Part shown: positions 1 to 37,091 of the stretch, piece after piece
How the letters are laid out: the number at the start of each line of letters is the position of its first letter
Numbering within the stretch: the stretch's first letter is position 1
The notes under the pieces: generated by a model
The model's database searches: none
Seen by the model: the letters and a program-made list of their open reading frames with translations, nothing else
Told to the model about the DNA's origin: nothing
IMG/VR virus record: IMGVR_UViG_2700989362_000003
From: a virus
Lineage: Duplodnaviria > Heunggongvirae > Uroviricota > Caudoviricetes
Reading direction: 5' to 3' (one strand)
DNA length: 37,091 nucleotides
Made by a program: the position numbers and the translations under genes

Positions 1-229
1 GGCAGCGGGCTTGTAATGGGTTAAGTGATAACAGATGTCTGGAAATATAGGGGCAAATCCAATCGTCGCCGTATTCCCGTATTAACAGAGACCGTAGCCC
101 GACGGGGAACTCCTTCTGCGCGAGTGTGCGGGAATAATCAAAAACGATGCACACCGGGGTTACCGGGTACACATATTTCATCATGCCAGCGAGTCCGGTT
201 CTGGCACGGAAGAAACCGGACGTTATGAT

Positions 230-655
230 TTAGTGCGGAAATATTTGTGTAGTGTTCTGTATGTTCTCAGTAAAGAGTAATGAATTATCAAAGGTATAGT
301 AATACCTTTTGTTTTCGTGGATATTTGTAATCCATCTGAAAACCCCTGCTGTAGCAAGATTTTTCCTGTATTCGTAAAATGATAACTCTCCTGATTTGAA
401 TCCTTTTAAGGTGGCTTCTATAAGGCATTTATTTTTTGAAAATCTTACATTTACAACCTTACCCTGTCCTTTTATTAAAACCGTATTATCGTTTTCAAGA
501 ACAAGATGAATATTCTCTGTGGCTAAATAGTAAATGTAATGTGAGACATTGTGACGTTTTAGTTCAGAATAAAACCAGTGATAGTTTAAATTATTTCGCA
601 CTTTATCGAATATTTGTTTAAAAATGGCAACCTGAGCCATTGTAGTACCTTCCAT
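230..655 (-). CDS. hypothetical moron protein, 141 aa, AT-rich (possibly DUF1398/YdfO-like; unverified)
   Basis: Intact 141-codon minus-strand ORF 42 bp downstream of the 77-aa ORF. GC content visibly lower than the flanking phage genes. No catalytic or binding motif recognised by eye. Family assignment is only from the typical gene order next to terminase in lambdoid prophages. Confidence 0.5.
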
Positions 656-697
656 GTGATATGAGGGGGCGTAGTCTGCACGATTATCTAAATTGCT

Positions 698-931
698 TCA
701 ATCTGGTCTAACCTGTTTTCTGAGCAATTCAGTAATGTCACTCTTTTCTTTGTTTGCTTCAGGCGAAACTCTTTTTTCTGAGCACAGTCTCCGGCGGCAG
801 GCTTCAATGACCCAGGCTGAGAAATTCCCGGACCCTTTTTGAACAAGAGCGATGTTAATTTGTTCAATCATTTGGTTAGGAAAGCGGATGTTGCGGGTTG
901 TTGTTCTGCGGGTTCTGTTCTTCGTTGACAT
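698..931 (-). CDS. small ribbon-helix-helix-like DNA-binding protein (YnfO/YlcI, DUF3950-type)
   Basis: 77-aa ORF with a basic N-terminal tail (MSTKNRTRRTTTRN) followed by NIRFPNQMIEQINIALVQKGSGNFSAWVIEACRRRL, which has the strand/helix/G-x-S/helix spacing of Arc/Mnt/CopG repressors. Sits divergently next to the terminase small subunit gene, as this family usually does. Confidence 0.6.
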   Translation of the reverse strand: MSTKNRTRRTTTRNIRFPNQMIEQINIALVQKGSGNFSAWVIEACRRRLCSEKRVSPEANKEKSDITELLRKQVRPD

Positions 932-1078
932 GAGGTTGCCCTGTATTCAGTGTCGCTGATTTGTATTGTCTGAAGTTGTTTTTACGTTAAGTTGATGCAG
1001 ATCAATTAATACGATACCTGCGTCATAATTGATTATTTGACGTGGTTTGATGGCGTAGATGCACGTTGTGACATGTAG

Positions 1079-1320
1079 ATGATAATTATTATCATTTTGC
1101 GGGTCCTTTCCGGCGATCCGACAGGTTACGGGGCGGAAGGCGCGCGGGTTTTCGCTATTTATGACAATTTTCCGGTTTAAGGCGTTTCCGTTCTTCTTCG
1201 CCGTAACCTAATGTTTTTATTTAAAACACCCCCTGAAAAGAAAGGAAACGACAGGTGCTGAAAACGGGCTTTTTGGCCTCTGTCGTTTCCTTTCTCTGTT
1301 TTTGTCCGTGGAATGAACAA
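1079..1320 (+). other. cos: cos site region: cosQ-proximal palindrome, cosN and cosB with the Nu1 binding elements
   Basis: Near-identity to the lambda genome end/start junction as I recall it (ACAGGTTACG / GGGCGG... / CGCGGGTTTTCGCTATTTATGA...TTTAAGGCGTTTCCGTTCTTCTTCG). The cosN 12-mer is at 1131..1142. A 17-bp perfect palindrome ATGATAATTATTATCAT is at 1079..1095. Nu1 starts at 1320. Confidence 0.8.
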
Positions 1321-1839
1321 TGGAAGTCAACAAAAAGCAGCTGGCTGACATTTTCGGTGCGAGTATCCGTACCATTCAGAACTGGCAGGAACAGGGAATG
1401 CCCGTTCTGCGAGGCGGTGGCAAGGGTAATGAGGTGCTTTATGACTCTGCCGCCGTTATAAGATGGTATGCCGAAAGGGATGCTGAAATTGAGAACGAAA
1501 AGCTGCGCCGGGAAGTTGAAGAACTGCGGCAGGCCAGCGAGACAGATCTCCAGCCAGGGACTATTGAGTACGAACGCCATCGACTTACGCGTGCGCAGGC
1601 CGACGCACAGGAGCTGAAAAATGCCAGAGACTCCGCTGAAGTGGTGGAAACCGCATTCTGTACTTTCGTGCTGTCGCGGATCGCAGGTGAAATTGCCAGT
1701 ATTCTCGACGGGATCCCCCTGTCGGTGCAGCGGCGTTTTCCGGAACTGGAAAACCGACATGTTGATTTCCTGAAACGGGATATCATCAAAGCCATGAACA
1801 AAGCAGCCGCGCTGGATGAACTGATACCGGGGTTGCTGA

Positions 1840-1865
<26 letters not shown>
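1320..1865 (+). CDS. nu1: terminase small subunit gpNu1
   Basis: 181-aa ORF MEVNKKQLADIFGASIRTIQNWQEQGMPV... matching lambda Nu1 in sequence, length and position immediately after cos. Confidence 0.95.
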
Positions 1866-5546
<3,681 letters not shown>

Positions 5547-5566
<20 letters not shown>

Positions 5567-6866
5567 TCTCCCGCATATTGCCAGCATGGCTTTTAATGAG
5601 CCGCTGATGCTTGAACCCGCCTATGCGCGGGTTTTCTTTTGTGCGCTTGCAGGCCAGCTTGGGATCAGCTGCCTGACGGATGCAGTATCCGGCGACAGCC
5701 TGACTGCCGGAGAGGCACCCGCGGCGCTGGCGTTATCCGGTGATGATGACGGACCACGACAGGCCCGCAGTTATCAGGTAATGAACGGCATCGCCGTGCT
5801 GCCGGTGTCCGGCACGCTGGTCAGCCGGACGCGGGCGCTGCAGCCGTACTCGGGGATGACCGGTTACAACGGCATTATCGCCCGTCTGCAACAGGCTGCC
5901 AGCGACCCGATGGTGGACGGCATTCTGCTCGATATGGACACACCGGGCGGAATGGTGGCGGGAGCATTTGACTGCGCTGACATCATCGCCCGTGTGCGTG
6001 ACATAAAGCCGGTATGGGCGCTGGCCAATGACATGAACTGCAGCGCAGGTCAGCTGCTTGCCAGTGCCGCCTCCCGGCGTCTGGTCACGCAGACCGCCCG
6101 GACAGGCTCCATCGGCGTCATGATGGCTCACAGTAATTACGGCGCTGCACTGGAGAAACAGGGCGTGGAAATCACGCTGATTTACAGCGGCAGCCATAAG
6201 GTGGATGGCAACCCCTACAGCCATCTACCGGATGATGTCCGGGAAACATTGCAGTCCCGGATGGATGCAACCCGCCGGATGTTTGCACAGAAGGTGTCGG
6301 CATATACCGGCCTGTCCGTGCAGGCTGTGCTGGATACCGAGGCTGCAGTGTACAGCGGTCAGGAGGCCATTGATGCCGGACTGGCTGATGAACTTGTTAA
6401 CAGTACCGATGCGATCACCGTCATGCGTGATGCACTGGATGCACGTAAATCCCGTCTCTCAGGAGGGCGAATGACCAAAGAGACTCAATCAACAACTGTT
6501 TCAGCCACTGCTTCGCAGGCTGACGTTACTGGCGTGGTGCAAGCGACGGAGGGCGAGAACGCCAGCGCGGCGCAGCCGGACGTGAACGCGCAGATCACCG
6601 CAGCGGTTGCGGCAGAAAACAGTCGCATTATGGGGATCCTCAACTGTGAGGAGGCTCACGGACGCGAAGAACAGGCACGCGTGCTGGCCGAAACCCCCGG
6701 TATGACCGTGGAAACGGCCCGCCGTATTCTGGCCGCAGCACCACAGAGTGCACAGACGCGCAGTGACACTGCGCTGGATCGTCTGATGCAGGGGGCACCG
6801 GCACCGCTGGCTGCAGGTAACCCGGCATCTGATGCCGTTAACGATTTGCTGAACACACCAGTGTAA
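5547..6866 (+). CDS. C: capsid maturation protease gpC (S49/ClpP-like)
   Basis: The ORF track starts this frame at 5412. Lambda C starts at a GTG that overlaps the B stop, here 5547..5549, giving VTAELRNLPHIASMAFNEPLMLEPAYARV... and 439 aa. Confidence 0.85.
6261..6866 (+). CDS. nu3: scaffolding protein gpNu3 (internal in-frame start within C)
   Basis: In-frame ATG at 6261 (MDATRRMFAQKV...) sharing the C stop at 6866, at the lambda Nu3 position. Nested-gene arrangement is known from lambda. Confidence 0.7.
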   Translation: MDATRRMFAQKVSAYTGLSVQAVLDTEAAVYSGQEAIDAGLADELVNSTDAITVMRDALDARKSRLSGGRMTKETQSTTVSATASQADVTGVVQATEGENASAAQPDVNAQITAAVAAENSRIMGILNCEEAHGREEQARVLAETPGMTVETARRILAAAPQSAQTRSDTALDRLMQGAPAPLAAGNPASDAVNDLLNTPV

Positions 6867-6875
6867 GGGATGTTT

Positions 6876-7208
6876 ATGACGAGCAAAGAAACCTTTACCC
6901 ATTACCAGCCGCTGGGCAATAGTGACCCGGCTCATACCGCAACCGCGCCCGGCGGATTGAGTGCGAAAGCGCCTGCAATGACCCCGCTGATGCTGGACAC
7001 CTCCACCCGTAAGCTGGTTGCGTGGGATGGCACCACCGACGGTGCTGCCGTTGGCATTCTTGCGGTTGCTGCTGACCAGACCAGCACCACACTGACGTTC
7101 TACAAGTCCGGCACGTTCCGTTATGAGGATGTGCTCTGGCCGGAGGCTGCCAGCGACGAGACGAAAAAACGGACCGTGTTTGCCGGAACGGCAATCAGCA
7201 TCGTTTAA
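6876..7208 (+). CDS. D: head decoration protein gpD
   Basis: [27 protein letters not shown]...AISIV, 110 aa. The track ORF starts 2 codons upstream at 6870. Confidence 0.9.
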
Positions 7209-7228
7209 CTTTACCCTTCATCACTAAA

Positions 7229-7250
7229 GGCCGCCTGTGTGGCTTTTTTT
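7229..7250 (+). terminator. stem-loop plus T-run between D and E
   Basis: GGCCGCCTGTGTGGC hairpin (5-bp stem with one G-U pair) followed by TTTTTTT. The equivalent hairpin exists between D and E in lambda. Confidence 0.5.
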
Positions 7251-7263
7251 ACGGGATTTTTTT

Positions 7264-8289
7264 ATGTCGATGTACACAACCGCCCAGCTGCTGGCGGCAA
7301 ATGAGCAGAAATTTAAGTTTGATCCGCTGTTTCTGCGTCTCTTTTTCCGTGAGAGCTATCCCTTCACTACGGAGAAAGTCTATCTCTCACAAATTCCGGG
7401 ACTGGTAAACATGGCGCTGTACGTTTCGCCGATTGTTTCCGGTGAGGTTATCCGTTCCCGTGGCGGCTCCACCTCTGAATTTACGCCGGGATATGTCAAA
7501 CCCAAGCATGAGGTGAATCCGCAGATGACCCTGCGTCGCCTGCCGGATGAAGATCCGCAGAATCTGGCGGACCCGGCTTACCGCCGCCGTCGCATCATCA
7601 TGCAGAACATGCGTGACGAAGAGCTGGCCATTGCTCAGGTCGAAGAGATGCAGGCAGTTTCTGCCGTGCTCAAGGGCAAATACACCATGACCGGTGAAGC
7701 CTTCGATCCGGTTGAGGTGGATATGGGCCGCAGTGCGGCGAACAACATCACACAGTCCGGCGTCACGGAGTGGAGCAAGCGTGACAAGTCCACGTATGAC
7801 CCGACCGACGATATCGAAGCCTACGCGCTGAACGCCAGCGGTGTGGTGAATATCATCGTGTTTGACCCGAAAGGCTGGGCGCTGTTCCGTTCCTTCAAAG
7901 CCGTCAAGGAGAAGCTGGATACCCGTCGCGGCTCTCATTCCGAGCTGGAGACAGCGGTAAAAGACCTGGGCAAAGCGGTGTCCTATAAGGGAATGTATGG
8001 CGATGTGGCCATCGTCGTGTATTCCGGACAGTACGTGGAAAACGGCGTCAAAAAGAACTTCCTGCCGGACAACACGATGGTGCTGGGGAACACTCAGGCT
8101 CGCGGTCTGCGCACCTATGGCTGCATTCAGGATGCGGACGCACAGCGCGAAGGCATTAACGCTTCTGCCCGTTACCCGAAAAACTGGGTGACCACCGGCG
8201 ATCCGGCGCGTGAGTTCACCATGATTCAGTCAGCACCGCTGATGCTGCTGGCTGATCCTGATGAGTTCGTGTCCGTTCAACTGGCGTAA
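7264..8289 (+). CDS. E: major capsid protein gpE
   Basis: MSMYTTAQLLAANEQKFKFDPLFLRLFFRESYPFTTEKVYLSQIPGL..., 341 aa. The track ORF starts 9 codons upstream at 7237. Confidence 0.95.
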   Translation: MSMYTTAQLLAANEQKFKFDPLFLRLFFRESYPFTTEKVYLSQIPGLVNMALYVSPIVSGEVIRSRGGSTSEFTPGYVKPKHEVNPQMTLRRLPDEDPQNLADPAYRRRRIIMQNMRDEELAIAQVEEMQAVSAVLKGKYTMTGEAFDPVEVDMGRSAANNITQSGVTEWSKRDKSTYDPTDDIEAYALNASGVVNIIVFDPKGWALFRSFKAVKEKLDTRRGSHSELETAVKDLGKAVSYKGMYGDVAIVVYSGQYVENGVKKNFLPDNTMVLGNTQARGLRTYGCIQDADAQREGINASARYPKNWVTTGDPAREFTMIQSAPLMLLADPDEFVSVQLA

Positions 8290-8330
8290 TCATGGCCCTT
8301 CGGGGCCATTTTCTCTCTGTGGAGGAGTTC

Positions 8331-8729
8331 ATGACGAAAGATGAACTGATTGCCCGTCTTCAGGAGCTGGGTGAGCAATTGAACCGCGATGTCAGTTTGA
8401 CGGGAACGAAAGAAGAACTGGCGCTTCGTGTGGCAGAGCTGGAAGAAGAGCTTGATGACACGGATGAAACTGCCGGTCAGGACACCCCTCTCAGCCGGGA
8501 AAATGTGCTGACCGGGCATGAAAATGAGGTGGTATCAGCGCAGCCGGATACCGTGATTCAGGATACGGCTGAACTGGTCACGGTCGTGGCACTGGTGACG
8601 CTGCATACTGATGCACTTCACGCCACGCGGGATAAACCTGTGGCATTTGTGCTGCCGGGAACGGCGTTTCGTGTCTCTGCCGGTGTGGCAGCCGAAATGA
8701 CAGAGCGCGGCCTGGCCAGAATGCAATAA
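8331..8729 (+). CDS. FI: DNA packaging/head assembly protein gpFI
   Basis: MTKDELIARLQELGEQLNRDVSLTGTKEELALRVAELEEELDD..., 132 aa, lambda FI position. Confidence 0.9.
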   Translation: MTKDELIARLQELGEQLNRDVSLTGTKEELALRVAELEEELDDTDETAGQDTPLSRENVLTGHENEVVSAQPDTVIQDTAELVTVVALVTLHTDALHATRDKPVAFVLPGTAFRVSAGVAAEMTERGLARMQ

Positions 8730-8740
8730 CGGGAGGCGCT

Positions 8741-9094
8741 GTGGCTGATTTCGATAACCTGTTCGATGCTGCCATTGCCCGCGCCGATGAAACGATACGC
8801 GGGTACATGGGAACGTCAGCCACCATGACATCCGGTGAGCAGTCAGGTGCGGTGATACGTGGTGTTTTTGATGACCCTGAAAATATCAGCTATGCCGGAC
8901 AGGGCGTGCGCGTTGAAGGCTCCAGCCCGTCCCTGTTTGTCCGGACTGATGAGGTGCGGCAGCTGCGGCGTGGAGACACGCTGACCATCGGTGAGGAAAA
9001 TTTCTGGGTAGATCGGGTTTCGCCGGATGATGGCGGAAGTTGTCATCTCTGGCTTGGACGGGGCGTACCGCCTGCCGTTAACCGTCGCCGCTGA
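8741..9094 (+). CDS. FII: head-tail connector protein gpFII
   Basis: 117-aa ORF MADFDNLFDAAIARADETIRGYMG... matching lambda FII. Confidence 0.9.
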   Translation: MADFDNLFDAAIARADETIRGYMGTSATMTSGEQSGAVIRGVFDDPENISYAGQGVRVEGSSPSLFVRTDEVRQLRRGDTLTIGEENFWVDRVSPDDGGSCHLWLGRGVPPAVNRRR

Positions 9095-9105
9095 AAGGGG
9101 GATGT

Positions 9106-9684
9106 ATGGCCATAAAAGGTCTTGAGCAGGCCGTTGAAAACCTCAGCCGTATCAGCAAAACGGCGGTGCCCGGTGCCGCCGCAATGGCCATTAACCGCGT
9201 TGCTTCATCCGCGATATCGCAGTCTGCGTCACAGGTTGCCCGTGAGACAAAGGTACGCCGGAAACTGGTAAAGGAAAGGGCCAGGCTGAAAAGGGCCACG
9301 GTCAAAAATCCGCAGGCCAGAATCAAAGTTAACCGGGGGGATTTGCCCGTAATCAAGCTGGGTAATGCGCGGGTTGTCCTGTCCCGCCGCAGGCGTCATA
9401 AAAAGGGGCAGCGTTCATCCCTGAAAGGTGGCGGCAGCGTGCTTGTGGTGGGTAACCGTCGTATTCCCGGCGCGTTTATTCAGCAACTGAAAAACGGCCG
9501 GTGGCATGTTATGCAGCGTGTGGCCGGGAAAAACCGTTACCCCATTGATGTGGTGAAAATCCCGATGGCGGTGCCGCTGACCACGGCGTTTAAACAGAAT
9601 ATTGAACGGATACGGCGTGAACGTCTTCCGAAAGAGCTGGGCTATGCGCTGCAGCATCAACTGAGAATGGTAATAAAGCGATGA
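9106..9684 (+). CDS. Z: tail completion protein gpZ
   Basis: 192-aa ORF in lambda Z position and length. Confidence 0.9.
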   Translation: MAIKGLEQAVENLSRISKTAVPGAAAMAINRVASSAISQSASQVARETKVRRKLVKERARLKRATVKNPQARIKVNRGDLPVIKLGNARVVLSRRRRHKKGQRSSLKGGGSVLVVGNRRIPGAFIQQLKNGRWHVMQRVAGKNRYPIDVVKIPMAVPLTTAFKQNIERIRRERLPKELGYALQHQLRMVIKR

Positions 9685-10076
9685 AACATACTGAACTCCG
9701 TGCAGCCGTACTGGATGCACTGGAGAAGCATGACACCGGGGCGACGCTTTTTGATGGTCGCCCCGCTGTTTTTGATGAGGAAGATTTTCCGGCAATTGCC
9801 GTTTATCTCACCGGCGCTGAATACACGGGCGAAGAGCTGGACAGCGATACCTGGCAGGCGGAGCTGCATATTGAAGTTTTCCTGCCTGCTCAGGTGCCGG
9901 ATTCAGAGCTGGATTCGTGGATGGAGTCCCGGATTTATCCTGTGATGAGCGATATCCCGGCACTGTCAGATTTGATCACCAGTATGGTGGCCAGCGGCTA
10001 TGACTACCGGCGCGACGATGATGCGGGCCTGTGGAGTTCAGCCGATCTGACTTATGTCATTATCTATGAAATGTGA
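9681..10076 (+). CDS. U: tail terminator protein gpU
   Basis: 131-aa [36 protein letters not shown]... overlapping the Z stop. Confidence 0.9.
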
Positions 10077-10083
10077 GGACGCT

Positions 10084-10824
10084 ATGCCTGTACCAAATCC
10101 TACAATGCCGGTGAAAGGTGCCGGGACCACCCTGTGGGTTTATAAGGGGAGCGGTGACCCTTATGCGAACCCGCTTTCAGACGTTGACTGGTCGCGTCTG
10201 GCAAAAGTTAAAGACCTGACGCCCGGCGAACTGACCGCTGAGTCCTATGACGACAGCTATCTCGATGATGAAGATGCAGACTGGACTGCGACCGGGCAGG
10301 GGCAGAAATCTGCCGGAGATACCAGCTTCACGCTGGCGTGGATGCCCGGAGAGCAGGGGCAGCAGGCGCTGCTGGCGTGGTTTAATGAAGGTGATACCCG
10401 TGCCTATAAAATCCGCTTCCCGAACGGCACGGTCGATGTGTTCCGTGGCTGGGTCAGCAGTATCGGTAAGGCGGTGACGGCGAAGGAGGTGATTACCCGC
10501 ACGGTGAAGGTCACCAATGTGGGACGTCCGTCGATGGCAGAAGATCGCAGCACGGTGACGGCGACGACCGGCATGACGGTGACACCCGCCAGTGCTTCCG
10601 TAGTGAAAGGGCAGAGCACCACGCTGACCGTGGCATTCCAGCCGGATGGCGCAACCGACAAGAGCTTCCGTGCGGTGTCTGCGGATAAAACAAAAGCCAC
10701 CGTGTCGGTCAGTGGTATGACCATCACCGTGAAAGGTGTTGCTGCAGGCAAGGTCAACATTCCGGTCGTATCTGGTAATGGTGAGTTTGCTGCGGTTGCA
10801 GAAATCAACGTCACCGCCAGTTAA
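10084..10824 (+). CDS. V: major tail tube protein gpV with C-terminal Ig-like domain
   Basis: [36 protein letters not shown]..., 246 aa. The C-terminal third ([26 protein letters not shown]...) has Big_2-like character. The track ORF starts 10 codons upstream. Confidence 0.95.
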
Positions 10825-10839
10825 TCCGGAGAGTCAGCG

Positions 10840-11262
10840 ATGTTCCTGAAAACCGAATCATTTGAACATAACGGTGTGACCGTCACGCTTTCTGAACTGT
10901 CAGCCCTGCAGCGTATTGAGCATCTCGACCTGATGAAACGGCAGGCAGAACAGGCGGAGTCAGACAGCAACCGGAAGTTTACTGTGGAAGACGCCATCAG
11001 AACCGGCGCTTTTGTGGTTGCGATGTCCCTGTGGCATAACCATCCGAAGAAGACGCAGATGCCGTCCATGAATGAAGCCGTTAAACAGATTGAGCAGGAA
11101 GTGCTTACCACCTGGCCCACAGAGGCAATTTCTCATGCTGAAAACGTGGTGTACCGGCTGTCCGGTATGTATGAGTTTGTGGTGAATGATGCTCCTGAAC
11201 AGGCAGAGGACGCCGGGCCTGCAGAGCCTGTTTCTGCGGGAAAGTGTTCGACGGTGAGCTGA
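10840..11262 (+). CDS. G: tail assembly chaperone gpG
   Basis: 140-aa ORF ending ...PAEPVSAGKCSTVS, immediately after V. Confidence 0.9.
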   Translation: MFLKTESFEHNGVTVTLSELSALQRIEHLDLMKRQAEQAESDSNRKFTVEDAIRTGAFVVAMSLWHNHPKKTQMPSMNEAVKQIEQEVLTTWPTEAISHAENVVYRLSGMYEFVVNDAPEQAEDAGPAEPVSAGKCSTVS

Positions 11263-11678
11263 GTTTTGCCCTGAAACTGGCGCGTGAGATGGGGCGACCC
11301 GACTGGCGCGCCATGCTTGCCGGGATGTCATCCACGGAGTATGCCGACTGGCACCGCTTTTACAGTACCCATTATTTTCATGATGTTCTGCTGGATATGC
11401 ACTTTTCCGGGCTGACGTACACCGTGCTCAGCCTGTTTTTCAGCGATCCGGAGATGCATCCGCTGGATTTCAGTCTGCTGAACCGGCGCGAGGCTGACGA
11501 AGAGCCTGAAGATGATGTGCTGATGCAGAAAGCGGCAGGGCTTGCCGGAGGTGTCCGCTTTGGCCCGGACGGGAATGAAGTTATCCCCGCTTCCCCGGAT
11601 GTGGCGGACATGACGGAGGATGACGTAATGCTGATGACAGTATCAGAAGGGATCGCAGGAGGAGTCCGGTATGGCTGA
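10840..11678 (+). CDS. T: tail assembly chaperone gpGT fusion via programmed -1 ribosomal frameshift
   Basis: Slippery heptamer G GGA AAG at 11238..11244 in the G zero frame. The -1 frame continues from 11244 (VFDGELSFALKLAREMGRPDW...) to 11678. Matches the known lambda G/GT mechanism. Confidence 0.85.
11238..11244 (+). promoter_or_regulatory. -1 programmed frameshift slippery site GGGAAAG
   Basis: Heptamer is in the X XXY YYZ register relative to the G reading frame (codons gcG GGA AAG). Confidence 0.85.
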
Positions 11679-14232
11679 ACCGGTAGGCGATCTGGTCGTT
11701 GATTTGAGTCTGGATGCGGCCAGATTTGACGAGCAGATGGCCAGAGTCAGGCGTCATTTTTCCGGTACGGAAAGTGATGCGAAAAAAACAGCGGCAGTCG
11801 TTGAACAGTCGCTGAGCCGACAGGCGCTGGCTGCACAGAAAGCGGGGATTTCCGTCGGGCAGTATAAAGCCGCCATGCGTATGCTGCCTGCACAGTTCAC
11901 CGACGTGGCCACGCAGCTTGCAGGGGGGCAGAATCCCTGGCTGATCCTGCTGCAACAGGGTGGTCAGGTTAAGGACTCCTTCGGCGGGATGATCCCCATG
12001 TTCAGGGGGCTTGCCGGCGCGATCACCCTGCCGATGGTGGGGGCCACCTCGCTGGCGGTGGCGACCGGTGCGCTGGCGTATGCCTGGTATCAGGGCAACT
12101 CAACCCTGTCCGATTTCAACAAAACGCTGGTCCTTTCCGGTAATCAGGCGGGACTGACGGCAGATCGTATGCTGGTCCTGTCCAGAGCCGGGCAGGCGGC
12201 AGGGCTGACGTTTAACCAGACCAGCGAGTCACTCAGCGCACTGGTTAAGGCGGGGGTAAGCGGTGAGGCTCAGATTGCGTCCATCAGCCAGAGTGTGGCG
12301 CGTTTCTCCTATGCATCCGGCGTGGAGGTGGACAAGGTCGCTGAAGCCTTCGGGAAGCTGACCACAGACCCGACGTCGGGGCTGACGGCGATGGCACGCC
12401 AGTTCCATAACGTGACGGCGGAGCAGATTGCGTATGTTGCTCAGTTGCAGCGTTCCGGCGATGAAGCCGGGGCATTGCAGGCGGCGAACGAGGCCGCAAC
12501 GAAAGGGTTTGATGACCAGACCCGCCGCCTGAAAGAGAACATGGGCACGCTGGAGACCTGGGCAGACAGGACTGCACGTGCATTCAAATCCATGTGGGAT
12601 GCGGTGCTGGATATTGGTCGTCCTGATACCGCGCAGGAGATGCTGATTAAGGCAGAGGCTGCGTTTAAGAAAGCAGACGACATCTGGAATCTGCGCAAGG
12701 ATGATTATTTCGTTAACGATGAAGCACGGGCGCGTTACTGGGATGATCGTGAAAAAAAACGCCTGGAGCGGGATGCAGCCCAAAAGAGGGTAGATCAACA
12801 GCGTCAACAGGACAAAAATGCGCAGCAGCAGAGCGATACCGAAGCGTCACGGCTGAAATATACCGAAGAGGCGCAGAAGGCTTACGAACGGCTGCAGACG
12901 CCGCTGGAGAAATATACCGCCCGTCAGGAAGAACTGAACAAGGCACTGAAAGACGGAAAAATCCTGCAGGCAGATTACAACACGCTGATGGCGGCGGCGA
13001 AAAAGGATTATGAAGCGACGCTGAAAAAGCCGAAACAGTCCGGCGTGAAGGTGTATGCGGGCGATCGTCAGGAAGACAGTGCTCATGCGGCCCTGCTGAC
13101 GCTTCAGGCAGAACTCCGGACGCTGGAGAAGCATGCCGGAGCGAATGAGAAAATCAGCCAGCAGCGCCGGGATTTGTGGAAGGCAGAAAGTCAGTTCGCG
13201 GTACTGGAGGAGGCGGCACAACGTCGCCAGCTGTCCGCACAGGAGAAATCCCTGCTGGCGCATAAAGACGAGACGCTGGAGTACAAACGCCAGCTGGCTG
13301 CACTTGGTGACAAGGTTACGTATCAGGAGCACCTGAATGCGCTGGCGCAGCAGGCGGATAAATTCGCACAGCAGCAACGGGCAAAACGGGCAGCCATTGA
13401 TGCGAAAAACCGGGGGCTGACTGACCGGCAGGCAGCGCGGGAAGCCACGGAACAGCGCCTGAAGGAACAGTATGGCGATAATCCTCTGGCGCTGAATAAC
13501 GTCATGTCAGAGCAGAAAAAGACCTGGGCGGCTGAAGACCAGCTTCGCGGGAGCTGGATGGCAGGCCTGAAGTCCGGCTGGAGTGAGTGGGAAGAGAGCG
13601 CCACGGACAGTATGTCACAGGTTAAAAGTGCAGCCACGCAGACCTTTGATGGTATTGCACAGAATATGGCGGCGATGCTGACCGGCAGTGAACAGAACTG
13701 GCGCAGCTTCACCCGCTCCGTGCTGTCCATGATGACAGAAATTCTGCTTAAGCAGGCAATGGTGGGGATTGTCGGGAGTATCGGCAGCGCCATTGGCGGG
13801 GCTGTTGGTGGCGGCGCATCCGCGTCAGGTGGTACAGCCATTCAGGCCGCTGCGGTGAAATTCCATTTTGCAACCGGGGGATTTACGGGAACCGGCGGCA
13901 AATATGAGCCAGCGGGGATTGTTCACCGTGGTGAATTTGTCTTCACGAAGGAGGCAACCAGCCGGATTGGCGTGGGGAATCTCTACCGGCTGATGCGCGG
14001 CTATGCGGAAGGTGGTTATGTGGGCGGTGCCGGAAGTCCGGCGCAGATGCGGCGGGCTGAAGGCATTAATTTTAATCAGAACAATCACGTGGTGATTCAG
14101 AACGACGGTACGAATGGTCTGCCAGGTCCACAGATGATGAAGGCCGTGTATGACATGGCCCGCAAGGGTGCCCGTGATGAAATTCAGACACAGATGCGTG
14201 ATGGTGGCCTGTTCTCCGGAGGTGGACGATGA
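11671..14232 (+). CDS. H: tail tape measure protein gpH
   Basis: 853-aa ORF, the same length as lambda H, with coiled-coil-rich middle and Gly-rich C-terminal region. Start overlaps the T stop. Confidence 0.95.
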   Translation: MAEPVGDLVVDLSLDAARFDEQMARVRRHFSGTESDAKKTAAVVEQSLSRQALAAQKAGISVGQYKAAMRMLPAQFTDVATQLAGGQNPWLILLQQGGQVKDSFGGMIPMFRGLAGAITLPMVGATSLAVATGALAYAWYQGNSTLSDFNKTLVLSGNQAGLTADRMLVLSRAGQAAGLTFNQTSESLSALVKAGVSGEAQIASISQSVARFSYASGVEVDKVAEAFGKLTTDPTSGLTAMARQFHNVTAEQIAYVAQLQRSGDEAGALQAANEAATKGFDDQTRRLKENMGTLETWADRTARAFKSMWDAVLDIGRPDTAQEMLIKAEAAFKKADDIWNLRKDDYFVNDEARARYWDDREKKRLERDAAQKRVDQQRQQDKNAQQQSDTEASRLKYTEEAQKAYERLQTPLEKYTARQEELNKALKDGKILQADYNTLMAAAKKDYEATLKKPKQSGVKVYAGDRQEDSAHAALLTLQAELRTLEKHAGANEKISQQRRDLWKAESQFAVLEEAAQRRQLSAQEKSLLAHKDETLEYKRQLAALGDKVTYQEHLNALAQQADKFAQQQRAKRAAIDAKNRGLTDRQAAREATEQRLKEQYGDNPLALNNVMSEQKKTWAAEDQLRGSWMAGLKSGWSEWEESATDSMSQVKSAATQTFDGIAQNMAAMLTGSEQNWRSFTRSVLSMMTEILLKQAMVGIVGSIGSAIGGAVGGGASASGGTAIQAAAVKFHFATGGFTGTGGKYEPAGIVHRGEFVFTKEATSRIGVGNLYRLMRGYAEGGYVGGAGSPAQMRRAEGINFNQNNHVVIQNDGTNGLPGPQMMKAVYDMARKGARDEIQTQMRDGGLFSGGGR

Positions 14233-14558
14233 AAACCTTCCGCTGGAAAGTGAAACCCGGTATGGATGTGGCTTCGGCCCCTTCTGTAAGAAAGGTGCGC
14301 TTTGGTGATGGCTATTCCCAGCGAGCGCCTGCCGGGCTGAATGCCAACCTGAAAACGTACAGCGTGACGCTTTCTGTCCCCCGTGAGGAGGCCATGGTAC
14401 TGGAGTCGTTTCTGGAAGAGCACGGGGGCTGGAAAGCCTTTCTGTGGACGCCGCCTTATGAGTGGCGGCAGATAAAGGTGACCTGCGCAAAATGGTCGTC
14501 GCGGGTCAGTATGCTGCGTGTTGAGTTCAGCGCAGAGTTTGAACAGGTGGTGAACTGA
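14229..14558 (+). CDS. M: tail tip protein gpM
   Basis: 109-aa ORF MKTFRWKVKPGMDVASAPSVRKVRFGDGYSQRAP... overlapping the H stop. Confidence 0.9.
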   Translation: MKTFRWKVKPGMDVASAPSVRKVRFGDGYSQRAPAGLNANLKTYSVTLSVPREEAMVLESFLEEHGGWKAFLWTPPYEWRQIKVTCAKWSSRVSMLRVEFSAEFEQVVN

Positions 14559-15256
14559 TGCAGGATATCCGGCAGGAAACACTGAATGAATGCACCCGTG
14601 CGGAGCAGTCGGCCAGCGTGGTGCTCTGGGAAATCGATCTGACAGAGGTCGGTGGAGAACGTTATTTTTTCTGTAATGAGCAGAACGAAAAAGGTGAGCC
14701 GGTCACCTGGCAGGGGCGACAGTATCAGCCGTATCCCATTCAGGGGAGTGGTTTTGAACTGAATGGCAAAGGCACCAGTACGCGCCCCACGCTGATGGTT
14801 TCTAACCTGTACGGTATGGTCACCGGGATGGCGGAAGATCTACAGAGTCTGGTCGGCGGAACGGTGGTCCGGCGTAAGGTTTACGCCCGTTTTCTGGATG
14901 CGGTGAACTTCGTCAACGGAAACAGTGACGCCGATCCGGAGCAGGAGGTGATCAGCCGCTGGCGCATTGAGCAGTGCAGCGAACTGAGCGCGGTGAGTGC
15001 CTCTTTTGTACTGTCCACGCCGACGGAAACAGATGGCGCTGTTTTTCCGGGACGTATCATGCTGGCCAACACCTGCACCTGGACCTATCGCGGCGATGAG
15101 TGCGGTTATCACGGTCCGGCGGTCGCGGATGAATATGACCAGCCAACGTCCGACATCACGAAGGATAAATGCAGCAAATGCCTGAGTGGCTGTAAGTTTC
15201 GCAATAACGTCGGCAACTTTGGCGGCTTCCTTTCCATTAACAAACTTTCGCAGTAA
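14558..15256 (+). CDS. L: tail tip protein gpL (Fe-S cluster-binding Cys cluster at C-terminus)
   Basis: 232-aa ORF with the C-terminal cysteine pattern CTWTYRGDECGY...CSKCLSGCKF typical of lambda gpL. Confidence 0.95.
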   Translation: MQDIRQETLNECTRAEQSASVVLWEIDLTEVGGERYFFCNEQNEKGEPVTWQGRQYQPYPIQGSGFELNGKGTSTRPTLMVSNLYGMVTGMAEDLQSLVGGTVVRRKVYARFLDAVNFVNGNSDADPEQEVISRWRIEQCSELSAVSASFVLSTPTETDGAVFPGRIMLANTCTWTYRGDECGYHGPAVADEYDQPTSDITKDKCSKCLSGCKFRNNVGNFGGFLSINKLSQ

Positions 15257-15261
15257 ATCCC

Positions 15262-15982
15262 ATGACAGAGACAGAATCAGCGATTCTGGCGCACGCCCGG
15301 CGATGTGCGCCAGCGGAGTCGTGTGGCTTCGTGGTAAGAACGCCGGAGGGAGACAGGTATCTTCCCAGCGAGAATATCTCCGGTGAGCCGGAGGAACGGT
15401 TCCGGATGGCTCCGGAGGACTGGCTGCGGGCACAAATGCAGGGTGAGATTGTGGCGCTGGTCCACAGTCATCCCGGTGGTCTGCCCTGGCTGAGTGAGGC
15501 TGACCGGCGGCTGCAGGTGCAGAGTGATTTGCCGTGGTGGCTGGTCTGCCGGGGGGCGATTCACAAGTTCCGCTGTGTGCCGCATCTCACCGGGCGGCGC
15601 TTTGAGCACGGGGTGACGGACTGTTACACGCTGTTCCGGGATGCTTATCATCTGGCAGGGATTGAGATGCCGGATTTTCATCGCGGGGATGACTGGTGGC
15701 GTAACGGTCAGAATCTCTATCTTGACAATATGGAGGTGACGGGTTTTTACCGTGTCGCACTGACAGAGGCACAGCCGGGCGATGTGCTGCTGTGCTGTTT
15801 TGGTTCATCGGTGCCGAATCATGCCGCCATTTACTGCGGTGACGGCGGGCTGCTGCACCATATTCCTGAACAACTGAGCAAACGAGAGAGGTACACCGAC
15901 AAATGGCAGCGACGCACACACTCCCTCTGGCGTCACCGGGCATGGCGCGCATCTGCCTTTACGGGGATTTACAACGATTTGG
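15262..15982 (+). CDS. K: tail tip assembly protein gpK, copy 1, cut 7 codons short by the N junction (allele a)
   Basis: MTETESAILAHARRCAPAESCGFVV... with the JAMM/MPN motif EIVALVHSHPGG...SEAD and an NlpC/P60-like Cys/His region. The frame runs into the N at 15983 and then reads L sequence, so the 437-aa track ORF is a chimera. Confidence 0.85.
15903..15982 (+). CDS. I: gpI 5' fragment (26 codons) truncated at N junction
   Basis: ATG at 15903 gives MAATHTLPLASPGMARICLYGDLQRF, identical to the start of the full I copies at 17222 and 18587. Confidence 0.6.
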
Positions 15983-15983
15983 N
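15983..15983. other. N junction 1 (K/I 3' end joined to L interior)
   Basis: Single n. Sequence to its right restarts about 1.3 kb upstream in gene order, matching 14665 onward. Confidence 0.9.
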
Positions 15984-16575
15984 TTTTTTCTGTAATGAGC
16001 AGAACGAAAAAGGTGAGCCGGTCACCTGGCAGGGGCGACAGTATCAGCCGTATCCCATTCAGGGGAGTGGTTTTGAACTGAATGGCAAAGGCACCAGTAC
16101 GCGCCCCACGCTGATGGTTTCTAACCTGTACGGTATGGTCACCGGGATGGCGGAAGATCTACAGAGTCTGGTCGGCGGAACGGTGGTCCGGCGTAAGGTT
16201 TACGCCCGTTTTCTGGATGCGGTGAACTTCGTCAACGGAAACAGTGACGCCGATCCGGAGCAGGAGGTGATCAGCCGCTGGCGCATTGAGCAGTGCAGCG
16301 AACTGAGCGCGGTGAGTGCCTCTTTTGTACTGTCCACGCCGACGGAAACAGATGGCGCTGTTTTTCCGGGACGTATCATGCTGGCCAACACCTGCACCTG
16401 GACCTATCGCGGCGATGAGTGCGGTTATCACGGTCCGGCGGTCGCGGATGAATATGACCAGCCAACGTCCGACATCACGAAGGATAAATGCAGCAAATGC
16501 CTGAGTGGCTGTAAGTTTCGCAATAACGTCGGCAACTTTGGCGGCTTCCTTTCCATTAACAAACTTTCGCAGTAA
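15984..16575 (+). CDS. L: gpL 3' fragment, duplicate of 14665..15256
   Basis: Encodes FFCNEQNEKGEPVTWQGRQYQPYPIQG...KLSQ, identical at protein level to the first L copy. Confidence 0.85.
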
Positions 16576-16580
16576 ATCCC

Positions 16581-17324
16581 ATGACAGAGACAGAATCAGC
16601 GATTCTGGCGCACGCCCGGCGATGTGCTCCAGCGGAGTCGTGCGGCTTCGTGGTAAGAACGCCGGAGGGGGAAAGATATTTCCCCTGCGTGAATATCTCC
16701 GGTGAGCCGGAGGCGTATTTCCGTATGTCGCCGGAAGACTGGCTGCAGGCAGAGATGCAGGGTGAGATTGTGGCACTGGTCCACAGCCACCCCGGTGGTC
16801 TGCCCTGGCTGAGTGAGGCCGACCGGCGGCTGCAGGTGCAGAGTGATTTGCCGTGGTGGCTGGTCTGCCGGGGGGCGATTCACAAGTTCCGCTGTGTGCC
16901 ACATCTTACCGGGCGGCGCTTTGAGCACGGGGTGACGGACTGTTACACGCTGTTCCGGGATGCTTATCATCTGGCAGGGATTGAGATGCCGGATTTTCAT
17001 CGCGGGGATGACTGGTGGCGTAACGGTCAGAATCTCTATCTTGACAATATGGAGGTGACGGGTTTTTACCGTGTCGCACTGACAGAGGCACAGCCGGGCG
17101 ATGTGCTGCTGTGCTGTTTTGGTTCATCGGTGCCGAATCATGCCGCCATTTACTGCGGTGACGGCGGGCTGCTGCACCATATTCCTGAACAACTGAGCAA
17201 ACGAGAGAGGTACACCGACAAATGGCAGCGACGCACACACTCCCTCTGGCGTCACCGGGCATGGCGCGCATCTGCCTTTACGGGGATTTACAACGATTTG
17301 GTCGCCGCATCGACCTTCGTGTGA
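16581..17324 (+). CDS. K: tail tip assembly protein gpK, copy 2, full length 247 aa (allele b)
   Basis: Same architecture as copy 1 but a clustered patch of substitutions: ERYFPCVNISGEPEAYFRMSPEDWLQAEMQ versus DRYLPSENISGEPEERFRMAPEDWLRAQMQ. Confidence 0.9.
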   Translation: MTETESAILAHARRCAPAESCGFVVRTPEGERYFPCVNISGEPEAYFRMSPEDWLQAEMQGEIVALVHSHPGGLPWLSEADRRLQVQSDLPWWLVCRGAIHKFRCVPHLTGRRFEHGVTDCYTLFRDAYHLAGIEMPDFHRGDDWWRNGQNLYLDNMEVTGFYRVALTEAQPGDVLLCCFGSSVPNHAAIYCGDGGLLHHIPEQLSKRERYTDKWQRRTHSLWRHRAWRASAFTGIYNDLVAASTFV

Positions 17325-17863
17325 AAACGGGGGCTGAAGCCATCCGGGCACTGGCCACACAGCTCCCGGCGTTTCGTCAGAAACTGAGTGACGGCTGGTA
17401 TCAGGTGCGCATTGCCGGGCGTGATGCAGGTGAAACCGAATTGTCTGCCCGTCTTAATGAGCCGCTGGCAAATGGTGCAGTGATCCACATAGTACCGCGT
17501 CTGGTGGGAGCTAAAAGTGGCGGTGTGTTTCAGGCGGTGCTGGGGGCGGCTGTTATGGCGGTTGCTATATGGATGCCGGGGGTAGGAATTATGGCGAGTA
17601 ATCTGCTGTTTTCTCTCGGTGCCAGTATGACGCTTGGCGGTGTTGCACAGATGCTGGCACCGAAAGCCAGAACTCCCCGTACACAGACAACGGATAACGG
17701 TAAGCAGAACACGTATTTCTCGTCACTGGATAACATGGTTGCCCAGGGCAATGTTCTGCCCGTTCTGTACGGTGAAATGCGCGTGGGGTCACGTGTGGTT
17801 TCTCAGGAGATCAGCACGGCAGACGAAGGGGATGGTGGTCAGGTTGTGGTGATTGGTCGCTGA
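17222..17863 (+). CDS. I: tail tip assembly protein gpI, 213 aa
   Basis: MAATHTLPLASPGMARICLYGDLQRFGRRIDLRVKTGAEAIRALATQLPAFRQKLSDGWYQVRIAGRD... overlapping the K 3' end. The middle third differs from lambda I as I recall it. Confidence 0.9.
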   Translation: MAATHTLPLASPGMARICLYGDLQRFGRRIDLRVKTGAEAIRALATQLPAFRQKLSDGWYQVRIAGRDAGETELSARLNEPLANGAVIHIVPRLVGAKSGGVFQAVLGAAVMAVAIWMPGVGIMASNLLFSLGASMTLGGVAQMLAPKARTPRTQTTDNGKQNTYFSSLDNMVAQGNVLPVLYGEMRVGSRVVSQEISTADEGDGGQVVVIGR

Positions 17864-17882
17864 TGCAAAATGTTTTATGTGA

Positions 17883-17902
17883 AACCGCCTGCGGGCGGTT
17901 TT
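17883..17902 (+). terminator. stem-loop in the I-J intergenic region (possible attenuator)
   Basis: AACCGCCTGCGGGCGGTT hairpin followed by a T-rich stretch, 20 nt upstream of the J ribosome-binding site. A second copy lies at about 19248..19267. Confidence 0.35.
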
Positions 17903-17923
17903 GTCGTTTATGGAGCGTGAGGA

Positions 17924-18127
17924 ATGGGTAAAGGCAGCAGTAAGGGGCATACCCCGCGCGAAGCGAAGGACAACCTGAAATCCACGCAGTTGCTGAGTGT
18001 GATTGATGCCATCAGCGAAGGGCCGGTTGACGGTCCGGTGGATGGATTAAAAAGCGTGCTGCTGAACGGTACGCCGGTCCTGGACAGCGAGGGGAAGACA
18101 AACTTTTCCGGTGTTACGGTGGTGTTC
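17924..18127 (+). CDS. J: gpJ 5' fragment (68 codons) truncated at N junction
   Basis: MGKGSSKGHTPREAKDNLKSTQLLSVIDAISEGPVDGPVDGLKSVLLNGTPVLDSEGKTNFSGVTVVF, then the n at 18128. Confidence 0.85.
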
Positions 18128-18128
18128 N
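18128..18128. other. N junction 2 (J 5' end joined to K interior)
   Basis: Single n followed by K-internal sequence (EIVALVHSHPGG...). Confidence 0.9.
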
Positions 18129-18689
18129 GAGATTGTGGCACTGGTCCACAGCCACCCCGGTGGTCTGCCCTGGCTGAGTGAGGCCGACCGGCGGCTGCAG
18201 GTGCAGAGTGATTTGCCGTGGTGGCTGGTCTGCCGGGGGGCGATTCACAAGTTCCGCTGTGTGCCACATCTTACCGGGCGGCGCTTTGAGCACGGGGTGA
18301 CGGACTGTTACACGCTGTTCCGGGATGCTTACCATCTGGCGGGGATTGAGATGCCGGATTTTCATCGTGAGGATGACTGGTGGCGTCACGGTCAGAATCT
18401 CTATCTGGATAATCTGGAGGCCACAGGGCTGTATCAGGTGCCGTTGTCAGCGGCGCAGCCGGGCGATGTGCTGCTGTGCTGTTTTGGTTCATCGGTGCCG
18501 AATCATGCCGCCATTTACTGTGGTGACGGCGAGCTGCTGCACCATATTCCTGAACAACTGAGCAAACGAGAGAGGTATACCGACAAATGGCAGCGACGCA
18601 CACACTCCCTCTGGCGTCACCGGGCATGGCGCGCATCTGCCTTTACGGGGATTTACAACGATTTGGTCGCCGCATCGACCTTCGTGTGA
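18129..18689 (+). CDS. K: gpK 3' fragment, copy 3 (allele c, lambda-like)
   Basis: Encodes ...HREDDWWRHGQNLYLDNLEATGLYQVPLSAAQPGDVLL...GDGELLHH, distinct from copies 1 and 2 (HRGDDWWRNGQNLYLDNMEVTGFYRVALTEAQ...GDGGLLHH). Confidence 0.85.
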   Translation, partial: EIVALVHSHPGGLPWLSEADRRLQVQSDLPWWLVCRGAIHKFRCVPHLTGRRFEHGVTDCYTLFRDAYHLAGIEMPDFHREDDWWRHGQNLYLDNLEATGLYQVPLSAAQPGDVLLCCFGSSVPNHAAIYCGDGELLHHIPEQLSKRERYTDKWQRRTHSLWRHRAWRASAFTGIYNDLVAASTFV

Positions 18690-19228
18690 AAACGGGGGCT
18701 GAAGCCATCCGGGCACTGGCCACACAGCTCCCGGCGTTTCGTCAGAAACTGAGTGACGGCTGGTATCAGGTGCGCATTGCCGGGCGTGATGCAGGTGAAA
18801 CCGAATTGTCTGCCCGTCTTAATGAGCCGCTGGCAAATGGTGCAGTGATCCACATAGTACCGCGTCTGGTGGGAGCTAAAAGTGGCGGTGTGTTTCAGGC
18901 GGTGCTGGGGGCGGCTGTTATGGCGGTTGCTATATGGATGCCGGGGGTAGGAATTATGGCGAGTAATCTGCTGTTTTCTCTCGGTGCCAGTATGACGCTT
19001 GGCGGTGTTGCACAGATGCTGGCACCGAAAGCCAGAACTCCCCGTACACAGACAACGGATAACGGTAAGCAGAACACCTATTTCTCCTCACTGGATAACA
19101 TGGTTGCCCAGGGCAATGTTCTGCCCGTTCTGTACGGTGAAATGCGCGTGGGGTCACGTGTGGTTTCTCAGGAGATCAGCACGGCAGACGAAGGGGATGG
19201 GGGTCAGGTTGTGGTGATTGGTCGCTGA
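18587..19228 (+). CDS. I: tail tip assembly protein gpI, second full copy
   Basis: 213-aa ORF with the same protein as 17222..17863 and only silent or near-silent nucleotide differences. Confidence 0.9.
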   Translation: MAATHTLPLASPGMARICLYGDLQRFGRRIDLRVKTGAEAIRALATQLPAFRQKLSDGWYQVRIAGRDAGETELSARLNEPLANGAVIHIVPRLVGAKSGGVFQAVLGAAVMAVAIWMPGVGIMASNLLFSLGASMTLGGVAQMLAPKARTPRTQTTDNGKQNTYFSSLDNMVAQGNVLPVLYGEMRVGSRVVSQEISTADEGDGGQVVVIGR

Positions 19229-19288
19229 TGCAAAATGTTTTATGTGAAACCGCCTGCGGGCGGTTTTGTCGTTTATGGAGCGTGAGGA

Positions 19289-21131
19289 ATGGGTAAAGGC
19301 AGCAGTAAGGGGCATACCCCGCGCGAAGCGAAGGACAACCTGAAATCCACGCAGTTGCTGAGTGTGATTGATGCCATCAGCGAAGGGCCGGTTGACGGTC
19401 CGGTGGATGGATTAAAAAGCGTGCTGCTGAACGGTACGCCGGTCCTGGACAGCGAGGGGAAGACAAACTTTTCCGGTGTTACGGTGGTGTTCCGTGCAGG
19501 TGAGCAGGAGCAGACACCGCCGGAGGGTTTTGAATCCTCCGGCTCCGAGACGGTGCTGGGTACGGAAGTGAAATATGACACGCCGATCACCCGGACCATC
19601 ACGTCGGCAAACATCGACCGTCTGCGCCTGACCTTCGGTGTGCAGGCACTGGTGGAAACCACCTCAAAGGGTGACCGGAATCCGTCGGAAGTCCGCCTGC
19701 TGGTTCAGATACAGCGTAACGGTGGCTGGGTGACGGAAAAAGACATCACCATTAAGGGCAAAACCACCTCGCAGTATCTGGCCTCGGTGGTGGTGGATAA
19801 CCTGCCGCCGCGCCCGTTTAATATCCGGATGCGCAGAATGACGCCGGACAGCACCACAGACCAGCTGCAGAACAAAACGCTCTGGTCGTCATACACCGAA
19901 ATCATCGATGTGAAACAGTGCTACCCGAACACGGCGCTGGTCGGCGTGCAGGTGGATTCAGAGCAGTTCGGTAACCAGCAGGTGAGTCGCAATTATCATC
20001 TTCGCGGGCGCATTCTGCAGGTGCCGTCGAACTATAATCCGCAGACGCGGCAATACAGCGGTATCTGGGACGGAACGTTAAAACCGGCATACAGCAACAA
20101 CATGGCCTGGTGTCTGTGGGACATGCTCACTCATCCGCGCTACGGCATGGGGAAACGTCTTGGTGCGGCAGATGTGGATAAATGGGCGCTGTATGTCATC
20201 GGCCAGTACTGCGACCAGTCAGTGACGGACGGATTTGGCGGCACGGAGCCGCGCATCACCTGTAACTCTTACCTGACCACACAGCGTAAGGCGTGGGATG
20301 TTCTCAGTGATTTCTGCTCGGCGATGCGCTGTATGCCGGTATGGAACGGACAGATGCTGACGTTCGTGCAGGACCGACCGTCGGATAAGGTGTGGACCTA
20401 TAACCGCAGTAATGTGGTGATGCCGGACGATGGCGCGCCGTTCCGCTACAGCTTCAGCGCCCTGAAGGACCGCCATAATGCCGTTGAGGTGAACTGGATT
20501 GACCCAGATAACGGCTGGGAGACGGCGACAGAGCTTGTGGAGGATACGCAGGCCATTGCCCGTTACGGTCGTAATGTCACGAAGATGGATGCCTTTGGCT
20601 GTACCAGCCGGGGGCAGGCACACCGAGCCGGGCTGTGGCTGATTAAAACGGAACTGCTGGAAACGCAGACCGTGGACTTCAGCGTGGGCGCAGAAGGGCT
20701 TCGCCATGTACCGGGTGATGTCATTGAAATCTGCGATGATGATTATGCCGGTATCAGCACCGGTGGTCGCGTACTGGCGGTGAACAGCCAGACCCGGACG
20801 CTGACGCTCGACCGTGAAATCACGCTGCCGTCCTCCGGTACCACGCTGATAAGCCTGGTTGACGGAAGTGGCAATCCGGTCAGCGTGGAGGTCCAGTCCG
20901 TCACCGACGGCGTGAAGGTGAAAGTGAGCCGGGTTCCTGACGGCGTTGCAGAATACAGCGTGTGGGGGCTGAAGCTGCCGACGCTGCGCCAGCGTCTGTT
21001 CCGCTGCGTGAGTATCCGTGAGAACGACGACGGCACGTATGCCATCACCGCCGTGCAGCATGTGCCGGAAAAAGAGGCCATCGTGGATAACGGGGCACAC
21101 TTTGACGGTGACCGGCGCGGCACGGTGAATG
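19289..21131 (+). CDS. J: central tail fiber/host specificity protein gpJ, 5' 614 codons, truncated at N junction
   Basis: Starts MGKGSSKGHTPREAKDNLK..., co-linear with the lambda J N-terminal and central regions up to ...[11 protein letters not shown], then the n at 21132. Confidence 0.9.
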
Positions 21132-21132
21132 N
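21132..21132. other. N junction 3
   Basis: Single n. Sequence restarts at about J codon 60 (ISGVTVVFRAGEQEQ). Confidence 0.9.
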
Positions 21133-23091
21133 ACATCTCCGGCGTCACGGTGGTGTTCCGGGCAGGTGAGCAGGAGCAGTCACCGCCGGAGGGATTTGAA
21201 TCCTCCGGCTCCGAGACGGTGCTGGGTACGGAAGTGAAATATGACACGCCGATCACCCGGACCATCACGTCGGCAAACATTGACCGACTGCGTTTTACCT
21301 TCGGTGTACAGGCACTGGTGGAAACCACCTCAAAGGGAGACAGGAATCCGTCTGAAGTTCGCCTGCTGGTTCAGATACAGCGTAACGGTGGCTGGGTGAC
21401 GGAAAAAGACATCACCATTAAGGGCAAAACCACCTCGCAGTATCTGGCCTCGGTGGTGGTGGATAACCTGCCGCCGCGCCCGTTTAATATCCGGATGCGC
21501 AGAATGACGCCGGACAGCACCACAGACCAGCTGCAGAACAAAACGCTCTGGTCGTCATACACCGAAATCATCGATGTGAAACAGTGCTACCCGAACACGG
21601 CACTGGTCGGCGTACAGGTGGATTCGGAGCAGTTCGGCAGCCAGCAGGTGAGCCGTAATTATCATCTTCGCGGGCGCATTCTGCAGGTGCCGTCGAACTA
21701 TAATCCGCAGACGCGGCAATACAGCGGTATCTGGGACGGAACGTTAAAACCGGCATACAGCAACAACATGGCCTGGTGTCTGTGGGATATGCTGACCCAT
21801 CCGCGCTATGGCATGGGGAAACGTCTTGGTGCGGCAGATGTGGATAAATGGGCGCTGTATGTCATCGGCCAGTACTGTGACCAGTCGGTGCCGGACGGCT
21901 TTGGCAGCACGGAGCCGCGCATCACCTGTAATGCCTGGCTGACCACACAGCGCAAGGCGTGGGATGTGCTCAGTGATTTCTGCTCGGCGATGCGCTGTAT
22001 GCCGGTATGGAACGGACAGATGCTGACGTTCGTGCAGGACCGACCGTCGGATAAGGTGTGGACCTATAACCGCAGTAATGTGGTGATGCCGGATGATGGC
22101 GCGCCGTTCCGCTACAGTTTCAGCGCCCTGAAAGACCGCCATAATGCCGTTGAGGTGAACTGGATTGACCCAGATAACGGCTGGGAGACGGCGACAGAGC
22201 TTGTGGAGGATACGCAGGCCATTGTCCGTTACGGTCGTAACGTCACGAAGATGGATGCCTTTGGCTGTACCAGCCGGGGGCAGGCACACCGCGCCGGGCT
22301 GTGGCTGATTAAAACGGAACTGCTGGAAACGCAGACCGTGGACTTCAGCGTGGGCGCAGAAGGGCTTCGCCATGTACCGGGTGATGTCATTGAAATCTGC
22401 GATGATGATTATGCCGGTATCAGCACCGGTGGTCGCGTACTGGCGGTGAACAGCCAGACCCGGACGCTGACGCTCGACCGTGAAATCACGCTGCCGTCCT
22501 CCGGTACCACGCTGATAAGCCTGGTTGACGGAAGTGGCAATCCGGTCAGCGTGGAGGTCCAGTCCGTCACCGACGGCGTGAAGGTGAAAGTGAGCCGGGT
22601 TCCTGACGGCGTTGCAGAATACAGCGTGTGGGGGCTGAAGCTGCCGACGCTGCGCCAGCGTCTGTTCCGCTGCGTGAGTATCCGTGAGAACGACGACGGC
22701 ACGTATGCCATCACCGCCGTGCAGCATGTGCCGGAAAAAGAGGCCATCGTGGATAACGGGGCACACTTTGACGGTGACCGGCGCGGCACGGTGAATGGTG
22801 TCACGCCGCCAGCGGTGCAGCATCTGACCGCCGAAGTCACCGCAGACAGCGGGGAATATCAGGTGCTGGCGCGATGGGACACGCCGAAGGTGGTGAAGGG
22901 TGTGAGCTTCCTGCTTCGCCTGACCGTGGCAGCGGACGACGGCAGTGAGCGGCTGGTCAGCACAGCCAGGACGACGGAAACCACATACCGCTTCAGGCAG
23001 CTGGCGCTGGGGAATTACAGTCTGACAGTCCGGGCGGTAAATGCCCGGGGGCAGCAGGGCGATCCGGCGTCGGTATCGTTCCGGATTGCGG
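21133..23091 (+). CDS. J: gpJ internal fragment (about codons 60-715)
   Basis: Continuous J reading frame from GVTVVFRAGEQEQSPPEG... to ...ASVSFRIA. A few amino-acid differences from the 19289 copy (for example FGSQQ versus FGNQQ, AWLTTQ versus SYLTTQ). Confidence 0.85.
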
Positions 23092-23092
23092 N
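23092..23092. other. N junction 4
   Basis: Single n. Sequence restarts at about J codon 328 ([14 protein letters not shown]). Confidence 0.9.
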
Positions 23093-25047
23093 CTGACCAC
23101 ACAGCGCAAGGCGTGGGATGTGCTCAGTGATTTCTGCTCGGCGATGCGCTGTATGCCGGTATGGAACGGGCAGACGCTGACGTTCGTGCAGGACCGACAG
23201 TCGGATAAGGTGTGGGCCTATAACCGCAGTAATGTGGTGATGCCGGATGATGGCGCGCCGTTCCGCTACAGTTTCAGCGCCCTGAAAGACCGCCATAATG
23301 CCGTTGAGGTGAACTGGATTGACCCGGATAACGGCTGGGAGACGGCGACAGAGCTTGTGGAGGATACGCAGGCCATTGTCCGTTACGGTCGTAACGTCAC
23401 GAAGATGGATGCCTTTGGCTGTACCAGCCGGGGGCAGGCACACCGCGCCGGGCTGTGGCTGATTAAAACGGAACTGCTGGAGACGCAGACCGTGGATTTC
23501 AGCGTGGGTGCTGAAGGGCTTCGTCATGTACCGGGCGATGTCATTGAAATCTGCGATGATGACTATGCCGGTATCCGCACCGGCGGGCGCGTGCTGGCGG
23601 TGAACAGCCAGACCCGGACGCTGACGCTCGACCGTGAAATCACGCTGCCGTCCTCCGGTACCACGCTGATAAGCCTGGTTGACGGAAGTGGCAATCCGGT
23701 CAGCGTGGAGGTCCAGTCCGTCACCGACGGCGTGAAGGTGAAAGTGAGCCGGGTTCCTGACGGCGTTGCAGAATACAGCGTGTGGGGGCTGAAGCTGCCG
23801 ACGCTGCACCAGCGATTGTTCCGCTGCGTGAGTATCCGTGAGAACGACGACGGCACGTATGCCATCACCGCCGTGCAGCATGTGCCGGAAAAAGAGGCCA
23901 TCGTGGATAACGGGGCACACTTTGACGGTGACCGGCGCGGCACGGTGAATGGTGTCACGCCGCCAGCGGTGCAGCACCTGACTGCCGAAGTCACCGCAGA
24001 CAGCGGGGAATATCAGGTGCTGGCGCGCTGGGACACGCCGAAGGTGGTGAAGGGTGTGAGCTTCCTGCTTCGCCTGACCGTGGCAGCGGACGACGGCAGT
24101 GAGCGGCTGGTCAGCACAGCCAGGACGACGGAAACCACATACCGCTTCAGGCAGCTGGCGCTGGGGAATTACAGTCTGACAGTCCGGGCGGTAAATGCCC
24201 GGGGGCAGCAGGGCGATCCGGCGTCGGTATCGTTCCGGATTGCGGCACCGGCAGCGCCTGTCACTATTGAACTGATACCGGGGTATTTTCAGATAACGGC
24301 GGTCCCGAAACTGGCTGTATATGACCCGACGGTGCAGTTTGAGTTCTGGTTTTCGGAAAAGCGGATTGCGGATATCAGGCAGGTTGAAACCAGCGCCCGC
24401 TATCTTGGCACGGCGCTGTACTGGATAGCCGCCAGTATCAATATCAGGCCGGGCCATGATTATTATTTTTACGTTCGCAGTGTGAACACCGTTGGCAAAT
24501 CGGCATTTGTGGAGGCCATCGGTCGGGCGAGCGATGATGCAGAAGGTTATCTGAATTTTTATAAAGGGTTGATCAATAAAACGCATCTCGGCAAGGAGTT
24601 GTGGACGCAGATTGATAACGGTCAGCTTGCGCCGGACCTGACTGAAATCAGGACGTCCATTACGAATGTCAGCAATGAAATCACGCAAACCGTCAATAAA
24701 AAACTGGAAAATCAGAGTGCTGCAATCCAGCAGATACAGAAAGTTCAGGTTGATACAAATAATAACCTGAACAGCATGTGGGCTGTGAAGCTGCAACAGA
24801 TGAAGGACGGACGCCTTTATATTGCGGGTATCGGTGCCGGTATTGAGAATACGCCAGCAGGAATGCAGAGTCAGGTGCTGCTGGCGGCAGACAGGATTGC
24901 GATGATTAATCCTGCGAATGGCAACACAAAGCCGATGTTTGTTGGTCAGGGCGATCAGATATTCATGAACGACGTGTTCCTGAAATGCCTGACGGCTCCG
25001 ACCATTACCAGCGGCGGTAATCCTCCGGCATTTTCCCTGACACCTGG
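23093..25047 (+). CDS. J: gpJ internal fragment (about codons 328-980)
   Basis: J frame from [24 protein letters not shown]... through ...[23 protein letters not shown]. Carries the [27 protein letters not shown]... central segment. Confidence 0.85.
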
Positions 25048-25048
25048 N
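25048..25048. other. N junction 5
   Basis: Single n. Sequence restarts at about J codon 370 ([15 protein letters not shown]). Confidence 0.9.
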
Positions 25049-26102
25049 CCTATAACCGCAGTAATGTGGTGATGCCGGATGATGGCGCGCCGTTCCGCTA
25101 CAGTTTCAGCGCCCTGAAAGACCGCCATAATGCCGTTGAGGTGAACTGGATTGACCCGGATAACGGCTGGGAGACGGCGACAGAGCTTGTGGAGGATACG
25201 CAGGCCATTGTCCGTTACGGTCGTAACGTCACGAAGATGGATGCCTTTGGCTGTACCAGCCGGGGGCAGGCACACCGCGCCGGGCTGTGGCTGATTAAAA
25301 CGGAACTGCTGGAGACGCAGACCGTGGATTTCAGCGTGGGTGCTGAAGGGCTTCGTCATGTACCGGGCGATGTCATTGAAATCTGCGATGATGACTATGC
25401 CGGTATCCGCACCGGCGGGCGCGTGCTGGCGGTGAACAGCCAGACCCGGACGCTGACGCTCGACCGTGAAATCACGCTGCCATCCTCCGGCACCACGCTG
25501 ATAAGCCTGGTTGACGGGCAGGGGAATCCGGTCAGCGTGGAGGTCCAGTCCGTCACCGACGGCGTGAAGGTAAAAGTGAGCCGTGTTCCTGACGGTGTTG
25601 CTGAATACAGCGTGTGGGGGCTGAAGCTGCCGACGCTGCACCAGCGATTGTTCCGCTGCGTGAGTATCCGTGAGAACGACGACGGCACGTATGCCATCAC
25701 CGCCGTGCAGCATGTGCCGGAAAAAGAAGCCATCGTGGATAACGGGGCGCACTTTGACGGCGACCAGAGCGGCACGGTGAATGGTGTCACGCCGCCAGCG
25801 GTGCAGCACCTGACTGCCGAAGTCACCGCAGACAGCGGGGAATATCAGGTGCTGGCGCGCTGGGACACGCCGAAGGTGGTGAAGGGCGTGAGCTTCCTGC
25901 TCCGTCTGACCGTAACAGCGGATGACGGCAGTGAGCGGCTGGTCAGCACGGCCCGGACGACGGAAACCACTTACCGCTTCACACAACTGGCGCTGGGGAA
26001 CTACAGGCTGACAGTCCGGGCAGTAAATGCGTGGGGGCAGCAGGGCGATCCGGCGTCGGTATCGTTCCGGATTGCGGCACCGGCAGCGCCTGTCACTATT
26101 GA
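25049..26102 (+). CDS. J: gpJ internal fragment (about codons 370-720)
   Basis: J frame from [31 protein letters not shown]... to ...APAAPVTI, followed by the 21-N gap. Confidence 0.85.
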
Positions 26103-26123
26103 NNNNNNNNNNNNNNNNNNNNN
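26103..26123. other. assembly gap (21 N)
   Basis: Run of 21 n characters. Confidence 0.95.
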
Positions 26124-26158
26124 TATTCCCCGCTGTCTGCGGTGACTTCGGCAGTCAG
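26124..26158. repeat. 35-nt foldback: inverted copy of the adjacent J sequence, probably a chimeric-read or assembly artefact
   Basis: TATTCCCCGCTGTCTGCGGTGACTTCGGCAGTCAG is the exact reverse complement of the J segment CTGACTGCCGAAGTCACCGCAGACAGCGGGGAATA (seen at 25811..25845 and elsewhere), and is followed directly by the normal downstream J sequence. Confidence 0.7.
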
Positions 26159-27748
26159 GTGCTGGCGCGCTGGGACACGCCGAAGGTGGTGAAGGGCGTG
26201 AGCTTCCTGCTCCGTCTGACCGTAACAGCGGATGACGGCAGTGAGCGGCTGGGCAGCACGGCCCGGACGACGGAAACCACTTACCGCTTCACACAACTGG
26301 CGCTGGGGAACTACAGGCTGACAGTCCGGGCAGTAAATGCGTGGGGGCAGCAGGGCGATCCGGCGTCGGTATCGTTCCGGATTGCCGCACCGGCAGCGCT
26401 GTCGCGGATTGAGCTGACGCCGGGCTATTTTCAGATAACCGCCACGCCGCATCTTGCGGTTTATGATCCGACGGTACAGTTTGAGTTCTGGTTCTCGGAA
26501 AAGCGGATTGCGGATATCAGGCAGGTTGAAACCACAGCACGCTATCTTGGCACGGCGCTGTACTGGATAGCCGCCAGTATCAATATCAGGCCGGGCCATG
26601 ATTATTATTTTTACGTTCGCAGTGTGAACACCGTTGGCAAATCGGCATTTGTGGAGGCCATCGGTCGGGCGAGCGATGATGCAGAAGGTTATCTGAATTT
26701 TTATAAAGGGTTGATCAATAAAACGCATCTCGGCAAGGAGTTGTGGACGCAGATTGATAACGGTCAGCTTGCGCCTGACCTGGCTGAAATCAGGACGTCC
26801 ATTACGGATGTCAGCAATGAAATCACGCAGACCGTCAATAAGAAACTGGAAGACCAGAGTGCGGCAATTCAGCAGATACAGAAGGTTCAGGTTGATACAA
26901 ATAATAACCTGAACAGCATGTGGGCTGTGAAGCTGCAGCAGATGCAGGACGGACGCCTTTATATCGCGGGTATTGGTGCCGGTATTGAGAACACCCCTGA
27001 CGGCATGCAGAGTCAGGTGCTGCTGGCGGCGGACAGGATTGCGATGGTTAATCCTGCGAATGGCAACACAAAACCGATGTTTGTTGGTCAGGGCGATCAG
27101 ATATTCATGAACGACGTGTTCCTGAAACGCCTGACGGCCCCCACCATTACCAGCGGTGGAAATCCATCGGCATTTTCCCTGACTCCGGACGGAAAGCTGA
27201 CCGCTAAAAATGCGGATATCAGTGGCAGTGTGAATGCGAACGCCGGGACGCTCAACAATGTCACGGTAAATGAAAACTGTACGATTAAGGGCATGCTGGA
27301 GGCGACTCAGGTCAGAGGTGACTTCGTTAAAGCTGTATCCAAATCATTTCCGAAACAGGCTGGTACGTGGGGTAACACGGAAACACCAAACGGGACGGTT
27401 ACAGTCACCATAAGCGATGATCATAACTTTGACCGCCAGATTATTATTCCGCCCATTATTTTTAACGGTATAGCGTATGACGATCCGGGGAGCGGAAATA
27501 ACCCAGGAGGCACGCGATACACGGGTTATGGTTTTGAAGTTCGCAAAAACGGCGTATTAATCGCATCCAGAGAAACTAAAGGTGCCATTCCCGGTAGTTA
27601 CAGTGCAGTTATTGATATGCCTAGTGGTGGTGGTAGCGTCACTCTGGAGTTTAAGATTTTCCAGAAAGGCAATCAGGGGGCAGGCAATATCACCGACTGT
27701 ACGGTGATTGTGACCAAAAAAGCGGCTTCCGGCATCAGTATTCGTTGA
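26159..27748 (+). CDS. J: gpJ 3' fragment including the C-terminal receptor-binding domain, allele 1 (ends ...[12 protein letters not shown])
   Basis: J frame from [20 protein letters not shown]... to the stop at 27748. The last roughly 200 aa ([57 protein letters not shown]...) differ from both the other allele in this window and lambda J as I recall it. Confidence 0.85.
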
Positions 27749-27770
27749 AATATTTATAACCCCAATAAAT

Positions 27771-27794
27771 GGCGTCAGGAATGACGCCTTTTTT
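27771..27794 (+). terminator. intrinsic terminator after J
   Basis: GGCGTCA GGAA TGACGCC perfect 7-bp stem followed by TTTTTT, 25 nt after the J stop and before the lom ribosome-binding site. Confidence 0.6.
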
Positions 27795-27818
27795 ATTGCA
27801 GAAAAGCGAGAGGTAATT

Positions 27819-28113
27819 ATGCGTAAAGTTTGTGCAGCCATTTTGTCCGCAGCCATTTGCCTGGCCGTATCCGGTGCGCCTGCATGGGCGTCTGAACATC
27901 AGTCCACGCTGAGCGCGGGGTATCTTCATGCCCGGACCAACGTTCCCGGCAGTGATGATCTGAACGGGATTAACGTGAAATACCGTTATGAGTTTACGGA
28001 TACGCTGGGGCTGGTGACGTCATTCAGCTATGCAGGAGACAAGAATCGCCAGCTGACCCGTTACAGCGATACCCGCTGGCATGAAGATTCCGTGCGTAAC
28101 CGCTGGTTCAGCG
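27819..28113 (+). CDS. lom: lom 5' fragment (98 codons), loop variant 1, truncated at N junction
   Basis: MRKVCAAILSAAICLAVSGAPAWA signal peptide, then SEHQSTLSAGYLHARTNVPGSDDLNGINVKYRYEF... This differs from the other lom copies (YLQTHTDMPGSDDLKGI) in the first predicted loop. Confidence 0.8.
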
Positions 28114-28114
28114 N
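28114..28114. other. N junction 6 (lom interior joined to J interior)
   Basis: Single n followed by J-internal sequence ([21 protein letters not shown]...). Confidence 0.9.
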
Positions 28115-29653
28115 AAGGGCGTGAGCTTCCTGCTCCGTCTGACCGTAACAGCGGATGACGGCAGTGAGCGGCTGGGCAGCACGGCCCGGACGACGGAAAC
28201 CACTTACCGCTTCACACAACTGGCGCTGGGGAACTACAGGCTGACAGTCCGGGCAGTAAATGCGTGGGGGCAGCAGGGCGATCCGGCGTCGGTATCGTTC
28301 CGGATTGCCGCACCGGCAGCGCTGTCGCGGATTGAGCTGACGCCGGGCTATTTTCAGATAACCGCCACGCCGCATCTTGCGGTTTATGATCCGACGGTAC
28401 AGTTTGAGTTCTGGTTCTCGGAAAAGCGGATTGCGGATATCAGGCAGGTTGAAACCACAGCACGCTATCTTGGCACGGCGCTGTACTGGATAGCCGCCAG
28501 TATCAATATCAAACCGGGCCATGATTATTACTTTTATATCCGCAGTGTGAACACCGTTGGCAAATCGGCATTCGTGGAGGCTGTTGGTCAGCCGAGTGAT
28601 GATGCATCCGGTTATCTGGATTTTTTCAAAGGCGAGATAGGGAAAACCCATCTGGCTCAGGAGCTGTGGACGCAGATTGATAACGGTCAGCTTGCGCCGG
28701 ACCTGACTGAAATCAGGACGTCCATTACGAATGTCAGCAATGAAATCACGCAAACCGTCAATAAAAAACTGGAAAATCAGAGTGCTGCAATCCAGCAGAT
28801 ACAGAAAGTTCAGGTTGATACAAATAATAACCTGAACAGCATGTGGGCTGTGAAGCTGCAACAGATGAAGGACGGACGCCTTTATATTGCGGGTATCGGT
28901 GCCGGTATTGAGAATACGCCAGCAGGAATGCAGAGTCAGGTGCTGCTGGCGGCAGACAGGATTGCGATGATTAATCCTGCGAATGGCAACACAAAGCCGA
29001 TGTTTGTTGGTCAGGGCGATCAGATATTCATGAACGACGTGTTCCTGAAATGCCTGACGGCTCCGACCATTACCAGCGGCGGTAATCCTCCGGCATTTTC
29101 CCTGACACCTGGCGGACGGCTGACGGCGAAAAATGCCGATATCAGCGGTAACGTGAACGCGAACTCCGGGACGCTCAACAACGTCACGATTAATAAGAAC
29201 TGTCGGGTTCTGGGAAAATTGTCCGCGAACCAGATTGAAGGCGATCTCGTTAAAACAGTGGGCAAACCTTTCCCACGGGACTCCCGGGCACCGGAGAGGT
29301 GGCCATCAGGGACCATTACCGTCAGGGTTTATGACGATCAGCCGTTTGATCGGCAAATTGTTATTCCCGCGGTGGCGTTTCGCGGTGCTAAACATGAGCG
29401 GAAGAATAACAATATTTATTCGTCATGCCGCCTGATAGTGAAGAAAAACGGTGCTGAAATTTATAACCGAACGACCCTGGATAATACGCTGATATATACG
29501 GGTGTTATTGATATGCCTGCCGGTCACGGTCACATGACGCTGGAGTTTTCTGTATCGGCATGGCTGGTAAATGGCTGGTATCCCACAGCAAGTATCAGCG
29601 ATTTGCTGGTTGTGGTGATGAAGAAAGCCACTGCAGGCATCACGATTAGCTGA
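28115..29653 (+). CDS. J: gpJ 3' fragment including the C-terminal receptor-binding domain, allele 2 (ends ...[11 protein letters not shown])
   Basis: J frame to the stop at 29653. C-terminal region [95 protein letters not shown]... is distinct from allele 1. Central segment variant [20 protein letters not shown]. Confidence 0.85.
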
Positions 29654-29672
29654 ATTTTATAACCCAGATACG

Positions 29673-29696
29673 GGCACCAGAAATGGTGCCTTTTTT
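29673..29696 (+). terminator. intrinsic terminator after J (allele 2 context)
   Basis: GGCACC AGAAAT GGTGCC stem-loop followed by TTTTTT. An identical element is at 30964..30987. Confidence 0.6.
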
Positions 29697-29720
29697 ATTG
29701 CAGAAAAGCGAGAGGTAATT

Positions 29721-30203
29721 ATGCGTAAAGTTTGTGCAGCCATTTTGTCCGCAGCCATCTGTCTGGCCGTATCCGGTGCGCCTGCATGGGCGTCTGAACA
29801 TCAGTCCACGCTGAGCGCCGGGTATCTTCAGACCCATACTGATATGCCAGGCAGCGATGACCTGAAGGGCATTAACGTGAAATACCGTTATGAGTTTACG
29901 GATACGCTGGGGCTGGTGACGTCATTCAGCTATGCAGGAGACAAGAATCGCCAGCTGACCCGTTACAGCGATACCCGCTGGCATGAAGATTCCGTGCGTA
30001 ACCGCTGGTTCAGCGTGATGGCGGGGCCGTCTGTGCGCGTGAATGAATGGTTCAGCGCGTATGCGATGGCGGGTGTGGCTTACAGCCGTGTGTCGACTTT
30101 TTCCGGGGATTATATCCGCGTAACTGACAATAAGGGGAAAACGCACGATGTGCTGACCGGAAGTGATGACGGTCGCCACAGCAACACGTCTCTGGCGCAC
30201 TGA
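29721..30203 (+). pseudogene. lom: lom carrying an 83-bp internal deletion, frameshifted with premature stop (160 aa instead of 199)
   Basis: Co-linear with the full lom at 31012..31611 until ...SNTSLA. The 83 bp TGGGGGGCTGGCGTG...GTGGTGACTGGCG present in the full copy are missing, and a 5-bp direct repeat TGGCG flanks the deleted segment there. The frame then reads H and stops, losing the C-terminal strands and the terminal ...GYKF. Confidence 0.75.
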
Positions 30204-30264
30204 CGGTTTCATCGTGGGTGTCGGTTATAAATTCTGATTAGCCAGGTAACACAGTGTTATGACA

Positions 30265-30290
30265 GCCCGCCGGTTCAGGCGGGCTTTTTT
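30265..30290 (+). terminator. intrinsic terminator after lom
   Basis: GCCCGCC GGTTCA GGCGGGC stem-loop followed by TTTTTT. Identical elements are at 31639..31664 and 32579..32604. Confidence 0.6.
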
Positions 30291-30301
30291 GTGGGGTGAA
30301 T

Positions 30302-30858
30302 ATGGCAGTAAAGATTTCAGGTGTACTGAAAGACGGCACAGGAAAACCGGTACAGAACTGCACAATCCAGCTGAAAGCAAAACGTAACAGCACCACGGTG
30401 GTGGTGAACACGCTGGCCTCAGAAAATCCGGATGAAGCCGGGCGTTACAGCATGGACGTTGAGTACGGTCAGTACAGCGTTATTCTGTTGGTGGAAGGAT
30501 TCCCGCCGTCACATGCCGGGACCATCACCGTGTATGAAGATTCCCGACCCGGTACGCTGAATGATTTTCTCGGTGCCATGACGGAGGATGATGCCCGTCC
30601 GGAGGCACTGCGCCGTTTTGAGCTGATGGTGGAAGAGGTGGCGCGTAACGCGTCCGCGGTGGCACAGAACACGGCAGCCGCGAAGAAATCAGCCAGCGAT
30701 GCCAGCACATCAGCCCGTGAGGCGGCAACCCATGCGACTGATGCTGCAGATTCAGCACGTGCAGCCAGCACGTCAGCCGGACAGGCCGCTTCGTCGGCTC
30801 AGTCAGCGTCTTCCAGCGCAGGAACGGCATCAACAAAGGCCACTGAAGCCTCAAAAAG
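30302..30858 (+). CDS. stf: side tail fiber stf 5' fragment truncated at N junction
   Basis: [57 protein letters not shown]..., identical to the N-terminus of the full stf at 32616. The track starts the ORF at an upstream GTG (30296). Confidence 0.85.
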
Positions 30859-30859
30859 N
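30859..30859. other. N junction 7 (stf interior joined to J 3' end)
   Basis: Single n followed by the last 28 codons of J allele 2 ([27 protein letters not shown]). Confidence 0.9.
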
Positions 30860-30944
30860 AAATGGCTGGTATCCCACAGCAAGTATCAGCGATTTGCTGG
30901 TTGTGGTGATGAAGAAAGCCACTGCAGGCATCACGATTAGCTGA
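30860..30944 (+). CDS. J: gpJ 3'-terminal fragment (allele 2 type)
   Basis: Identical to 29569..29653. Confidence 0.8.
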
Positions 30945-31011
30945 ATTTTATAACCCAGATACGGGCACCAGAAATGGTGCCTTTTTTATTGCAGAAAAGC
31001 GAGAGGTAATT

Positions 31012-31611
31012 ATGCGTAAAGTTTGTGCAGCCATTTTGTCCGCAGCCATCTGTCTGGCCGTATCCGGTGCGCCTGCATGGGCGTCTGAACATCAGTCCAC
31101 GCTGAGCGCCGGGTATCTTCAGACCCATACTGATATGCCAGGCAGCGATGACCTGAAGGGCATTAACGTGAAATACCGTTATGAGTTTACGGACACGCTG
31201 GGGCTGATTACGTCATTCAGTTATGCCAACGCTGAAGATGAGCAAAAAACGCATTACAGCGATACCCGCTGGCATGAGGATTCCGTGCGTAACCGCTGGT
31301 TCAGCGTGATGGCGGGGCCGTCTGTGCGCGTGAATGAATGGTTCAGCGCGTATGCGATGGCGGGCGTGGCTTACAGCCGTGTGTCGACCTTCTCCGGGGA
31401 TTATCTCCGCGTAACTGACAACAAGGGGAAAACGCACGATGTGCTGACCGGAAGTGATGGCGGTCGCCACAGCAACACGTCTCTGGCGTGGGGGGCTGGC
31501 GTGCAGTTTAACCCGACCGAATCCGTGGCCATTGACCTTGCTTATGAAGGTTCCGGCAGTGGTGACTGGCGCACTGACGGTTTCATCGTGGGTGTCGGTT
31601 ATAAATTCTGA
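31012..31611 (+). CDS. lom: outer membrane protein Lom (Ail/Lom family), full length 199 aa, loop variant 3
   Basis: Signal peptide plus beta-barrel OMP signature ending ...DWRTDGFIVGVGYKF. Has a loop-2 variant SFSYANAEDEQKTHYSD versus SFSYAGDKNRQLTRYSD in the other copies. Confidence 0.9.
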   Translation: MRKVCAAILSAAICLAVSGAPAWASEHQSTLSAGYLQTHTDMPGSDDLKGINVKYRYEFTDTLGLITSFSYANAEDEQKTHYSDTRWHEDSVRNRWFSVMAGPSVRVNEWFSAYAMAGVAYSRVSTFSGDYLRVTDNKGKTHDVLTGSDGGRHSNTSLAWGAGVQFNPTESVAIDLAYEGSGSGDWRTDGFIVGVGYKF

Positions 31612-31675
31612 TTAGCCAGGTAACACAGTGTTATGACAGCCCGCCGGTTCAGGCGGGCTTTTTTGTGGGGTGAAT

Positions 31676-32002
31676 ATGGCAGTAAAGATTTCAGGTGTAC
31701 TGAAAGATGGGGCGGGGAAACCTGTCGTAAATTGTGCGATTGAACTGCGGGCCAGAAGAACCAGTCCGACCGTTGTGGCACACGTTGTTGCCACTTGCGT
31801 GACGGACAATAACGGTGCTTATGTGATTGAGGCTGAGCCGGGGTATTACGAGGTTGCGCTTCACTGTAACGGCTGGCAGCCAACCCGTGTCGGGGATATT
31901 GATGTGGCACCGACTGATGCACCGGGGACACTGAACGCGTTTCTGAATGCACCAAAGGATGGTGATTTACGTCCGGAGGTGATGAAGTGTCAGCGCCAGT
32001 GA
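31676..32002 (+). pseudogene. stf: second stf allele (divergent N-terminal domain), truncated after about 108 codons, apparently by an IS insertion
   Basis: [102 protein letters not shown], then MKCQRQ-stop. It is followed by non-stf sequence that encodes a transposase N-terminus. Confidence 0.7.
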
Positions 32003-32088
32003 TATAAGACGGTAATTCGCCATTTGGATTGTCCGCTCCACCCAACATGTTGTTTCCTTAAGGTTCTCACACCAGAAAGGACATCAAC

Positions 32089-32231
32089 ATGCTGAGCAGA
32101 GAGGACTTTTACATGATAAAGCAAATGCGCCAGCAGGGCGCGTACATCGTCGATATTGCGACTCAGATTGGTTGCTCTGAACGGACGGTCAGACGCTACC
32201 TCAAATACCCTGAACCGCCAGCCAGAAAGAC
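32089..32231 (+). mobile_element. IS21-family-like transposase (IstA-type) 5' fragment, truncated at N junction. The IS left boundary is uncertain, possibly near 31988 (TGTCAG...)
   Basis: MLSREDFYMIKQMRQQGAYIVDIATQIGCSERTVRRYLKYPEPPARK has an N-terminal helix-turn-helix with the pattern seen in IS21-family IstA proteins (compare IS100 ...[39 protein letters not shown] from memory). Confidence 0.5.
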
Positions 32232-32232
32232 N
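32232..32232. other. N junction 8 (IS fragment joined to lom interior)
   Basis: Single n followed by lom-internal sequence (TSFSYAGDKNRQLTRYSD...). Confidence 0.9.
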
Positions 32233-32517
32233 ACGTCATTCAGCTATGCAGGAGACAAGAATCGCCAGCTGACCCGTTACAGCGATACCCGCTGGCATGA
32301 AGATTCCGTGCGTAACCGCTGGTTCAGCGTGATGGCGGGGCCGTCTGTGCGCGTGAATGAATGGTTCAGCGCGTATGCGATGGCGGGTGTGGCTTACAGC
32401 CGTGTGTCGACCTTCTCCGGGGATTATCTCCGCGTAACTGACAACAAGGGGAAAACGCACGATGTGCTGACCGGAAGTGATGACGGTCGCCACAGCAACA
32501 CGTCTCTGGCGCACTGA
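32233..32517 (+). pseudogene. lom: lom 3' fragment carrying the same 83-bp deletion as 29721..30203
   Basis: Reads ...SNTSLAH-stop, as in the copy at 29721..30203. The original lom stop and terminator follow downstream. Confidence 0.75.
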
Positions 32518-32615
32518 CGGTTTCATCGTGGGTGTCGGTTATAAATTCTGATTAGCCAGGTAACACAGTGTTATGACAGCCCGCCGGTTCAGGCGGGCTT
32601 TTTTGTGGGGTGAAT

Positions 32616-35600
32616 ATGGCAGTAAAGATTTCAGGTGTACTGAAAGACGGCACAGGAAAACCGGTACAGAACTGCACAATCCAGCTGAAAGCAAAACGTA
32701 ACAGCACCACGGTGGTGGTGAACACGCTGGCCTCAGAAAATCCGGATGAAGCCGGGCGTTACAGCATGGACGTTGAGTACGGTCAGTACAGCGTTATTCT
32801 GTTGGTGGAAGGATTCCCGCCGTCACATGCCGGGACCATCACCGTGTATGAAGATTCCCGACCCGGTACGCTGAATGATTTTCTCGGTGCCATGACGGAG
32901 GATGATGCCCGTCCGGAGGCACTGCGCCGTTTTGAGCTGATGGTGGAAGAGGTGGCGCGTAACGCGTCCGCGGTGGCACAGAACACGGCAGCCGCGAAGA
33001 AATCAGCCAGCGATGCCAGCACATCAGCCCGTGAGGCGGCAACCCATGCGACTGATGCTGCAGATTCAGCACGTGCAGCCAGCACGTCAGCCGGACAGGC
33101 CGCTTCGTCGGCTCAGTCAGCGTCTTCCAGCGCAGGAACGGCATCAACAAAGGCCACTGAAGCCTCAAAAAGTGCTGCCGCTGCAGAGTCCTCAAAAAGC
33201 GCGGCGGCTACCAGTGCCGGTGCGGCGAAAACGTTAGAAACGAATGCGGCAGCGTCACAACAATCAGCAGCCACTTCTGCATCCACCGCGACCACGAAAG
33301 CGTCAGAAGCTGCCACCTCAGCCCGGGATGCGTCGGCTTCAAAAGAGGCGGCAAAATCATCAGAAACGAACGCATCATCAAGCGCCAGTAGCGCAGCTTC
33401 CTCGGCGACGGCGGCTGCAAATTCTGCGAAGGCGGCCAAAACGTCCGAGACGAACGCCAGGTCTTCTGAAACGGCAGCGGGACAGAGTGCCTCAGCTGCG
33501 GCAGGCTCAAAAACAGCGGCTGCGTCGTCTGCCAGCGCCGCGTCAACAAGTGCCGGGCAGGCCTCAGCCAGTGCCACCGCCGCCGGAAAATCGGCAGAAA
33601 GCGCCGCATCATCCGCTTCAACAGCCACAACGAAGGCTGGCGAAGCCACTGAGCAGGCCACGGCAGCAGCGAGGTCAGCTTCCGCAGCGAAGACATCCGA
33701 AACGAACGCGAAAGCGTCGGAAACCCGTGCAGAATCCTCAAAAACGGCTGCCGCATCGTCCGCCAGTTCGGCGGCGTCATCGGCATCATCGGCGTCTGCT
33801 TCAAAAGATGAGGCGACCAGACAGGCGTCAGCAGCGAAGGGCAGCGCCACGACGGCATCCACGAAGGCGACAGAGGCTGCTGGTAGTGCGACGGCAGCAG
33901 CTCAGAGCAAAAGTACGGCGGAATCTGCAGCAACGCGCGCTGAGACAGCGGCAAAACGGGCAGAGGATATTGCATCCGCCGTGGCGCTTGAGGATGCGAG
34001 CACGACGAAAAAGGGGATAGTACAGCTCAGTAGTGCGACTAACAGCACTTCCGAGTCACTGGCGGCAACACCAAAAGCCGTTAAGGCCGCGTATGACCTG
34101 GCTAACGGGAAATACACCGCACAGGATGCAACGACAGCACAGAAAGGGATAATCCAGCTAAGCAGCGCGACCAACAGCACGTCTGAAACGCTGGCGGCAA
34201 CGCCAAAGGCAGTAAAAGCAGCCAATGACAATGCTGAGAAACGTCTGCAGAAAGATCAGAACGGTGCGGATATCCCTGGCAAAGACACCTTTACGAAAAA
34301 TATTGGTGCCTGCCGTGCCTTCGGTGGGTCAGTAAGCACAACAACAGGAAACTGGACGACTGCACAGTTTATCGAGTGGCTGGATTCTCAGGGAGCATTT
34401 AACCATCCATACTGGATGTGCAAGGGTTCCTGGTCTTATGGCAATAATAAAATCATTACTGATACTGGCTGCGGTAATATTCATCTCGCCGGAGCTGTCA
34501 TTGAAGTAATGGGGATAAAGTCAGCGATGACGATCCGCATTACCACTCCGACCACATCCAGCGGTGGCGGAACAACCAACGCCCAGTTTACCTATATTAA
34601 TCACGGAACAGATTATTCACCTGGCTGGCGAAGGGACTATAACTCCAGAAATAAGCCAACGGCATCAGAGATCGGGGCGCTACCGTCAGGTGGAACAGCA
34701 GTATCATCAGTTAATCTGGCTTCAAAAGGTCGGGTAGCCGCGCTGACAGACAATACGCAGGGGGCAGCAGGTCTTGAGTTATACGAGGTGTATAACAACG
34801 GATATCCAACAGCGTATGGAAATATCATTCACCTGAAAGGGATGACAGCCGTTGGCGAAGGTGAGTTACTCATCGGCTGGGGGGGGACAAGCGGGGCTCA
34901 TGCTCCGGCATTTATTCGTTCACGACGGGATACGACCGACGCAAACTGGTCGCCGTGGGCGCAGCTTTACACCTCGGCTCATCCTCCTGCAGAGTTTTAT
35001 CCAGTCGGTGCACCAATCCCGTGGCCATCAGATACCGTTCCGTCTGGTTATGCCCTGATGCAGGGGCAGACTTTTGACAAATCTGCTTACCCGAAACTTG
35101 CAGCCGCTTATCCGTCAGGCGTGATCCCTGATATGCGTGGCTGGACGATTAAGGGCAAGCCCGCCAGTGGTCGTGCCGTATTGTCTCAGGAACAGGATGG
35201 CATTAAATCGCACACCCACAGCGCCAGCGCATCCAGTACGGATTTGGGGACGAAAACCACATCGTCGTTTGATTACGGCACTAAATCCACGAATAACACC
35301 GGGGCGCATACGCACAGTCTGAGCGGCTCTACAAGTTCAGCTGGGGCCCACCAACATAGTCAGACTGGGCCCAGAACGAATAGCGGGAGTCAACCTACTG
35401 GAATGTTTCCGGCAGGGAGTACTCAAGTTAGCGGGACTAATCAGGTTGGTATCAGTGGCTCATTAACCAGTGGCACCTCCCAATGGGTAGGTAAATCATC
35501 TTCAGAAGGAAACCATACACACTCACTGTCCGGCACAGCAGCATCTGCGGGTGCACACGCGCATACTGTCGGTATTGGTGCTCATACGCACTCTGTTGCG

Positions 35601-35699
35601 ATTGGTTCACATGGACACACCATCACCGTTAACGCTGCTGGTAACGCGGAAAACACCGTCAAAAACATCGCATTTAACTATATTGTGAGGCTCGCATAA
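32616..35699 (+). CDS. stf: side tail fiber protein Stf, about 1027 aa
   Basis: Lambda-type Stf N-terminus, then a long Ala/Ser/Thr-rich low-complexity shaft, two copies of the tail-fiber repeat KGI(V/I)[11 protein letters not shown](S/T)[11 protein letters not shown], a roughly 300-aa Cys-containing central domain ([10 protein letters not shown]...WMCKGSW...[10 protein letters not shown]...), and a C-terminal tip with multiple HxH motifs ending ...[11 protein letters not shown]. The track ORF starts at an upstream GTG (32610). Confidence 0.9.
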
Positions 35700-36280
35700 T
35701 GGCATTCAGAATGAGTGAACAAGCACGGACCATAAAAATTTATAACCTGCTGGCCGGAACTAATGAATTTATTGGTGAAGGTGACGCATATATTCCGCCT
35801 CATACAGGTCTGCCTGCAAACAGTACCGATATTGCACCGCCAGATATTCCGGCTGGTTTCGTGGCTGTTTTCAACAGTGATGAGTCATCGTGGCATCTCG
35901 TTGAAGATCATCGGGGTAAAACGGTTTATGACGTGGCTTCCGGCGACGCGTTATTTATTTCTGAACTCGGCTCATTACCGGAAAATGTCACCTGGTTATC
36001 CCCGGAAGGGGAGTTTCAGAAGTGGAACGGCACAGCCTGGGTGAAGGATACGGAAGCAGAAAAACTGTTCCGGATCCGGGAGGCGGAAGAAACAAAAAAC
36101 AGCCTGATGCAGGTAGCCAGTGAGCATATAGCGCCGCTTCAGGATGCTGTGGATCTGGAGATCGCAACGGAGAAAGAAACCTTGTTGCTGGAAGCTTGGA
36201 AAAAGTATCGGGTGTTGCTGAACCGTGTTGATACATCAACTGCACCGGATATTGAATGGCCAGTAGCACCTATAGGGTAA
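35699..36280 (+). CDS. tfa: tail fiber assembly chaperone Tfa
   Basis: 193-aa [57 protein letters not shown]..., overlapping the stf stop in a TAATG arrangement. Near-identical to lambda Tfa as I recall it. Confidence 0.9.
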
Positions 36281-36363
36281 ATTCGTAATGATTACCTAAA
36301 TACGTTATTCTTTTGTTAAAAAAGTGATTTTGCTATAGGTAGGGAGTATGTTCTTGGATTAAG

Positions 36364-36397
36364 AATAAAAAATCGCCATGAAAGAGCTTCATGGCGA
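36364..36397 (-). terminator. candidate intrinsic terminator for a minus-strand transcript
   Basis: Perfect 10-bp inverted repeat TCGCCATGAA AGAGC TTCATGGCGA (36373..36397) preceded on the plus strand by AATAAAAAA, so on the minus strand it is a hairpin followed by a U-run. Confidence 0.45.
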
Positions 36398-36545
36398 GTA
36401 CATAAACGTACAAAATGTGATGAAAGTAGAGTGGCGTAAGCCACTATATTAAGATATGACAATAGCGAAGAAAAGTAAATAACATTTTATGGACGTTTAA
36501 TTGTTAATTATAAAAACTAGAGTGCCCGATATTGTTTATCTTGCT

Positions 36546-36647
36546 TTAAAATAATGTACTCAAACCAAATTTTTGAGCTAAAAGCTCAAATAATATAAAT
36601 GCAATAATAATGTTTAATAAGACAATTAGCTTGCTTTGTATTTTCAT
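36546..36647 (-). CDS. candidate small hydrophobic protein, 33 aa (MKIQSKLIVLLNIIIAFILFELLAQKFGLSTLF)
   Basis: Hand-translated minus-strand ORF, below the 60-aa cutoff of the ORF track. Single predicted transmembrane helix. About 150 nt upstream (in transcript sense) of the minus-strand terminator. No obvious Shine-Dalgarno, and AT-rich DNA can produce such ORFs by chance. Confidence 0.3.
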   Translation of the reverse strand: MKIQSKLIVLLNIIIAFILFELLAQKFGLSTLF

Positions 36648-37029
36648 TTCGGAATACTGTTAAGTAACTTTGATGACCCTAACAATAGATCGGAATTTTC
36701 TTAGAGTCAATGGTCACTGTTTTTGCTTGCAAAGCAAATGTTTTGGTGGTTATAAGTCGTCTTAATATAGTCACGCATGCAACTTGTTCCATGCGGAGAT
36801 TAAAGATTGGAATATAACGCGAAGATGGAATTAAATTACATTTGCAATAATTAATTTATTATTACTCAATAATTACCGATATTATTATTGTAAATTAATC
36901 ATTAGAATGCAAAAAGAAATGTAACGGCAAAATAAGAGGACGATAGCTGAGAAAAAAGCGTGCTTTCCCAATCTGGGGCAAATCACGTCTGAATGACACC
37001 TGAAAACAGGTGGTAGCCTCAAGAAGGCT

Positions 37030-37091
37030 GGTGATGCTGCCAACTTACTGATTTAGTGTATGATGGTGTTTTTGAGGTGCTCCAGTGGCTT
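37030..37091 (+). mobile_element. IS1 left end (terminal inverted repeat plus first 62 bp), running off the window
   Basis: GGTGATGCTGCCAACTTACTGATTTAGTGTATGATGGTGTTTTTGAGGTGCTCCAGTGGCTT matches the IS1 left end, including the start of insA (GTGGCTT...), as I recall it. Confidence 0.8.

Follow-up and report, generated by a model that had tools for sequence, protein, structure and literature searches.

Two genes of the YnfO/YlcI and YdfO/YbcV families beside cos in a lambda-like phage: accessory genes that are probably regulated separately

Small genes of two families, DUF3950 (YnfO/YlcI) and DUF1398 (YdfO/YbcV), are found together near the packaging genes of lambda and of prophages resident in Escherichia coli K-12. 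In the Qin prophage the order is gnsB, ydfO (minus strand), ynfO (minus strand) and nohA (plus strand), and in DLP12 (ybcV-ybcW-ylcI) and in lambda itself (lambdap78 and an unannotated ORF of 64 aa) members of both families occupy the interval that extends from bor to cos. A search of the literature found an established function for neither family. The observations that have been published on the K-12 copies are diverse: an ionic liquid raised ydfO expression 116-fold (PMC4077768), ydfO changes upon DicC induction, ybcV was raised in a sabinene-tolerant strain, an ASKA expression clone of ybcV altered the glycogen content, which is the sole phenotype given, and the ybcW and ylcI transcripts are convergent and overlap. 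The genes ynfO and ylcI of K-12 hardly differ from each other in sequence. Resistance to oxidative stress has also been attributed to YdfO (PMC4077768, citing Wang et al. 2010); the proteins named by Wang et al. are YfdK, YfdO and YfdS of CPS-53, and ydfO is never among them, so that the published role is a mix-up of gene names with YfdO.

The locus described here comes from a stretch of 37,091 nucleotides (IMG/VR virus record IMGVR_UViG_2700989362_000003), referred to in the following as the window, which belongs to a lambda-like phage with a lambda-type cos region followed by Nu1 and the terminase A gene. On the alignment with lambda and the known layout of lambda cos, cosQ would occupy 1100..1106 and Nu1 1320..1865, with the cohesive end at about 1130..1141. 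To the left of cos there are two minus-strand ORFs separated by 42 bp, 698..931 (77 aa, ATG) and 230..655 (141 aa, ATG). Their positions, strand and spacing, together with the AT-richness ascribed to the larger one in the initial annotation, were confirmed by the ORF coordinates and by the base composition, the GC content over 300..700 being 0.30-0.35 versus 0.51-0.59 in the terminase and structural genes. The initial annotation also saw cargo DNA in this position, flanked by lysis genes on one side and terminase genes on the other, and the gene order in annotated relatives fits this. For the larger gene, an internal ATG at 640 is probably the true start, since it is preceded, at a distance of 7 nt, by the Shine-Dalgarno sequence GGAAGG and the equivalent start is the one annotated in the GenBank and RefSeq entries for identical DUF1398 genes; the product would then be 136 aa long (230..640) instead of 141, and the gap between the two genes 57 bp. 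Both genes are antisense to the late operon, being oriented against S-R-Rz as well as against Nu1-A. Purifying selection, with dN/dS of 0.09 for residues 1-50 of the DUF3950 protein compared with a copy from a Stx phage, and of 0.2-0.35 for the DUF1398 gene compared with the Qin, DLP12 and lambda copies, acts on both, and it follows that these are genuine genes rather than ORFs arisen by chance. An Rfam scan of 1..1400 returned only chance matches to miRNA families, located on the cosB R2/R1 inverted repeat.

The closest described counterpart is the ynfO-ydfO pair of Qin, where the arrangement is the same, as had been supposed when the two genes were first placed in a K-12 prophage neighbourhood. 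Gene order, strand relation, spacing and the boxes for FNR, Fur and PdhR discussed below are shared, the ynfO-type protein has 77 aa in both and is 97% identical, and the DUF1398 proteins, of 136 aa, are 76% identical. Unlike Qin, which is a decayed prophage, the window carries its copy within a lambda-like packaging and structural region that appears to be complete, and its DUF1398 allele, which differs from that of Qin, is found with 100% identity in the phages PhiR49_1, ev099, Kati and Chlobot. Lambda and DLP12 are identical to the window in DNA sequence from the start of the DUF3950 gene through cos, and hold both families in the same position between bor and cos; however, the two genes are there parted by an insertion of about 530 bp that contains the plus-strand gene ybcW/lambdap79, and the DUF3950 protein ends in a different tail (64 aa, ending ...KSDEE). 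The annotated model of lambdap78 (177 aa) includes an N-terminal extension from a GTG start that is unconserved.

The 77-aa protein (698..931, minus strand) and its larger neighbour had been guessed to be members of DUF3950 and DUF1398, respectively, and both assignments proved correct in Pfam and NCBIfam searches and through a match to a solved structure. For the smaller protein, the score against Pfam DUF3950 (PF13132) was 72.8 bits (cut-off 25, E=2e-20), that against NCBIfam NF041551 (YlcI_YnfO_N) 35.2 bits (cut-off 30), and PHROG 949 was matched with E=6e-33. Residues 1-50, comprising a basic N-terminal tail and then a probable ribbon-helix-helix (RHH), constitute a near-invariant core across phages, and residues 51-77 a tail that differs between them. 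The Arc/Mnt-like RHH signature noticed in the initial annotation is compatible with the register of the motif and with the predicted helices, although it reached significance in no search. The likeness to the Arc, Mnt, CopG and MetJ repressors includes a similar size, a basic N-terminal arm, the strand motif N-[IL]-R-[FW]-P, a helix-Gly-turn-helix arrangement, a serine that caps helix B and a pair of predicted helices whose lengths suit the fold; no sequence or profile match to these repressors was statistically significant. A profile search of the PDB and hhalign comparisons gave no significant RHH match, and neither did Pfam, PHROG and NCBIfam at E<=10. The best hhalign matches, none of them significant, were Arc (E=0.022), NikR (0.042) and RelB (0.13), with non-RHH controls at 0.26-0.38, and the three alignments are in the correct register, placing NIRFP on NLRWP, G33 on G30 and S38 on S35. 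In a single-chain, single-sequence AF2 model of poor quality (pLDDT 55) the protein has helices at 19-31 and 37-50 and no strand, and Foldseek found no match in the PDB with this model. Judging from these sequence features, it is quite probable that the DUF3950 core folds as an RHH domain, and the best guess for YnfO is a transcription regulator.

The larger protein matches Pfam DUF1398 (PF07166) over the complete model (1-119 of 119) with 147 bits (cut-off 22, E=3e-43), and E. coli YdfO, of which an NMR structure is available (PDB 2hh8), with E=1e-69. It has the fold of this solved family member; it is basic (pI 9.4), soluble and rich in aromatic residues, and consists of an internally duplicated alpha2-beta3 unit. 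This fold has no relative among solved structures. The N-terminus is a helix inside the confidently folded domain and not a signal peptide. A phmmer search of 1.84 billion representative sequences yielded just 189 matches, which defines a narrow enterobacterial subfamily, and a further search for homologues starting from an alignment retrieved only close relatives. Elsewhere in the family searches, the weak matches to HEPN_AbiA_CTD in Pfam (E=0.014, below the cut-off) and to anthranilate synthase in NCBIfam (17 bits versus a cut-off of 576) were put down to chance. As to what the protein does, one guess would be a non-toxic binder of another protein, a small ligand or a nucleic acid that is made under anaerobic or metabolic stress. 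The earlier expectation that the genes would turn out conserved but uncharacterised, rather than new, agrees with their membership of known families and with what the literature holds on them.

The distribution of the two families was found to be independent. Of 5426 complete E. coli genomes, 3800 (about 70%) contain DNA of this region, at up to 12 places per genome, and so does lambda. Among phage records, tblastn detected DUF1398 in 43 and DUF3950 in 155. In Stx phages DUF3950 lies beside HNH-TerS-TerL and DUF1398 is absent; one E. coli prophage has iss-ylcI-nohD, again lacking DUF1398. Loss of DUF1398 leaves DUF3950 in its place next to cos and the terminase genes. Conversely, several chromosomal DUF1398 homologues have no DUF3950 gene upstream: ycgX, which is 44% identical and lies beside bluR, a stand-alone homologue in Raoultella, and two distant stand-alone homologues, one with yqeI/yqeJ-like neighbours and the other flanked by an aryl-polyene cluster on one side and formate dehydrogenase genes on the other. 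Where the 77-aa tail type of DUF3950 occurs, on the other hand, DUF1398 follows directly downstream in 79 of 80 loci, and the spacing between the two genes across the 80 related loci is 59 to 62 nt.

Comparison of the compact arrangement (window and Qin) with the split one (lambda and DLP12) showed that homology begins some 75 nt before the DUF1398 ATG, exactly at a GGT(C/T)AGACC box. The corresponding sequence in the window, ATCTGGTCTAACCTGTT (700..716), is a PdhR-type box; it shares bases with the DUF3950 stop codon and agrees with the consensus at 10 of 14 positions. As the window shows no enrichment of the core motif by itself, the assignment of the site to PdhR rests on homology. Peaks for PdhR in gSELEX have been reported at the homologous K-12 boxes, at ybcV/ybcW and in ynfO>ydfO, and ybcV mRNA was 10-fold lower in a pdhR mutant (PMC7660256). 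A promoter scan additionally called a sigma-70-like site, TAGACC-16-GATAAT, within the same minus-strand segment (683..716). At the other end, a conserved stem-loop at 193..221 (minus strand) begins 9 nt past the DUF1398 stop codon; it was recognised as an inverted repeat, has no U-tract, and its stem is kept in the Qin-like copy through one compensatory change. Its fold energy is not exceptional (z=-1.0), and it may serve to terminate transcription or to stabilise the RNA. About 20 nt beyond this hairpin the homology with Qin comes to an end. In view of the 5' homology joint at the PdhR-type box and of the 3' end just past the hairpin, the alignments define DUF1398 as a self-contained AT-rich cassette of about 190..716, and DUF3950 as part of a conserved cos-proximal segment.

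Such a cassette resembles the morons of lambdoid phages. Those of lambda (bor, lom) and of HK97 and HK022, the latter reportedly the subject of Juhala et al. in 2000, are likewise marked by atypical base composition, sharp mosaic boundaries, optional presence and a location inside the late region. The DUF1398 cassette has an atypical GC content and sharp boundaries near 716 and 190, and it is absent from the E. coli prophage mentioned above. It is unlike these morons in that its 3' hairpin has no U-tract. The promoter-like site would make it a transcription unit of its own, for which expression has been recorded in the K-12 homologues.

The interval between the DUF3950 gene and cos contains palindromes, at 940..1100, that the initial annotation had proposed as operators for the RHH protein. 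They are instead an FNR and a Fur box, both of which have been shown in published work to be bound at identical K-12 sequences. The FNR box, TTGATGCAGATCAA, at 992..1005 (no strand assigned), is a perfect match and the sole one in the window, with its centre 67.5 bp upstream of the DUF3950 ATG. It is present in 110 of 134 fetched loci, namely the lambda-type ones, and its spacing to the ATG, 61 nt, is identical wherever it was compared. Grainger et al. demonstrated by ChIP-chip and EMSA that FNR binds, both at nohB and at nohA/ydfO, a 24-mer identical to that of the window (PMC1802558), and in the ChIP-seq study of Myers et al. peaks at ylcI/nohB and nohA/ynfO occur in every data set, with a motif of 16.68 bits that is the highest among the entries listed (PMC3688515 supplement). 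No FNR-dependent change of expression was seen in K-12 by Grainger et al. (PMC1802558), who tested a fusion in the nohA direction alone and observed a marginal response, or by Myers et al. in glucose minimal medium (PMC3688515); FNR may bind there with no transcriptional effect, or for another purpose. According to the same supplement (PMC3688515), anaerobiosis raises the sigma-70 occupancy of ybcV/ybcW from 82 to 434, and H-NS covers this AT-rich region.

On the minus strand, a -10 hexamer, GACAAT, lies at 970..965, and transcription starting near 957-958 would put the FNR box (centre 998.5) at -40.5 or -41.5. This spacing suggests class II FNR geometry for a putative FNR-dependent promoter of the DUF3950 gene (957..970, minus strand); a scan for consensus promoters called none upstream of 931 on that strand. 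The Fur box, with no strand assigned, is the palindrome ATGATAAT-T-ATTATCAT at 1079..1095, identified by homology to K-12 sites, and its core GATAATTATTATC (1081..1093), which is part of an inverted repeat, occurs once in the window against 0.03 occurrences expected. At the homologous position in K-12, Chen et al. reported clusters of Fur sites at nohB (25.3 bits) and at nohA (22.3 bits, with a gel shift), and the Fur site located there is among the strongest reported for this strain (PMC2189734). The Fur box of the window overlaps a plus-strand promoter-like site (1068..1095) that is directed through cos toward Nu1.

Taken together, we favour the reading that these are two separately regulated accessory genes of the moron type, expressed in the lysogen and wired to host regulators, rather than one coupled module, and assign to it a probability of about 0.55. 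As both genes are transcribed against the late operon, each would need a promoter of its own, and both are most likely expressed from the prophage. The first gene (YnfO/YlcI) would encode a small basic protein whose core is most likely a dimeric RHH DNA binder; its FNR box is placed as for a class II, anaerobically activated promoter, with the strong Fur box about 85 bp further upstream. The second gene (YdfO/YbcV) would be an optional AT-rich cassette downstream, having its own weak promoter, the PdhR-type box and the 3' hairpin. Activation of the first gene by FNR in a lysogen, DNA binding through the RHH fold and a benefit of both genes to the host are what this reading predicts. In the arrangement with the 77-aa tail, co-transcription by read-through and a functional link between the two genes are possible, given that nearly all such loci keep DUF1398 behind DUF3950.

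A more ambitious proposal, which we consider doubtful, is that the prophage reads oxygen, iron and pyruvate through FNR, Fur and PdhR, with YnfO controlling the through-cos promoter or host genes and YdfO acting as an effector. It is founded on the concentration of FNR and Fur sites within about 200 bp between cos and the RHH-like gene, and on the PdhR-box cassette that lies beyond.

It is also conceivable, if unlikely, that DUF3950 acts at the cos/terminase end, for instance by controlling the Fur-regulated promoter that reads through cos or by binding near cosQ, and that DUF1398 is a passenger. In each of two kinds of packaging system, the lambda Nu1-A and the Stx-phage HNH-TerS-TerL, DUF3950 always adjoins the packaging genes in divergent orientation, it remains there in the absence of DUF1398, and the promoter-like site overlapped by the Fur palindrome lies about 150 bp upstream of the gene. 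However, no shared motif or candidate common operator was found in the DNA upstream of the lambda-type and the Stx-type genes, the DUF3950 gene is antisense to late transcription, the phase in which packaging occurs, and lambda can form plaques without the part of its right end that lies beyond Rz.

A role of one or both genes as anti-phage defence, superinfection-exclusion or counter-defence cargo is improbable. The site is indeed a variable cargo region, which in relatives harbours bor/iss, KilA-N and porin genes, the orientation and base composition are moron-like, and a YlcI/YnfO protein has been found among the accessory genes of capsid-forming PICIs. Nevertheless, the sole match in PADLOC-DB was Csx23, at chance level (E=0.025, 12.6 bits), the 77-aa protein having none, the literature search turned up no reported defence phenotype, and the stand-alone chromosomal homologues of DUF1398 reside in ordinary metabolic neighbourhoods.

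The initial annotation had pointed to toxin-antitoxin and regulator-effector modules. In such an operon the RHH protein would act as repressor and also keep the DUF1398 protein neutralised or under control. The layout, in which a small RHH-like gene precedes a larger one on the same strand, resembles that of type II systems, the pair is nearly always adjacent in the loci of the 77-aa tail type, and the smaller protein shows a weak match to HicB-like antitoxin families (C-terminal region, E=0.29). This reading fails, and has become very unlikely, on account of the independent distribution of the two families and of the cassette boundaries and promoter-like site that DUF1398 has of its own: co-occurrence is obligatory in neither direction, each family being found alone, and the 57 nt between the genes hold both that site and a recombination joint, although no terminator was found there. 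Furthermore, YdfO has been produced for NMR (2hh8) and the ASKA clone of ybcV is viable, which makes strong toxicity unlikely, and PADLOC gives nothing. A related idea, programmed read-through into a fusion protein, was suggested by the ORFs of the window, which are in frame and separated by TGA and 14 codons, and by a 233-aa protein cluster (P0014) in which TGA is read as W; it was rejected, since the spacing is 59, 60, 61 or 62 nt in the 80 loci and many are out of frame, and P0014 is most likely a gene-calling artefact of an alternative genetic code.

That DUF1398 could be a virion or envelope component is suggested by database labels alone ("head protein" in PHROG 413 and RefSeq, "putative envelope protein" for lambdap78) and is exceedingly unlikely for a gene that is antisense to the late operon, encodes no signal peptide, has a soluble relative in the YdfO NMR structure and homologues outside prophages (ycgX and those of loci L137 and L139); the N-terminal extension in the lambdap78 model is unconserved.

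Both genes are already known, very common and lambdoid, and the evidence speaks against the pair being a toxin-antitoxin module, a known defence system or a component of the virion. In practice, it should not be treated as a toxin-antitoxin pair, the palindromes next to it are FNR and Fur sites, and the labels "head" and "envelope" are unsupported. The FNR site is rightly placed to drive ynfO/ylcI, and the fusion that has been published covered the nohA direction only. If the prophage does read oxygen, iron and pyruvate at this point, a layer of lambda biology so far undescribed would come into view; and as few uncharacterised prophage genes of E. coli are as widespread as these, any function found for them would apply broadly.

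Between the DUF3950 gene (698-931, minus strand) and cosQ/cosN, the window carries a perfect FNR box (992-1005) and a strong Fur box (1079-1095). Both box sequences are identical to those at the nohA/ynfO (Qin) and nohB/ylcI (DLP12) loci of E. coli K-12, whose FNR and Fur sites are, among the published entries listed, some of the strongest in that genome; the same two boxes are present in lambda. A role of these cos-proximal boxes in phage biology seems not to have been discussed in the literature. In the split arrangement of DLP12 and lambda (L010 and L003 among the loci compared), a second predicted FNR site, ATGATTTATGTCAA, is found at ybcV/ybcW, upstream of ybcV/lambdap78; this site is absent from the window. 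Published ChIP experiments have shown that FNR occupies the ybcV/ybcW site only in an hns/stpA mutant, and the AT-rich cassette (ybcV/lambdap78) therefore appears to be silenced by H-NS.

The 12-nt cohesive end at 1130-1141 reads GGGCGGAAGGCG and differs from that of lambda, GGGCGGCGACCT, at 6 of the 12 positions. The surrounding cosQ and cosB are lambda-like. This variant was found in seven of the IMG/VR loci retrieved but was not matched exactly by any entry of the phage collection, the best match there reaching 96.3%. Directly upstream of Nu1 lies a 26-nt inverted repeat (1239-1295), for which an Rfam search returned only chance miRNA matches. Compared with lambda, the repeat corresponds to the R2/R1 terminase-binding sites of cosB.

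Protein cluster P0014 (233 aa, 761 members) is recorded as a fusion of DUF3950 and DUF1398, in which a TGA stop is read as tryptophan, and the two ORFs do share a frame in the window (655-700). The spacing between them varies from 59 to 62 nt among related loci, however, so that programmed read-through was rejected; P0014 most likely arose artificially, when genes were called under an alternative genetic code. A scan of genome contigs placed lambda right-end DNA in assemblies of unrelated organisms, including Pedobacter, Cohnella, Brevibacillus, an Arcanobacterium 'plasmid', Kitasatospora and Flavobacterium, on contigs of ~3.5 kb or ~48.4 kb; these loci (L012-L033, L044-L047) have the appearance of lambda DNA added as a control or spike-in rather than of genes native to those taxa. 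The same origin accounts for the numerous ENA contigs of ~3.5 kb and for the YlcI entries labelled 'Staphylococcus aureus' in the protein searches. Within the window itself, the tail-gene region (14665-19492, lambda L/K/I equivalents) contains tandem duplications of ~1.3 kb each, 14665-15982 with 15984-17301 (98.0% alike) and 16764-18127 with 18129-19492 (97.8%), which represent either a genuine tail-tip gene duplication or an assembly artefact.

It has been claimed that YdfO overexpression increases oxidative-stress resistance (PMC4077768, citing PMC3105296). The cited study reports on three proteins of prophage CPS-53, YfdK, YfdO and YfdS, and contains no mention of ydfO; an oxidative-stress role of YdfO was therefore rejected, the claim being a gene-name confusion, one that could spread into annotation.

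Follow-up and report, generated by a model that had tools for sequence, protein, structure and literature searches.

Does the chain of overlapping tail-tip gene copies in this viral record reflect an arrangement of genes on a bacterial chromosome, or was it created when the sequence was assembled? The window (the whole stretch of DNA analysed, 37,091 nucleotides) starts with a regular series of lambda-like head and tail genes, but from K onward returns repeatedly to genes that have already been passed. This staircase of tail-tip copies is very probably a draft-assembly scaffold artefact, in which pieces of the tail regions of two prophages lie side by side, the pieces themselves being chimeric.

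The only ambiguous bases in the window are N characters at nine sites, eight of them single (15983, 18128, 21132, 23092, 25048, 28114, 30859 and 32232) and one a run of 21 (26103-26123). Each site coincides with one of nine backward steps in gene order, creating ten segments (S0-S9), in exact agreement with the positions proposed in an earlier note on this DNA. The gene content of the segments, mapped by tblastn, is as follows.

S0, 1..15982 (+): Nu1 (1320-1865) through L (14558-15256), then K residues 1-240 (15262-15981)
S1, 15984..18127 (+): L minus its N-terminus, K (16581-17324), I (17222-17863), J residues 1-68
S2, 18129..21131 (+): K residues 62-247, I, J residues 1-614
S3, 21133..23091 (+): J residues 61-712
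S4, 23093..25047 (+): J residues ~329-985
S5, 25049..26102 (+): J residues 370-720
S6, 26124..28113 (+): J residues 628-1165, lom residues 1-98
S7, 28115..30858 (+): J residues 648-1164, lom (29721-30203, 160 residues), stf N-terminus
S8, 30860..32231 (+): full-length lom (31012-31611, 199 residues), truncated stf N-terminal domain (31670-32002), start of an IS21-family element (31988-32231)
S9, 32233..37091 (+): lom residues 66-159, stf (32610-35699, 1029 residues), tfa (35699-36280), AT-rich spacer, end of an IS1 (37030-37091)

The sequences brought together at the junctions are the following.

N at 15983: K residue 240 to the N-terminal part of L (tblastn match from residue 28), a step back of 1318 bp
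N at 18128: J residue 68 to K residue 62, a step back of 1364 bp
N at 21132: J residue 614 to J residue 61, a step back of ~1660 bp
N at 23092: J residue 712 to J residue ~329, a step back of 1153 bp
N at 25048: J residue ~985 to J residue 370, with S5 contained entirely in the span of S4
N run at 26103..26123: flanks overlapping by ~260 bp at ~98% identity
N at 28114: lom residue 98 to J residue 648, a step back of ~1900 bp
N at 30859: stf N-terminus to the end of J plus the stretch preceding lom, a step back of ~1290 bp
N at 32232: IS21-family transposase start to lom residue 66

By self-BLAST, each segment ends in sequence homologous to the start or the inside of the segment that follows, at 92-99.6% identity and with overlaps of 1318, 1364, ~1660, 1153, 1054, ~260, 1089+404, 629 and 940 bp at the successive joins. 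The flanks thus overlap by about 260-1900 bp at all nine joins, representing a negative gap rather than adjacency, and this includes the 21-N run, which is no real gap. On the contiguous reference phage mEp332 the segment starts are monotonic (3155, 3934, 5271, 6077, 6201, 6997, 7034, 8552 and 8859), and with the overlaps this means that every segment restarts upstream of the end of the previous one, bearing out the suggestion that each returns to an earlier point in the L-K-I-J-lom-stf order. The redundant zone, 14665..33172 (+), amounts to 18.5 kb of scaffold for ~6.7 kb of real locus from L to the stf N-terminus (coordinates 12995-19670 of the prophage A locus, L242, described below), a redundancy of ~2.8-fold. 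Within it, the tblastn map finds J as seven fragments (S1-S7), none of them intact, where six or seven had been anticipated. ORFs that read through junctions had been called chimeras, and domain content agrees: ORF 15262-16575 encodes K domains (JAB, NlpC/P60) followed by a gpL domain, and ORF 32089-32517 encodes a transposase HTH fused to residues 66-159 of Lom (Ail_Lom).

It is conceivable that the copies are real, forming a tandem amplification or cassette array of tail-tip fragments in which the Ns are incidental ambiguous base calls. The region is able to amplify, since a closed Shigella sonnei genome has a real tandem duplication of 9.2 kb spanning one of the two modules discussed below (module B). 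However, that duplication repeats a whole unit with an intact J at a constant period, whereas the offsets between homologous points here are 1319, 1365, 1666, 1154, 1832, 310, 1923, 1291 and 2314 bp, a spread of 310-2314 bp that leaves no constant repeat unit. Moreover, J is never intact in the window, an N is present at every discontinuity, and each junction joins different gene positions. The two junctions searched for in finished genomes (15983 and 23092, two of the nine) are spanned in none of 5,426 complete Escherichia coli genomes, where query coverage reaches at most 50% for the 301-bp query at 15983 and 52% at 23092, corresponding to one flank only. Among roughly 240 fetched loci, none contains any of the eight single-N junctions, the junction at 15983 was not found in viral and genome collections, and finished genomes and phages invariably match the 23-kb tail part with only ~10.4-11.6 kb of sequence. 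A J probe is present as a single copy in 122 of 128 related contigs; in the six with multiple copies, an N lies between the copies in 9/9 intervals, so that duplicate J probes never occur without one. An array would furthermore require at least eight copies to accommodate eight different crossover points between the two templates described next. A real tandem array, already argued against in the earlier note, is therefore vanishingly improbable.

If the copies are pieces of an assembly, from what were they assembled? The complete chromosome CP104423.1, which belongs to a relative of the source strain and not to the source strain itself, has two lambdoid tail modules 0.7 Mb apart. Module A is an intact lambda-like prophage, and module B (L246) is a remnant (M-L-K-I-J-lom-stf') that an IS21-family element interrupts and truncates, in a context that is also present in S. 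sonnei chromosomes. Counting indels, ~79% of columns align between A and B, with many short blocks of identity of up to ~86 nt. Three-way alignments of the segments with both templates were used to call A-type and B-type bases. S0 is A-like as far as 15268 and B-like from 15309 onward; it differs from prophage A at 57 positions in 14,312 bp, only one of which (position 9941) precedes 15269, a single difference in 13,598 bp before the switch, while the remaining 56 are B-type bases at 15309-15971. S1 is A-type at 16023-16907 and B-type at 16967-18115. S2 begins as A-type (18140-18578) and continues as B-type, interrupted by short stretches of A (19078-19087, 19768-19891, 20038-20086 and 20179). 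S3 is A-type at 21135-21968, mixed at 22016-22292 and B-type at 22328-23090, and the corresponding intervals of S4 are 23122-23593, 23650-24028 and 24055-25047. S5 is A-type throughout, with 99.8% identity to prophage A, except for indel-type noise in its last bases (26076-26097). In S6, 31 initial bases (26124-26154) match neither template, and the remainder is A-type except for a stretch of B at 26589-26741. S7 is A-type at 28120-28664, B-type at 28699-29870 and again A-type at 29903-30858.

The last two segments supply the ends of the two modules. S8 is the end of module B, almost purely B-type and 99.64% identical over its full length to locus B of CP104423.1, IS end included. It encodes Ail_Lom and phage_tail_N domains and holds the first 244 bp of the IS21-family element, whose match to an IS21 transposase N-terminus is weak; in a relative, rve and IstB_IS21 genes lie downstream. 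S9 is the end of module A, A-type with a four-site B patch (32412-32445) and 99.8% identical to prophage A, and terminates in the first 62 bp of an IS1 (37030-37091). Overall, S0, S5 and S9 are 99.6-99.8% identical to prophage A of CP104423.1. S9 opens with the same 97 bp with which S6 closes, and no other pair of segments in the window dovetails exactly. The start of S0 coincides with a 60-mer found at many draft contig ends, and contig ends thus fall at repeats (the IS1, the IS21-family element and this 60-mer).

The earlier note envisaged contigs from several co-resident lambdoid prophages, with three alleles each of K, J and lom. In its strictest form, faithful contigs from at least three distinct prophages would have been concatenated and the three alleles of each gene would be real. 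Up to three or four distinct 200-bp haplotypes are indeed stacked at one reference position, and E. coli genomes typically have several copies of the region (a median of 3-4 places per genome). Resolved site by site, however, only two states are present, both found in one complete relative, and the extra haplotypes differ solely in where A gives way to B. Outside 26124-26154, five positions (four distinct sites) in ~19 kb are explained by neither template, and two of these, 26253 in S6 and 28176 in S7, are one homologous site carrying the same private base in two overlapping segments; as a negative control, pieces from other drafts treated by the same method show many sites of neither type. 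The 31 unmatched bases of S6 (26124-26154) are real J sequence elsewhere (a 40-mer at the head of S6 is exact in >120 other prophage contigs), and hint at a third J-like source. Chimeras also vary between drafts of the same lineage, and in L077, the draft of an independent isolate, the pair is present as pure A and pure B pieces. At least three faithfully assembled prophages are accordingly very unlikely. Three different sequences do exist for each of K, J and lom, but each segment is a patchwork made up solely of A-type and B-type bases, and the third versions are, as read from these alignments, in-silico A/B chimeras derived from two templates. The concatenation of contigs from co-resident prophages holds; their number does not, as A and B explain essentially every base.

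Two haplotypes cannot by themselves distinguish two loci of one genome from two strains in a mixed culture or contaminated sample. Here, though, a relative has both haplotypes on a single closed chromosome, separated by 0.7 Mb, and the draft L077 has the same pair. S8 moreover runs into the IS by which module B is truncated, just as closed genomes show. A mixture of strains is, on this evidence, barely credible.

The positions of the template switches bear on how the mosaics arose. All 30 switches fall in blocks of at least 23 nt where A and B are identical, and 28/30 in blocks of at least 30 nt (median 38.5; the two shortest are 26 and 23 nt). Intervals between differences are as long as the switch blocks in 5.5% of cases, and a length-weighted null gives 0.594^30 = 1.6e-7. 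From segment to segment the A-to-B switch point shifts rightwards, a pattern that two loci cannot really produce. It is highly improbable that some of the chimeric K, J or lom genes are real, through recombination or gene conversion between A and B, or through a duplication of module B like that of the closed S. sonnei genome, in the source strain or a sub-population; if they were, the scaffold would partly record genuine exchange between prophages that creates new host-range (J) alleles.

The window is the whole of a public short-read draft WGS record, CXFK01000048.1 (GCA_001254835.1), with which its gene coordinates agree; the 20.7 kb of that record that were fetched (window 6581-27324) are identical, six N positions included. 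The source is most likely S. sonnei. Six other isolate-derived contigs in IMG/VR have the same single-N, back-stepping construction, and S1 is 99.86% identical to an N-free contig of a further independent draft (L257).

For a scaffold artefact built from two templates, the following mechanism may be proposed. The source genome would carry two paralogous lambdoid tail-tip modules, A and B, at different chromosomal sites, which the assembler was unable to separate, such that its walks swapped template wherever A and B were identical for ~23-30 nt or more and yielded chimeric A/B contigs. These overlapping pieces would then have been set out in positional order by a scaffolding or gap-filling step and, because they differ, left unmerged with a single N, or the residual 21-N run, at each join. 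The alternative of a contig-graph walk, also raised earlier, fits less well, since the joins are ordered along the locus, as the monotonic starts indicate, and not arbitrary; read-pair scaffolding or reference tiling is the better match.

The software that fits best is a pipeline of the Velvet, SSPACE and GapFiller type, given the N-marked joins, the 30-mer extension of both gap edges and closure only if the extensions merge. In a Velvet-based pipeline, read-pair joins receive N gaps that are subjected to 120 GapFiller iterations, and greedy steps may cause false joins; GapFiller extends edges by 30-mers and closes a gap only where the extensions overlap and the length matches the estimate (PMC5320598, PMC3446322). 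No published text was found in which SSPACE or GapFiller is said to leave exactly one N, nor was a description of the submitter's assembly pipeline for CXFK01. No named algorithm accounts in detail for the way in which the segments consistently run from A to B.

Reference-guided ordering, whereby contigs are tiled by alignment start into a pseudomolecule with one N per negative gap, would explain why the starts are strictly sorted on the reference and why the contained S5 comes after its container S4, and ABACAS pseudomolecules do allow for overlapping contigs and for gaps written as Ns. Yet the record, at 37 kb and with repeats at both ends, is a scaffold and not a chromosome-scale pseudomolecule, its number and size fit a size-sorted list of de novo contigs, the flanks of the 21-N run resemble edge extensions, and no source was found that gives a single-N convention. 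Reference tiling is thus unlikely, though it keeps a modest share of our credence.

The tail-tip staircase holds no biological novelty. Its practical consequence is that the public record already yields truncated and chimeric called proteins (products of 389, 626, 655, 650, 357 and 540 residues in its gene table), including the K::L and transposase::Lom fusions. Such records may inflate prophage length, create false 'novel' fusions or apparent diversity of J alleles, and mislead surveys of host range and tail fibres. A single N with mutually homologous flanks provides a simple screen for scaffolds of this kind.

Comparable false joins are described for SSPACE and GapFiller, where joins are marked by N, gap edges are extended by short k-mers, and a gap stays open if its extensions fail to merge or its length does not fit (PMC5320598, PMC3446322). 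A k-mer walk of ~30 nt, as in GapFiller, agrees with the switch blocks of at least 30 nt in 28/30 cases, whereas the regular A-to-B polarity of the window is not documented behaviour of these tools. Haplotigs, the uncollapsed allelic contigs of polymorphic diploid assemblies such as that of Ciona savignyi (PMC1868934), are similar in that two related versions of a region are assembled apart and placed in tandem, inflating length and breaking genes. The window differs in that a haploid bacterium supplied both versions, from paralogous prophage modules at separate loci, and in that its pieces mix A with B.

Among natural systems, S. sonnei 75/02 (CP019689), the closed genome with the duplication, shares module B (M-L-K-I-J-lom) and the same genomic neighbourhood, but has two complete 9.2-kb units, 99.98% identical, each with an intact 1159-residue J, free of Ns and separated by an IS, unlike the partial copies at variable offsets seen here. 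Phage lambda has the L-K-I-J-lom-stf-tfa content and order that is found within each segment; the S0 proteins from Nu1 to L are 94-100% identical to those of lambda, and the Pfam domains in the window are those of gpK, gpL, gpI, gpJ, Lom, Stf and Tfa. In lambda and every finished relative each tail-tip gene is present once, in contrast to the seven overlapping pieces of J in the window. The collinear order Nu1-A-W-B-C-D-E-FI-FII-Z-U-V-G-T-H-M-L-K-I-J-lom-stf-tfa, one copy each, holds from Nu1 to L in S0 and, in full, in the inferred real prophage A of CP104423.1; the window as written departs from it, with several copies of K, I, J and lom and not one whole J.

The window contains 29 N's and no other ambiguous base by a base count over its whole length, eight of them single (15983, 18128, 21132, 23092, 25048, 28114, 30859 and 32232) and the others in a 21-N run at 26103-26123, exactly where the earlier note had placed them in dividing the sequence into ten segments (S0 to S9). 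In self-BLAST, the tail of each segment aligns at 92-99.6% identity with the beginning or an inner part of the one that follows, with overlaps between successive segments of ~260 to 1900 bp, and with S5 wholly contained in the span of S4. When mapped on phage mEp332 (L001), the segment starts are monotonic (3155, 3934, 5271, 6077, 6201, 6997, 7034, 8552 and 8859), and each lies upstream of the end of the preceding segment. Both comparisons thus confirm that each segment restarts at an earlier point in the L-K-I-J-lom-stf order. The gene content of the segments, as mapped by tblastn of lambda and mEp332 proteins against the window, is as follows.

Gene content of the ten segments (numbers are amino acid positions)
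S0: intact Nu1 to L; K 1-240
S1: L without its N-terminus, K, I, J 1-68
S2: K 62-247, I, J 1-614
S3: J 61-712
S4: J ~329-985
S5: J 370-720
S6: J 628-1165, lom 1-98
S7: J 648-1164, lom, stf N-terminus
S8: lom, truncated stf N-domain
S9: lom 66-159, stf, tfa

On this map J is represented by seven fragments, none of them intact, as had been proposed from overlapping partial copies. ORFs that read through the junctions are chimeras, again as the earlier note held. For instance, in ORF 15262-16575 a gpL domain comes after those of gpK (Prok-JAB, NlpC/P60), a reversal of the real gene order, and ORF 32089-32517 is a fusion of a transposase HTH with residues 66-159 of Lom.

An exact-protein lookup with the S1 K allele returned the draft record CXFK01000048.1 (GCA_001254835.1), a contig of 37,091 bp with the gene at the window's own coordinates. 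Over the 20.7 kb compared, the record and window 6581-27324 agree at every position, N's among them, so that the window represents a complete scaffold of a draft assembly. The equivalent lookup with the 1029-aa Stf found no record. Short-read assemblies classically break at sequences like those that bound the scaffold: on the left a 60-mer found at the ends of many draft contigs, and on the right (37030-37091) the first 62 bp of the IS1 terminal repeat, a 100% match to the ends of IS1 in 5,000 or more plasmid records. S8 stops 244 bp into an IS21-family element, with rve and IstB_IS21 genes downstream in a relative (L254). Scans for tRNAs and Rfam families yielded nothing that bears on the finding. 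Three further features of the scaffold are the following.

230-655, minus strand: 141-aa DUF1398 (YbcV-like) ORF upstream of Nu1, in AT-rich surroundings, probably a moron-type accessory gene
31988-32231: left end of the IS21-family element (terminal TGTCAG..., IstA-like start MLSREDFYMIKQMRQQG...), inserted into the gene for the stf N-terminal domain of module B; insertion and contig end alike recur in the related draft L077 and in closed relatives
36042-36240, plus strand: full-length Rfam match to IS009 (RF02111), 218 bits, inside the 3' part of tfa

The tape-measure protein of S0 is encoded exactly in thousands of assemblies, including the complete chromosome CP104423.1, where the intact lambda-like prophage A (L242) has a single copy each of L, K, I, J, stf and tfa. 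That chromosome also encodes, 0.7 Mb from A, the rare Lom allele of S8; this site, locus B (L246), is an IS-flanked M-L-K-I-J-lom remnant beside ZnuA/ABC-3 transporter genes. Because the context of B recurs in CP019689 (Shigella sonnei 75/02) and CP022455 (an S. sonnei outbreak reference), the source is most likely an S. sonnei draft. Identity to A is 99.6-99.8% for S0, S5 and S9, and S8, IS end included, matches B at 99.64% along its full length; S1-S4, S6 and S7 are intermediate between the two. A search of RefSeq complete E. coli genomes for co-residence gave best full-length identities of 97.7% for S0 and 98.6% for S8, low values that reflect the absence of the Shigella-like lineage from that collection. 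The Lom proteins of the two loci differ in length, with that of prophage A truncated to 160 aa (window 29721-30203 and 32233-32517; ~77 bp missing relative to mEp332 lom, reference 9137-9214) and aligning to the Ail_Lom profile only up to position 159 of 199, and that of module B full at 199 aa.

Every site was classed by three-way alignment of the segment with A and B, built on local reference windows in the case of S6. Where A differs from B the segment carries the base of one or the other, and where A and B agree the segment matches both, leaving only five unexplained positions outside 26124-26154 (19201, 20287, 26253, 28176 and 31717). Two of these, 26253 in S6 and 28176 in S7, are one homologous site in overlapping segments, and look like a strain-specific SNP of template A that was included twice. 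Under the same procedure, pieces of other drafts show many sites that are neither A nor B, and L077 resolves into pure-A and pure-B pieces. The 31 bases that follow the 21-N run (26124-26154) fit neither template, and yet over 120 further contigs of lambdoid prophages contain the exact 40-mer that starts at 26124, which may point to an additional J-like copy in the source genome, a third and more divergent one, or to cross-paralog recruitment of reads during gap filling.

Segments begin A-type and then cross to B-type. In the case of S0, a single difference from A is present in 13,598 positions up to 15268, with B-type sequence from 15309 onward. The crossovers move rightwards by segment (K aa 2-16, K 109-129, K 211 to I, J 340-460, J 495-650, J ~700, J 765-782 and J 830-843), and these eight are too many for two loci, so that the chimeras arose during assembly. 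Each of the 30 template switches falls in a block of A=B identity of at least 23 nt, and 28 of them in blocks of at least 30 nt (median 38.5); intervals between differences that are this long make up only 5.5% of all such intervals, and the length-weighted null is 1.6e-7. Switching within long identity blocks is what a walk on short k-mers would do. Accordingly, of the claim of three K, three J and three lom alleles, the three sequences stand but the alleles do not, as they are two templates joined in different chimeric combinations. Long exact blocks at the ends of segments were also considered as contig forks beside repeats shared by different prophages, a reading that was dropped, as the same template (A or B) is written twice. 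Within the redundant zone (14665-33172), S1 and S2 are B-type over gene I and J aa 1-60, so an A-type copy of this stretch is absent from the entire scaffold, and the missing piece must be on another contig or have been dropped from the assembly.

The record probably came from de novo assembly with tools such as Velvet, SSPACE and GapFiller, a type of pipeline that fits it. In such a pipeline, joins made from read pairs receive N gaps that then undergo 120 GapFiller iterations, whereby both gap edges are extended with 30-mers and a gap is closed only when these extensions overlap and agree with the estimated length; the authors caution that greedy steps may create false joins (PMC5320598, PMC3446322). 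In a two-copy region, the two extensions may pass each other on different templates, which would create overlapping divergent flanks and a leftover N. Gap-edge extensions of this kind should resemble the two sides of the 21-N run, which share an overlap of ~260 bp and finish in noisy bases. The artefact could also have arisen by reference-guided tiling; the paper on ABACAS speaks of contigs that overlap and of gaps written as N's, and gives no single-N rule. The literature on scaffolders (SSPACE negative gaps, GapFiller, scaffolder evaluations) likewise yielded no explicit statement of one N between overlapping contigs, and a search of papers for accession CXFK returned nothing relevant, on the submitter's pipeline or otherwise. 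By either route, the staircase of tail-tip copies is not a real genomic feature. The core of the original proposal, concatenated contigs of co-resident lambdoid prophages, is retained, but 'several' prophages are not needed, as two templates suffice and the 'alleles' that lie between them are chimeras created in silico.

The artefact is recurrent and has been passed on into viral databases. Six other contigs of isolate drafts in IMG/VR show the same single-N, back-stepping layout, some sharing break points. These joins lie in the L-K-I-J region of L020/L039, L077, L079, L058/L122, L024 and L114, and the break points common to some of them are at reference 3934, 6201, 6997 and 7034. Among the public gene calls on the record (table L256, window 15406-27324) are products of 389, 85, 184, 626, 655, 650, 357 and 540 aa across junctions, all truncated or chimeric, so that public protein collections contain proteins that are artefacts. 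The value of the finding is in flagging a recurrent artefact that seeds such collections with truncated and chimeric proteins.

A real tandem array, against which the earlier note had argued, is contradicted by several observations. The 23 kb from gene H onward collapse to 10.4-11.6 kb in all matches listed (phages and 5,426 complete E. coli genomes). Queries of 301 bp centred on junctions 15983 and 23092 never exceeded 50-52% coverage in the 5,426 genomes, with single flanks of each present in more than 4,200 of them (at 100% identity for 15983), and a junction-spanning pattern had no match in collections of viral contigs and genome contigs. Successive copies are offset by anything from 310 to 2314 bp in self-BLAST, and hence there is no repeat unit. 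Among fetched loci that carry a J probe, 122 are single-copy and six multi-copy, and all nine inter-copy intervals contain N. The arrangement is unlike that in the closed genome of S. sonnei 75/02 (CP019689.1, L250), where a 9.2-kb module B (M-L-K-I-J-lom) is duplicated in tandem (1983-11183 versus 11400-20600) at 99.98% identity. That duplication looks genuine and could be an IS-mediated amplification, or else a long-read assembly issue in that record; it has no N, an IS between the units, and two intact J genes of 1159 aa.

Follow-up and report, generated by a model that had tools for sequence, protein, structure and literature searches.

The stretch of phage DNA analysed here (37,091 nucleotides, referred to as the window) is, with high confidence, a draft-assembly scaffold in which the ends of two J genes, derived from two prophages of one genome, have been combined; the receptor-binding domains encoded at these ends are of ordinary, known types. 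One domain is of the phage 434 type (allele 1) and the other of the VT1-Sakai/PPompW type (allele 2). The initial annotation had proposed that the locus encodes at least two tail-tip specificities. No such single locus exists: the window consists of ten scaffolded pieces, and its two J genes lie ~690 kb apart in CP104423.1, a complete chromosome from this lineage, in separate prophages with one J each.

The two source prophages can be recognized in this 4.82-Mb chromosome by exact protein matches. The 853-aa tape-measure protein of the window is found, unchanged, at 1.29-1.31 Mb, within a full lambda-like prophage (prophage 1, locus L004) that has single copies of K, I and J (the last of 1165 aa), together with a lom remnant, a 1027-aa stf and tfa. 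The 199-aa Lom of the window (31012-31611) is likewise found in exact form at 1.99-2.01 Mb (prophage 2, locus L008), where a remnant with the order M-L-K-I-J (1159 aa)-lom is flanked by IS transposase genes and lacks the head genes and most tail genes. Allele 1 forms the end of the 1165-aa J of prophage 1, the last 338 aa being identical, and allele 2 does so for the 1159-aa J of prophage 2, with 332 identical C-terminal residues. The two alleles are not misassembled halves of a single sequence, a possibility that had been raised when they were first noticed. At the nucleotide level, pieces A, F and J of the window are 99.6-99.8% identical to prophage 1, and the segment 28665-29902, which includes the allele 2 domain, is 100% identical to prophage 2. 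The remnant haplotype is also present in CP023645.1, CP102341.1 and CP019689.1. Since the last of these, Shigella sonnei 75/02, carries exactly the Lom of the window, the source genome is most likely S. sonnei or a very close relative. CP104423.1, which is probably S. sonnei as well, does not occur in the E. coli RefSeq set, as would fit a Shigella record. The remnant carrying allele 2 cannot build a virion on its own, and is at most a reservoir for recombination.

The gene content of the window is that of a lambda-like virion module, from Nu1 to tfa, with K, I, J, lom and stf sequences repeated several times from ~14.6 kb on. The window contains 29 N characters, eight of them single and the others in one run of 21; these nine joins divide it into ten pieces, denoted A to J, and there are no Ns elsewhere. 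Each join coincides with a backward step in gene order in the middle of a gene, and the breaks interrupt codons in K, J and lom at points where neither an IS nor a repeat is present. The pieces share overlaps of at least 300 nt at 96-100% identity, four of them (C, D, E and F) overlapping on one part of J. The start coordinates of the ten pieces are strictly ascending on lambda, and also on prophage 1. The joins, and the pieces and gene fragments around the two J ends, are as follows.

15983, 18128, 21132, 23092, 25048, 28114, 30859 and 32232: single Ns.
23093-25047, + strand: piece E, mid-J, ending in a central segment of the prophage-2 type (GYLNFYKG...KCL); 24031-25047 is 100% identical to prophage 2.
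26103-26123, unstranded: 21-N gap, the join between pieces F and G, at which the lambda coordinate steps back from 17654 to 17409.
26124-28113, + strand: piece G, the 3' part of the allele 1 J and the 5' part of lom; 26742-28113, which includes the allele 1 domain, equals prophage 1 at 100%.
26124-26173: fold-back opening piece G, 50 nt and 94% complementary, corresponding to J coding sequence 25795-25844 read in reverse complement.
27819-28113, + strand: lom 5' fragment, truncated by the contig join; the matches to it carry an Ail/Lom family annotation.
28114, unstranded: single N between piece G, which breaks off at lom codon ~98, and piece H, which sets in at J codon ~645.
28115-30858, + strand: piece H, a mosaic of prophage-1 type (28115-28688), prophage-2 type (28675-29894) and again prophage-1 type (29879-30858).
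29721-30203, + strand: shortened lom of 160 aa, of the prophage-1 type from ~29879; E. coli matches extend 83 nt further.
30296-30858, + strand: 5' fragment of stf (side tail fibre gene), duplicating 32610-33172.
30860-32231, + strand: piece I, in which prophage 2 actually continues (99.6% identity), with a J 3' end at 30861-30944, a complete lom at 31012-31611, a remnant of stf at 31670-32002 and, at 32089-32231, the first part of an IS transposase.
32233-37091, + strand: piece J, in which prophage 1 actually continues (99.8% identity), with the lom 3' end, stf (1029 aa) and tfa.

The redundancy of the pieces, their reference-sorted order, the N spacers and the backward steps within genes together indicate that the window is not a natural locus. 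An arrangement of this kind would be expected from a source genome with two distant, paralogous lambda-like tail regions, one in a complete prophage and one in an IS-flanked remnant. Because long stretches of the two regions are near-identical, short-read assembly would yield overlapping and partly chimeric contigs, and scaffolding would then sort these by where each one begins on a reference and string them together with N spacers. The reference-ordered scaffolding procedure is presumed here from the arrangement of the sequence. The exact junction across the N at 28114 gave no match in genome_contigs, a search in which N may not match N. The 50-nt fold-back with which piece G opens, the sole inverted repeat detected in a scan of 25000-33000, lies directly after the 21-N gap and is read as an assembly artefact.

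The contribution of each prophage was followed along the window by k-mer painting, using 25-mers from the two prophage loci only. Together, the two loci account for all but 25-56 of the 25-mers in each piece, with one to nine switches between them per piece. One of the patches identified in this way lies in piece G:

26565-26765, + strand: patch of the prophage-2 type within the prophage-1-type piece G, seen in the k-mer painting; mismatches to prophage 1, including amino acid differences, cluster at 26589-26741.

Relative to the true J genes of the two prophages (J1 and J2), a patch of ~200 nt is reciprocally swapped between pieces G and H. Piece G has a J2 patch within J1, and piece H has a start of the J1 type, a middle and an end from J2, and then the lom and stf of prophage 1. 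The central segment of J had been described as occurring in three variants. Pieces E, G and H do contain the corresponding strings, but only two variants exist in the complete genome, where the true J1 combines GYLDFFKG...KRL... with a 434-type end and the true J2 combines GYLNFYKG...KCL... with a Sakai-type end. On comparison with these genes, the three central variants resolve into two real ones plus reciprocal chimeras. Given the N joins, the sorted order of the pieces and their redundancy, assembly is a far better explanation of the swapped patches than gene conversion occurring naturally in the source would be, even though prophages do recombine.

It is very unlikely that the window represents a genuine multi-copy locus, made up of tandem, partly deleted K-I-J-lom units that arose, for instance, by IS-mediated duplication, with the Ns as ambiguous base calls. 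Repetition of this general kind does occur: in S. sonnei 75/02 (CP019689, locus L012) the M-L-K-I-J-lom remnant is present twice in tandem, 9.4 kb apart, so that its copy number is variable, and many E. coli genomes have several J-like places (median 3 per genome, maximum 19). However, the duplication in 75/02 consists of whole units with IS genes between them, unlike the arrangement in the window, and SSPACE was used to scaffold the 75/02 genome itself (PMC5447701). In the window, all of the breaks in collinearity coincide with Ns, and there are no other Ns; no IS or repeat accompanies these mid-codon breaks in K, J and lom; and the reference-sorted order would arise by chance in about 1 in 10! 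orderings. Moreover, two loci suffice to explain the k-mers, even though four pieces cover the same part of J.

The same painting bears on the origin of the DNA. A mixed sample, with pieces from at least two strains or phages brought together by contamination or in a metagenome, would also give redundant and slightly different contigs of the same genes, but is very unlikely here: both haplotypes, including the exact proteins, are found together in one chromosome (CP104423.1), and no k-mers demand a third source. As a single chromosome holds both loci, a mixture is unnecessary. Programmed host-range switching, by site-specific inversion as in Mu Gin and P1 Cin or by retroelement diversification of the J C-termini, is suggested by a superficial resemblance of the successive alternative C-terminal ends to a cassette array, but has practically no chance of being correct, since the copies are all in direct orientation, no inverted repeats flank the alternative C-termini in 25000-33000 (that region has only the contig-edge fold-back), the ORFs of at least 100 aa in 14000-37091 include neither an invertase nor a reverse transcriptase, and the loci in CP104423.1 carry a single J each, with no cassettes.

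Within the scaffold, the two J ends themselves are real. The C-termini quoted in the initial annotation are present in the ORF list at their respective ends, 27748 and 29653. The description of these ORFs as J copies holds for the C-terminal ends but not for whole genes, as both are 3' fragments whose first codons lie at contig joins. A full-length J gene, lying between I and lom and some 1130-1165 codons long, is absent from the window and is present in CP104423.1, in the two J genes of 1165 aa and 1159 aa. The fragments and their receptor-binding domains are located as follows.

26155-27748, + strand: J fragment with allele 1, 530 codons and stop, starting at the 21-N gap join.
27275-27745, + strand: allele 1 receptor-binding domain, phage 434 type, 157 aa.
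28115-29653, + strand: J fragment with allele 2, 512 codons and stop, starting at the single N at 28114.
29198-29650, + strand: allele 2 receptor-binding domain, VT1-Sakai/PPompW type, 151 aa.

In both fragments the Pfam families Ig_J, Ig_J_second, Phage_Tail_Tip and Ig_GpJ_C are all found above the gathering score. Identities between receptor-binding domains were counted over the 151-157 aa that run from the conserved NCT/NCR motif to the C-terminus. Identity to lambda exceeds 90% in the part of J upstream of this domain. In the domain itself, allele 1 and allele 2 are 41% and 40% identical to lambda J, respectively, and 43% identical to each other. A close match to lambda J residues ~981-1132, as expected of a lambda-type domain, is thus lacking in both alleles. 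The lambda J protein (NC_001416, 15505-18903) terminates in ...VQVMVIKKQALGISVV, in agreement with the ending given in the initial annotation. The original observation that the two ends are distinct and homologous, and that neither is of the lambda LamB-binding type, is borne out by these comparisons.

The lambda gpJ domain, which binds LamB (PDB IDs: 8iyk, 8xcj), is homologous to both alleles, and the upstream J domains are alike. Several motifs are common to lambda and the two alleles, in particular an N-terminal strand with NCT..G.L.A...GD.VK, the motifs DD..FDRQI and DMP.G.G, and a KK...GI..-end. The lambda protein nevertheless differs substantially from the alleles, with an identity of 40-41% over the last ~152 aa. 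Docking of the trimeric lambda J on LamB, through its C-terminal domain, triggers opening of the tail (PMC11101478). By analogy, the C-terminal domain of a J trimer carrying either allele would be positioned at the tail tip and would dock onto a trimeric porin of the outer membrane, leading to opening of the tail.

The allele 1 domain is identical to that of phage 434 J in 150 of 157 residues (95.5%, with seven substitutions), and the last 599 nt show 93.7% nucleotide identity; this near-identity places it among the 434-type J receptor-binding domains. The gene for the central tail fibre J of 434 (OL657226.1, 15505-18918) lies in the order K-I-J-lom-stf, which is common to 434 and the prophage described here, whereas the central part of J and the remaining prophage are mosaic in comparison with 434. 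The receptor of phage 434 is OmpC, and lambda with the 434 gene replacing its own J binds OmpC (PMC11101478). In view of the 95.5% identity to the 434 domain, it is very probable that allele 1 also uses OmpC. The initial proposal that the receptor is probably not LamB agrees with this assignment.

The allele 2 domain is identical to that of VT1-Sakai J in 140 of 151 residues (92.7%), again a near-identity. J proteins of the VT1-Sakai (Sp15)/PPompW type occur in prophages of E. coli O157 and other STEC (AP000400.1 and the LC5678xx records), whereas here, as seen in the related complete genome, the type is found in an IS-flanked remnant without head genes. Altogether, 57 phage records, plaque-forming phages among them, match the allele 2 domain at 80% amino acid identity or more; plaque-forming examples of the type are vB_EcoS-640R1, 2G7b, PhiR46_1 and PhiR55_1. 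The literature searched, including work on the ECOR PhiR phages, a preprint on receptor prediction and phage 21, yielded no published receptor for the allele 2 type, nor one for any phage with more than 88% identity to allele 2. The native receptor of phage 21 is LamB, and the known receptors of lambda-family J proteins are LamB, OmpC and OmpF.

For both alleles, the best sequence match in the PDB is the gpJ of A8 (PDB IDs: 9wca, 9wcb), and in 9wcb this protein is present together with three OmpC chains. The A8 sequence, taken from the PDB, is 64% identical to the allele 2 domain and 46% identical to that of allele 1, so that these are related but represent other sub-types. A8 is an engineered lambda J chimera that uses OmpC (PMC11338833). 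Its domain is nearly identical to that of the J protein of phage phi330 (PV189401), which has been shown by knockout and complementation to depend on OmpC (PMC12502783). The Ig_GpJ_C fold family is common to A8, phi330 and both alleles, although the contact loops may differ. As the nearest relative with a known receptor, A8, with its 64% identity, suggests that allele 2 may possibly use OmpC or another general porin; it is in any case plausible that its receptor is not LamB. An alternative, which we consider unlikely, is that the allele 2 domain recognizes an outer-membrane protein other than LamB, OmpC or OmpF. Less likely still, true recombinant J genes may have arisen in the source strain by gene conversion between its two prophages.

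Contrary to what the initial annotation had implied, neither domain is new. Each type is annotated in more than 100 phage records, and in a DNA search with the domains only, 2113 of 5426 complete E. coli genomes (39%) gave a match to the allele 1 type and 3378 (62%) to the allele 2 type. The matches in E. coli are mostly 90-99% identical, and carry the annotation gpJ or host specificity protein J. Exchange of J C-terminal domains among lambdoid prophages, and polylysogens with several J types, are textbook examples of mosaicism. Both domain types are thus already known, and their co-occurrence in one genome is ordinary.

With both types widespread and annotated, the biological importance of the two alleles is small. 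The window does illustrate that scaffold joins marked by a single N can juxtapose fragments of paralogous prophages, mimicking a multi-allele "host-range locus", and that such joins create chimeric J sequences that are absent from the organism. Catalogues of receptor-binding alleles mined from records of this kind would be inflated.

The remnant prophage of CP104423.1 is bordered as a whole by IS genes (locus L008). Its side tail fibre gene is truncated after about 110 codons (window 31670-32231; L008 10600-14500), and beyond it begins an IS transposase (MLSREDFYMIKQMRQQGAYIV...), which we take to be IS21/IstA-like. The J frame of the remnant is unbroken over 1159 codons (L008 6454-9933), despite the loss of the head genes and most of the tail genes.

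The lom gene of the remnant is intact and encodes 199 aa (window 31012-31611), while that of the complete prophage is cut to 160 aa and ends ...SNTSLAH (window 29721-30203 and 32233-32517). Since E. coli matches are 83 nt longer at this shortened lom, the alignments suggest a deletion in the copy of the complete prophage.

In Shigella sonnei 75/02 (CP019689.1, locus L012), the M-L-K-I-J-lom remnant is present as two tandem copies, at 4069-10600 and 13486-20017, lying 9.4 kb apart. The arrangement could be a real, IS-mediated duplication; it could also be a scaffolding artefact, because the scaffolding of that genome was done with SSPACE (PMC5447701).

The side tail fibre encoded at window 32610-35699 is 1029 aa in length and includes a low-complexity stretch of approximately 300 aa, rich in Ala, Ser and Thr, from which long spurious open reading frames arise on both strands (window 33113-33975). 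Two further features of the window lie at draft-assembly joins:

Window 15262-16575: apparent 'K-L fusion' open reading frame, 437 aa.
Window 26124-26173: 50-nt fold-back immediately 3' of the 21-N gap, matching J coding sequence 25795-25844 in reverse complement.

The 'K-L fusion' arises solely from the single N at 15983, where the end of K runs on into mid-L. The fold-back gives rise to a spurious open reading frame start at window 26027.

The receptor-binding domain of phi330, an OmpC-dependent Stx2a phage (L015, PV189401, 20011-20610), is nearly identical to that of the engineered 'A8 gpJ', a lambda J chimera whose structure was solved together with OmpC (PDB 9wca/9wcb). This near-identity ties together two independent studies.

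Follow-up and report, generated by a model that had tools for sequence, protein, structure and literature searches.

Our analysis indicates that the insertion sequence IS21 has very probably interrupted a side tail fibre gene, here termed stf', in a decayed lambda-like prophage of Shigella sonnei, and that the apparent end of the transposase gene istA and the neighbourhood in which the interrupted gene now lies are artefacts of scaffolding. The window, by which we mean the whole stretch of DNA analysed, is the entire public record CXFK01000048.1 (37091 bp) from the S. sonnei draft assembly GCA_001254835.1; sister assemblies with CX.. accessions represent the S. sonnei isolates of Holt et al. 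2012 (PMC5447701). The stf'/IS21 feature sits in a 1372-bp assembly piece, 30860-32231, which is a faithful fragment of a degraded lambda-like S. sonnei prophage with the order J - lom - stf'. Aligned end to end with the chromosome of S. sonnei FORC_011 (CP010829; PMC5447701), this piece is 99.6% identical to positions 9186-10556 of the corresponding locus (L004). Its features are as follows.

30860-30944, plus strand: final codons and stop of the tail-tip gene J (3' end), from the alignment to FORC_011, where J ends at L004 9270.
31012-31611, plus strand: intact lom, 199 aa, an Ail/Lom outer-membrane beta-barrel (PF06316, E=4e-129, profile positions 1-199 of 199).
31638-31667, plus strand: terminator-like hairpin and T-run between lom and stf', from a consensus scan.
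31676-31987, plus strand: native 5' part of stf', 104 codons (PF08400), 104/104 aa identical to an intact 471-aa protein; DNA homology ends at 31987.
31988-32002, plus strand: IS-encoded tail of the open reading frame, TGT CAG CGC CAG TGA, that is CQRQ and a stop, from direct reading and the junction alignment.
31988-32231, plus strand: left 244 bp of IS21, with inverted repeat TGTCAGCGCCA at 31988 and an istA start at 32089 (47 codons), 244/244 identical to a complete copy (L003).
32232, no strand: single N at which the IS21 interior is joined to the interior of lom; the next piece restarts at about codon 70, in another lom copy.

The stub of stf' is an open reading frame of 108 aa (31676-32002, plus strand) that begins where an earlier, sequence-only reading of this DNA had placed an stf start. 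It matches the Pfam family PF08400, 'Prophage tail fibre N-terminal', with E=9.8e-37 and 126.4 bits (gathering cut-off, 26.6 bits) over profile positions 1-104 of 134, and it is located downstream of J and lom, as in Escherichia coli CFSAN029787 (L001) and in FORC_011. With the N-terminus of the 1027-aa main Stf of the window (32616-35699), it shares 52 of 104 residues (50% identity, E=4e-34), as the sequence-only reading had estimated in describing the domain as about half identical. The stub also matches CarboxypepD_reg, PF13620.

The nature of the breakpoint is clear from comparison with an uninterrupted allele. In a megablast search of 5426 complete E. coli genomes, the stf' part was 99% identical to its targets, only as far as base 31987, and none of the 5426 carried stf' and IS21 contiguously. 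The top match, CFSAN029787, carries the gene uninterrupted (471 aa), with the arrangement J - lom - stf' - DUF4376 gene; its protein is 100% identical to the window frame over the first 104 residues, goes on with RPEVMKRFEEMVAQ, and covers PF08400 in full (profile positions 1-131 of 134). At the breakpoint, the CFSAN029787 DNA reads ...cgtccggaggtgatgaag followed by cgctttgaggaa, which encodes RPEVMK and then RFEEMVAQ (protein RPEVMKRFEEMV). Because the intact allele reads in this way, the residues MK are native and the IS supplies CQRQ and the stop only. The earlier description of a frame that reaches RPEV, reads MKCQRQ and stops is thus accurate as a reading of the frame, but its division between gene and insertion has to be moved by two residues. 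By these alignments, the breakpoint falls exactly at 31987/31988, with the native frame extending to codon 104 (...RPEVMK). There is no N at the stf'/IS21 junction, which reads CGTCCGGAGGTGATGAAG directly followed by TGTCAGCGCC.

The existence of this allele also bears on whether the 108-aa frame could be a natural short gene of another family that merely resembles the N-terminus of Stf. Its identity to the main Stf is only 50%, and the PF13620 match would be in keeping with such an origin. We assign this explanation next to no probability, given the strength of the PF08400 match (about 1e-36), the perfect identity of 104 aa to a 471-aa PF08400 protein encoded at the same J-lom-stf position with a DUF4376 gene next to it, and the location of the final four codons and stop inside IS21. 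The same allele disposes of the concern, raised with the original description, that the domain might belong to a different intact gene family.

The stub is without the last ~30 positions of the PF08400 profile and the whole distal part, and the gene is therefore inactivated; no full-length distal (receptor-binding) region is found in a frame that stops at 108 aa as against 471 aa in the intact allele. Judged by its sequence, stf' is a pseudogene fragment of the PF08400 family rather than a functional member, and the stub is presumably without function. That it has been retained for a role, for example as a free tail-attachment domain hindering tail-fibre assembly by superinfecting or co-resident lambdoid phages, seems to us highly improbable. 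The recent common ancestry of S. sonnei would explain conservation of the stub equally well. As a separate observation, the stub still has its ribosome-binding region and an intact lom upstream, and it seems to be widespread in S. sonnei.

In the public gene calls of the contig, the 108-aa stub is not listed, and a 149-aa antisense frame (31599-32048, minus strand) is. We regard the latter as spurious, as it lies opposite the well-supported PF08400 frame and crosses the stf'/IS21 junction. Because the public calls carry this antisense frame instead, CXFK01000048.1 is itself missing from the exact-protein matches of the stub.

With respect to the inserted element, the sequence from 31988 reads TGTCAGCGCC... 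and is the left end of IS21 itself. IS21 is the prototype of the IS21 family, carries istA and istB, and was first described on plasmid R68.45. In 2415 of the 5426 E. coli genomes, the interval 31980-32231 matched sequence to which RefSeq gives the name 'IS21-like element IS21 family transposase' (istA), so that the absence of any IS match, which would have counted against an insertion, was not borne out. The complete copy to which 31988-32231 is identical at 244/244 positions (L003, annotated in RefSeq as IS21 with istA and istB) is 2130 bp long, has an istA of 1173 bp together with istB, and ends in TGTCAGCGCCA and TGTCAACGCCA, an inverted repeat that matches at 10/11 positions. This places the terminal T of IS21 at base 31988. 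Homology to the stf' target ends at 31987 and the terminal TG of the element follows directly. The claim that a side tail fibre gene had been cut by an IS21-like element can accordingly be sharpened to IS21, at its terminal TG. The IstA start proposed at 32089 is likewise correct: the ATG is in place, and the first 47 aa match helix-turn-helix (HTH) families in Pfam. The proposed end of the feature at 32231 is another matter. The frame is as described, but base 32232 is an N marking a contig end within a multi-copy IS, and the apparent end of istA at 32231 is for this reason neither a biological boundary nor the trace of a deletion.

The top IS21 matches share the bases GTGAAG just outside the element. 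An IS21 target preference or a longer IS end was considered and set aside; we attribute the shared flank to ranking by coverage of a query with 8 flanking bases, among 2891 records, and in the window these bases are native stf' sequence.

A further IS left end, that of IS1 (GGTGATGCTGCCAACTTACTGATTTAGTG...), was noted earlier near 37030 and is real. Its first base is 37031, and only 61 bp of it (37031-37091) precede the end of the record; here too the assembly breaks at a multi-copy IS. IS1A also occupies this position in E. coli genomes that share the stf-tfa region.

In terms of distribution, the junction recurs well beyond the window. An identical 108-aa protein is encoded by the finished chromosome CP010829, where it is annotated as 'hypothetical protein FORC11_1838', and in seven draft assemblies, and an identical 36-nt junction was found in 8/8 of these records, namely the FORC_011 chromosome and 7 independent S. 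sonnei drafts. All seven drafts break 31-53 bp into IS21. In the 90% protein cluster, S. sonnei partials of 102, 99 and 104 aa, encoded on >1000, 101 and 45 contigs, respectively, terminate at or slightly before the junction (the 104-aa partial carries the label MULTISPECIES [Shigella]), and those of S. boydii, S. flexneri and E. coli continue past this point with RFEEMV.... From this distribution of partial proteins, the insertion is widespread in S. sonnei and apparently specific to it. A search of one genome for each GTDB species gave 0 hits for the exact left junction, which is what one would expect if, as we assume, an E. coli genome stands in for Shigella there. IS21 is among the 12 IS types of S. 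sonnei 53G in the searched text of PMC7373316.

These records are also what decides whether the junction could be an assembly chimera like the other joins of the scaffold, with the gene uninterrupted in the bacterium itself. In favour of a chimera, the mis-scaffolding of the window's chain of contigs is demonstrable, and four bases at 31605-31659 match another prophage copy and not FORC_011. We nonetheless hold it to be extremely unlikely: the junction is without an N and falls exactly on the terminal TG of IS21, the same junction is found in a finished chromosome and seven other assemblies, and >1000 S. sonnei contigs have a protein ending there.

The finished FORC_011 chromosome places the interrupted gene in a degraded lambdoid remnant (Q-like gene, IS, tail genes M, L, K, I and J), followed by lom, stf'::IS21, a DUF4376 gene and sitDCBA. 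The sequence-only reading had assigned the interrupted allele and the main stf to separate prophages, and this remnant adjoining sitDCBA is indeed a separate one. Past L004 10556, FORC_011 continues with further IS21 sequence, not lom, within a nested IS structure that spans L004 10313-13854. Specifically, IS21 is broken by a complete 1.26-kb IS3-family element (L004 10741-12002), which, from its ends and size, we take to be IS600. At about its position 1100, IS21 is then fused to the interior of a second IS600-like copy, inverted and truncated (L004 12678-13854), after which stf' resumes at the equivalent of L001 4821. FORC_011 has therefore lost ~433 bp of stf', together with the right half of IS21 and, with it, istB. 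The nested structure points to an IS-mediated deletion later than the original insertion. With IS1, IS21 and IS600 all present, S. sonnei is the IS-rich host that had been surmised. Each part of the sequence-only interpretation is supported.

As an observation on the setting of the module, the intact stf'-DUF4376 prophage end adjoins potB in CFSAN029787 (L001 4076-6068) and sitD in S. sonnei (L004 13855-15099), and the same tail-fibre module therefore occurs in different chromosomal contexts.

The loss of the right half of IS21 together with ~433 bp of stf' means that the target-site duplication is not recoverable in the FORC_011 lineage. Target-site duplications of IS21 are short direct repeats of 4-5 bp. 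Pattern scans for the ancestral right junction (IS21 right end, 0-8 nt, CGCTTTGAGG...) returned 0 hits each in genome_contigs and metagenome_contigs. The other half of stf', sought as CGCTTTGAGGAAATGGTGGCGCAGGCG, had no match within the window at up to 3 mismatches. It had been proposed that this half and a target-site duplication be sought elsewhere in the genome; in FORC_011 the outcome was negative, the IS600 events having removed the IS21 right end and ~433 bp of stf. As neither a target-site duplication nor an IS21 right end beside stf' was found in the window, FORC_011 or the pattern scans, we infer simple transposition from one junction, the left, which would have been made by transposition and not by recombination.

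Taken together, these observations suggest the following course of events. The stf' gene originally encoded ~471 aa, with a PF08400 N-terminal domain, a distal part unrelated to the main Stf, and a DUF4376 gene downstream. IS21 would then have transposed into codon 105, so placing its left terminal repeat against base 31987 and extending the native frame by four IS codons (CQRQ) before a stop. This insertion is old and shared within S. sonnei, and in FORC_011 it was followed by entry of IS600 into IS21 and a truncation that removed the right half of the element and ~433 bp of stf'.

The surroundings of the piece in the window require a different explanation. N occurs at nine places, which divide the record into ten pieces:

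15983, 18128, 21132, 23092, 25048, 28114, 30859 and 32232: single N.
26103-26123: run of 21 N.

When the window is compared with itself, each piece proves to share homologous coordinates with its neighbours (92-99% identity). Two examples are the pairs 29919-30858 and 32233-33172, with 99.6% identity, and 29569-30197 and 30860-31488, with 95.4%. From 14555 onward, every piece falls on the K/I/J/lom interval of one S. sonnei prophage remnant. Since piece after piece covers again the homologous coordinates of its neighbour, the pieces are read as serial allelic contigs: on these alignments, divergent K/I/J/lom/stf contigs of several lambdoid prophages appear to have been strung together by the scaffolder, with no true tandem array. 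Gene order in the window past ~15983 is unreliable, and the adjacency of the stf'::IS21 piece to the main stf is a short-read scaffold artefact. An exact look-up of the main stf returned CXFK01000048.1 as its sole record, with no placement in a finished genome.

Taken at face value, the order of the deposited record would describe a real tandem of lom-stf (N-terminus), lom-stf'::IS21 and lom (fragment)-stf, produced by local duplication, with IS21 having joined stf' to the next lom, and IS elements are able to mediate such rearrangements. We consider this very unlikely. An N stands at every join, the re-coverage of neighbouring coordinates at 92-99% is the signature of serial allelic contigs, FORC_011 has more IS21 and not lom after L004 10556, and the main stf piece matches the FORC_011 locus in a 235-bp lom segment only.

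Open reading frames that cross an N are artificial fusions (32089-32517, 30296-30940, 27819-28124 and 26027-27748), in which an istA N-terminus is joined to a lom C-terminus, an stf N-terminus to a J C-terminus, or a lom N-terminus to a J fragment. Two of them, 32089-32517 (142 aa, the istA-lom fusion) and 30296-30940 (212 aa), are listed as genes in the public gene calls of the contig.

Upstream of stf', the same 199-aa lom gene is called in loci L004-L008. The hairpin that follows it (31638-31659) has an 8-bp stem with 7 G-C pairs and is followed by TTTTTTG, and an identical hairpin and T-run precedes the main stf at ~32578. The lom upstream of the main stf (29721-30203 and 32233-32517) is without 83 bp of the intact gene (31489-31571), a deletion that is flanked by CTGGCG direct repeats and causes a frameshift, such that the protein ends at 160 aa (...HSNTSLAH*). 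By this deletion, the lom of the 'main' prophage is broken, whereas the prophage with the broken stf retains an intact lom.

Over the 1372 bp of the piece, the window and FORC_011 differ at five positions only (31605, 31638, 31645, 31659 and 31717), which concentrate in the intergenic terminator region between lom and stf'; four of the five differing bases agree with the other prophage copy (32545-32600). The differences at 31605-31717 could reflect a cross-copy consensus in the short-read assembly or gene conversion. This clustering is a hint that the piece may contain short-read consensus contributed by other prophage copies; the junction itself is identical.

In comparison with known systems, stf' shares with the lambdoid side tail fibre genes (lambda stf, E. 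coli K-12 stfR) the same PF08400 N-terminal domain and the same place after J and lom, and its intact allele is likewise accompanied by a small downstream accessory gene; the window copy differs in retaining 104 codons only. The intact 471-aa allele and the 1027-aa main Stf are 50% identical over the first 123 aa only and are otherwise unrelated. The main Stf has Phage_fiber_2 and Collar domains and a Caudo_TAP tail fibre assembly gene downstream, whereas the intact stf' allele has neither domain and is partnered by a DUF4376 gene, not Caudo_TAP. From their domain content, stf' and the main stf are alleles of one attachment module that differ in their distal parts, the usual pattern among lambdoid side tail fibres. 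Relative to IS21, the window element has the terminal TG, the HTH of the istA N-terminus and 244/244 identity to the RefSeq copy, but only the left 244 bp, and the FORC_011 copy is interrupted by IS600 and is without the right half and istB.

A close parallel is the formation of pseudogenes and decay of prophages by IS elements in Shigella. The text searched of Hawkey et al. 2020 (PMC7373316) concerns the same host, S. sonnei, and the same elements IS21, IS600 and IS1, and the sequence of gene interruption, nested insertions and IS-adjacent deletion seen here does not differ in kind from what it describes. That searched text contains neither 'prophage' nor 'tail' and does not name the stf' site.

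The stf'::IS21 allele, already present in public genomes, is an ordinary IS-made pseudogene and a product of ordinary IS-driven prophage decay. In practical terms, its value is as a warning that gene order, 'tandem' lom and stf copies, and frames crossing an N are not real in CXFK01000048.1. The junction could also serve as a simple marker of S. sonnei, since neither the 5426 complete E. coli genomes nor the partials from S. boydii and S. flexneri considered here contain it. Biologically, the allele adds little beyond a further example of an IS-made pseudogene, here in the decaying prophage of a host-restricted pathogen rich in IS elements.

Follow-up and report, generated by a model that had tools for sequence, protein, structure and literature searches.

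A Probable YncL-like Membrane Microprotein Gene in an AT-Rich Cargo Module behind the tfa Gene of Lambdoid Prophages

The window, which is the whole stretch of 37,091 nt of DNA that was analyzed, ends with a lambdoid tail module. The features of its right-hand part are collected in Table 1. The interval between tfa and IS1 (36281-37029) had been singled out in a preliminary description made from the sequence, and two of the statements on which that description was built are borne out here. No ORF of 60 or more codons occurs on either strand, the longest being 52 and 48 aa, and the base composition is sharply unlike that of the prophage, with a GC content of 0.28-0.35 in the interval versus 0.46-0.63 in the tail genes. 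The GC content falls at 36281 from about 0.5, and that of the cargo module (36281-36858) is 0.28-0.30. An Rfam scan of 35500-37091 at E ≤ 1 returned IS009 alone, at 36042-36240 inside the 3' part of tfa, and no match within the tract. The counts of promoter-like and terminator-like sites in the region are not above those in shuffled sequences. The tract contains 11 ORFs of 22-52 aa, and the 33-codon ORF on the minus strand is by itself unremarkable among them. Three properties are beyond chance: its substitution pattern, the homology between its product and YncL, and the fold at the module's 3' end (z = -5.7).

Table 1. Coordinates of the features at the right-hand end of the window
Feature	Position	Strand	Remarks
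Side tail fiber gene	32610-35699		Annotated as tail fiber in near-identical loci
tfa, tail fiber assembly	35699..36280	+	Annotated so in near-identical loci; left neighbor of the module
Post-tfa cargo module ("moron")	36281..36858 (right edge 36826 in one lineage)	-	Follows tfa in prophages at several sites
Intrinsic terminator	36363..36397	-	Stem 36373-36397; U-rich tail 36363-36372
3' UTR	36398..36545	-	Proximal half (36481-36545) poorly conserved and indel-rich; distal part with SL1 and a conserved single-stranded linker
Hairpin SL1	36430-36445	-	Within the distal 3' UTR
Promoter-like site	36456-36485	+	Would give antisense transcription through the ORF; counts at chance level
yncL-like gene	36546..36647	-	33 codons and TAA stop; MKIQSKLIVLLNIIIAFILFELLAQKFGLSTLF; one predicted transmembrane helix
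Putative sigma-70 promoter	36682..36710	-	TTGACT-17 bp-TATTGT; consensus match only, 9/12 positions
Second conserved noncoding block	36754..36803		90-93% identity to the 79% lineage
Start of serU-type prophage right end	36945..37029		Cut by IS1 in this stretch
IS1 left end	37030..37091	+	Left inverted repeat starts at 37030; the stretch ends within IS1

The tract is a three-piece mosaic. Parts of its 749 bp were found in 1343 of 5426 complete E. coli genomes, on chromosomes in every case, and the full 749 bp in 280 of them. The core unit, 36281-36858, is present in 828 of the 5426 genomes (about 15%) at 942 places. The module DNA is also present in 4 of 50,697 phage records, and the lambdoid phages mEp332, PhiR70_1, and ev099 carry the tract; the module in mEp332 is identical to the one analyzed here. 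The annotators of the carrier phages chose two distinct small ORFs, and the 33-aa ORF is not one of them; no PGAP annotation of the tract or of this ORF was found among the roughly 175 matches listed.

The position of the module is constant, directly after the tfa stop codon, and its surroundings vary. Copies were located at attLambda/bio, at ydfJ (the Qin site, locus L006), and beside sitABCD (locus L008), where the module adjoins an icd gene fragment and ymgL. The cargo downstream of the module differs among at least three integration sites. A further copy, in a decayed prophage remnant (locus L007), is 79-80% identical. The segment 36281-36858 is a self-contained AT-rich phage cargo unit of foreign composition that is mobile with tfa.

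The second piece, 36859-36944, is specific to the attLambda type. The third piece, 36945-37029, opens the right-end sequence of serU-integrating lambdoid prophages, and in relatives that are free of IS1 it runs on to a 3' fragment of the serU tRNA and chromosomal flank. One such relative (locus L001) contains a prophage at the lambda attachment site adjoining ybhB-bioA. The right-end piece of this prophage is followed by the 3' 62 nt of tRNA-Ser(CGA) serU and then by at least 170 nt of the serU flank, a succession that indicates an old aberrant excision or recombination event. The noncoding tract in L001 extends 756 bp farther, to the gene for a YdeO/GadX-like regulator of the AraC family. The IS1 junction at 37030 is common to 79 complete genomes, and in strain 2009C-3133 (L002) about 560 bp are deleted at it, which sets it apart from a simple insertion. 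The distance from IS1 to the 33-codon ORF is 383 bp, and the module is identical in the IS1-free relatives. The earlier suggestion of a cargo remnant disrupted by IS1 holds for the right-hand 85 bp (36945-37029), because a serU-type piece is cut by IS1 there; it does not hold for the intact unit that contains the ORF.

The 33-codon ORF was recovered as previously described and was compared among 81 copies fetched from E. coli loci, IMG/VR viral contigs, and metagenomes. All 81 copies are intact at 33 aa and encode 4 protein variants. At the DNA level the copies fall into three lineages: the main lineage, one that is about 94% identical to it, and one that is about 79% identical. The main and 79% lineages differ by 18 substitutions, distributed 7:1:10 over the three codon positions. 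Eleven of these are synonymous and seven nonsynonymous, with 5 residues changed and a pN/pS of 0.16. Between the main and 94% lineages there are 5 synonymous changes and 1 nonsynonymous change (pN/pS 0.05). When the same base changes were re-placed at random within the ORF, five or fewer amino acid changes were obtained with P = 1.3e-4 for the 79% lineage; the corresponding simulation for the 94% lineage gave P = 0.02. The remaining five frames of the segment have 9-15 amino acid changes and contain stops. These selection tests rest on about 24 substitutions because only three lineages exist.

No indel is found in the 99 coding nucleotides, versus about 12 events in about 400 flanking nucleotides, one of which is a 5-nt deletion immediately past the stop codon. 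The gene is still intact in L007, where the surrounding prophage has decayed to pseudogenes. At about 80% overall, the nucleotide sequence of the ORF is not better conserved than its flanks, and it is less conserved than the 3' end. No Shine-Dalgarno match was found upstream of the ATG at 36647, in agreement with the preliminary description. Judged by its substitutions, the 33-codon ORF is a real gene under purifying selection, and the peptide is conserved in related prophages.

The product was compared with the NCBIfam profiles. A single match was obtained, to YncL (NF000537), with E = 1.3e-5 and 25.0 bits over profile positions 1-28 of 30, which is below the equivalog cutoff of 35 bits for YncL. 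Two natural variants of the peptide match the same profile at 23.5 and 22.5 bits. No match was obtained with any of six shuffled peptides or with two other ORFs of the tract. BLASTP against K-12 YncL gave E = 2e-7 with 11/28 identical residues in a gapless alignment from Met1, and 13/28 identities were counted by us against Citrobacter YncL. The ungapped BLOSUM62 score is 60-67 versus 20 ± 4 for shuffled sequences, none of which reached it in 5000 trials. A compositional artifact is excluded because the shuffled controls fail. Profile-profile comparison with hhalign gave a probability of 93.7% and E = 1.9e-7. Ten positions are invariant in the phage-type and YncL groups: M1, S5, L10, N12, A16, L19, F20, L22, F27, and G28.

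K-12 YncL (b4598) is MNVSSRTVVLINFFAAVGLFTLISMRFGWFI, a validated stress-response membrane protein of 31 aa whose gene lies between patD and ortT. The phage-borne peptide resembles it in length (33 aa), in a gapless alignment that extends from Met1 through residue 28 with the shared invariant residues, and in one transmembrane helix at residues 7-25, which is the best 19-aa hydropathy window in both. An AlphaFold2 model of the peptide consists of one helix, residues 2-26, with a pLDDT of 86. Both genes also have a short monocistronic transcript ending in a terminator, which for the phage gene is a prediction. The differences lie in the C-terminus, GLSTLF in the phage-borne peptide and GWFI or GWFA in YncL, and in the N-terminus, with K2 and Q4 in place of N2 and S4. 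Moreover, yncL has a Shine-Dalgarno sequence, AAAGGTGG, and the phage-borne gene has none. The phage-borne gene has a long 3' UTR, is situated behind tfa in an AT-rich module and not at the patD-ortT position, and occurs in only about 15% of E. coli genomes. Because the profile score is under 35 bits, the C-terminus is unlike that of YncL, and the locus is not patD-ortT, the predicted product is a divergent YncL-like paralogue and not YncL. Heat shock and minimal medium both induce YncL (PMC12542507), which is also a substrate of RseP in vivo (PMC10470546).

The minus-strand terminator had been described as a perfect 10-bp hairpin with a U-run about 150 nt downstream of the ORF. It is found 148 nt from the stop codon, with 10 perfect pairs (11 when a G-U pair is counted) and six U residues at 36372-36367. 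On the plus strand there is no U-run after the hairpin, so the terminator is oriented for the minus strand. It is real and is the most conserved element of the module, with 4-5 of 35 columns variable. In two of the three lineages a C breaks the U-tail (UUUCUU).

The conservation of the 3' end extends beyond the terminator. The segment 36371-36450, which contains SL1, an 18-nt single-stranded linker, a small hairpin, and the terminator, is 93-97% identical to the 79% lineage. The ORF reaches about 80% in the same comparison, and the proximal 3' UTR 50-63%. In SL1, two independent changes preserve pairing only as G-U, and only in the minus-sense RNA. The palindromes reported earlier at 36431-36444 and 36572-36590 are both present. 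The latter was rejected as a conserved structure; its two changes in the 79% lineage are one-sided, and it is therefore regarded as a by-product of the codons for FELLAQK. A hairpin at 36727-36745 is not conserved.

The anatomy of the 3' end resembles that of a 3'UTR-derived sRNA. The roughly 90-nt 3' end could then be the product of the locus, as a 3'UTR-derived or independent sRNA, with the ORF secondary or with the transcript having a dual function. This reading accounts for the conservation peak, for the well-defined fold, and for SL1 variants that pair in the minus-sense RNA. It also agrees with the 24-aa ORF that overlaps the segment on the plus strand (36378..36452), which was rejected as a gene: all 4 of its changes are nonsynonymous, so that the conservation there is on the nucleotides and not on a plus-strand peptide. 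The Salmonella yncL transcript was itself first catalogued as an sRNA (PMC5437024). The module transcript shares its shortness and its conserved terminator-proximal stem-loops with the 3'UTR-derived, Hfq-dependent sRNAs and "coding sRNAs" such as Salmonella STnc1110 (yncL) and STnc1330 (yohP). It differs from them in that its 3' end has no Rfam family at E ≤ 1 or known target, and in the imperfect U-tail of two lineages. A scan of the prophage for target complementarity of at least 11 nt returned only a repeat inside the module. In no genome is the 3' element present without the ORF (827 versus 828 genomes), and with three lineages only the conservation peak could be a recombination tract. An RNA product would also leave the protein-level selection unexplained, and this reading is considered unlikely.

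The repeat just mentioned is an inverted repeat between 36760-36784 and 36430-36454. Its arms are complementary at 19 of 25 positions, contain a perfect 12-mer, and coincide with the two conservation peaks of the module. It is the only complement of at least 11 nt to the 3' element in the whole window. In a hypothetical transcript from 36800 to 36363, the arms form a long-range helix around the ORF in both the MFE and centroid folds; only a start upstream of 36784 would bring both arms into the RNA. The changes in the arms are one-sided, and no compensatory changes or covariation were seen among the three lineages.

The best candidate promoter of the sense strand is the putative sigma-70 site of Table 1. 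The 79% lineage has TTGACT-17-TATCGT, with the -35 box and spacing kept, and the 94% lineage has TTAACT. Transcription from this site would start near 36675 and would give a 5' UTR of about 28 nt and a transcript of about 310 nt in total. The site lies inside the inverted repeat, so that the 5' arm would be left out of this transcript. No convincing alternative promoter for sigma-70, sigma-32, sigma-E, or CRP was recognized by eye in 36754-36803. Three further ORFs were rejected as genes. The 37-aa ORF at 36792..36679 on the minus strand, which is annotated in PhiR70_1, has ACG for ATG in the sister lineages and a stop in the 79% lineage. The 48-aa ORF at 36462..36316 on the same strand has stops in both sister lineages, and in the 35-aa ORF at 36710..36817 on the plus strand the start is hit by an indel in the 79% lineage.

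These elements bear on the type I toxin-antitoxin reading, according to which a membrane toxin is held in check by an antisense or divergent sRNA, by a hok-like fold-back of the mRNA, or by both. The size and hydrophobicity of the peptide fit, and it shares a small hydrophobic single helix with Hok/Gef, Ldr, Ibs, ShoB, TisB, DinQ, and ZorO. Its homologue YncL depolarizes the membrane and condenses the nucleoid when it is produced (PMC12542507). An antisense RNA across the ORF could start at the plus-strand promoter-like site, and the inverted repeat brackets the ORF. However, the promoter-like counts are at chance, no plus-strand terminator that would bound an antisense unit was found, and no direct repeat of 13 nt or more able to give a divergent complementary sRNA is present. 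The best sense promoter would leave the 5' arm of the repeat untranscribed, and the changes in the arms lack covariation. The peptide has no sequence relation to the listed toxin families, with no Pfam toxin family at E ≤ 10 and no PADLOC match, and no RNA antitoxin was found in the sequence scan. The description of YncL is moreover that of a stress-response protein active at native levels, not that of a TA toxin (PMC12542507). A toxin-antitoxin system is thus quite improbable, and toxin-like behavior of the product is possible. The preliminary description had noted a size seen in type I toxins and small membrane regulators; the small membrane protein is sustained by the YncL homology, and the likeness to type I toxins is not, as neither a Pfam match nor a bounded antisense unit was found.

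The locus is probably an unannotated prophage-borne gene for a YncL-like membrane microprotein, located in a tfa-linked moron with a terminator and a putative promoter of its own. The option of a small protein, raised previously alongside others, is supported by the conservation, the purifying selection, and the homology to YncL. The unit would be read leftwards, against the tail fiber operon and immediately downstream of tfa. Transcription would most likely proceed from the site at 36710-36682 through the ORF and the 148-nt 3' UTR to the terminator at 36397-36363, which may also keep leftward or antisense read-through out of the late tail genes. The product is predicted to be a 33-aa single-pass inner-membrane protein made in the lysogen. 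By analogy with YncL, it would act dose-dependently to lower the membrane potential, as a mild depolarization, or the metabolic activity. The outcome would be an altered stress physiology of the host or possibly an effect on phage entry.

Other inner-membrane morons exclude incoming phage DNA, and by analogy a phage-specific role of this kind is possible for the YncL-like peptide. A stronger form of this proposal makes the module a device of phage-host conflict, either a superinfection-exclusion or abortive-infection microprotein coupled to the tail fiber/tfa cassette or a hok-like addiction toxin. The mRNA of the hok-like version could be kept inert by pairing of 36760-36784 with 36430-36454. 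Such a device has a small chance of being correct; if it were, the chromosomal YncL would be one member of a larger group of membrane-depolarizing microproteins that had been recruited by phages.

Very improbable, and already disfavored, is the reading in which the ORF arose by chance in an AT-rich (H-NS-type) spacer or is decayed cargo left by IS1, with the terminator closing a lost leftward gene: AT-rich DNA does yield ORFs rich in Ile, Leu, Phe, and Lys, as the preliminary description had cautioned and the 11 small ORFs illustrate, a Shine-Dalgarno sequence and PGAP calls among the matches listed are absent, phage annotators chose other, nonconserved ORFs, and the right-hand tract truly is a prophage-end remnant with an IS1-linked deletion, but the synonymous bias and the lack of indels are peculiar to this frame, the YncL homology is significant with negative shuffled controls, the other ORFs of the tract are broken in sister lineages by stops or by loss of the start codon, and IS1 lies at a distance from a module that is the same without it.

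The YncL-like gene and its module were compared with phage morons as defined by Hendrix and colleagues, of which lambda bor, lambda lom, and HK97 gp15 are examples. The module is likewise an extra transcription unit between or after conserved phage genes, with a deviant base composition, its own terminator and putative promoter, and a location in the cargo hot spot behind tail fiber genes. It is present in some related phages and absent from others at a fixed position between genes, and it encodes a membrane protein that is predicted to act in the lysogen. It differs from the known morons in the much smaller size of its product and in being known from sequence alone.

Small membrane proteins are systematically missed by annotation, and the present phage-borne case is carried by about 15% of the complete E. 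coli genomes. Functional microprotein cargo can thus reside in AT-rich, "ORF-free" DNA behind the tail fiber genes of lambdoid phages. YncL gains a mobile paralogue, whose sequence marks the positions that the family cannot change. The natural polymorphism of presence and absence, together with viable carrier phages (mEp332, PhiR70_1, and ev099), is useful for genetics. The practical use lies in small-protein annotation and in studies of YncL function; the locus is not a new type of system.

Database searches with the peptide itself returned little. No family was found in Pfam at E ≤ 10, and no meaningful match in PHROGs or PADLOC. A tblastn search against the phage collection gave no match though the module DNA is present there, and for that reason the null result is probably an effect of the low-complexity filter. 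A phmmer search of 1.84 billion representatives returned the peptide itself and one public frameshift variant only, and three unnamed records of the peptide were found among about 15 billion predicted proteins. The peptide string was not found in a literature search, and no paper in the searchable literature connects a prophage gene with yncL. When degenerate family patterns were run against species-representative genomes and metagenomes, the only matches were the chromosomal yncL of E. coli and of the Citrobacter freundii complex and the three phage-type lineages already described. With a looser pattern, one further doubtful ORF was obtained on a low-GC viral contig.

Both in a prophage at ydfJ, the Qin site (L006), and in a decayed prophage remnant (L007), the intact tfa is followed by AT-rich cargo, and every cargo block is followed in turn by a decayed fragment of the tfa 3' end. 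The coordinates of these fragments and of other features are collected in the table. The 3' end of tfa seems to serve as a recombination joint for the stacking of cargo modules. A strong Rfam match to IS009 (RF02111; 218 bits, E = 8e-55) is found at positions 36042-36240 (+) of the window and lies wholly within the coding 3' end of tfa. The IS009 "RNA family" may be just conserved tfa 3' sequence. Within the side tail fibre gene, a long low-complexity stretch rich in Ala, Ser and Thr occupies positions 33000-34050 (+), with a GC content of ~0.6 and an AT skew of up to 0.43. Long spurious ORFs arise from this stretch in other frames, such as 33244..34020 (258 aa).

The two most conserved noncoding blocks of the cargo module, at 36430-36454 and 36760-36784, are inverted repeats of one another with a perfect 12-mer and 19 of 25 positions matching overall. 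The yncL-like gene is located between them. The only disrupted allele of the 33-aa protein that was seen, P0002 from the Logan assemblies, carries a +1 variant in the A-run at codons 25-26, and the resulting product is 43 aa in length with a new C-terminus. A low-GC IMG/VR contig (L122) contains the ORF MKKAITLILMNIISALFLFFLIIQNFGFWGHE with a YncL-like motif, which gives a weak match to the NCBIfam YncL model (E = 0.03); this evidence is circular because the ORF was found with a pattern derived from the family. In the literature, the yncL transcript of Salmonella was originally catalogued as the sRNA STnc1110 and is dependent on sigma-S (PMC5437024). The yncL mRNA was also listed in a RIL-seq-based study (PMC8175672) among the partners of KilS; this sRNA comes from the 3' UTR of kilR, a Rac prophage gene.

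In IS1-free relatives, window positions 36945-37029 continue as L001 6860-6921 and onward to ~7090. The prophage at attLambda/bio (L001) contains the 3' 62 nt of the serU tRNA-Ser(CGA) together with at least 170 nt of the serU chromosomal flank. This segment is an attR junction that the phage genome has picked up from a different integration site. The two sequences on either side of the junction IS1 in strain 2009C-3133 are separated by 560 bp in the relative that lacks IS1, which indicates an IS1-adjacent deletion in 2009C-3133 by which the serU fragment was lost. The same IS1 junction appears in 79 complete genomes. In 2009C-3133, the IS1 lies upstream of an AraC-type gene, with 206 bp from the IS1 end to that gene. 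The AraC-family regulator of L001 is preceded by ~1.5 kb without an annotated gene and scores 149 bits against the YdeO model, under the model cut-off.

Coordinates of features in the window and in related loci
Feature	Location	Strand	Remark
IS1 junction	window 37030 onward; L002 (2009C-3133 locus) 6750-7517
Decayed tfa 3'-end fragments	L006 5592-5687 and ~6340-6445
Decayed tfa 3'-end fragment	L007 5546-5645
ORF with YncL-like motif	L122 3446-3544	+	low-GC IMG/VR contig
YdeO/GadX-like AraC-family regulator, 247 aa	L001 7506-8249	+	next cargo gene, outside the window
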